Origin: Cyanophora paradoxa CCMP329
Taxonomy: Eukaryota > Plantae > Glaucophyta
Assembly (NCBI GenBank): GCA_004431415.1
Contig: QPMI01000573.1
Span: 1-48,318 of the forward strand
Direction: 5' to 3'
Length of the DNA stretch: 48,318 bases
The notes beneath the pieces are model-generated. The model did not search any database. It was not told the origin of the DNA and saw only the letters and a list, made by a program, of their open reading frames with translations. The position numbers were made by a program, and so were the translations under genes. This document shows, one piece after another, positions 1 through 48,318 of the stretch (positions within the stretch are counted from its first letter, which is position 1; each line of letters starts with the position of its first letter).

Positions 1-969
1 TCGCCCGCGCCTTCCGGGGGCGCAACGGCGCCGCCTCTTCGGTTTAGGGAGGCAGCGGGCCTGTCGCCCGACTGGCGCGCCCACGGCGAGATCCGCTCGC
101 CCTCCTGGGCCGCAACCGCGCCCTCGCGGTGCTCCTCAAGGCCCTCCTCTGCTCCCGCGCCGACGGCGGCTCCCGCGCCCGCCTCCTCTCCGCCGCCGAG
201 GCCGCGTTCCGGCGGCCTCGGACGACCACTTCGCGGCCACGGCGGCCGCCCTGCTGCAGCCCCGCCGCCTCCGCGGCCAACGGCACGCGCATCTAAATTT
301 AGACCCGATTCCAGAGCCTGTGATCGTGATCAGGAGCGTGATAAGATAGGAGCGTGATCTTGTACTTTCAGGTGTATTCGTGCAGTGGATTGCAGTTGTA
401 TTTCTAGTTTGATTTCAGTGTGCCGTAGTGGCTTTCAAGAGCCTGGCGCCGGCCCGGCTGCCAGCCGCCGTCCGGCTCCATTAATATTGCTGCAGTATCC
501 TTCCGATCACGTAGAGATCTAGAGTACATTGATTTCGTTCGTATTTGTATATTTATTGCAATAATTGTGGAGGCTGTGTCGATTTCGATTAGATTGATCT
601 CGAAGTTGGTTTTTGCTAGGCAGGATGATCGAGCAGTTTGAACTAGTGCAGATGTGTTCGAAGTCTGATTAGAAGTGACAGCTGCAGATCTAGATGATAG
701 GGATTTTTGAGCCGAGTTACGTGATCATGAGTAGTAAGAAAAGCGCACTGTAAGAAGAGAGTGCAAGCTTCAGATTAAGAATTTCGTACAATTAAAGCAG
801 ACAATTTTCGCAAGCGCAAAAACCGTAGAGCAGCGAACAGAGAAAGCGACGTCGACAATGTAACAGCTGCACTGCAGCTGGACATGATTTTAGATCTATT
901 CATAATTATTGATTTCCGATCCGCGGCCGGTCGATCCGTGATCGATATCAGACACACTGCGGCTCCGGG

Positions 970-2077
970 GTACGAGAGGAGCCGGACGCTCCAGGAGTCG
1001 AAGGGGCCGAGGCCGGGGGCGCCTCGAGGGCCGCCAGGGCGCCCAGCATCTCGCCACGGGGCGGATGAGAAAGACGGCGTTGGCGCGGGCGTCGAAGCCG
1101 AAGGAGCGCTGCGTGTGGAGGAGCGCGCGCAGCGTGCCCCGCGTCGCGCCGCCAGCCGCAGCGAGCAGCGGCCGGCCTCGATGAGGGGGCTGCCGCCGAG
1201 AAAGAAGCCGCCCTCCAGCTTGAGCGTCGAAATCCGCGCGAGGGTCGAGCGGATCGCCGCGAGCGGCCTCGATCGACCAGCCGCGCCCGTCGTTGGAGCC
1301 GGAGAGGTAGAATCCGAGGCTGCTGCCCTTCGCCGGATGCAACGAAACGCCGAATTCGCGGCCAGCAGTGCGCAGAACGTTGCCGCCGAGCTCTCCGAGC
1401 ATACTGTTGCTCATAACAACGCGCACAGAAGAAGACGGCCTCGAGAATCGAGTTTCGCCGCGCTGAAGTTGCGCCGTGCTCGAGAGGAAAACGTCCGCGA
1501 AAATTTCCTTCGAGAGCCGCAGCAGCGCAATTCTTCGGCACAAGCAAGTCCACAGGCTTTGTGCGACAGTTGGAGAGAGGGCGCCAAGCCCAACGTAATC
1601 CACTCGGGCCACACGCTCATAAAGTCGTCGCGCTTTGGAGCCTCCGCCTTTTTTACGACGAGTTTCCCGCTGCCAACTGCCAGAGACGTCAACTAGCAGT
1701 GATCTTAAACTTCAATATGTTTTTTAAAATATCAATTCGGAGTTCGAATTCGATATCGGACTTTGTGATCACGAGATCAGAGATTAATCGCGCGAACCCG
1801 TACAACCGCGCTCCTCAGCGGCTGAGACGATAAAGAGGTCCTCCCCGGTTGAGAGCGTGAGCACGCCCCCCTTGGATTTATCTGTTGGCCATTCGCTGAA
1901 CTTGAAAGCGGCGACGCCCCCCGAACTCGAGAAGATGCGACGCATTTGCTGAAGGGTCGAGCGATCGGAGACTACGCCCACTCTTCGGCGAAGCGCTCGT
2001 CGCGCAAGCTCGTCGGGCGTGCGGATCCGGAGCTGAAAAAGAGGCCCGGCGAGCGGAGCGCCCCAGAGATCGCCCAC
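970..2077 (-). CDS. Probable intron-containing host gene fragment, product unknown
   Basis: GC-rich open frames on the minus strand (1784-2077, 896-1692) are separated by an AT-richer segment, 1693-1803, with GT(ACGG)...(CT)AG ends on the minus strand. Another AG acceptor lies at about 2078. No recognisable domain. Confidence 0.3.
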
Positions 2078-2337
2078 CTGCGCGACGAATATTAATGTTC
2101 ATGATTAGAGAAAGCGAGCGGGTGAGATGTTAATTCAGAAGACAGCGTCGGTGCGCCGGCCGGCGGTTCCAAAATTCTCTTAAGCCTGATCATGAGCGTC
2201 CCCCCCCCGATCCGGGCGATGCAGCGGTGTTTGCATAATTCGAAATTCCCTTTTCTTCGTAATCATGATCTTCATTTTCCTCTAGATCTCATTTCAATTC
2301 CTTCAATTTCGCGAAACGAAAAATTGAGAGAAGATAG

Positions 2338-2428
2338 ACCATATTGAAAACGAATTTAAATCCCTCGTTCATCTCGATCGCTTCGCGATCTCGATTCCTC
2401 TGGATTTAATTCGTTTTTCAATATGTGT
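2338..2428. repeat. Left terminal fold-back of element 1
   Basis: AC-CATATTGAAAACGAATTTAAATCC (2338-2363) pairs with GGATTTAATTCGTTTTTCAATATGTGT (2402-2428), allowing single-base indels. The 38-nt spacer runs CTCG...CCTCT and contains an inner GATCGC-TTC-GCGATC hairpin. Confidence 0.8.
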
Positions 2429-2739
2429 TAATTTAATACTAAAATACATATTTTTCGATTAATTTCTTAAACTTTTTATGCAAACTTTGTATAAAATATG
2501 CAAACTTTGTATTAAAATGAAAACGCGTTTACCAAAATGCATATTTTCGATTAACTTCGATAGATTCAATTGATCTTATATCGATTGATTATGTACTTTG
2601 TTGTTTACATACAAATCTGCGATAGATTAACATTAAACTGCTTAAAGATCGATATAATTGCGATTAAATTGCATAAATTCGCATAAACTCGATATATCTC
2701 TCATGTATTGAAGTAGACCACCGCCCATTCTGTATCGAA

Positions 2740-2995
2740 AAACGCAAAAGTGTCACAGAGTTGCATTGTGTCCATTGAACAATCGATGAGATTGCTGATG
2801 TACATTTGACGAAAAAGTGTCACAGAGTTGCATTATCTCCCATTAAACATCGATTAGATTGCGGGATTTTCTATTGGAATATATCGGAACTGCATTATGT
2901 CCAATTAACAATCGATGAGATGCGGATTTATATTTTAGATCGAAAAGTGTCACAGAGTTGCATGGTCTCCATTGAACAATCGATTAGATTGCATA
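2740..2995 (+). repeat. Subterminal direct repeats (about 50-65 bp, 3 copies plus a partial)
   Basis: AAAAGTGTCACAGAGTTGCAT...CCATTGAACAATCGAT.AGATTGC recurs at about 2747, 2813 and 2943, with a partial copy at about 2890. Confidence 0.85.
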
Positions 2996-3094
2996 TGTTC
3001 TATAAACAGAATAATTGAATTCAAGTGTGACAGGTAGTATTCAAATGATATTCGTAATAGATATATTGTTTTTGAGAAAGTCAGTAAGAGGGTA

Positions 3095-3560
3095 GAATGT
3101 CTGTGACAGGTGTGACAGGTGTGACAGGTGTTTTCAGAGTCTGTCATTTTGAAAATTTAGAAAGTTTGAAAATAGGTGTCACACTGTCACACCTGTCACA
3201 CTCAATTAAACTACCTGTCACACTGGTTCCTTACCATTTTCAGTAAGACAGAAAGGTATTCATGAATCGACTATTGTTGGGTGGATTTTGAAGGTGTCAC
3301 ACCTGTCACATAGACTGTTTCAGTAAGACAACAATAAATTCTTGAATATTCAGTAAGAATAGAGTCTTTTGTTAATTGGGTGTGACGGGTGTGACAGGTG
3401 TGACAGGTGTTTTCAGAAGTCTGTAATTTGTGAGAATTTTAAAAAGTTTGAAAATAGGTGTCACACCTGTCACAGGCGTCACAGTCATTAAATAGGTGTC
3501 ACACCGATATCTGACCATTTTCAGTAAGACCATCTGAAATTCTGAATTTCTCAGTGTCAA
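3095..3560. repeat. Two tandem iteron-like modules (GTGACAGGT arrays converging on an AT-rich core); candidate origin
   Basis: (GTGACAGGT)3-GTTTTCAG..GTCTG..AAAGTTTGAAAATAGG-(TGTCACACC)n occurs at about 3103-3225 and 3372-3505. Each is followed by CCATTTTCAGTAAG. Confidence 0.8.
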
Positions 3561-3660
3561 CTAACTCGGAAATCGCAATACTCTATGTTTCTCCGATTTC
3601 TCCAACCTGAAAACACACTGTTATTCTCTCATCTATCTCATGAGATACTCTCGTTTCGCC

Positions 3661-3668
3661 AAAATTGA
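3661..3668 (+). promoter_or_regulatory. AAAATTGA motif (Mimiviridae-type early promoter)
   Basis: Exact motif 40 nt upstream of the ATG at 3701. Confidence 0.6.
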
Positions 3669-3700
3669 CAAACGATTTCCCATCATGCTGTAAAGGAAAC

Positions 3701-3952
3701 ATGCCGATTAACCAGCAGTATTACAATTACTATGGGCATTACTTCTTGATTGTCAAGAAACTCCCAGAGCATTATGAGATCTTCCAAGAGATGGGATTGC
3801 GAATTACAGGAGATCAACCCTTTGTAGATTCTTGAAAAGAATGGTGCTAAATGGGATAAGACAATTCGCCAATGTATACAGAAGATCCCAAGAGTCCCTT
3901 ACTTGATATTTTCGAAACAGTGAATTTGGATCAGTTTAATCATTTCCGATAG
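3701..3952 (+). CDS. DUF5710-like small protein (frameshifted)
   Basis: Joining frames gives MPINQQYYNYYGHYFLIVKKL...KNGAKWDKTIRQ(W)YTEDPKSPLLDIF. This has the GA.WD...W(Y) motif and matches the 43342-43803 protein. Confidence 0.6.
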
Positions 3953-4853
3953 CCAGAAACTCCAACTGGAATGAGTTGTCATCCCATTCATATCTACAAG
4001 ATCACCATAATAATCGCGAACTCAACTGTTAACTCTCTAATCACCAGGTTTCGATCGGTTATTTTTATGTATTCACTGTGCTCTCCACTGTGATATACAT
4101 ACTGCCCAATATCTTTACTTAACTGCAATCTGAGAATTGCCCCTTGATTCTGTGGTTGTGATCTTGGGACAATATTGTGGTTTGTAGCAAATGGGAGAGT
4201 TCTTTAATGTGCATGTATAATACTGTTCTGCATTCATGTCTGTCATCTTGGCTGCTTCTAACTTGTAGTTTAAGCGAGATGCCTCGAATTCATATCCTGT
4301 AATGTTATTCCCATTGGGGATGGTTTGGGGTGATTGGTATTCCTGCAAAATAGAGGAAATTCTCGGAGCATATAAAGACCTTGCAGACTCTGGGAATCGT
4401 AGTTCTGCTCTAATGAAGCGACCAGTCAACAGAACTCACCCAAGAAGTTTACCCAATCTCTGTGTAGATGCTACCATCTCGAATTGAACATTACTGTAAA
4501 ACTCTAATTTGTAGGAGGTAGGATTGTAGTAGACCTTGAATGCATATGTGAGATTGTTGCTCCAGTAAATGTGAAATTCAGACCATAATTATATGGACTG
4601 GTGACCCGAAATGCCCTTGATTAATATAACCACTTGGGAGAAGGAAGACCTGCTTGGTTTCAGAGATGCCTTGGTAGTAGAATCTGACAAGAGGTGATCT
4701 GTTCCAATGGAGTTATAGATGCTGTTGGGGATTTCTGCATACAAAACTCGACATTCTCTTGGTTTGGTCACTGGGTTGTGAGTGCAACTTTGTAGGAGTT
4801 TTCTATTTGTCATCTGATCGGTCTCTGCTATCTATATTGACCAGCCGAATCAT
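3936..4853 (-). CDS. Minor capsid (penton, single jelly-roll) protein 1, frameshifted
   Basis: N-terminus MIRLVNIDSRDRS, then YAEIPNSIYN, and C-terminus IRELTVE.RDYYGDLVDMNG..SFQLEF. These motifs are typical of PLV/virophage/NCLDV pentons. Confidence 0.8.
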
Positions 4854-4880
4854 TTTAATATATGTTTATAGATAAAGAAG

Positions 4881-5900
4881 ATGCCTGTGGATTACATCGA
4901 AGTGAGCTCTTTCAATACAATTTCGGGAGATGGACCAACTTCGAGTTTTATTGCTCGCCTCCAAGCACCTATGAATTTGTGAGAGCAGTAAGACTGGTTT
5001 CAGCAGAATTCTATAACAGCATTCCCATGGTGAGTGGTGAAACCAAAGTAGGAGATGTGACAATAGATAATGCAATCTACCTTTATTGGTCTGATATTAT
5101 TCTGGTGCAGGAAGCACTGGTATTCCAACTGATCGACTGCTGCGATTATGAGCAATGGAAGCACATTGTGATAAGTCGCAGCACACCCATTCAAAACACA
5201 ACAATGGTGAATGTAATTAACTCCAAACTTGCATTGAGAGAGCCACAGTAGCAATTCGCTGTAAATGGGATGATACACTGAAACGAGTAATATTCCATTC
5301 CACCATACCGTTTTACCTGGCTTTCTCAACTGCAATAAACCCAACCCAGGCGCAGATTCAGAGGTTTTTGAGTTCTGCTCGACTGCTTGGTCTTGATCCT
5401 GGGAGATATGGTAAACCCAATCCAATCACAAGTTTATAATACTCTGACTGATGGTATCTTTACTGGTCGATGGTGCATGGTATCATATCTTCATTTGAAC
5501 CTGAAAAGACAGGATAGTGTTCTGTTTGTGAGAGTAAAGGAGTTGGGTGATCTGGTTCAATGTGGTGATGGTCTCCTCACGGGATATTTCACAAAATCGT
5601 TGTTCCAGATAAAGATTATGGTGAGCATGTCGTTTATAATTCGACAGAAGCCCATCCGATTTATAAATACTATAACAGAATCTGGACTTTCCACATTTTC
5701 GGTTGATATTGTGAATGCAGTTAATGAACCAATTGATTTCGAGGGTCAACCTGTCCACCTCACCTTCGAAATTCGATATGGTGATGAACCTGCTGGTGAT
5801 CCTGTGTACGATACTTCAAGAGGAGAATGGCGGAACACATCCATCTTATCCGGTTATTGCGAATTTTGCGTAAAATCAAGGATCATTGGTGAATTTTTTA
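4881..5900 (+). CDS. Minor capsid (penton-like) protein 2, frameshifted; 3' end uncertain
   Basis: VRAVRLVSAEFYNSIPMV and LSTFSVDIVNAVNEPIDFEGQPVHLTFEI match the same penton N- and C-terminal motifs. Confidence 0.72.
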
Positions 5901-5927
5901 TGTTGCAGTATAATAAAAGAGATAATC

Positions 5928-7291
5928 ATGGATATTACTTCGACCTCCAACGTCTTTCTCTGAAAGAAGCTCTAACAACCCCGGAAGAAGCCAAGGCGTT
6001 CTTCTTGGACAACTCTCTCATGCTTGGTCTTGAATCCAAGTCGAAGCCAGTTCTTGTTGTTGTGAACCCAAGCAACACTTTCGAGAATAATGCTGGAAAT
6101 CGCATTTCTTTCAAGCTCCCTCGCTACAATTTCTGTGGAAAACTCGAACTTGCGTTTGACCTTCCAGCTGTCACTTTTGCTGGTGATACCGACCTTGTTC
6201 GCAATGGATACGTTCGCCCAGTTGGTGCTCTTGTCTCTCGACTTGAAATTACCTATGGATCTTACACCTTCCATGTGCCTTCTGATTTCCTTGCTCATTT
6301 CCCTCTTATCTATTACAGTGAGGATCAACTCGCCAAGAAGAAGCGTTCAATGGGAATGGTTCATGGTATCCCTGCCATGGAACCAACCGACTTGGTGGGT
6401 CATTTTTCACTGAAATCCCAGTCCATGGCTAAACCACTACCTACCTCTTGGTGCTCTCTCAGGAGAAATGGTGGTAACTGTCTGGTTCAAGGATGCTGGA
6501 AAGGTTATGTGAGACTTCTTATGGTGGTCGTGCTCTTCCTGTTGTTGGTGGAACAGCTGCTGATAAGACAGAGGATGATGGACTTGGTGCTACTGCTAAT
6601 GCTACTCTTGCCCATGTTGGTCAACAAATCACCACTTTTGGAATTGGTGCAACAACAACCCCCGAAATTAAAGTCACTTCTCTCGTCTTTACATGCATGC
6701 TATTAATGTTTCTGATGAACTGTTTGCTACTGTCATTGAGAAGTGAAGACCACTGGTATGGCTATTCCTGCTCTGGATATTGGTTTTGTTGACAGTGTCA
6801 ATTTTGCTGCAAAAGGCAATGCTCAACCAAATCGTATTAACCTGTCACAGATCTCTGGTCTTGTCTATGGTCTTCTTGTTTCAGTTCGTGATGCCGCAGG
6901 TATTGATGGTTTCAATGGTTCCACAGTGTCCTAAAAACGCATGCTAACTCAAAAGACATTACTTTCACTGTTGAAATTAATGGTCAACGTCTCTATGCTA
7001 CTGAGCCATCCCTCTCCTCAAAGGTGCGAATTAATTGCGGATGCCTTCAAGTGCTCAAATATGGACAAGGTTGCAGACAAATATGTCCTCAGTGGTCTAC
7101 CATTCTGTGTTGATGGAGAGAAAGCGATTCGCAACATTGCCCAGTCTGGCTATGTTGATCTCACGAACTCCTCCTCTTCTTTCCTTACTCTATACATGCC
7201 TTCTGACCAGACAATCACAGTTAATGTTCGTGCTCTCATGCACAGTTTCATTATTGTTGACAAAGATGGTCTTCGTCGCATTAATCTGTAA
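5928..7291 (+). CDS. Major capsid protein (double jelly-roll), several frameshifts
   Basis: N-terminal GNRISFKLPRYNFCGKLELAFDLPAV...GALVSRLEITYGS and C-terminal QSGYVDLTNSSSSFLTL...VNVRALMHSFIIVDKDG resemble NCLDV/PLV MCP motifs. About 450 aa, located between the penton and the ATPase. Confidence 0.8.
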
Positions 7292-7352
7292 AACCATTAT
7301 CAGTAACGTTTCGTTATTTTTATCTATCTTAATAAGAAAGATCTACAAAGCC

Positions 7353-8099
7353 ATGTCTGACGTTCCCGAATTTAATGCTGCTGAGATGATTAAACCCCTT
7401 TTCGCGTATTAGCAATCGGAAAAGCGCGACGGGCAAGTCAGAAGCCGTAAAATATTGGCTAAACAACTTCACGATGCGAAAAAGTTAGATGTTGTTCTTG
7501 TTATAAGTGGGACATCATTCAATCATTTTTGGGATGATGTCGCAACATTACAGCTCGGTAAATGGATGCGCCTTACATCGCTAACTTCTCGATGAAAGAC
7601 AAGAGAAAATTGAGAAAGGAGAACCGTTAATCAATTATGTGTTGTTCTCGATGATCTTATAGACAATGAGATTGTAGACCTTACCCGTGATAAAATTATT
7701 GGATCTCTGTATTCGCGCGGCCGCCACTCGGCGATTACAATTTTCTGCATAACTCAGAAACTGCGTAAGGTTTCTTCAACCATTCGCGTCAATTCGGATT
7801 ATGCAATGTTCCTCAGTGCCGCCAATCGCAAAGAACTGGAAGCCATTGAAGAAGAATACAATATCATGCGGGATAAAGACGCTTTCTATAAGATGTTTGA
7901 GGAATACGTTCACTCCTATCAGTTTCTCATTTGGAGTTCTGCGAATTATTCGGTGGAATACTACGTTGATAAAGCGGAACTCGTTAAAGACTTTAAGTTT
8001 CCTCGGTTCCACAGGAAGCCCAAAAAGAAAGAGGACGAATTACCACTCCACAGAAAGAGGAAGCCCCAAAGAGGTCAAGAGTGGTGTTCATTCGAATAA
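7353..8099 (+). CDS. A32-like (FtsK/HerA family) genome packaging ATPase, frameshifted
   Basis: Walker A (AIGK..TGKS across an indel), VLVISGT, Walker B VVLDDL, LYSRGRH, ITQ and IRVNSDY. Confidence 0.9.
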
Positions 8100-8155
8100 A
8101 CTGATGCGATATAAGAGAGGTTTATAAAATAATCTCTGCTTCTAATAAATATACA

Positions 8156-8592
8156 ATGCCTTCCAAACGCAAAGTTGGTGTTGCTGCTGGTGCTATGTCA
8201 TATTCTGCATCCTCTGGAACCGGTTCTATTAACACAGAGCCATGAAATTCAATGGTGTCAATGAAGTTAAAGCATCACAGCAACAAGAAGATCCCTCAAT
8301 GCTGCTTACGAAGAATCACCAGATGATAAGCTCCCAAGCTTCCACAAGTGACCAGTTGAATATTTCGCCCGAAACCTCTAAGATGAAGGCAGTTGGTGAA
8401 GGTGCTCGTCGAATTATTGGTGCTGCTGATGACAAAGGACTGGGTCTCCAAGATCTGTCCCTTGCTCGCAAAGGTGAAGGTGTATCCAAAGAATCAGACA
8501 AGGTAATTCAATCCATGGCTGGTGAGGTAACCTACAAGGTCGCACCTACACAGAATATCCATCGAATTCCAAAGCCCAATGGGACGAAATGA
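8156..8592 (+). CDS. Hypothetical protein (possible virion core protein), frameshifted
   Basis: ATG at 8156 (MPSKRKVGVAAG) joins ORF 8242-8592; lies in the structural cluster. Confidence 0.45.
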
Positions 8593-8936
8593 CTGCGAAA
8601 CTTAAAGATCTGGAAGCGAAATCCAGTGCTCTTGAACAGTATGTCTCTGAGAAGAAAGAGAGAGCGAAATTAAAGGAGATGCTGCGAAAGGAGGTGTATA
8701 GAATGGGAATCACTGGTCTCCCAGATAAGCAGTTCATTGGTAAGAAAGAGACTCAAATTGATGAGCAGGCAGTTGATGAGATGAAGACCAAAACCAGAAG
8801 GGCACCATTGAACCTGGTGCTACCAAATCAGAGGTCGATAAAGGTGTTGCCCCAACAGTATATAAACGACGAGTTTGGCTTTAATTATCTCGCATTAAGA
8901 GAGAGAGCATCATGGATTTCTTGCGAAAACTCATAG
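8589..8936 (+). CDS. Hypothetical charged/coiled-coil protein
   Basis: 115-aa ORF with an ATGA overlap on the upstream ORF. Confidence 0.5.
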   Translation: MTAKLKDLEAKSSALEQYVSEKKERAKLKEMLRKEVYRMGITGLPDKQFIGKKETQIDEQAVDEMKTKTRRAPLNLVLPNQRSIKVLPQQYINDEFGFNYLALRERASWISCENS

Positions 8937-9145
8937 AGATGTTCAATCTCCACATTGTGAGCAATTGTCACAGTGGCTGCTGTGAAACCAAAGTCGAAAT
9001 CGAATTCTCTGACACTGAGAGTCATGGATCTGGTGGTAGGCGATTATCCACAGATTCGGTGGATTTCGAAGAGCATATTAAAACAGAGACAGTGAGGCGC
9101 AGGTCTGTATCTTTCACAGATCCGAAATTAAATCTCGGTAATTAA
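8912..9145 (+). CDS. Hypothetical small protein with a CxSxCC motif
   Basis: 77-aa ORF MDFLRKL...NCHSGCC. Confidence 0.45.
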   Translation: MDFLRKLIEMFNLHIVSNCHSGCCETKVEIEFSDTESHGSGGRRLSTDSVDFEEHIKTETVRRRSVSFTDPKLNLGN

Positions 9146-9344
9146 TATCGAATGCTCAGTCTCTCTGAGATCTATGCTATCCTTGAAAGGAAATCCGCTG
9201 AATATGCAACAGAAGCCGCAATAAAAAAGCGTAGACAGGAACTGGTCTCGATCTGCAAAAAATGACAAGGGATTTAAGGGTAAGGTGTGTTTGATTGGTG
9301 AACCGGACAAATTATTTCTCGTCCCATTATAAGGAACATATCAA

Positions 9345-9597
9345 ATGGAAACTGAATCTGTGGTCGAATTCGAACTTGCAATGAGCGAGGTGGATCCAAT
9401 GAGAGGAAAGGTTGTATGACCGCTTGTATTTCCAGAAACGCTATCAAGATGAGGAATTTCGAGAATTATATCGTAAAAAGGCACTGGAACGATATTATCG
9501 CAGGAAAGCTGCTGAGATGGATCCAATAATCAGTGAAACGCCCAGTAGGTCGTCCCAGAAAATACTGAACCGCCCCAAAGTCCCAGATATCCGCTGA
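9345..9597 (+). CDS. Basic helical protein with AT-hook, frameshifted
   Basis: YFQKRYQDEEFRELYRKKALERYYRRK, plus VKRPVGRPRKY* in the adjacent frame. Counterpart of 46905-47396. Confidence 0.6.
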
Positions 9598-9760
9598 ATC
9601 CTTTTTGTTACCATGATCAATCGACTTTTCGATGGATCATTACCATACATCGAGCGCCAATCGGAGAACCCAAAGGTATTTAAAGGTTAGGCGCCAAAAA
9701 ATGACAAGCGACCGGAGAAATTAATTTCTCCATTAAGGATAAGAAGCCCCGATTGTTGAA

Positions 9761-12119
9761 ATGAACGCTGCGCCAAGAAATCCCTGAAACGCCTTGTTGA
9801 ATGGCTTCGTGAAGACGATGTCCTGTCTGAGAATATCGTTATTCCTGTTGATCCTGATACCAAAAAGCCACTTTTCGCTCATAAAGACGGAACCTGGTCT
9901 TGGGATAAATTCGATGAAGCCCTGAAATCCGGTAAATATACTGCTTGGGGCATTCTCGCTCGTAATATCCTGGTAATTGACTTCGACCAAGAGGAGGATT
10001 TCGCCAAATTCGAGGAGCAATTCCCTGATGATTTCGGTGGTGTTAATCCTCTTGCTAAAACCAAAAAAGGATATCATGCATTCTTCGCTCGACCTGCTGA
10101 ATTCGACACCATTAAGATCTGGGATAAAGCGGGTGCATTCAAAGGAAACCCAAGATCGACTGCAAAACGATTGCATCCACTGGGACTGCTGGGGTGATTA
10201 ATGTTTGCCCCAGTCCCAACAAAACATGGATCAGAGAGCCATGGGCATCTGAGTGTGAGTTAAATGAACCCACTGCTGAGTTGCAAAAGTGGATTGTTGA
10301 AAACTACGAATTCCCCAAAGGTGCACATTCTTATTATGCAAGGTGCGCTGAGGAGAATTTGCAGAAACATATTCTTTCTAAACTCGAAGAATTCGGTTTC
10401 ATCTTGCCCACAATCATCAATGAGACCAAGATGGGATACAATTTCACTGCTGAGAACAAAGGTCTGGTCTGTCCCTGCTGCAAGGGAAGCCATGACTCAA
10501 ACAATTGGTATATTATTCAAGGGAAGGAGAAAGACAAGTACATTGTTTCGAGTTACAGTGCAAACTGCAAGAAGCGAAGCATCACTGTTCGTGTGAAGGA
10601 AGAGACAGATGTGAAGATCGAAATCTGATTGATCGGTCTGCTGGATCTGATGGTGCCCATTATGATGTTGCACAGGTTGCCTATCTTGTTCTGCAAGACA
10701 AATACAAGTATTCCAACAAGACCTGGTTCAAGTTCAATGATATATGTGGGATTTGGGAGTTGGATGAAACTGGGAAGCGAATCTTTCTCTGTTTGAGCTG
10801 CAAGGTCTGTCCAGTTTATCTTCAACGTTCTGTTCAACTCGCACAGAGAGCTCTTCGTGATGAAGAGAACCGCAATTCCTTGGAGGAAAGGTCAAAGATT
10901 CTGCTGGGAATTGCTAAGAGCCTCAAACAGACTACATACAGAACTGCACTTATGTCTGATCTTTCAGTTCTGTTCAGTGACAAGACCTTTTTCGAGAGAC
11001 TTGATACTGTTCCCAACATCATAGGATTCACAAATGGTGTATTTGACTTGAACTCCATGACTTTTCGACAGGGACTCCCAGATGATATGGTGAGCAAGAC
11101 TGTTGGCTACGATTATACCACAGAAATCGACCAAGAGAAGGTTGCAAAGATTAAGTCCATCTATGCAGATATTATTGAATCGGATACAGACCGCGAATTT
11201 ATGTTGGGATTAATCGCCTATGCCCTGAGTGGTTTGACAGAAAATCAGAGATACACTTGTTGGACTGGAATTGGAGCAAATGGGAAATCTCTGCTCCAAG
11301 AGTTGGTGAAAGACACATTTGGTGAATACTATGGGTCACTGGATATGACCTATTGGACGAAACCCAAGAAGAGTTCATCAGAGGCTTCCCCAGAACTCGC
11401 TTGCATCCTTGGTAAACGAATTGTTTTCAGTAATGAAGCAGAAGATGGTGATATGCTTCAACTGAACAAAATCAAACAAGTTACTGGTGGGAATGAGATG
11501 AAGGTTCGAACTCTATTCAAAGATCTTGTAACATTCATTCCATGTTCCAGTTGTTCTTGTCTACAAATGACAATCTGGGAATCAGTAAACCAGATGCAGC
11601 AATCCAAAGGCGAATTATCTACTACCGATTCGAAAATGTCTTCAAGGTGGAACCTCAACCTGGTGAGAAGAAGGCAGACACCACTCTCATGCGCCTCATG
11701 AAGAATGATGATGATTATAAAATGGCGCATATGTCCATTCTCCTGGAAATGTGGAGAACCCATTCTCTCAATACATTCGTCACCAAACCTCCCAGTCCAT
11801 TGTTGATCAAGGTATGGAGTATTTCAATGAGAATGACAAGATTGGAGAGTGGATTCGAGAGAATTATGAACTCACCAAGAGTCAAGGCGATTTCACTACA
11901 AGTGAGTCCATCATGAGTGACTTCAAGAGAGACCACATGGGCAAATCTGATGAGAAAATCTCAGATTGCACCATTATGAAGAGACTTCGCGAAGTCTTTA
12001 ATGTGAAGTCTGACAGAAAACGAGTGAATGGTGTACTTTGCCGTGGTTACTTTGGGATCATAAAGAAGCATGGTCGCAGATTGATGGATGACAGTGATGA
12101 GGAGGTTGGGGATGAGTAA
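9761..12119 (+). CDS. Primase-helicase: Prim-Pol domain + Zn finger + D5_N + SF3 helicase + C-terminal wHTH (frameshifted)
   Basis: Prim-Pol motifs VIPV...KKP, GIL...LVIDFD and TKKGYHAFF (9780-10100); CPCCKGSH; D5_N IGFTNGVFDL; Walker A GIGANGKS; Walker B VFSNE; IKQVTGG; LSTND; AIQRRI; C-terminal RVNGVLCRGYFGI. Confidence 0.9.
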
Positions 12120-12139
12120 ATAAAACGGAATCAATACTT

Positions 12140-12332
12140 ATACTGTGAATTTCTAATTTTTTAAAACCTTACTGTAAATGGTTTGTGTGACAGGTGTGAC
12201 AGGTATTTTAATTGACTGTGACGGGTGTGACAGGTGTGACAGGTGTTTTCAGGAGTCTGAGGATTTTTAAAAAGTTTAAAAAGTTTGAAAATAGGTGTCA
12301 CACCTGTCACACCCGTCACACCCAATTAACCA
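12140..12332. repeat. Third GTGAC iteron module, directly after the helicase gene; candidate origin
   Basis: Five GTGAC(A/G)GGT units, an AT-rich core TTTTAAAAAGTTTAAAAAGTTTGAAAATAGG, then three inverted TGTCACACC units. Confidence 0.8.
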
Positions 12333-12472
12333 CAGACTCCCCCCTGTGGGTCGATCACTTTTCCGAAGAATAATCGAAGGATATCAAAACGTATCGGAAA
12401 TCGGTGTGTTGTGACAAAAATTGACTGGCGATTTAAGGGATCGTTGCGTGTTTCACTTGACTAAGACAGAAA

Positions 12473-12664
12473 ATGGATTATTTCGATGAAATTCGGCGGC
12501 AGCTTGTCGAAAAGAATGATATTGCAGAGGTGGCGGATTATATTGCAAAGATCAAAGCAATTAACGGTAGACCCTATCAAAAGAAGCGTGTTTATGCAAG
12601 CAGACTCGACACAGTAAATGTATATGTCCCCAAAGGCACGAATGTGCGAATTATCAGAACCTGA
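12473..12664 (+). CDS. Hypothetical 63-aa protein
   Basis: Clean ORF preceded by AAAATTGA at 12417-12424. Confidence 0.55.
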   Translation: MDYFDEIRRQLVEKNDIAEVADYIAKIKAINGRPYQKKRVYASRLDTVNVYVPKGTNVRIIRT

Positions 12665-12720
12665 AAAATGGGAAATGCGTTTAAAATGCCCAAAAATAAT
12701 ATGTTCCCTTAAAGTAAAAG

Positions 12721-15700
12721 ATGCCCCGCCAATCCAATAGAATCATCAAAGAGAAGAAAAACGAAATACTCGGTCTTTTAGGAACCCTTTTAGTTACTGG
12801 TGATATTACAGAATTCGAATATGATCGCCAGGCAGCAATCTTGGATAGGAGACCAAGGTTATCTCAACTCACAGAAATTACAAATCGCCTCTATGATCGT
12901 TTTGAGAAAATGGAGGAATTCAGGGATGAAGGTTTAAGGTTGGGAACAATTGAACCCGAGATTGAGGATGGGGAAGCAATGAACAAAGCATATTCTTGGT
13001 TAACCTATCGAGCAAGAGGGGAGGTTATCCAAGATGGGATTGAATTCTTGGAGAGAATTGCACCCACTCTACCTCAGAGACTCAGACAGAAACTCCAAGA
13101 CCTGAGAGCAATTAAGACTCGGTTGACCTTCATTTGTAAATTCACCAAAGTGAGTGATCCAAGGGTGTGGATCACCAAATTCATTTACAGTGATTACTTT
13201 GTCATCACAAGATCACGAAATATTGATGTTGAACTGCGAAATGCCCTTCAATCCATGCAGGAGCAGATGATGCAAGTTGACAGTTACAGACTGGATCGCA
13301 TTGAGATGCTCAGAGTAGTAATAATGTCCTATGCTCCTGTGGGTGGTTGCTTCTTCTCAACACCTGAGTGGATTGGATTAAAGAGAGCAACTGTGAATGT
13401 GAAGAATATTGATGGTCAAGACTGCTTCAAGTATGCAATCTTGGCTTACCTGCACCGAAATGATATTAATAAACACAAGAGCAATGAACCCAGCCAGTAT
13501 AGAAGATGGTTGAACGAACTCAATTTCGAGGGCATCCAATTTCCAGTTGCCTGTGATGCAGAGGTGATTGATCGATTTGAGGAGCAGAACCCTGAACTGA
13601 GTATCAACATTTATGGGGCAGATAATACTGCACAGTGTTTCTATCCTCTCCACCAATCCAGCAACCCCAGGAGAAAGACCAAGATTAACCTTTTATTAAT
13701 CGAAAACGAAGAGGATGATAGAGGGCATTATATCACCATCATGTCTCTGAGTAGACTTCTGAAAACCACCTTTGATAAAGCCCATGATGGTCGCATTTAT
13801 TACTGTGAGACCTGTCTGTCTCGTTTCAGAACTCAGGAGAAGCTGGATGTACATATAGAAGCGAATCGCTGCATTGATTGGAGGGAGAGCAAAGGTAAAT
13901 GCCCGAAATCTGGAAGTCACATTGCATTTGGTCTGCAACACCTTCGCAAAACTGTGTGGCTTCCCGCTATCTGCTATGTGAAAATGGATAGTCACTCGGT
14001 TCCAATTGATGAGAACCGCAGTAAGAGAGAGGTAAAATCGGTTTCTCTAACAGTTGTGATGGGGGATGAGGTGATCTCTCATTATTTTGATGGATCAGAT
14101 CCCCTTGGTGCTCTGTTTACCACTCTCACAGAGATCAGACCCCAAGTAATTCGCACTCTATTCACCAATATTCCCATGCATCCACTCACAGAGGAGCAGA
14201 AAGCACAATACAAGATCACTAAACACTGTTATATCTGTGCTGAACGATTTACCCATGAGAATTTCCCAGTGAGAGACCATTGTCATCAATCAGGAGCTTT
14301 TATTGGAAAAGCATGCCGAAACTGCAACCTCCACAGGAGAATCTCAAAGCAAACGAAAGTAGCAATTGTGGTGGATCACATGGATGAATGTGGACACGAA
14401 ATATTCCGCAAAATTGCACAGCAAGATGATAAACTTCGTGTTGAGATCCTGAGCAAGAATTTCGATCAATACCTCTCTCTGCAATGGGGCATGTGGAAAT
14501 TCATAGATGCTTCGCACTTCATGGACTTCCAGGCAGTGGATGCAAGTGATCTAATGGGTAAATTCCAGAAATTCCGAGAATTGGCGTTTTCCCAATATGG
14601 ATTAGATCCTGCCCATTATGTTTCGGCTCCTGGATTGTCCTGGGATGCAATGCTAATTTACACCAGAGCAAAGATCGAGCAGATCAGTGATGTAGGGCAA
14701 TACGAATTTATTGAGAGGGCAATTCGAGGTGGGTTTGCTACAATGCCTACTCGATATGCAAAGGTGGAAAACCCAGATGACCATATAGTTCTCTTGGATG
14801 CAAATAATCTGTATGGTTATGCTCTCATTCAAGAACTGCCCATTGGAGATTTTCGTTGGGAAGATGTCACAGAGGCACTTAAAGAGACCCAAGGACGAAG
14901 TGCCTTTATTGAAGTTGACCTGGAATACCCACAAACTCTCACAGATCATTACGATTTTCCACTTGTAGTTAATAAAGAACATGTCACCACCGAAATGCTG
15001 GGTGGGTATCAACAAAAACTACTGGATATCACAGGTGAGAAGATAAGCAAAGACCCCAAACTCACAGCAACATTCTCGCCCAAAAACAACTATGTGATTT
15101 CCCAACCTCTCTTGATCTATCTTGTGAGCAAAGGTATTATAATCACGAAGGTTCACAGGGTTCTCTCATTTGCAACCTCTGCATTTATGAAGAGTTATAT
15201 TGATCTAAATACGAAACTGAGGCGCCAATCTATGTCCAGATTCGAGAGTGACTTCTTTAAATTAATGAACAATGCAATCTATGGTAAATGCCTCGAATCA
15301 TGCAGGGGTCGCTCTGTGGTTAAGATTGCTAACAGTGAGAAACTCTGCAAGAAATATGCTGCAAGTCCACTCATCAAGGCAACCAATGTATTAAACGAAA
15401 AAGCTGTTGCCTTTGAGATGTACTCAAAGCATGTTCACTTAGATAAACCTGTTGCAATTGGTGCTTTTGTGCTGGATTTCGCGAAACTCCATAATAGCAG
15501 GTTCTTTTATGATGTGGTGAGGAGAACTTGGGAAACAGCAGAGCTACTATTCCATGATACAGATTCTTTCTGTCTACTGCTGCATACAAATGATCTAAAT
15601 AATGAGATGAAGCGAATTTCTGAACACCTGGATTGCAGTAATTATGATACTGCCCACCCTCTCTATGATAGGAGAAATCGCTTGATTCCAGGTAAATATA

Positions 15701-16002
15701 AAAACGAGTTTCCCAATGCAAAGATTGTGGAGTATGTAGGTCTGAGATCGAAACTCTATGCTTTCAGAACTGAGACCTTTGATAAAATAAAAATGTCTGG
15801 GACTTCCTCCAAAGAGGTTCACTTTGATGATTTCAAAAGATGCTTGTTTGAAGGAATCACCAAAACAGTAGCAGTAGTAAACAAGCGAAGACAAGACCAC
15901 AACCTATATGATTTGGAGAGCAGAAGGGTGGCTCTAAACCAACTCGATAGCAAAAGGAAGATATTAGACGATGGAATTCACAGCATTCCATTTGGGCTCT
16001 AA
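12721..16002 (+). CDS. polB: Protein-primed family B DNA polymerase (Polinton/Maverick type)
   Basis: Motif A LLDANNLYG, motif B FKLMNNAIYGK and motif C FHDTDS; GLDPAHYVSAPGLSWDAML; EndoVII-like insert CYIC...RDHCH..G...ACRNCN; OTU-like DCF...GHY; a C2H2-like finger. Confidence 0.97.
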   Translation: MPRQSNRIIKEKKNEILGLLGTLLVTGDITEFEYDRQAAILDRRPRLSQLTEITNRLYDRFEKMEEFRDEGLRLGTIEPEIEDGEAMNKAYSWLTYRARGEVIQDGIEFLERIAPTLPQRLRQKLQDLRAIKTRLTFICKFTKVSDPRVWITKFIYSDYFVITRSRNIDVELRNALQSMQEQMMQVDSYRLDRIEMLRVVIMSYAPVGGCFFSTPEWIGLKRATVNVKNIDGQDCFKYAILAYLHRNDINKHKSNEPSQYRRWLNELNFEGIQFPVACDAEVIDRFEEQNPELSINIYGADNTAQCFYPLHQSSNPRRKTKINLLLIENEEDDRGHYITIMSLSRLLKTTFDKAHDGRIYYCETCLSRFRTQEKLDVHIEANRCIDWRESKGKCPKSGSHIAFGLQHLRKTVWLPAICYVKMDSHSVPIDENRSKREVKSVSLTVVMGDEVISHYFDGSDPLGALFTTLTEIRPQVIRTLFTNIPMHPLTEEQKAQYKITKHCYICAERFTHENFPVRDHCHQSGAFIGKACRNCNLHRRISKQTKVAIVVDHMDECGHEIFRKIAQQDDKLRVEILSKNFDQYLSLQWGMWKFIDASHFMDFQAVDASDLMGKFQKFRELAFSQYGLDPAHYVSAPGLSWDAMLIYTRAKIEQISDVGQYEFIERAIRGGFATMPTRYAKVENPDDHIVLLDANNLYGYALIQELPIGDFRWEDVTEALKETQGRSAFIEVDLEYPQTLTDHYDFPLVVNKEHVTTEMLGGYQQKLLDITGEKISKDPKLTATFSPKNNYVISQPLLIYLVSKGIIITKVHRVLSFATSAFMKSYIDLNTKLRRQSMSRFESDFFKLMNNAIYGKCLESCRGRSVVKIANSEKLCKKYAASPLIKATNVLNEKAVAFEMYSKHVHLDKPVAIGAFVLDFAKLHNSRFFYDVVRRTWETAELLFHDTDSFCLLLHTNDLNNEMKRISEHLDCSNYDTAHPLYDRRNRLIPGKYKNEFPNAKIVEYVGLRSKLYAFRTETFDKIKMSGTSSKEVHFDDFKRCLFEGITKTVAVVNKRRQDHNLYDLESRRVALNQLDSKRKILDDGIHSIPFGL

Positions 16003-16185
16003 TCTACTTCATCAATCTTTCTTTTTCTTTGGTTTCGCTCTCCAAGAAGTAACAAACCGCGAATTAAATGCAGCAGCCATATACATCTTAATCCTGGATC
16101 ATTGGGCTCAATTGCAAAGTAGTTGGGAATTGTGTTCTCCTTCCACACAGAGTCTTGCATTTATTATATGAGAGATAAGGTAAAG

Positions 16186-17234
16186 ATGCCTTCTACACAA
16201 ATAGGATTGAGACAACCACCCAGAATTGTTAGAAAAGAAGCAATTGAAGATCGAGGGAATATTCTGCCCATCACAGTTCCAGTGGAGGAGAAGAGCAGTC
16301 GAATATTAAAAAGATCAGAGATGGTCAAGCAATTAATTCCAGAGACCCTCCCAGCTGAGACAGCACCAAAAGAGTCGAAGATTGCTAAGAAGTTCTATGA
16401 TCCCAGAACAGGTTACAAGGGATTTACTGCAATGAGACAGGAACTACCAGAGGAGAACTACAAGAAAATGAGAGAATGGTATGATAAGCAGGAGGTTGTC
16501 CAAATTAATGCACCTACCCTATCTCGAAAGAGAGATCCCATGATTCCAATTAGGCAACCCCTTGATACATATGTGATTGATCTGCTCTTCTTTCCTGCAT
16601 ACAAAAAGCAGAATGATGGTTATGATACATTTATGAGTGCAATGGAATCAACCCTAAGAACTGGGTTCATCATTCCAATGAGAGACAAGAGTGCTCTTAC
16701 TACACTTGCAGCATTCAAGCAACTTGAACAGAGAGTCCCCAGACCAATTGTTCGCATTCAGAGTGATAGTGGAAGCGAATTTACCAATGTCTTATTCACA
16801 GATTATCTGGGAACCAAATTCATTGAGCATCAACTAAGTGATGTTGCAGATCACAGAACCCAAGGTCGGATTGAAGCCTTTAACAGACAGATCAAGAGAT
16901 TAATCACAAACTACTGCATTGCAAATAATACTGCACGATTTTTGATGTGTTGGGTGATATTGAGTATAATTATAATAATACCATTCACTCTGCAACCAAG
17001 AGAAAACCAGCAGAGACCACAGAAGCCCACTACAAAGAGATTGTGAATATGGAGGATCAGAGATTCAAGAAATCGATTGAGTATCTTGATGCTCTGAAAC
17101 CTGGAATGTTTGTGAGAGTGAAAGTTGAAAAGAACCCATTTGCAAAGCAGGGAGTTAATTGGTCTCGAATTGTTTATAGTGTGGAGGGCAGAGAGGGCTT
17201 CAAGTTCAGAATCAGAAGTCCAGTGGTGAGATAG
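16186..17234 (+). CDS. int: Retroviral-like (rve) DDE integrase; frameshift at about 16940; C-terminus may extend to about 17420-17570
   Basis: FYDPRTGYKG, YVIDLL (D), IQSDSGSEF (D), GRIEAFNRQIK (E), YNNTIHSATKRKP and LKPGMFVRV...NWS, as in Polinton integrases. Confidence 0.93.
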
Positions 17235-17603
17235 TTGATGGTAGATTCGCTTTTCATGAACTGCTGCCATTAAAGCGTTGAGTATCATGAAACTCCACAG
17301 TGGATGCTCTTGAACAGGCAAAGGAGGAAGCCAGGGTTGATTCAGCAATCAGAAAGGAGGGCATAGAAAAGCAAGTGAGTACCAAAGAACCCTTACAGAA
17401 GCAGAGCACAAGAAGGTAGAGTAGAGAAAGAATTAAGAAGTTGACCATAGCAGAACCAGAATTATCAGAAGTTAACAGTCAGAGATGTATAATGACTTTT
17501 CAACCACCAGGAAACATACTGCACCCAACTCGATTCAATCTACGAAGTGGCAGAGGAAATAGATTAAACGCTTTCGAATCTCTTAGACCTCTGGCGATTT
17601 TTC

Positions 17604-17801
17604 TCATTTGTCTATCTTTTTCAAGAATTTCCAAGAAGAAAGTTTCAAGTTTGAAACCAGTTGGTAATTATAAACAAAGAACAGTCTCACATGCTCTGGC
17701 TGTGACATGAAGAAATTGTAATAGAAAGCAGTTTTGAAATCATGGATCCAGTCTGATTGGGCAGCATGGATGATAGCAGGGTCTTGGTAGATGGGATCCA
17801 T
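17604..17801 (-). CDS. Hypothetical small protein
   Basis: MDPIYQDPAII... with AAAATTGAC on the minus strand at 17833-17841. Confidence 0.45.
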   Translation of the reverse strand: MDPIYQDPAIIHAAQSDWIHDFKTAFYYNFFMSQPEHVRLFFVYNYQLVSNLKLSSWKFLKKIDK

Positions 17802-17966
17802 AGCAGAAGTTGAGAGAATCCAGGAAGTCCTTGTCAATTTTTTATTTTGTTAGTGCCCGATCTCGACGAAACCTGATAGCCGCTGGCGAGAGGATTCCGA
17901 ATCTGCTTTCAGAATTGAAAACGGAGCAGTTGGTAATAAAATACATATGTATGACCGAGATTGATG

Positions 17967-18076
17967 GAGTTTCAGTGAAGTTTCGGTGAAGTTTCGGTGC
18001 GAAGTTTCGGTGAAGTTTCGTAGCGAAGTTTCTATGAAGTTTCGGTGAAGTTTCGGTGAAGTTTCGGTGAAGTTTT
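17967..18076 (+). repeat. 11-bp tandem repeat (AAGTTTCGGTG, about 10 copies)
   Basis: Directly visible array with a few 13-bp variants. Confidence 0.9.
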
Positions 18077-18219
18077 GAGTGACGTCATGAGTGTCGTTCG
18101 GTTCGCGAACAATTAAGTGGACATGGCGGCGTCCGTCGTTTTTTGAAAAGGTGTCTCGAAAATCGTGCCCGTCACTTTCGTGAACCGGTGTCTCGAAAAT
18201 ATCTTATCCTGATGAAAAA

Positions 18220-18460
18220 ATGTTGCGCGTCATCGCAACCATCATCGCACATGGTTGCATCATCGCACCTATCGCAACCATGTTGCATCATCGCAACCAG
18301 GTCGCGCAACACTCAATCGGAAAAAATTGGTTGCGCATCATCTCAATAGTAAAAAATGGTTGCGCGCAACCAGCGCAACCATGGTTGCATCATCGCAACC
18401 ATCATCGCAACCATGGTTGCATCATCGCAACCAGGTCGCGCAACCACTATGACGTCATGA
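18220..18460. repeat. ATCGCAACC / GGTTGC short-repeat cluster in both orientations
   Basis: More than ten GCAACC units mixed with inverted GGTTGC units. TGACGTCATGA occurs at 18080 and 18450. Confidence 0.85.
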
Positions 18461-18898
18461 CATCACATGTTCATGATATATATACACCATACATTCGTGT
18501 GACCCTGAGCCCAGAGTCGCCGACGATCGCGACCAATCCGCTATTTTGTGGTCAAAATGTATATTTGCGCATATATACTTGACGGTTCGCGTTACTACTG
18601 TCGGCATCGCGTAACGTTCCCACTGTGGGGCTTTCGGCATCTTCAAACGCTTGTATCTCACCACCAGATCATCAGATCGTGACCGTCAACATAGCGCTGG
18701 AAAGCGCTTGCAAAGACCTACACGATGGTGTAGGTATCAAGTACATATACGTATATATTACATACAAATATTTCGAAAAAACGATTAATCGGCTACTTTC
18801 TACTGTAAGGAACATACAGTAAAATAATGCGAAAATACAGTAGCTACTGTAAAAAATCGCCATAATCTGGTGCACCATACATCAGAAGTCCTGATGTA

Positions 18899-20440
18899 TC
18901 ATACACTTCGAATAAATGCACCTGTGACATCCACTCTCATAGTTGGGGCATTTATATATACAATTGGATAAATACGAATAAACCTTGTCCTCAGAGGGTA
19001 GCCAATATAGAAAACGTCTTTAATAGAGGTGGGATACCCAGAACTGTATGAGACATCACCACTGTTATGGGCATTATTAATTGTTTCACACATGAACACT
19101 CTATTCACACCTTCATACTTGATAAATGACCAGGAAACACCATCTTGTGAGGTTGCAACATTGAAGGTCTTAACAAAGGCATTGGTCACACCAGACCCAT
19201 ATGCAATTATAGATGCTACCTCATATATATATGGGAAGGATACTTGGAGATACTCAGTGGGAACACTCCATATCCCATCAGGAGCAGATGCATTTGCCTC
19301 CCAACCTGTTAAAGAAGGTCTTGCTTTAAATGCCTCCCTTCCAATTTTTGATGATGAAGCAGTGAAAGCACCATCTGATAGAAGATACCAGTTAGCATCA
19401 ATGGGAGGTATGTTATTCAGAGTTGATGATATATAGAACCTTGCAGGGTTCTTGATTTCATAATTTGCAACCAGTAAATCACAGAGTCTATCAATCATTA
19501 CAGTGTTTGCTGCTATATATATTTCGGTTGCATCTATCATATCTGGGATCTTAGAGGTATCATCCAGAGAGTTTACTATGGTCTTTGGAAGTGGAACAGA
19601 GAGTCTATAATATCTTGCATATCCCTGATCATCATTATATGGGAGAAACTCTTGCATCTTTTCCAGTGCTGAGAGTTCACTTGCAGCCATCAACATATTA
19701 ATTAATGGACTTCCAGAGGTCGAAGCAATCCAAGAGAGGATACCCCAGCTGTTCACATCTTCATAGGAATATCCCACATTGGGGGCATCTGTTTCATTAA
19801 CCTCACCACAGGATATACTGATCACAATTATATCATCATCATCATCATAGATCTTCTTAGCATGGCTGTAACCACATACACTGGGATTGTTATTACCTGA
19901 GATTGCACCATCAATTAGAGACATCCCATCATAGTTCACAGGTGAGAAGTAAGTAGGTGCAGCAGAGGTGGATCTTGCAGCAATCTTGCTGGGGATGGAT
20001 TTGTAAGAATTATCATTGGTAATAAAGATGGGCTTCATACTCACAGTATCAAAACTTGTGATCACCACATCTTTTAGAGAGTCTTGAATGAGAGACTCAC
20101 CAGTAACAGTGAGAATGGCTGTCTCCAATGGGGTCACATCATACTTGGTGTTGAAAAGTGCATTATCAATAATATTTCTGGGATTTGCAAAGATTAAAGG
20201 CAGTTGGTTGAGATAAGTGGAATGCAAATCGGTTGCAGTGAGTTTAGGTTCGTTTGGAAATTCGGGATTTTTCACATTGAGACCGATTGCAATTATCCCA
20301 CCAGTGGATGTTCCACTCACCAGGTCAACAAGGTCTATTACTCTTTTTCCTGTTCGAGTTTCGATTTCTTTTAGCAATCTCGTAATAATTATACCACGAG
20401 CTCCCCCACCTGATAATGAGAGAATTACACGAAGGGGCAT
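18899..20440 (-). CDS. Patatin-like phospholipase fused to a C-terminal F5/8 type C (discoidin) domain
   Basis: LSGGGARG, GTSTG (catalytic Ser), STSAAPTYF and LIDGA. The C-terminal EYLQVSF...FVKTFNVATSQDGVSW...TRFIRIYP...MRVDVTG is discoidin-like. Confidence 0.93.
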   Translation of the reverse strand: MPLRVILSLSGGGARGIIITRLLKEIETRTGKRVIDLVDLVSGTSTGGIIAIGLNVKNPEFPNEPKLTATDLHSTYLNQLPLIFANPRNIIDNALFNTKYDVTPLETAILTVTGESLIQDSLKDVVITSFDTVSMKPIFITNDNSYKSIPSKIAARSTSAAPTYFSPVNYDGMSLIDGAISGNNNPSVCGYSHAKKIYDDDDDIIVISISCGEVNETDAPNVGYSYEDVNSWGILSWIASTSGSPLINMLMAASELSALEKMQEFLPYNDDQGYARYYRLSVPLPKTIVNSLDDTSKIPDMIDATEIYIAANTVMIDRLCDLLVANYEIKNPARFYISSTLNNIPPIDANWYLLSDGAFTASSSKIGREAFKARPSLTGWEANASAPDGIWSVPTEYLQVSFPYIYEVASIIAYGSGVTNAFVKTFNVATSQDGVSWSFIKYEGVNRVFMCETINNAHNSGDVSYSSGYPTSIKDVFYIGYPLRTRFIRIYPIVYINAPTMRVDVTGAFIRSV

Positions 20441-20489
20441 CTTTACTTAACTCAAATTTAATAAATCTCTATAAGTAGAGTAAATTGGG

Positions 20490-23400
20490 ATGAGTTTCAA
20501 TTATCCAGCAAACCTGCAAACCATTCCTTCATCAGGAAGAGGGAAGGCAGATAACAAACATGTAAATTTCGATAACTTGACAGCCAGAGGGTCAATCTCA
20601 ATCGACCATAGTGCAGATGAACCCTCAAAGACTCACCCAAGAATGCATGCACTTTCAATAAACGAAATGGATCCTGAAAAAGAGGATGTGAGTGTTGCTT
20701 TCAGCATGGGGAATGTGAAATCGAATCAGGTAGCCCAGATTAAAGCAACCAGGAGCAGACCAAGAAAACTGAAAACCAGTGGAACCCATCCAGATATTCC
20801 AACTCGATTCGATAGTGGAAGGTTAATATTCAATGTTCAAAACGAGAAGGGTGGGCATCAGAGTGGTTTGAGAATCTACAATGAAGGATCAAATGCAATT
20901 GCACAAATTCCCGAAATATTACAGATAGCACCCCATGCAGAAACCAACAAAATCGAGTTCACTAACAATGTTTATCCACGAGATATTGTGGCGAATTCGG
21001 CTTCTAATGCGCAATTCGGTTTCCAACTACCTGGTGATACAGCAAAGAATAAGGCGTCTATCACTGTCAACAGTAGCCCCACTCAACCAGTAACAATTCA
21101 TTTACACCCAGACCTTGTCGAAATGGACAGGCACCTTTTACCATTGGTAACCAACACCAAAGATCTTGGTATCAGAACCAGGCAATGGCGAAATATCCAT
21201 GGAAGCAATGTGTATGCAAATGGTGAGAAACTTGTAAGTGAGAAGACCATCAGAGAGATCTTTGAGTATTATGGACCTGTCCCAGTTCCCTTCCCTCTTC
21301 CATGGGATCCACCAGATTTAACACCAAAAAAGCAACCAGGAAGAGAATACACAGCAGATGAGACAGTTCCCTTTGGGCAACACATTGTGAGTTGGGAGCA
21401 AGTTCGAAATAAACCGATAATTGAACCAAGAAAGCAAATAGATGAGCAATATTTACCTCCTGAAATCGATATTTTGGGGCTTGATGAATACCAATTCGTC
21501 CCAGATGAGGAAGAATATTTACCAGATGGTTTCGACCCACAAGAGTATGAATATGATCAGTATGACCCCAATGAGGAAGAGTATCTACCAGATGGTTTAG
21601 ATCCACAAGAGTATGAGTATGAACAGAATTATGAACCCCATGAGGAATATTTAGCAGATGGTCTCCAACCACCAGTTGTTGATTATGAGCAACCATATGA
21701 ACCCCATGAAGAATTATTACCAGATGGATTTCGCCCAGAGATTTGGGAATTCTTCCCAGATTGGGAGCAGATCAACAATAAACCAGCCAGATTTCCACCA
21801 GAGGATCACAACCATGACTGGGATGAGATATTAGGTAAACCAGACAAATTCCCACCAGAGGATCACAGGCATGACTGGGGTGATATTGATGGAAAACCAG
21901 AAGAGTTTCCACCAGAAGATCACAGACATAAATGGAGCGAAATAGATGAACAACCAAAATTCGCATCAGCAGGTGATGATTTCGACACCTTACATGGTGT
22001 TACTCTCTACCAAAGTAATATCATACCAGAGAGATTAAGATTAGATGAATATTACCTGAATCTCAAAGGAATAGATGCAGGAACCAAAATGCAGGGTGAA
22101 TTATACATCAGACCCCTACAAGGATGCAGATAATTGCAGCAGGCGGAAATTTCGGTTTGATGGACACCAAACCAGGTATCTATTTAACCAGTTACTATGC
22201 AGATGACATCCCAATGACAGGAGGATTGATCTCTCTACCATCTGATCCAGCAAACTATGATGACAAAGATGCAGCAATCCAAATTAATGTAACTGATGTG
22301 AGTGATTTAGATAGTTCAAGACCCAAATTAATATTCACCAGAGAAAGATTGTTACCCAATGCTCTCATTGGAAATCGAGATGACTACAAGAGATGCGAAA
22401 TCTCATGGATAAAAACGAATTATAATGGTGGAGTGGGTGAGGGTCTCTTAGAAATCAATCAGAGGGCAGCAGCAAAGAATATTCACAATGAGACCATATC
22501 CAGAGTGGTAACAGAGGATTACCTGCAAGCCCAGAACTACATAGATGAAACAGAACTGAATACAATTATTGCAGGTATTAATATTGGTGTGACAGGGGAT
22601 TACCTTCCTCTCACAGGAGGGATTATTGATGGAACAGTAACAGCATGCAACTTCTTTGTCCATACTGAAAGCAATCAAACCTTTCCTGTGGTTCACCCAG
22701 GAGGTGAATATGAGATCCCAGATGATCCAGCTATTATGCCCATTAAGATTGATCTCCCTTCTGATTATGTGGGAAGGGGTGAACTGAAAATAATCGCTTT
22801 TACAGGAGACTATAATGATCTCCTAAACAAACCAACAGCTGCAAATCTACACCCTGTTGCATTTTCTGGAAGCTTCCTTGATCTTAATAATAGAGCACAC
22901 ACCCACACAAGAGCAGAGATCACAGATTTCAATACTCACACTCACACAAAATCCCAGATAACAGATTTTGCACACACCCACACCAGAGCAGATATCACGA
23001 ATTTTGCTCACACCCATTTTAAATCTGAGATCTCAGATTTTGCTCACACTCACACAAAGTCACAGATTACAGATTTTGCACACACTCATGTCAAGAGTGA
23101 GATAACAGATTTTGCACACACTCATGTCAAGAGTGAGATTACAGATTTTGCTCACACTCACACCAAAGGTGAAATTACAGACTTTGCTCATACTCATACA
23201 AAATCCCAAATTACAGATTTCGCACACACCCACCTTTGGGGAGATATTACAGATCGACCTACTCTGGATCCATTCACAGCTACCACTATAAGAGCCAACA
23301 ACACAATGTATGTAGGATCAGGTCAGATTGTAGAACCAGCAGGACCTATGTTTGAAGAAACATGGTTCTTCCACAATTCGCAGAATTACTTTGATAAAAC

Positions 23401-23821
23401 CTTACTTGTTCGTGGAAATGCATATGCAAGGAATTTCTATGCTATGAACCCCTCAAATAATGCGACCATCAGTCGATGCATTACAGAAGCAGATCTTTCC
23501 AGTCAACTCAATGCATATTTTAATGGGAAAATTCAAGCAGGTAAGTATGTTTACACTACTCCTGTTTTAAATTACAATAATCTGTATGTGTTCAATCTTA
23601 CTATCTATTTTACCAATGCCTTTGCTTCTCCTCCTGTTGTTACAGCAACTGTAAGGCATGAAGGACAAGAACCAAATTATCAAGTAACTCCCGTCATTTT
23701 TACTGTGAACCTGTTGAATGTTTACAGTAACTATTTCACCTGTGAACTTTTCACTGATCCATATGCAATGAATAATTCATCCAAAACTGTAACAATCCAT
23801 TACATTGCTGTCGCAATTTAA
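20490..23821 (+). CDS. Large fibre/spike-like protein (probably one gene of about 1110 aa, frameshift at about 22125)
   Basis: Acidic EEEYLPDG repeats; three FPPEDHxHxW..I..KP repeats; ten AHTHxKSxITDF repeats (phage tail-repeat-like). C-terminal FTNAFASPPVVTATV...IHYIAVA resembles an H-type-lectin/gp53-like domain. Confidence 0.75.
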
Positions 23822-23840
23822 CTATTTGATTAATATAAAG

Positions 23841-24886
23841 ATGACCTCTCTATTAGAAATCCCAAACTATGAACTTGCAGCCAAATCACTGCACAGCACC
23901 TCTCATGGAGTAGTTGATTCAACCCCTGGGTATATTTGTACTGAAACTTCAAGTAATACCTCTTTCACAGAGAATAATATACTCAGAGTCAAAGAAATTC
24001 GATGTGATAGAAATGGAGGCAAGATAAGAACCACAGGAATTATTATCTCGAATAAAAATCAGGTTCAAGCAGGTCAAGTAGTCCCAGATTCAGCAATATA
24101 TGATAATGTAGGTGGATTTACCACAGCACAGATAGTTTCTTTTGGTAACACAAGTAATACTTCCGCTCTTGTAGTCAAGAGTGGAGGAGCATACTTTGGA
24201 GAGGCATTAAAGGTGAATGGAACAGTAACAGCATCCATACTAAATGCTGGAAGTGGAATGTTTGAGAGTCCAATAAATTTTGAGGGTGGATATAATGCGA
24301 GTAGTTTTTCAGTTGGTGTTGGTGTCTTTTCCACAATGTTAAACACACCTGAAATTGAATCATCGAATGCACTCAATATCAAGAGAAATGCAGTGGTTAC
24401 AGCAACCATAAACAATGTTTCCCTTCAATAAATCTAATTAAATATCTGAAAGCTCCTCACCCTCGGTTTTGTATTGTAAATTATTCAACATCAGCAGTTA
24501 CTGTGGGAACCACATCAACAGCAAGAAGATTCGCTTTTAACAGAACTCTTGTGGATGCAAGCAATAATATCACATTATCCACAGGCACCTTTACAGCACC
24601 TGTGTCCGGAATTTATAGATTCTTCTTCATTGTTCAAATGTCAACAGCTTCATCAACAGGGGAGTGTAGAGTTGCATTTAGAAAGAATGATTTGGCTCTT
24701 TCCCCTCAATCGGTTCAAGAATTTTCAACTTACAATGGAAGGCGAAGTGTTCATATGGAGGCTTCTTTTGCTGTATATGCGAACGAATTTGTGAATGTTA
24801 TACAAACCTGGACATCGTCCATGCAATATGATGCTACAATACAAGGTATTACCTGTTTTGGGGGGCATCTCATCAGTAGATTATAA
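23841..24886 (+). CDS. Fibre paralogue 1 with C-terminal C1q/TNF-like domain (frameshift at about 24425)
   Basis: Shared N-domain RVKEIRCDRNGGKIRTT...VVKSGGAY; C1q motif TGTFTAPVSGIYRF...FGGHLI. Confidence 0.8.
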
Positions 24887-24908
24887 ACTTTTTGTTGGGA
24901 ATTTATAG

Positions 24909-25931
24909 ATGGCTACCCAAATTGCAGTTCCTGTTTTCTGTTATGCAGCACCTAAATTACATCAACTGAACCACACAGTTACAGATGCTATTCCCGGGTT
25001 TATTTGCACAGAAACCACAGGAGCAGATTCATTTACTCAAAATTCAATTATCAGATGCAAGGAAATTCGATGTGATAGAAATGCTGGAAAAATACGAACC
25101 ACACAATTAATCGTAAGTAACAAGAATCAGGTTTTACCAGGTGGTGTAGTTGCTGATGCAGCTATTTATGATGATGCAGGTGGGGTGACCACACCACAAA
25201 TTGTTACTTTTGATGGGACAGAAAATAATGCAGCACTTGTAGTTAAATCAGGTGGAGCATGGATAGGTTCGGGAGCTTTTGTGAATGGAACACTCTCAGC
25301 TACAAATGTTTCAATTTCAGGAACAACAACATTTACAGGTGTTGTGAATGCAAATGGTGGTCTTTTTGTTCCTACTTATACAGTCCCTGTGATGACCGCA
25401 ACCACAAAGATACAAACACCTGAAATAGATACAGGAGCAAATGTAGATCTGATTCTGAAACGAAATAGCACAGAAGTCGCACGAATTGATGCAGGGGGTC
25501 TTACAATCGCAGCAAACTTTTATTTGAAGCAAGAAACCCAACCTCGATTTTGTGTTGGGTTTGGTGTAGCAACAAGAAGTGGAGTATATGGGCGTCTTAC
25601 TAATTGGTTGCATGAATTCTTTGATAATACCAACTCATTTGATGTAGTAGAAGGGAAATTCACAGCGCCTATAAGTGGAGATTATAGATTCTCTCTTAAT
25701 TCTTATAGTATTGTTACCTCATCTGTGAGTGTAGATCTGAAAGTAAATGATCAGAATGTTTCAACAGAATTCAATTTCAGGGTAAACAACTCACAAACAG
25801 TAACCAACAAAACAATCATTTTGAGCGCAATACTCAGACTTGGAGCCGGGGATAATGTCTCTATTTATGCTGTTGATACTTCCATTTCAGAATTCACAAC
25901 GTTTAGTGGCGAATTGCTGAGCATAATTTAA
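24909..25931 (+). CDS. Fibre paralogue 2 with C-terminal C1q/TNF-like domain
   Basis: Same N-domain; FDNTNSFD...GKFTAPISGDYRF...LGAGDNV...FSGELL. Confidence 0.85.
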   Translation: MATQIAVPVFCYAAPKLHQLNHTVTDAIPGFICTETTGADSFTQNSIIRCKEIRCDRNAGKIRTTQLIVSNKNQVLPGGVVADAAIYDDAGGVTTPQIVTFDGTENNAALVVKSGGAWIGSGAFVNGTLSATNVSISGTTTFTGVVNANGGLFVPTYTVPVMTATTKIQTPEIDTGANVDLILKRNSTEVARIDAGGLTIAANFYLKQETQPRFCVGFGVATRSGVYGRLTNWLHEFFDNTNSFDVVEGKFTAPISGDYRFSLNSYSIVTSSVSVDLKVNDQNVSTEFNFRVNNSQTVTNKTIILSAILRLGAGDNVSIYAVDTSISEFTTFSGELLSII

Positions 25932-25950
25932 TTTCTACAAGTAGTTTAGA

Positions 25951-26213
25951 ATGTCGAATATATACCAAGTAGTTCTGACTGATACCGAAAAGTTGGGAAT
26001 GGAATATTGCGCTGCTTCTGTTCAGGACTGGATTGATAATGCTGCCCACAACAGGGCAAGAATCGCAATTGATGAGATTGTTCAGAAAGAGATCCAATCT
26101 TGCATCTCATCAGGAGTTCAGATACCAACCTCAAAGGAAGCGATTGTATTACAGGCATTCCAAAGGGAACTGTAAAGAAAGGTATCGAGTATAATAATGT
26201 CACAGAAGAGTAG
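25951..26213 (+). CDS. Small protein resembling phage tail-fibre-associated proteins (3' frameshift)
   Basis: LTDTEKLGMEYCAASVQDWIDNAAHNRARIAIDEI recalls small genes found after C1q-type fibres in marine tailed phages (recognised from memory). Confidence 0.6.
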
Positions 26214-26251
26214 TGTACATTATTTTTCTTTCCTTCTTAGTAAAAGAAGCA

Positions 26252-27078
26252 ATGGGTGAATATAATCGAGTTCAACTTCCAATATATTCCCTTGGATCCC
26301 TGCAATGCACTTTCGCCAGCATGAAGTTAATGATGAGGTTCGTGGTTTAGAATCCACAGAGAGACCCAATTCCAATGGTAACTCCTTTGATAAAAATTCG
26401 ATTATTCGAGTTAAAGAGCTGAGAGCTGATAAGAATTCAGGTGTGGTTAAAACAACTCGACTTCTTGTCACAAATGCTAACTTTTTCCAGCCTACAAATG
26501 GAGGTCCTGATGCTTACAGTGTTGATCTGAAAGCCCTGGATTTCGATAAGAATTCTGCAGCTGTTACTGTGAGATCAGGAGGAGCATTTATTGGGGGTGG
26601 CTGCAGAGTTTCAGGTCAACTCTCATCCTCAATTTCGTATAATGATGTCCCAGATACTCTTGAGCAGAATGTTGAAGACCCCCAACGAATTCGATTATAT
26701 ATACCAGTTGCACAACAGCCACTTATTCAATTTTACCAAGGTTATACTGTCACACTTGAAAACTCTGAATTGATTGAAGGAACCAAAAGAGTAATGAGAG
26801 GGCTGGTCATTCCTTCTGCAATGCTTTCTTTATGTAGAGCCAACAATAACCAGCCAGGTCACAGATACAATTCAGTGTTCAAGGATATGATCATTTCGGC
26901 ACAGGGTTCTGTGTTTATAATAACAATTTCACTATGATCTGTTGTTACAGATATTGGAAATATACAATTACAGTTATGGGTATCAGAACAGATATAGCTG
27001 CTGTCTCAGCTCTTAGAGTGTTACTCCTGATACTCTTTCTCAAACAGGGTTTTACATGGAGCAGATGTAATTGAATGA
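26252..27078 (+). CDS. Fibre paralogue 3 (frameshifted)
   Basis: Shared N-domain IRVKELRADKNSGVVKTTRLLVTNANF...VRSGGAFIG with a different C-terminus. Confidence 0.7.
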
Positions 27079-27113
27079 CCCACCCCATAAATTATATATC
27101 ACTTTAATGTAAA

Positions 27114-27947
27114 ATGGCTGAGCAACCCCCACTTGAACGAATTATTACACCACAGCTATCATTAGCTGCCCCAGCAAACCATGTTCTGCAGCATGCTACC
27201 TTTGATGATGTGGAAGGTCTCCAATCCACAGAGGTCCAACCTACAATGAACACCTTTGGTTCCACCCACAAACTGAGATTACAGGAACTCAGATGTGATA
27301 AAAATAATGGAATAGTTAAGACAACTAAGCTACTTGTCACAAATGCAAACTTTTCTGCTCATTATGGAGACCCAGATAGCTATGGAGATCCTCTGTCTAC
27401 TTATTCTTTTGAATCTAGGTCGGGAGCTATTAACTGCAAATCGGGGGGAGCTTATATTGGTGATGGTCTTAGGGTTGGTGGGGCTGTTGGAGCGCCTTTA
27501 TTTGTGAATGATCAACCCAATCCCATTGATCCCAATACAAGAATTCGAACCTATGTCCCCAGCATGAATGCCCCATACATTATAAAGATATTCCCCATTG
27601 TTGTAAATGAACAAACAGCAGTAGTAGACTCCCTTGTTGAAATTGGTGACCACTACAAGGTAGTTGTGGATATCCCACCAGATGTATATGCTGTATGTCA
27701 AGTAGAGGGTGGAACTCCTAATTTTGCAGTTGTGATCACCCCATATGATAATTTTGGTATTGCTTATCATGGAGTCAATTTCGGTTTGGAAGACTATCAG
27801 TTTCTGGTGAGAGCCACCAAGTTTGGTATCTACAAGTGTGTATTATATGCTGAGAGAACCGATTTTATTGCAAGGCAGAATACCTATGCTGAGTATTATG
27901 GCACAAATCGATATTTCCCCATTTTTGGACAGGATACTGCTCCATAA
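27114..27947 (+). CDS. Fibre paralogue 4
   Basis: Shared N-domain LRLQELRCDKNNGIVKTTKLLVTNANF...KSGGAYIG; C-terminal VVITP...LYAERTD. Confidence 0.75.
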   Translation: MAEQPPLERIITPQLSLAAPANHVLQHATFDDVEGLQSTEVQPTMNTFGSTHKLRLQELRCDKNNGIVKTTKLLVTNANFSAHYGDPDSYGDPLSTYSFESRSGAINCKSGGAYIGDGLRVGGAVGAPLFVNDQPNPIDPNTRIRTYVPSMNAPYIIKIFPIVVNEQTAVVDSLVEIGDHYKVVVDIPPDVYAVCQVEGGTPNFAVVITPYDNFGIAYHGVNFGLEDYQFLVRATKFGIYKCVLYAERTDFIARQNTYAEYYGTNRYFPIFGQDTAP

Positions 27948-27969
27948 GAATATTGGTTATATATAGAGT

Positions 27970-28242
27970 ATGGATAGTAAAACAAAAAAGTTTATTGATG
28001 CTGCTATGACAGTTCATGGTAAAGATAAATTCGATTACAGTGAGACACATTACATCAAAGCTCAAGAGAAAGTATCTGTGAGATGTTTGCAGTGTAATAA
28101 GGTGATCCTTACCTATCCCTTTAATCATGTGAAGGGATCAGGTTGCAGGGACTGTAACAAAAGAAAGAGTCAAGCACACAGGAAAAGAGCTACTTCATCA
28201 ATCAGAGTAGAGTATAGGGATATTTGCATTAGGTTTGACTAG
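27970..28242 (+). CDS. DUF723-like zinc-binding protein (domain usually attached to viral homing-type endonucleases)
   Basis: FIDAAMTVHGKDKFDYS..Y....KV.V.C..C......NH..G.GC..C; no nuclease domain seen. Confidence 0.7.
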   Translation: MDSKTKKFIDAAMTVHGKDKFDYSETHYIKAQEKVSVRCLQCNKVILTYPFNHVKGSGCRDCNKRKSQAHRKRATSSIRVEYRDICIRFD

Positions 28243-28265
28243 TTAATTTTTCTAAGGTATTCTTA

Positions 28266-28663
28266 ATGGAGACTAAATACAGAGGCTTTCATGTTATGCT
28301 TGATTACAAGGCTAAATCAGCTATAGCAACAGGTTATGAGCATGTTAGCTTCCTAGGTAATTGGATTATGGGAACCCTTGAACAAGCAGTATTGAGACAA
28401 GGTATTAGGATTGTTCATAAGCATTGTGAGATATTTGATGGCAAACTATCACCTCTGGTTTTGCATTGGTTCTGCTATTAGATGAAAGCCATTGCACAGC
28501 TCATTGTTATTCCAATGAAGGCATGTTAGCAATTGATATATTCAGTTGTGGTAAAGAAGCTCAGCATAAAACACAAGCAGTTGCAGATGAGATCGATAAA
28601 ACAATGAATTTCTTAACATTTGAGAAGACTGAGAGACATAAACATGATAGATTCCCGTTTTGA
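28266..28663 (+). CDS. speD: Prokaryote-type S-adenosylmethionine decarboxylase-like proenzyme (frameshift at about 28460)
   Basis: GFHVMLD, LLDESH (pyruvoyl self-cleavage E/SH), HCY and AIDIFSCG. Confidence 0.85.
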
Positions 28664-29060
28664 TGGGTTTCTATAATGATAAACAGGGTAATTTACCTTT
28701 TTATTACAATGGCAATCGTTAAAAAAGGATATAATATATCCTTTCCTACAATAGCTTTCTACAATGATTTTCTTTCTACAGTAGCTTTTGTTACAATAGA
28801 ATTCTACTGTATGATGTAGCCGAAATATGAATGCACCCTACATTAAGCAATGTCAAGTATTTCGAATACTATTCGATTTCCTTACAATAACACTCAGCAT
28901 CTCCCCTTGATTCCCCCTATTATATTATATTTATATTTAAGTGGACGATATCGATATCGATATAACATCGATTAAATTAATTGAAAATGCATATAAAAAT
29001 ATGAAAATTCAGGTGAAAATTCAAATAAATTAATCGATTTTATTGATATAACATCGAATC

Positions 29061-29133
29061 ACACATATGAATATTCATATTTTAATCCTGAGGCGGAACG
29101 CCGAGGGATTAAAATATGAATATTCATATGTGT
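29061..29133. repeat. Right terminal fold-back of element 1
   Basis: Perfect 28-bp inverted repeat ACACATATGAATATTCATATTTTAATCC (29061-29088 / 29106-29133), with a 17-nt spacer containing GGCG-GAA-CGCC. Confidence 0.95.
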
Positions 29134-29749
29134 CGCAATCCCAAGTTCTTCGAGAGCCTTGAAACAAAATCGTTCGAATTACACAGCTCTCTCGTCAAGC
29201 ACTGCTCCACGTGCACCAGCACTGAAGACGAGAAGCATATGTTGGTGTCGCATGCAGGTAAAAACAATTGCACGTTAATCAACACATGAATTAATTGAAT
29301 TTATACGCAGGGTTTCTATTTGCTGTTCCCTCCTATGCAGCACGTACACTACCCGGAATCTCGATAAATATAGCCAGTGAACAGCGCGAAGCTTACAGAC
29401 GTTATATCTTTCCAATAGACTATTACCATCCAGACTTAAGCATTTCCTTGCCTCCCCACAGATCTAGATCTATAGCCAGGATAGCTATAGCTAGCAGCAG
29501 ATCAGGTACATATGCACACAGATATGTACGTGCATATGTAAGGGGATCCGGAGGGAAGGCTCCCAGAAAGAGCTTAGTGACCGCACTTGGAAGGCTGCTG
29601 CCCCGTAAACGCTAGCCATGTTGTTTTGCTGATCACGATCAAAGTGAAGCTGCAACTCTGAAGGCAATCGCAATTGGCGGCTGGGTGGTCGGCTCTAAAA
29701 AACTTGCGATCCGGATCGGAGCTTCGAATTTGCGTGGTCATGGTCAGAT

Positions 29750-32700
29750 AAAGAGAGCTATCCGGTCCGCAGAAGCATTCTGAAGTAGACAACGCCGCAG
29801 ACCTGCAGAGCCCGCCGTGCTATTCGTGGCCGGAAATTAAAGTCGATGCTGGAGATTGAGCTCCTCGTATTATGGGCGCTGATCAATAGCGCCAGTTTCG
29901 AAAATCGGCCTGCAGCTAGCATCGTTCGAAAAGAGCTATCCGCAGAAGAATCAAGATGGAGACTGGGCCGCGGACCTGCAGAGCCCGCGCTGCTTTGCAA
30001 TTTGTGGTCGGAAGGTTGATATCGATGTTGGAGATTGAGCTCCTCGTATCATTAGTGCTCTTATCAATAGCGCCAGTTTCGAAAATCGGCCTGCAGCTAG
30101 CATCGTTCAAAAAGAGCTATCCGCAGAAGCATTAAGATGGAGACTGGGCCGCGGACCTGCAGAGCCCGCCGTGCTATTTGTGGCCGGAAAGTCGATGTTG
30201 GAGATTGATCTCCTCGTATTATGGGCGCTGATCAATAGCGCCAGTTTCGAAAATCGGCCTGCAGCTAGCAGCTAGCATCGCTCGAAAAGAGCTATCCGCA
30301 GAAGCATTAAGATGGAGACTGGGCCGCGGACCTGCAGAGCCCGCCGTGCTTTTTGTGGCCGGAAAGTCGATGCTGGAGATTGAGCTCCTCGTATCATGGG
30401 CACACTTATCAATAGCGGCAGTTTCGAAAATCGGCCTGCAGCTAGCATCGCTCGAAAAGAGCTATCCGCAGAAGCATTAAGATGGAGACTGGGCCGCGGA
30501 ACTGCAGAGCCCTGTGCTATTTGTGGCCGGAAAGTCGATGCTGGAGATTGAGCTCCTCGTATCATTAGTGCGCTTATCAATAGCGCCAGTATCGAAAATC
30601 GGCCTGCAGCTAGCATCGCTCGAAAAGAGCTATCCGCAGAAGCATTAAGATGGAGACTGGGCCGCGGACCTGCAGAGCCCGCCGTGCTATTTGTGGCCGG
30701 AAAGTCGATGTTGGAGATTGAGCTCCTCGTATCATTAGTGCGCTTATCAATAGCGCCAGTTTCGAAAATCGGCCTGCAGCTAGCATCGTTCGAAAAGAGC
30801 TATCCGCAGAAGCATTAAGATGGAGACTGGGCCGCGGACCTGCAGAGCCCGCCGTGCTATTTGTGGCCGGAAAATCGATGTTGGAGATTGAGCTCCTCGT
30901 ATCATTAGTGCGCTTATCAATAGCGCCAGTTTCGAAAATCGGCCTGCAGCTAGCATCGTTCGAAAAGAGCTATCCGCAGAAGCATTAAGATGGAGACTGG
31001 GCCGCGGACCTGCAGAGCCCGCCGTGCTTTTTGTGGCCGGAAAGTCGATGCTGGAGATTGAGCTCCTCGTATCATGGGCACACTTATCAATAGCGGCAGT
31101 TTCGAAAATCGGCCTGCAGCTAGCATCGTTCGAAAAGAGCTATCCGCAGAAGCATTAAGATGGAGACTGGGCCGCGGACCTGCAGAGCCCGCTGCCGCTT
31201 TGCAATTCGTGGTCGGAACGTGGATATCGATGTTGGAGATTGAGCTCCTCATATCATTAGTGCGCTTATCAATAGCGCCAGTTTCGAAAATCGGCCTGCA
31301 GCTAGCATCGTTCGAAAAGAGCTATCCGCAGAAGCATTAAGATGGAGACTGGGCCGCGGACCTGCAGAGCCAGCCGTGCTATTTGTGGCCTGAAAGTCGA
31401 TGCTGGAGATTGAGCTCCTCGTATCATGGGCACACTTATCAATAGCGGCAGTTTCGAAAATCGGCCTGCAGCTAGCATCGTTCGAAAAGAGCTATCCGCA
31501 GAAGCATTAAGATGGAGACTGGGCCGCGGACCTGCAGAGCCCGCCGTGCGTTTTGTGGCCGGAAAGTCGATGTTGGAGATTGAGCTCCTCATATCATTAG
31601 TGCGCTTATCAATAGCGCCAGTTTCGAAAATCGGCCTGCAGCTAGCATCGTTCGAAAAGAGCTATCCGCAGAAGCATTAAGATGGAGACTGGGCCGCGGA
31701 CCTGCAGAGCCCGCCGTGCTTTTTGTGGCCGGAAAGTCGATGCTGGAGATTGAGCTCCTCGTATCATTAGTGCGCTTATCAATAGCGCCAGTTTCGAAAA
31801 TCGGCCTGCAGCTAGCATCGCTCGAAAAGAGCTATCCGCAGAAGCATTAAGATGGAGACTGGGCCGCGGACCTGCAGAGCCCGCCGTGCTTTTTGTGGCC
31901 GGAAAGTCGATGCTGGAGATTGAGCTCCTCGTATCATGGGCACACTTATCAATAGCGGCAGTTTCGAAAATCGGCCTGCAGCTAGCATCGTTCGAAAAGC
32001 GCTATCCGCAGAAGCATTAAGATGGAGACTGGGCCGCGGACCTGCAGAGCCAGCCGTGCTATTTGTGGCCTGAAAGTCGATGCTGGAGATTGAGCTCCTC
32101 GTATTATGGGCGCTGATCAATAGCGGCAGTTTCGAAACTCGGCCTGCAGGTAGCATCGCTCGAAAAGAGCTATCCGCAGAAGCATTAAGATGGAGACTGG
32201 GCCGCGGACCTGCAGAGCCCGCCGTGCTATTTGTGGCCGGAAAGTCGATGTTGGAGATTGAGCCCCTCGTATCATTAGTGCGCTTATCAATAGCGCCAGT
32301 TTCGAAAATCGGCCTGCAGCTAGCATCGTTCGAAAAGAGCTATCCGCAGAAGCATTAAGATGGAGACTGGGCCGCGGACCTGCAGAGCCCGCCGTGCTAT
32401 TTGTGGCCGGAAAGTCGATGCTGGAGATTGAGCTCCTCGTATCATGCATATGGGCACACTTATCAATAGCGGCAGTTTCGAAAATCGGCCTGCAGCTAGC
32501 ATCGTTCGAAAAGAGCTATCCGCAGAAGGATTAAGATGGAGACTGGGCCGCGGACCTGCAGAGCCCGCCGTGCTATTTGTGACCGGAAAGTCGATGCTGG
32601 AGATTGAGCTCCTCGGATCATTAGTGCGCTTATCAATAGCGCCAGTTTCGAAAATCGGCCTGCAGCTAGCATCGTTCGAAAAGAGCTATCCGCAGAAGCA

Positions 32701-35700
32701 TTAAGATGGAGACTGGGCCGCGGACCTGCAGAGCCCGCCGTGCTTTTTGTGGCCGGAAAGTCGATGCTGGAGATTGAGCTCCTCGTATCATGGGCACACT
32801 TATCAATAGCGGCAGTTACGAAAATCGGCCTGCAGCTAGCATCGTTCGAAAAGAGCTATCCGCAGAAGCATTAAGATGGAGACTGGGCCGCGGAACTGCA
32901 GAGCCCGCTGCCGCTTTGCAATTCGTGGTCGGAACGTGGATATCGATGTTGGAGATTGAGCTCCTCGTATCATTAGTGCGCTTATCAATAGCGCCAGTTT
33001 CGAAAATCGGCCTGCAGCTAGCATCGCTCGAAAAGAGCTATCCGCAGAAGCATTAAGATGGAGACTGGGCCGCGGACCTGCAGAGCCCGCCGTGCTTTTT
33101 GTGGCCGGAAAGTCGATGCTGGAGATTGAGCTCCTCGGATCATGGGTACACTTATCAATAGCGCCAGTTTCGAAAATCGGCCTGCAGCTAGCATCGTTCG
33201 AAAAGAGCTATCCGCAGAAGCATTAAGATGGAGACTGGGCCGCGGACCTGCAGAGCCCGCCGTGCTATTTGTGACTGGAAAATCGATGTTGGAGATTGAT
33301 CTCCTCGTATTATGGGCGCTTATCAATAGCGGCAGTTTCGAAAATCGGCCTGCAGCTAGCATCGTTCGAAAAGAGCTATCCGCAGAAGCATTAAGATGGA
33401 GACTGGGCCGCGGACCTGCAGAGCCCGCCGTGCTATTTGTGACCGGAAAGTCGATGCTGGAGATTGAGCTCCTCGGATCATTAGTGCGCTTATCAATAGC
33501 GCCAGTTTCGAAAATCGGCCTGCAGCTAGCATCGTTCGAAAAGAGCTATCCGCAGAAGCATTAAAATGGAGACTGGGCCGCGGACCTGCAGAGCCCGCCG
33601 TGCGTTTTGTGGCCGGAAAGTCGATGTTGTAGATTGAGCTCTTCGTATCATTAGTGCTCTTATCAATAGCGCCAGTTTCGAAAATCGGCCTGCAGCTAGC
33701 ATCGTTCGAAAAGAGCTATCCGCAGAAGCATTAAGATGGAGACTGGGCCGCGGACCTGCAGAGCCCGCCGTGCTTTTTGTGGCCGGAAAGTCGATGCTGG
33801 AGATTGAGCTCCTCGTATCATGGGCACACTTATCAATAGCGGCAGTTTCGAAAATCGGCCTGCAGCTAGCATCGTTCGAAAAGAGCTATCCGCAGAAGCA
33901 TTAAGATGGAGACTGGGCCGCGGAACTGCAGAGCCCGCTGCCGCTTTGCAATTCGTGGTCGGAACGTGGATATCGATGTTGGAGATTGAGCTCCTCGTAT
34001 CATTAAATATTAGTGCGCTTACCAATAGCGCCAGTTTCGAAAATCGGCCTGCAGCTAGCATCGTTCGAAAAGAGCTATCCGCAGAAGCATTAAGATGGAG
34101 ACTGGGCCGCGGACCTGCAGAGCCCGCCGTGCTATTTGTGACCGGAAAGTCGATGCTGGAGATTGAGCTCCTCGGATCATTAGTGCGCTTATCAATAGCG
34201 CCAGTTTCGAAAATCGGCCTGCAGCTAGCATCGTTCGAAAAGAGCTATCCGCAGAAGCATTAAGATGGAGACTGGGCCGCGGACCTGCAGAGCCCGCCGT
34301 GCTTTTTGTGGCCGGAAAGTCGATGCTGGAGATTGAGCTCCTCGTATCATGGGCACACTTATCAATAGCGGCAGTTTCGAAAATCGGCCTGCAGCTAGCA
34401 TCGTTCGAAAAGAGCTATCCGCAGAAGCATTAAGATGGAGACTGGGCCGCGGAACTGCAGATCCCGCTGCCGCTTTGCAATTCGTGGTCGGAACGTGGAT
34501 ATCGATGTTGGAGATTGAGCTCCTCGTATCATTAGTGCGCTTATCAATAGCGCCAGTTTCGAAAATCGGCCTGCAGCTAGCATCGTTCGAAAAAGAGCTA
34601 TCCGCAGAAGCATTAAGATGGAGACTGGGCCGCGGACCTGCAGAGCCCGCCGTGCTATTTGTGGCCGGAACGTTGATATCGATGTTGGAGATTGAGCTCC
34701 TCGTATCATTAGTGCTCTTATCAATAGCGCCAGTTTCGAAAATCGGCCTGCAGCTAGCATCGCTCGAAAAGAGCTATCCGCAGAAGCATTAAGATGGAGA
34801 CTGGGCCGCGGACCTGCAGAGCCCGCCGTGCTATTTGTGACCGAAAGTCGATGCTGGAGATTGAGCTCCTCGGATCATTAGTGCGCTTATCAATAGCGCC
34901 AGTTTCGAAAATCGGCCTGCAGCTAGCATCGTTCGAAAAGAGCTATCCGCAGAAGCATTAAGATGGAGACTGGGCCGCGGACCTGCAGAGCCCGCCGTGC
35001 TATTTGTGGCCGGAAAGTCGATGCTGGAGATTGAGCTCCTCGTATCATGGGCACACTTATCAATAGCGGCAGTTTCGAAAATCGGCCTGCAGCTAGCATC
35101 GTTCGAAAAGAGCTATCCGCAGAAGCATTAAGATGGAGACTGGGCCGCGGAACTGCAGATCCCGCTGCCGCTTTGCAATTCGTGGTCGGACGTGGATATC
35201 GATGTTGGAGATTGAGCTCCTCGTATCATTCAATGATTAGTGCGCTTATCAATAGCGCCAGTTTCGAAAATCGGCCTGCAGTAGCATCGTTCGAAGAGCT
35301 ATCGCCAGAAGCATTAAGATGGAGACGGGCCGCGGACTGCAGAGCCGCCGTGCTATTTGTGCCGGAACGTTGATATCGATGTTGGAGATTGAGCTCCTCG
35401 TATCATTAGTGCGCTTATCAATAGCGCAGTTTCGAAATCGGCCTGCAGCTAGCATCGCTCGAAAGAGCTATCGCAGAAGCTTAAGAGGGACTGGGCCGCG
35501 GACCTGCAGGCCGCCGTGCTATTTGTGACCGGAAGTCGATGCTGGAGATTGAGCTCCTCGATCATTAGTGCGCTTATCAATAGCGCCAGTCTCGAAAATC
35601 GGCCTGCAGCTAGCATCGTTCGAAAAGAGCTATCCGCAGAAGCATTAAGATGGAGACTGGGCCGCGGACCTGCAGAGCCCGCCGTGCTTTTTGTGGCCGG

Positions 35701-35910
35701 AAAGTCGATGCTGGAGATTGAGCTCCTCGTATCATGGGCACACTTATCAATAGCGGCAGTTTCGAAAATCGGCCTGCAGCTAGCATCGCTCGAAAGAGCT
35801 ATCCGCAGAAGCATTAAGATGGAGACTGGCCGCGGACCTGCAGATCTTGAGCCCGCCGTGCTTTTTGTGGCCGGAAAGTCGATGCTGGAGATTGAGCTCC
35901 TTGTATTATG
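29750..35910. repeat. 170-bp tandem satellite, about 35 monomers, including 182-bp variants
   Basis: TAGCATCG starts at 30611, 30781, 30951, 31121 (period 170), then 31303 (182). Monomers are highly similar. Confidence 0.97.
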
Positions 35911-38255
35911 GAGTTCATGTTCAATTCACGATGTGCACGTGTGCATGCTATTGAAGCATTACACACGTGCACACGCTAGAGCTCCAGACTTTGCTTCCGC
36001 AAGTTTACTCCGGTGACTTTGCTCCAGGGGGAGAAGCCAGGGAGGGGTACCGGTCTCGTCATGCACGATTGTGCGCAGCTCCTTTCGGGTGTCGCCCTGT
36101 GGTCGGAGAACTAGCTAGAGCGCGCGATCCAGCTAGCTAGAGACTTTAGCACCGCCAGCTACCTTGGCGGCGCTCGGTCTGAGCATTCGGTACGCAACCA
36201 TATGCATTGGCAGACATCGGTCTCAAGAGCACCGATGTGGCAGCCGTACTTCGGTTGTAACGTAGCTGAAATCAATGCTTACCGCATTCGAAGCGCCGTG
36301 CGCTGCGTCCCAGCTCATAATGGTCGGGCCTGGGTGAAGTTGGCCGAGGTCGGGCCGCCCAACAACCTCCCCTTAAAAGCTGCAAATCGTCTCTAAACGA
36401 CCTTTTAGAACACTTGAACCAGTCAAGGCAGCCCGCGTGCGTCGCTCTCTTGACGAGTTGTGCTCGCATCCACGCCGGACCACAGAAGCTACCGGGCCAT
36501 CGGCGCTCAATGGATCCCGTGCACTTATGCCTAGCTAAGCACATTTAGCACGGCAGCAGTGCTTCCCCGCGCGGCTTTCCTAGGTGGGGTAAAGACAGGT
36601 GTGGTAAAGTCAGCCCTAACTGAGTGAAGTTGCAAGTTTACCATGTGGTAAACTTAATTCCTGGCTCCCAGTGTATTGTGAACTGCGGCTGAATTCGAAA
36701 ATGAAGTTGTCGAATATTCTAATCATATTTTGCAAGCGGATCCGTCTTTTAGCAATTATATTTTGTGCGAACTGTCCTCTAGGAACTAGAAACGAAATGA
36801 AACACCTATGTCCAGACTTCGGTCAATCTAGATCACGATCAATAGACTTTGGCCCCGCTGTGCTGCACGTCATCGAGGCGCTTGGCCGGGGCGCCACCGA
36901 AGACGACGGCACCCGGCGCCTTGTTGACTTGGAACGTCTGCTCCGATCGGAGTCAGGCCTAGGCCTCGCGACCGATCAACAACTGCAAATCCAAAAATGC
37001 GTGCCTTGTCAACCGAGCGGGCGCCATGATCTGATCGATGACGTTTCCGATCTCAGGGGCCTTTTCGGCGCTGATCCAGTGGTTGCTCTCGGCGCCAGCC
37101 CGCTGGAAGCCGATTTTGAATGCGCTGGACTCGTAGTGACCGCCGCCGCAGCAGATGCAACACGTGTCCTTCTCAGCGTGATCCACCTGCACACCGACGA
37201 ATTCGATGTCATAACTGATCATGATTGTAATGCATACGCATGCGCACCGAGCGGTAAACAGAAAACCCGGTGAGGTCCTTCACGAAGTGCGTGATGCTCT
37301 CTGCGCCACGGAATTAAAGGATTGCATTCGAATTCGTTAACCGAACACGCGCACCATACTCCTCAGTCCACTGCTTCGCATGATCCGGGTTGATCGGCTC
37401 CATGGACTCGGTTGCATTCTTGTTTCCCGAGACCAAACATCGCAAGTGGTGCCCTGCCGCGGTAACGGTGGCTCTCGTACCTGCCGAAAGTTGAAGGTCT
37501 CAACTTTCGCGTGCCACTGTGCAAGACTATAGCGCTTACTTGATTCGAAGGTCCGTGACGATGAGGCGCGCTTCATCGGGTCTCGCGCCGGCGGCTTGCA
37601 CAGCCCGCAGCAGTCCAAACACGTTTCAGCTGGACGGTAGGGGATTTGCATCTGCAAATCGAGACATGTAAAGGGTTTGGGTCGAACAACCGAAATTCCA
37701 AAGATATACGTAAACGTGCCTCCCACTTCCCATAGAGCTCCTCATCTTTTATAAGATCCATGTCCCTGAAAACGGCGCCATCATCAAATGGCGCACGCCA
37801 TCAACAACGTTCGACGCACTTCCATGCGAGTTGACGCGTGTTAACCTTGCTCTTGCCCATCTCTTCACAAGTTCAACAATGTGAGAAGCCTCCGAATTCG
37901 AAGCTGCACTACCGGCCGCGGCCGGGCGGGAATTTTCGAAGCTGTTGCTGTATACGTACGCGATATACGGTAGCCTACTAGGATAGTACGGTAGTTGCAA
38001 CTTGCAATTGCAATTGCCGTCGCCGTGACGTCGATTCGGCGAGCCTACCCGGTACTCGGCGAGCCTAGCTATATATATAGGCGGCCGGGCCTGACGCAGT
38101 GACTCACAGACTCACGTGTGCACACTGCACAGTGATCACTGATCATGAGGGGTCGCACGACGTACTTTACTCATTCAAGAGTCCGACCGTCGGACCAACA
38201 TTACATGGGTAACATGGCTAGTTGCACCGCGTTTCCCTGTGGAGTCGGTCGGGGC

Positions 38256-38657
38256 TAGGGTTGCCGTGTCCATGCCACTCCATGGACATGTCAGTCAACC
38301 CGGTGGACATGGACATTCGGACACGGACATGCCCGCCGACATGTCCGCGGACATTGAATATTTAATTAAATTAAATTATATAATATTAAATGCCAAAAGC
38401 TTAAGTGAGGCGGCGGGGCAGCTTTGGCGAGGTTCCCGCTGCCCTCCGCCTCTTTCCAAGCATCAGAGACGTGTTGCTAACTTTAGCAGTGTTCTGCTAA
38501 CGTGTTTAGAGCACGTTTAGCACGCGTTTCAGCCGGTTTCGAGGGGTATCCCCCCTAATGTCCACGGACATGTCCACCCGGACCCACGGACATTGACATG
38601 ACATGTCCGCGGACATGGACATGTCAATGTCCGCGGACATCGGACACGGCAACCCTA
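38256..38657. mobile_element. hAT-type MITE (402 bp)
   Basis: 16-bp TIR TAGGGTTGCCGTGTCC / GGACACGGCAACCCTA; 8-bp TSD GTCGGGGC (38248-38255, 38658-38665); subterminal GGACA(T) repeats at both ends. Confidence 0.92.
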
Positions 38658-38789
38658 GTCGGGGCCCCAGCTGCAGCAGACGGTACTACGGACTCTCTAG
38701 TACGGAGTCTACGGTACTACGGTATATGGTACGTGTATATGGTACTTTGATGCGCAGCGCCGCATGCGCAGACTCCGGCTCCGGCACTG

Positions 38790-39320
38790 ACCGGCAGTGC
38801 CGGGGCCGCGGCCGCCAACTCGCGATCGGCGCCAACTAACGCCGCCAAGTTAACTTAGTACTAAGTTAGTACTACTTAGTAGTAGTAACTAGTAAGTTGC
38901 GGCGCCGGCGCCAACTTCGAGTCACTGAGAGTCAAGTCCCGGTCCGGATCCCTCACTGAGTCAATTCACATGCAATGCAAACCGCGTGACGGTGAGCCGG
39001 CCCGGCGGGTCAGGTGATCGACTTCCGGCAGTGCCGCGGCGCCGGCCCGGGCCGCGGCCGCCAAGTTGCCGAAGTTGCGCCAACTTGCAACTTGGCAACT
39101 CGGCGCCAAGTTAACTTAGTACTACGGTACTAAGTTAGTAGTAGTAAGTTACTAGTAACTTAGTAAGTTGCGGCGCCGGCGCCAACTTCCGAAGTTCGAG
39201 TCAAGTCCCGGTCCGGACTCCGGACTCCGGACTCCGGGATCCCTCACTGAGTCAATTGCAATGCAAACCGCGTGACGGTGAGCCGGCCCGCCGGGCCGGC
39301 GGTCAGGTGATCGACTTCCG
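38790..39320 (+). repeat. Imperfect tandem duplication (about 240-290 bp)
   Basis: GGCAGTGCC...CCAAGTTAACTTAGTACTA...GAGTCAAGTCCCGGTCCGGA...GGTCAGGTGATCGACTTCC occurs twice. Confidence 0.8.
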
Positions 39321-41960
39321 TAACGTAACGGTAAGTTTCGTGCTGTACCAGCCTGTATATACGTACCGTAACGTACGTATACGTATACTCAGTATATGTA
39401 TATACCGTCATGATCACTACCGTAAAACACAATAAATGACGGTCAAATTTATGTCGTTTTAAAACCCGACCCTTCTCTATGCGAAACATGATGTCCCCGT
39501 CGTTATATATGCATATGTCGTTATCTCCCGTCCGAGGCGAAATAATTTGGGGATGACATAATAAAGCTTTTTAAGTGCGTACCTTCATATTCTGTTTTAC
39601 GGTATATTACCGTAGTACCGTGTACGGTGTTATCATAGTATATTACTTCCAGACTAAAATAATACCAGTTACCAAGTTACGGTTACCGTATACCGTATAC
39701 GTAGTTCACGTGCCGAGTCGTGCGAATACACGCAGAAAGCACATGATATTACAGAATAGCCTAGTAGAGGTAGGCAAGCCTGTATTTGATGAATTTGTTT
39801 GGCCCGCGACCGTCGGACATGCGCTAGCCTAGTAGAAATGAGAAGCTAGTTTACGTCAAGCTTAATTATAAGAGGCCGCCTCTCCCCCCCTCGGCTCGAG
39901 CCCTGGCTGGCCGGCTCGACCTAGCTCGCCCCCTGGCTCGAGCCAGCCGCTGAGCCCTCCCCTCCGAGGCTCTCCGAATATTTCCGATGTGACACGTGCA
40001 CTGTACATGTGACAGCCTACCGCAGCCGAGGTCCGCAAGTAAGTTAATGAGGCTGTGGCCGGATTCACCAACAAAAAAACGTTTAATGCGACGTCGACAT
40101 GAAGAAATTAATTACATAATGCGGTTATATATATTAATTAGCTCGACCCGGACGGTGGCCGGACCCCGGCCGCGAAATGGCCCTAATTGTGACATTGCAA
40201 TTGATGCGGCACAAAATTATATAAAAAATGCGTTTTGAAGCTTTTCGCATAGCGTATACCGTATACCGTATACGTACGTAGGTAGTAGACTACTAGTACT
40301 AGTAGTTCGGAAGCTGCAGCTGGGCCCTCGGGGGGTACAAACAGTAGTTTATGAGCGTTTTGAAAGCAATATTTTAATTAAGTATTATACTATGATACAA
40401 AATTAAGCTACTGGGCTATCGATCGCGACGATATCTAGATCTGGGCTTGCGAAGACGTGAGTCACGTCACGATATCTCAGAGTCTGGGCTTGCGAAGTCA
40501 CGTACGCGTGGCGTCGTCAATTGCAAGCGCCGCGCCGCGGCACGGCGCGGCGCCGCGGCGGGCCGGCGGCCCGGCGGCGTTCTAGCATGGAATGTGGAGA
40601 CTTGCAATCGAGCTCGATTCCACGAACAGTCACCAAGGCGATGAACTCAAAATTTTGACGCGGTTGCAAAAAATTGCCTATGTAACCGCGCGTCACTGCG
40701 GCGTCAGGACTCAGGAGTCAGGACCCCATGGCCAGGGGCCCAATTGCAACGACCGAAGCGACCAAGTGCCAAAAAAATGATCATCGGATGTCATGGGCCT
40801 CATCATCGGCCCTCATGGCCCCTTCGGTCGTTAACAAGTGTCAATTTCAATTTCAATTTGTCCATTCATGCATCGCGTTAATTCGCTACCGATTCATGCA
40901 TCGCATTTATATATTTTACCGGTCTCGCGACCGATACTGGAAGTCGGGTAATATTTAAGACGCCTTCGAATCCCGCCCGGCCCGTTTCAGAATCTCATTC
41001 GATCATGCCCTACGTATACTGTGCCGTCACGTCTCGCACGTCTAGGGGAGAGACGTAGACCCACACCGCGTACAACAGTGTACGGACCTGCGATGCACTC
41101 GACTGTAGGCCAGCCCGAGTCCCAGGCAGCCCGTAGCTATGAGATTGCAAGCCGCAGTGCTAGTATTAATTACAGCTGCTACGTAAGCCCAAGTTACTTA
41201 GTTAACGCTGTACCAAGCTCGATTAATTGGTAATCACAAGTCTGCCCGAGTCCACTAGACTCTGACTATTTACGGGGCTAAGCCACCGCGTGCCACGTCG
41301 GCTCAGGCCCTGGCCACGTCGGCTCGGGCCCTTCAGCGCCACGTCGGCTCGGGCCCTTGAGCGCCGCCGTGCACGTGTCGGGCCGGGGGCCCCTCCGGGA
41401 CCGGGTACGCCGCGCCCGGCGGCCGGCACCCCTCGAGGCCCGCGGCGGGTACGCCCCCACGTTGATCGCGAACTCGCGATCGCGCCCGCACATTCGCCGC
41501 AGCACAAGAAAGCCGTCCTCGGCGTCCATCCCGCGACGTTCGCCGCAGCAAATCGAAAGTCCCCGAATATTTACATATCCACAATTCAGAAGGGTGAGCT
41601 GCCGAACAACGACATCGACCGGCTCCGTCCCTTCGCAACTCGCAGTTGACGTCGGCCCCGCAGCCGCCGCTGCCCTCGACGTCTTGCGAGTCTGGCCCCT
41701 CCGGCCTGCGGCTGGATCTGTAGACGGCGAGAAAAGAGGAGTCCTGTGCTGCAGAACGCGGACGCCGCCGCGACGAGCACTTCCAAAATTTCCGCTCTTG
41801 TTCTCAAATCCGCCTGACGAGATTCTCCGCCCATTTTCGACCCCAGAATAAAATTAGCGGCCGGACGCACAGCTAAATTGACGGTTGCTGTGGGTCCGCC
41901 GGCGGTAGGTGCACTTGCACATCGAGTCCGAAGACCGAGAATGTCCGCCGAGGTTGCTCA

Positions 41961-42243
41961 ACACATAGTAAAATGCGGAGTTTTAACCCTCGGCTTATCT
42001 TAATTGATTTTGTTGATATATCTCGTATATTCTATTTCAATCAATCGATAATCTGTGTATATCTTATCGAATAGTCATTTATTTCGATTATTTTGTATTC
42101 TTTTCGATATTTTATCGTAAATTTCTCTTATTTTCCGATTAGTCTTACTGAGTCTATCGATAATCTGTATATATTTCCGAATATTATAACTGAATCTCAA
42201 TTAGATCTTGCCTCTGGTTAAAACTCCGCATTTTACTATGTGT
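41961..42243. repeat. Terminal fold-back of element 2
   Basis: Perfect 28-bp IR ACACATAGTAAAATGCGGAGTTTTAACC (41961-41988 / 42216-42243), with a 227-nt spacer bounded by CTCG...CCTCT. Confidence 0.95.
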
Positions 42244-42954
42244 GATTGGTCTGTTTGTTAATTGATTTAATCGATATTATATTCATGTACTTTCTCGATT
42301 AAATTTAATTAAATTTAATTCATTTAATCGGAAATATATCGCTAAACTCGATTAAGATCCATAAATGATTCATTTGTTAAATAAAACAAATCGATCTCTT
42401 ATTGAATCCAATCGTAATTATACATGAAACTTATATGTTTTTATCATGTGTTTTAATGATTCTAAGGGGGGACCCTTAGGATTTTTGAAATAATTGGGTG
42501 TGACACATACCATATTCAGTAAGGACCTCTTATATTGTGAAAATCTCAGTGTTAGTTGTGTAGTTGATTCAAAAAATGCATTTTATACTCTGATTCATTG
42601 TTATTTCCTGTGAAATTTGAGTCAACTCAACCCACTTAGTCAACCCTTGTATTGAATTCGTAACAAAATCCATATACTATTACTACTTTTACGATTAATA
42701 TGAGTCAACCTTGAGTCCACTTTAATAATAGGGGGAATCTTGGGGAGATGTCATTGTAGAAAGCTATTGTAGTAAAATGATATATTATGTCCTTTTGTTA
42801 CAATAGCTGATCAATGTTATTGTTAGAAAACAAAGGAATCCTTTCACTGGGATTTTGTTTTTTACGGTTATAAAATTGTATCTGTGGTGCATTTTGTCGA
42901 ATTGCTTGTATTAAACTGTTTTGCTCTTCTATGTATTCGATCGTACTTTTATGT

Positions 42955-43270
42955 GAAGGTTACATTAATGTTTAAAAAGTTACATGGAGTTACGTGATGG
43001 GTTACGTAGATATTTTACGATTACTAAGACCATTCTCAGTGTTAAAATGGTTGATTTATCGCTATTTTGTCACTGTGAGTTACGGTTACGCAACTTTTTG
43101 AATTCTTTCTGAAAATTTGGCTGGGGGTCTTTTTTAGGTGAAGGTCTAAAACTTGCGTAACCACGTAACTTGCGTAACCTCTACGACATTATGGTGTCAT
43201 TTCTCTATACTTTTAGGTTACGTAACGTTTTACTTACGTAACTTGTGTAACCTTAACGTAACCTTGTTAT
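42955..43270. repeat. GTTAC iteron module, copy 1 (about 310 bp)
   Basis: GTTAC units, GTTACGGTTACGCAACTTTTT...AAACTTGCGTAACC.CGTAACTTGCGTAACC...GTGTAACCTTAACGTAACCTT. Confidence 0.9.
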
Positions 43271-43341
43271 TTTCTTACATTTAATCACTGTTATATATGA
43301 TATCATGATAACTAAAAATGATACATGATAATTGCTTATCT

Positions 43342-43803
43342 TTAACCACGTAGAGATGTTAGATGATCACAATCGAACATCTTAAAGATCTTGCATATCT
43401 CATTTTCAGGATCGGTGACATACCATAGACGGTGTCGCTTATCAAATAAAGCGCCTTGGTTTTTAATGTATTTACGTAATGATGCCTGGGTAAATATACG
43501 TTTAGCTTCTATTTCAGGTAGTTTAGTTTTTATGTCACCAACGAAATATAGACGTTTCGGGCGATTATGATAATCAGGATCGATAACGATGGGGTTTATT
43601 GTAGGAAAGTGCTTTAAGATTCTGTGAAACTTGTAGCAAACAAACCAATACCCTGTGTCATCATCGAATTTAACGCCACAATCTTTGATATCTAATAGTG
43701 ATCTGAAACAAGTATTACGGAGGTTGCTTATATCCAACATGTAAGCGCCGTAGTAATGGTGCGGCTCGTTTGTGGTGTTTCCGAAATAAATGAATTGATC
43801 CAT
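43342..43803 (-). CDS. Tandem DUF5710-like protein
   Basis: IKDCGVKFDDDTGYWFV and IKNQGALFDKRHRLWYV; AAAATTGAC 26 nt upstream. Confidence 0.65.
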   Translation of the reverse strand: MDQFIYFGNTTNEPHHYYGAYMLDISNLRNTCFRSLLDIKDCGVKFDDDTGYWFVCYKFHRILKHFPTINPIVIDPDYHNRPKRLYFVGDIKTKLPEIEAKRIFTQASLRKYIKNQGALFDKRHRLWYVTDPENEICKIFKMFDCDHLTSLRG

Positions 43804-43884
43804 TTGTAATCAGATGTTAAAAAGATTGTCAATTTTTCATAAATCCTTCTCTGTAAAGTTTTGGTTAAACAATTGGAAAACTGC

Positions 43885-44210
43885 GGTTACACAACAGTTA
43901 CACGGCGGTTACACTTGGTTACGCGGGGTTACAGGTGAGGTTACGTAGTGATTTTTCGATAAACCACACCATTTTCAGTGTGGTAATCGATAAAAATAAC
44001 CATTTAGATCCATTGAGGTTACGGTTACGCAACTTTTTGAATTCTTTTTAAAAAAATGGCTGGGGGTCTTTTTATAGGTGAAGGTCTAAAACTTGCGTAA
44101 CCGCGTAACTTGCGTAACCTCACGAGATTTATGGTGTCTTTTTGGTATTTTTAAGGTTACGTAACGTTTTTACTTACGTAACCTGTGTAACCTTAACGTA
44201 ACCTTATTAT
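43885..44210. repeat. GTTAC iteron module, copy 2
   Basis: Near-identical to copy 1, same orientation. Confidence 0.9.
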
Positions 44211-44340
44211 AACATCTTAAAAATGTCATCTGTTATCAAACGGTAGCGGGTGCGATACATAAGATCATGTCACGAGAAGCGATAGGATCCGCTTGTGAAG
44301 CGATGAAAAAATGAAGCAAATCTTAAAACTTAAACAATAA

Positions 44341-44841
44341 GTGAGATACAGCGGAATGTACAATATGAACGCGTCGGATATCCTGACCTACATTAAGAGT
44401 ATTACCCATATTCCTGTTCTCATCGATGCTGACCTATCTTTAAAGAAGGCAAACCCTAACACTATCTGTATTGTGCCGTATGATACTAAACATCGTGCGT
44501 ATTTCGAAATGTTTCGTAAAAACTTGGGTTATTCACCTAATACCCGTTTCGTCTGCTTTCTCACATTAGAGACTCACTATATTCTTGTTCCGGTTCTTAC
44601 TGAAACATCGTGTAAATCGTTTATCTCTAAGATCATCTCTAAATGGTCTATTAACCTACCTGCGCAATCTAATGAAACTAAGGAGTGCGTCATATGCCTT
44701 GATGACTGTAAAACTAAAATACAAATGTCTTGTTTGACATGTTTCGCCAAAATGTGCAACACATGCTATTTACAGTTGAAGAGATCAGAGAGCTTTAAAT
44801 GTCCGATCTGTCGTAATGACATAAAGACGCAACGTGATTAA
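44341..44841 (+). CDS. RING-finger protein (putative E3 ligase)
   Basis: CVIC...CLTC....CNTC...CPICR at the C-terminus. Confidence 0.85.
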   Translation: MRYSGMYNMNASDILTYIKSITHIPVLIDADLSLKKANPNTICIVPYDTKHRAYFEMFRKNLGYSPNTRFVCFLTLETHYILVPVLTETSCKSFISKIISKWSINLPAQSNETKECVICLDDCKTKIQMSCLTCFAKMCNTCYLQLKRSESFKCPICRNDIKTQRD

Positions 44842-44890
44842 TGTAAAAATTGATGGAAGATAAAAGTTTTTCTGAGTGTGCCGCTCTGAC

Positions 44891-45094
44891 ATGAAAGAGA
44901 AAATGAATAATGGACATTGGGTAACTTTGGCGACATTGCATAATAAGAAGATTGAGCTTATCCATCGGGAGGTTGATCTTAAACACACAAAAAGACAAGA
45001 CCATGAAAGACTACAAAATGTTAAACAGTATATTGATGCAATCGATGTAATGATAGATGTAGTGAATACGATCGCTAAAATTAAGACCATGTGA
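44891..45094 (+). CDS. Hypothetical small helical protein
   Basis: ORF preceded by AAAATTGA at 44846-44853. Confidence 0.5.
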   Translation: MKEKMNNGHWVTLATLHNKKIELIHREVDLKHTKRQDHERLQNVKQYIDAIDVMIDVVNTIAKIKTM

Positions 45095-45124
45095 ATTTCA
45101 TCGATAGCGCAAGCGCTATTTTTA

Positions 45125-45424
45125 TTACTTCTGTGTGCGGTTTTCAAGCTTCTGCCTCAATCTGAATGTTATAATGCTACCATCATGTCGTGCCTTCCCC
45201 CTTTGAATCGCTTTCGATATTTCCCCGGGTGTGTTCTCATCGAAATCAATGAATCGGGAAACCTTCTTTATAAACTGTCTCTGTAAATATCCGGGTAGTT
45301 GGTTGATATTACACCCGTCGTTTTTCTTAACAAGGTTCTCGTAAATAATGCTACTGCGGTCATCCTGTGATAAATCGGGATTTTGAAGCTGTTCTATGAA
45401 AGCGTCGGGAATCCGTGAAGTCAT
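45125..45424 (-). CDS. Hypothetical protein
   Basis: 99-aa ORF with AAAAATGAC upstream on the minus strand. Confidence 0.55.
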   Translation of the reverse strand: MTSRIPDAFIEQLQNPDLSQDDRSSIIYENLVKKNDGCNINQLPGYLQRQFIKKVSRFIDFDENTPGEISKAIQRGKARHDGSIITFRLRQKLENRTQK

Positions 45425-45469
45425 TGTAGGTTACACTGTCTATTTTGGCGGGTTGTCATTTTTTGCATC

Positions 45470-45785
45470 GGTTACATAGAGGTTACAAGAAGTTACAGAG
45501 GAGTTACGCAACAGGTTACGTAGATATTTTACAACTGCAAGACGACTTTCAGTGTTATAATACAGGAGATTTAGTATTTTTAACACTGGCGGTTACGGTT
45601 ACGCAACTTTTTAAATTCTTTTTAAAAAATGGCGGGGGGGTCTCTCTCAGATAAAATAGTGAAAACTTGCGTAACCGCGTAACTTGCGTAACCTCTACGA
45701 CATTATGGTGTCTTTTCTCTGTTATTTTTGGTTACGTAACGTTTTTATCTACGTAACTTGTGTAACCTTAACGTAACCTTATTAT
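45470..45785. repeat. GTTAC iteron module, copy 3
   Basis: Same architecture and orientation as copies 1 and 2. Confidence 0.9.
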
Positions 45786-45804
45786 TTAACATTATTCATC
45801 TTTA

Positions 45805-46341
45805 TTATCCATTTGCATATAACTTAGGTTCTAATGCTTCCATTCCGTCAAAAAATAGTTTAGTTCTACAAACTGAACACTTAGCATTCTCATGTGATTC
45901 AAGTGAAGAGAGGAAACAATTAGGACAAATAAGAGTATTGCAAACGATACAGCCTTTATTATTTATGTTAGTGTCAATGTTTTCAAGACAGATAGGACAT
46001 GTTTCATTCGGACTCTCAAAGTTTTCCCTCGCGAATGACTTAATAATGATATCTACGAACCATTTGGTGTTCTCCTCATCAAGATATGGGACTAACATGT
46101 AACGGTGTTTATATGAGAATGCAAAACGAATAGGTTGAAGGGCATGATATCCCGCCTTTTGCTTCCATGCATCAAATACCCCTTTATTCTTGCGGTTCTT
46201 TTGAATAAAGTATATAATCTGTCTTTCGTTGGCTTTCATTAAGAATTTCGTATAATTCTTATCATTCAGTTTATCTGATGCATTGACTATGGGATATGGC
46301 GAAATAGACTGTGAAAACGTCAATATATCGTTTAAATTCAT
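45805..46341 (-). CDS. RING-finger protein, paralogue of 44341-44841
   Basis: CPIC...CIVC....CPNC...CSVCR; shares MN..DILT...SI and LVP.L.E motifs with the other RING gene. Confidence 0.85.
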   Translation of the reverse strand: MNLNDILTFSQSISPYPIVNASDKLNDKNYTKFLMKANERQIIYFIQKNRKNKGVFDAWKQKAGYHALQPIRFAFSYKHRYMLVPYLDEENTKWFVDIIIKSFARENFESPNETCPICLENIDTNINNKGCIVCNTLICPNCFLSSLESHENAKCSVCRTKLFFDGMEALEPKLYANG

Positions 46342-46375
46342 TTGGTTGTGCTACTATCTGTTACAGTTTCTTTAA

Positions 46376-46753
46376 TTAGCTTAGAGTTTTTTCAATGTCG
46401 AACACTCTTTTGAGAACGCCATCAATTCTTACAGCATGTGATTTAATCCCGAAAATGCGCTTAATCACGATTCCGATGGCTGTTTTTGAAATCGGAAAGT
46501 CTATAAGCTCTTCTATTTCAGCATGGATTACATCGGAAGGTGTATAATCACCGTCATTACTTAACCTGTAACTATGCATTAAATACGCTTCCACATCAGA
46601 CATCCCATGTTGATATTCGCCAATCCCATGTTGATATTCGCCAATCCCATGTTGATATTTGTCCATCCCATGTTGATATTTGCCCATCTCATGTTGATAT
46701 TCGCCCATTTCCGTTTCATCCATAACAATTTCGATGTATTCCACGTCTTCCAT
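46376..46753 (-). CDS. Protein with 7-aa repeats and a D5-type C-terminal wHTH-like domain
   Basis: (GEYQHGI)-like x5 (21-bp repeats). The C-terminus DYTPSDVI...ISKTAIGIVIKRIFGIKSHAVRIDGVLKRVF aligns by eye with the element 1 helicase tail. Confidence 0.6.
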   Translation of the reverse strand: MEDVEYIEIVMDETEMGEYQHEMGKYQHGMDKYQHGIGEYQHGIGEYQHGMSDVEAYLMHSYRLSNDGDYTPSDVIHAEIEELIDFPISKTAIGIVIKRIFGIKSHAVRIDGVLKRVFDIEKTLS

Positions 46754-46904
46754 GTTACACTTAACTGTTACATGTTAAAATTTTGTTACAAGTTTTACGG
46801 TTGATGTCCAAAAATTGACACTGTAAAACACAGAAAGGTATTTAAGGGTTTGACTTAAAAGAGAAGTGAAAGGGAATAATTTCTTACCTTCCATTAGAGA
46901 ATCA

Positions 46905-47396
46905 ATGGCGAATACTCGGAAATCAAACCAAGAGCTTATCGCTATTCAGAAAGGCGACCCGTTTGTAGAGATTGGAAAAAAGAAACCTGAGTTATCAATT
47001 GAAGAACAGGAAGAAAAGGCAAGGTTGAGAAGAGAGAAAGACAGGGAAAGAAAACGTGTAGCTTATCAGAAGAAGAAAGAAGAGAGACTCGCAAATGGCG
47101 AAAAAACAATACTGACAGCTGAGGAGCTGGAAAAGAGAGCCATATATTTACGTCGTCGATATGAAGAGGACGCGGAATATAGAAAAAAGAGAATTGAGAG
47201 TGCAAACAATTACCTGAAACAGAAAAGGCGTGAGAAGAAGACGGAGCCAAAACCCAAAGTGCAAACAGTGCCTAAGAAATCGGGAAGACCTCGAAAGTAT
47301 CCCCGACCCGATCACATCTTTATCGGAAAAAAGCGTAGCGAATTGATTGATGGGAGCGCAAAAATTGACGCTTACTTTCTCCTTTTTATAACCTAA
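46905..47396 (+). CDS. Basic coiled-coil protein with AT-hook
   Basis: K/R/E-rich helix, YLRRRYEEDAEYRKK and KSGRPRKYP; AAAATTGA at 46811. Confidence 0.7.
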   Translation: MANTRKSNQELIAIQKGDPFVEIGKKKPELSIEEQEEKARLRREKDRERKRVAYQKKKEERLANGEKTILTAEELEKRAIYLRRRYEEDAEYRKKRIESANNYLKQKRREKKTEPKPKVQTVPKKSGRPRKYPRPDHIFIGKKRSELIDGSAKIDAYFLLFIT

Positions 47397-47524
47397 GCCA
47401 AATCATTAAAGTGCCGTGGGCAACCGAAAAGCATTTAAGGACATCCCGAGAGATAATTTAAACCTGGGAGTTTCTCACTTCCTCGATTATTTTCTCTGAG
47501 AAATTTAAGAATCAATCGCGAAAA

Positions 47525-48318
47525 ATGAATGCTAACACGAAAATCGCAACTCCCTGTGAGAGACTCGGTAACCTGTGCAAATTTACACCTGAGAAACATA
47601 ATTGGGGTTCTTTCCTACATTGTCTCACTCCGAATACTGACAGCGAGACTGTCATAGAGTATTTCGACCATCAGATTACGGAAAGGATTAATGATGATTT
47701 GAAGAAAGGCAAAAAACCGACCTACGCCGAATGCATTCAGCCAAACGAAATAACACGTGTCTATCTGGATTATGACGGCTATGTGGATCTTAAACCGGAT
47801 GTTGCCGATAACTACAAGGAAGCCGATGAAAATCATTCGTGAAATGCGCAAGAGACTACACGAACTCACCGGTGCTACCATTGCTGTGTCCGTGCGTCAT
47901 CGTCCTATCCATTTCGTTAAGGAAGACGTGACCCAATTTAAAGGTATCGGGGCATTTCGTCTTTACCGATCTGTGCTGTCGTCATGAAGACATCCGAAAT
48001 TCTTAAATGTAATCGGACTTACGCCAAAGGTGGATTATGACCCACTCGTTTATAGACAAGGCAGGCGCTTGTTTGTCTGGGTAGTTGCAAGGGTAAATGG
48101 TTGGATTCCCAAAACAAGACTAAACGCGATGTGTTGATAAGGAGTAGTATTTACCAAATTCGTGGATTGTGAAACCATGTATGACAGCGACTTTTTTCGC
48201 GCAATTCACGGATTGCCCCACTGTGCTTTATCGATGAATCAAACATGTATATGTTTTGATGCTAACCTAACCCAAGATGAGAAAAACGACGGTCGCAAAG
48301 GCGGAAGTTGCAAAAGAG
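47525..48318 (+). CDS. Archaeo-eukaryotic primase-type N-terminus of a probable primase-helicase (frameshifted, truncated by the window)
   Basis: YAECIQPNEITRVYLDYDG (AEP motif I), later D..VY...R and CKGK. Same position after the AT-hook gene as the element 1 primase. Confidence 0.65.

Follow-up and report, generated by a model that had tools for sequence, protein, structure and literature searches.

What kind of end does an integrated DNA virus have when its outermost sequence folds back on itself, and can a single element carry two unlike ends of this kind? These questions arise from a stretch of 48,318 nucleotides of Cyanophora paradoxa CCMP329 (GCA_004431415.1, contig QPMI01000573.1, positions 1 to 48,318), hereafter called the window. 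It holds a Polinton-like virus, V1 (2338..29133), which spans 26.8 kb and is possibly a recombinant of two copies, and a low-GC virus-like element, V2 (41961..48318), which runs off the window. A sequence-only reading had placed self-complementary fold-backs at 2338-2428, 29133-29061 and 41961-42243. Re-analysis bears out these coordinates and arms, the spacer lengths (38, 17 and 227 nucleotides) and the location of the three sites at the host junctions of V1 and V2.

The left end of V1 (E1) has a host-side outer arm at 2338..2363 (plus strand, 26 nucleotides as assembled), a 38-nucleotide spacer at 2364..2401 (plus strand) and an inner arm at 2402..2428 (minus strand, 27 nucleotides as assembled) that is followed by TAATT. 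This spacer includes an inner 6-bp stem with a TTC loop and is 74% pyrimidine on the host-to-virus strand. At the right end (E2), the inner arm (29061..29088, plus strand) pairs perfectly over 28 bp with the outer arm (29106..29133, minus strand); the host junction falls exactly at the final base of this outer arm, 29133. The 17-nucleotide E2 spacer (29089..29105, minus strand) includes a 3x3 pyrimidine internal loop, a 4-bp GC stem and a TTC loop. The end of V2 (E3) is built from an outer arm (41961..41988, plus strand) that also pairs perfectly over 28 bp, and an inner arm (42216..42243, minus strand) followed by GATT. Its 227-nucleotide spacer (41989..42215, plus strand) carries the same 3x3 internal loop as E2; beyond it lie a stem with imperfect pairing and a long AT-rich loop, within which a 13-nucleotide sequence is directly repeated. 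At all three ends, CTCG follows the outer arm, and the inner arm is bracketed by a preceding CCTC(T/A) and a trailing (G/T)A(A)TT. The E1 arms pair with three 1-nucleotide gaps and no mismatches. These indels appear to be assembly errors; the assembly is indel-rich, with 16 gaps in one 338-nucleotide contig alignment.

The arms stand out from their surroundings. No other perfect short-range inverted repeat among the 35 listed for the window is as long as those of E2 and E3, and the longest inverted repeat in 41901-42900 measures 28 bp against a maximum of 13 bp in 60 shuffles. Folding z-scores are -6.3 for E1, -14.2 for E2 and -8.8 for E3, with equally stable shuffles in 0/200 cases each. Each of the three ends has the pyrimidine-rich 3x3 bubble immediately inward of its stem; E2 and E3 both fold into this internal loop, and E1 carries the same letters. 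A window scan for the half-site pattern, which consists of conserved blocks of 7 bp and 8 bp at a fixed spacing of 13 bp, returned four exact matches and one with a single mismatch (23564-23591, within a fibre gene), where 0.06 were expected. The E1 arms escape this pattern because of their indels.

The shape of arm, spacer and arm, with spacers of 17 to 227 nucleotides, could suggest that the cassette is an independent MITE-like element and that the viruses are composites bordered by such cassettes, and one contig does join unrelated DNA at an E2-type apical loop (29098). However, within the 48-kb window exact half-sites occur at element borders only, with no dispersed copies. In addition, the conserved (G/T)A(A)TT comes directly after the inner arm, which shares a high-depth contig with viral interior, and the three cassettes show no consistent target duplication. 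We regard this origin as distinctly unlikely.

Between the arms of E2 and E3, 9 of the 28 positions are different, and in both ends every one of these is compensated. This pattern speaks for copying by fold-back rather than for simple pairs of binding sites. In the latter explanation, which the sequence-only reading had offered as an alternative, the arms bind the integrase or terminal protein without any hairpin role, and their pairing results from gene conversion or is a by-product. The conserved blocks at fixed spacing do resemble a bipartite protein site, and the literature suggests that pPolB and DDE integrases share one end sequence as their site of action. However, binding conserves letters rather than pairing, and here the variable positions are fully compensated; furthermore, the spacer extends as an imperfect stem-loop. 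Thus, the binding-site alternative is disfavored and, in our judgment, unlikely, and the compensated differences together with the shared bubble point to hairpin ends. A separate reading of the arm as a heptamer-spacer-nonamer of the RAG/Transib type was rejected, since no such transposase was seen and the pairing would be left unexplained.

The cores of the arms had been described as unrelated between ends, but this proves too strong. Pairwise core identities are 6, 7 and 6 of 13, and by reading of the cores 4 of 13 columns are identical in all three ends, which is suggestive, though not proof, that the cores are diverged homologues. The E2 interior resembles that of E3 (0/100 shuffles score as high) and shows no clear likeness to that of E1 (4-16/100 shuffles as high). 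On one strand, pyrimidines make up 63-74% of the spacers, in which the ends recall the incompletely paired hairpin termini of larger DNA viruses. All three spacers lie in the same orientation, whereas both isomers would be expected from simple hairpin transfer, and this counts against it. No differing letters indicative of a flipped E2 spacer were seen among the 8 of 138 contig pieces listed, and contigs resolve isomers poorly.

The gene content of V1 matches that of canonical Polintons and Mavericks in its pPolB, rve integrase and packaging ATPase, and in a jelly-roll capsid whose assignment is a lead only. V1 has a GC content of about 40%, compared with 50-62% in most host bins. Near its left end, a repeat search finds an inverted arrangement of GGTGTGACA repeats (3100..3530), which might serve as an origin for the primase-helicase. 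The candidate major capsid protein (5996..7291, plus strand) is frameshifted in the assembly and its extent is taken from reading frames. The frame has no Pfam match, and no longer homologue of the fragment was found; its N-terminal part may resemble Nucleocytoviricota Capsid_N, as indicated by a language-model feature score of 0.98 that has low recognition value. Next on the plus strand come a fragment of an A32-like packaging ATPase (7614..8099; PF04665, E=2.7e-5) and frameshifted pieces of a Prim-Pol and D5-type helicase (9760..12119; PF09250 below cut-off, PF08706 E=3.4e-10), with a second GGTGTGACA array (12168..12340) directly after the helicase gene.

An open frame of 1093 amino acids (12721..16002, plus strand) is identified as pPolB by Pfam and by an alignment of relatives. 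It keeps the polymerase motifs and an endonuclease VII-like domain but lacks the proofreading exonuclease motifs that 12 aligned relatives have. Its best matches are 32-38% identical, and those that are named are mollusc proteins. The rve (DDE) integrase (16168..17234, plus strand) has one frameshift in the assembly, a PF00665 match at E=0.001 (below cut-off) and 235 relatives at E<=1e-10. From motif reading, we take its acidic motifs to be kept and to be common to a relative that is 72% identical. From 18.2 kb onward the repeat type shifts to GGTTGCG and TACARTAG motifs. In 18899..27947, Pfam further identifies a patatin and F5/8 gene as well as six or seven genes of fibre-like type, some of which match PTR, C1q and H-lectin. 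No maturation protease had a Pfam match in 27 of the 61 listed frames of this frameshifted assembly. Neither did an HUH Rep nickase of the parvovirus type in the 27 + 10 frames scanned, which counts against a hairpin reading. At 41961, where V2 begins, GC falls from 0.60 to 0.30. V2 carries RING proteins, DUF5710, a D5-like C-terminal domain, GGTTACG arrays and a frame that we take to be primase-like from its motifs and that has no Pfam match. A capsid gene is absent from the 6.4 kb of V2 that is visible, so V2 is virus-like rather than a proven virus.

Evidence on junctions and depth comes from assembled short-read contigs (runs of 2012, 2019 and 2024). At E1, a single-copy host contig reaches the last bases of the outer arm, 2362-2363, and goes no further in 4/4 runs. 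On the right, V1 has entered a host repeat (29134..29220, plus strand, about 8-12 copies), and empty copies of this repeat restart at 29134/29135. The right junction (29133/29134) is thereby fixed at the final base of the outer arm, in agreement with the proposal that the fold-backs mark virus-host junctions. A contig covering 29013-29086 joins the E2 inner arm to the same 48 nucleotides of interior at a depth of 7670, 30-44 times that of the single-copy flank. The contigs thus show a multi-copy family.

These contigs largely refute an origin of the fold-backs in faulty assembly or in isolated repair events with fold-back synthesis at breaks, which we consider very improbable. The indel-rich window is in keeping with an artefact, and the available part of a preprint on Halocafeteria (bioRxiv 10.64898/2026.07.28.741278) offers accidental annealing as an alternative. 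Against this, one design and one arm length are common to three ends, the E1 junction is present in contigs from the 2012, 2019 and 2024 runs, and the E2 inner arm is multi-copy.

Whether V1 normally carries two different ends is a separate matter, on which the chances are about evenly balanced. The DNA that precedes the empty site at the right flank is not the left flank of V1, the two flanks are not partners, and no target duplication of 4-8 bp was found at offsets 0-3. Partial near-repeats beside E2 (7 nucleotides) and E3 (9 nucleotides) were rejected as target duplications; their lengths differ and none is present at E1. The left and right junctions derive from different host sites, and V1 may therefore be recombinant. 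This possibility qualifies the search for a shared TIR, which yielded no alignment longer than 30 nucleotides between the first and last ~1.5 kb. The part of the sequence-only reading that had arms homogenised within an end stands; its claim of unlike ends on one element is left at about even odds. The heterotelomeric part of its parvovirus analogy is likewise not established, as both end regions have about twice the depth of the V1 body. Specifically, the contig at 3617 has 2.12-2.17 times the depth of the deepest body contig in 3/3 runs compared, and the E2 contig 2.01 times in X5. Depth and flanks fit either two families with ordinary two-ended repeats that are joined in the window or left and right ends that are common to several subfamilies.

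The first of these options can be extended to propose that the ends are hairpin tips of ordinary TIRs, with one type per family, and that V1 arose from two families by recombination or mis-assembly. We give this explanation slightly less than an even chance. The mismatched flanks, the missing duplication and the doubled end depth agree with it, as do the change of repeat types along V1, the likeness of the E2 interior to that of E3 and the frequency of mosaic and tandem elements in this group. However, the known subfamilies sum to 76-78% of the left-end depth, the V1 gene set is single, coherent and non-redundant, and recombination or mis-joining among copies of one family accounts equally for the mismatched flanks. 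The explanation is compatible with a hairpin mechanism and contests the heterotelomeric claim only; the core private to each end is then family-specific.

We consider it fairly probable that the fold-backs, as the extreme ends of integrated Polinton-like elements, each represent the opened-out hairpin end of a free linear DNA. The outer arm runs precisely up to the host DNA. In the free DNA, the two arms would be the two strands of a terminal 28 bp duplex capped by a loop with imperfect pairing. Cutting one strand at the foot of the stem, between TATGTGT and the conserved (G/T)A(A)TT, would free a 3' end that joins host DNA. The rve integrase is probably the cutter, a candidate role in which it would act 28 bp from the loop. 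Unfolding and fill-in would then yield the order host, arm, loop, complementary arm, virus. On release, the same 3' end might fold back and prime synthesis, such that one arm is recopied from the other in every cycle. Because of this recopying, core positions could drift freely yet remain paired, and left-right pairing in a panhandle would be unnecessary. Bulk replication would likely proceed via the Prim-Pol/D5 module and repeat arrays, the proofreading-dead pPolB or both, and the endonuclease VII-like domain is a candidate resolver of palindromic junctions.

The architecture had been thought to be without precedent in Polintons or PLVs, but terminal palindromes and a hairpin-priming model have been described for virophages and a PLV subtype of Halocafeteria. 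In the available part of that preprint (bioRxiv 10.64898/2026.07.28.741278), terminal palindromes are reported for endogenous virophages (subtypes 1, 2, 5 and 6) and PLV subtype 4 of Halocafeteria seosinensis. They lie within TIRs next to target duplications, reach 52 nucleotides in subtype 5 and were found with a gap limit of 10 nucleotides. Both systems place a palindrome at the outermost end of a small, rve-integrated DNA virus with putative fold-back priming, and this precedent for the same model lends support to hairpin ends. In contrast, the loops described here are 17-227 nucleotides long with a conserved bubble, and V1 shows neither TIR nor duplication. V1 also has a proofreading-dead pPolB beside Prim-Pol/D5, whereas the replicases there, in the portion available, are mostly of non-pPolB types; that the V1 pPolB is full-length counts against the hairpin model.

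As described in the accessible portions of PMC12220804 and PMC12747079, Polintons, Mavericks and TIR-flanked PLVs share with V1 the pPolB, rve integrase, A32 ATPase, jelly-roll capsid (a lead in V1) and multi-copy low-GC insertions. Canonical Polintons there carry TIRs that are hundreds of bp long, along with target duplications of 5-6 bp; neither was found for V1. The strings 'palindrom' and 'hairpin' have no occurrence in the main text of PMC12220804. Imperfect, strand-asymmetric terminal loops on perfectly paired stems, as seen here, are also reported for poxviruses, asfarviruses and chloroviruses (PMC11814242, PMC11788076, as far as available). However, these viruses are large, have long TIRs and flip-flop isomers and are described as free genomes, whereas the present ends are opened and joined to host DNA. 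Giant endogenous viruses of Ectocarpus with a telRL-like site are, like V1, integrated DNA viruses inferred to be hairpin-ended when free, but they integrate through attP by means of a tyrosine recombinase, and the palindrome that their telomere resolvase cuts is internal (PMC13236599, available portion); here, the fold-backs are the integration ends.

Pattern scans of IMG/VR returned 14 loci (best 10/19), 1 locus (17/29) and 29 loci (best 13/28), and scans of JGI metagenomes and GTDB returned 2 loci (15/28) and 18 loci (best 18/27), all of them chance matches that lack a complementary partner arm. With no relative bearing such an end in these three collections, the covariation is based on three ends. 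A protein-based locus search of IMG/VR gave no relative for the capsid frame, D5, integrase alignment or last fibre-like gene, and 0/8 window proteins are present in an exact-match protein collection. Parvoviruses are single-stranded DNA viruses with an HUH nickase, the enzyme missing from the frames scanned here, and the unlike ends that would complete the parallel have roughly even chances. Heterotelomeric parvovirus ends do resemble the present ones in being terminal hairpins with a mismatched bubble, some in one orientation (PMC8242256, available part).

The fold-back priming model itself is already described; what is new are the loops of 17-227 nucleotides, the bubble, the natural covariation and the proofreading-dead pPolB. 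The hairpin-priming idea has so far been the proposal of one preprint (bioRxiv 10.64898/2026.07.28.741278, in its available part), and to it these ends add covariation that keeps pairing while letters are free, a precisely placed candidate cut site and a bubble common to all three, so that the model becomes directly testable on short synthetic substrates. Since the loops exceed the gap limit of 10, the published palindrome screen would miss such ends. If the two ends of an element differ, TIR-based detection would miss it as well, and some elements now listed as TIR-less may in fact be whole. Truly different left and right ends would also put this lineage outside the standard panhandle model of Polintons. 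A more ambitious and rather doubtful reading is that of a lineage without matched terminal repeats or protein priming, in which each end has a self-priming hairpin of its own sequence, a conserved asymmetric bubble fixes a single orientation and the integrase, of retroviral type, also acts as terminal nickase. If true, it would amount to a parvovirus-like heterotelomeric design assembled from Polinton parts, with the nick 28 bp from the loop.

Three fold-back ends, each made of an outer arm, a spacer and an inner arm, are found where the sequence-only reading had placed them. E1 (2338-2428) and E2 (29061-29133) form the left end and the right end of V1, a Polinton-like virus (2338-29133), and E3 (41961-42243) borders V2, a second low-GC virus-like element. 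The arms of E2 and E3 pair over 28 bp with no mismatch, and those of E1 align with three single-base gaps and zero mismatches. The E2 and E3 arms are the longest perfect short-range inverted repeats among 35 listed in the window, and 60 shuffles of the E3 region gave inverted repeats of at most 13 bp, versus the 28 bp observed. Folding z-scores are -6.3 (E1), -14.2 (E2) and -8.8 (E3). The half-site pattern of the arms (conserved blocks of 7 and 8 bp around 13 variable core positions) has four exact matches in the window and one with a single mismatch, where 0.06 are expected. The gaps in the E1 arms are probably assembly errors because this part of the window is rich in indels, with 16 gaps needed to align a 338-nt short-read contig to 2041-2362. 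It is unlikely that the fold-backs themselves are an artefact.

The cores had been considered unrelated between ends, but pairwise they match at 6/13, 7/13 and 6/13 positions. Between E2 and E3, nine of the 28 arm positions differ, and each difference is compensated in both ends. In the E2 and E3 folds, CTCG and CCTC(T/A) face one another across a 3x3 internal loop of pyrimidines with closing G-C pairs, and E1 carries the same letters. A TTC loop tips the E1 and E2 folds, and pyrimidines make up 63-74% of the spacers when read on the host-to-virus strand.

Short-read contigs place the host junctions at the outer edges of these structures. The left flank of V1 is a low-depth contig that stops at 2362-2363, the end of the E1 outer arm, in all four runs examined, and V1 body contigs are 8-28x deeper (three runs compared), although contig depths are rough guides rather than copy numbers. 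On the right, V1 is flanked by a host repeat present in about 8-12 copies. In one run, empty copies of this repeat resume at 29134/29135, which puts the right junction at the final base of the E2 outer arm. A contig joining 48 nt of V1 interior to the E2 inner arm has 30-44x the flank depth. Given the flank stop, the empty sites and this deep contig, the fold-back is carried by the mobile unit, which integrates at the fold-back's outer edge. A cassette that is an independent MITE fits worse. Sequence from 2001-11900 is present in 20 of the 21 runs listed, all from one organism, and the window may derive from one of these runs.

Several other features were noted in this material. In one contig, an E2-type hairpin is joined exactly at its apical loop (29098) to other DNA of at least 255 nt; this could be a variant with a longer loop, an insertion or a half-hairpin end. 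Over the V1 structural region (4876-8341), the short-read contigs include at least two further diverged subfamilies and a diverged capsid copy at low depth. A satellite at 29766-35906 (170-bp unit, 35.6 copies, 89% matches, hints of higher-order structure) starts 630 bp beyond the right end of V1. A stretch of host DNA at 38255-39300 combines nested inverted repeats with short palindromes and resembles a non-autonomous transposon in its own right.

The DNA that lies upstream of the right site in its empty form is not the left flank of V1, and no target duplication of 4-8 bp is found at the V1 junctions. Thus, the two junctions stem from different events, with recombination, mis-joining or an adjacent deletion as alternatives. 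The E2 interior resembles that of E3 (0 of 100 shuffles score as high) more than that of E1 (4-16 of 100). Two readings of these ends stand nearly even. V1 might join two families, each with ordinary two-ended repeats, and both end regions are indeed about twice body depth: the left region (contig at 3617) has 2.12-2.17x the depth of the deepest body contig in three runs, and the E2 end contig 2.01x. Mosaic and tandem elements are described as frequent in this virus group in the available text of bioRxiv 10.64898/2026.10.13.758929. Alternatively, unequal ends might belong to one element and be common to its subfamilies, in keeping with nearly equal E1-side and E2-side depths (ratio 0.95) and with subfamily depths that sum to 76-78% of end depth.

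Pairing that is kept while the letters drift suggests that one arm is copied from the other, for which a hairpin end would be the simplest source. Arms that are protein binding sites with no role in a hairpin fit worse. The junction position, the pairing and the bubble are observed, and we infer a stem-base cut, an enzyme that makes it, and priming. In free viral DNA, each arm would form one strand of the terminal 28 bp, and the end would be closed by an imperfect loop of the kind reported in larger DNA viruses (PMC11788076, PMC11814242, as far as their accessible portions go). A cut at the stem base would free a 3' end for strand transfer to the host, and fill-in would then yield the observed order of host, arm, loop, complementary arm and virus. 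On release, the same 3' end would fold back and prime synthesis. However, free viral DNA was not seen, the spacers share one orientation in 3/3 ends, and no HUH nickase is present among the frames scanned by Pfam. Some parvovirus ends are likewise known in a single form only, according to the accessible part of PMC8242256. It is rather doubtful that unequal ends and integrase-mediated opening of a hairpin both apply.

V1 has a GC content of about 40%, versus 50-62% in most host bins. A Pfam scan of 27 frames among 61 listed provided V1 gene calls, which include an A32 ATPase, pieces of Prim-Pol and D5 helicase, pPolB, an rve integrase, patatin and fibre-like genes. As a lead only, language-model features hint at a resemblance between the N-terminal part of the capsid protein and the Nucleocytoviricota Capsid_N family. 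The pPolB gene (12721-16002) is an open frame of 1093 aa with an endonuclease VII-like domain. Compared with 12 relatives, the protein as assembled keeps what we take to be the polymerase motifs, the presumed first two exonuclease motifs are lost or degenerate, and about 110 aa that include the third are missing without a change of frame. Judged by protein identity, V1 is a divergent lineage, because its nearest pPolB relatives reach 32-38% and its integrase has one relative at 72% and all others at or below 39%. An S-adenosylmethionine decarboxylase gene in two frames (28239-28663; second piece PF02675, E=1.2e-9) lies near the right end, adjoined by a small zinc-finger-like frame (27967-28242). 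The non-coding block at 17900-18860 carries 11-bp and 12-bp tandem repeats, shares motifs with V2 and the E2 and E3 sub-terminal regions, and is a possible module boundary.

V2 runs from 41961 past the window edge and encodes RING proteins and, in one frame, a product resembling the D5 C-terminus (E=3e-7); no capsid gene is found in the part inside the window. Frameshifted frames at the window edge (47462-48318) carry what we presume to be an archaeo-eukaryotic primase motif and have no Pfam match. Each element has its own short-repeat arrays in inverted arrangement, which are candidate origins for D5-type primase-helicases: GGTGTGACA at 3100-3530 and 12168-12340, bracketing the V1 capsid and primase-helicase genes, and GGTTACG at 43026-43270, 43918-44210 and 45470-45790 in V2. 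The motif AAAATTGA occurs 11 times in the window by raw count (2320, 3661, 6798, 7606, 12417, 17834, 26727, 43829, 44846, 46811 and 47361), with 10/11 inside V1 or V2, and is an early promoter motif of giant viruses in the portion of PMC11788076 available.

The sequence-only reading knew of no such architecture in Polintons or PLVs, but a 2026 Halocafeteria preprint (bioRxiv 10.64898/2026.07.28.741278), in its accessible text, describes terminal palindromes for four subtypes of virophages and one of PLVs, with hairpin priming put forward as their role. Those palindromes sit within TIRs, adjoin target duplications and were screened with a gap limit of 10 nt. The proposed working mode is alike, whereas the V1 and V2 ends lack the short gap. 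Canonical Polintons carry TIRs, whereas no TIR is common to the V1 ends as assembled. Pattern scans of IMG/VR, JGI metagenomes and GTDB yielded no other carriers, and in literature comprising few subscription papers and preprints without supplements, we came across no description of Polinton or PLV ends that are long-looped, carry a bubble or are unequal. The fold-back ends are real and, with long loops and a bubble not met in that literature, represent a variant of a recently described type of viral end.
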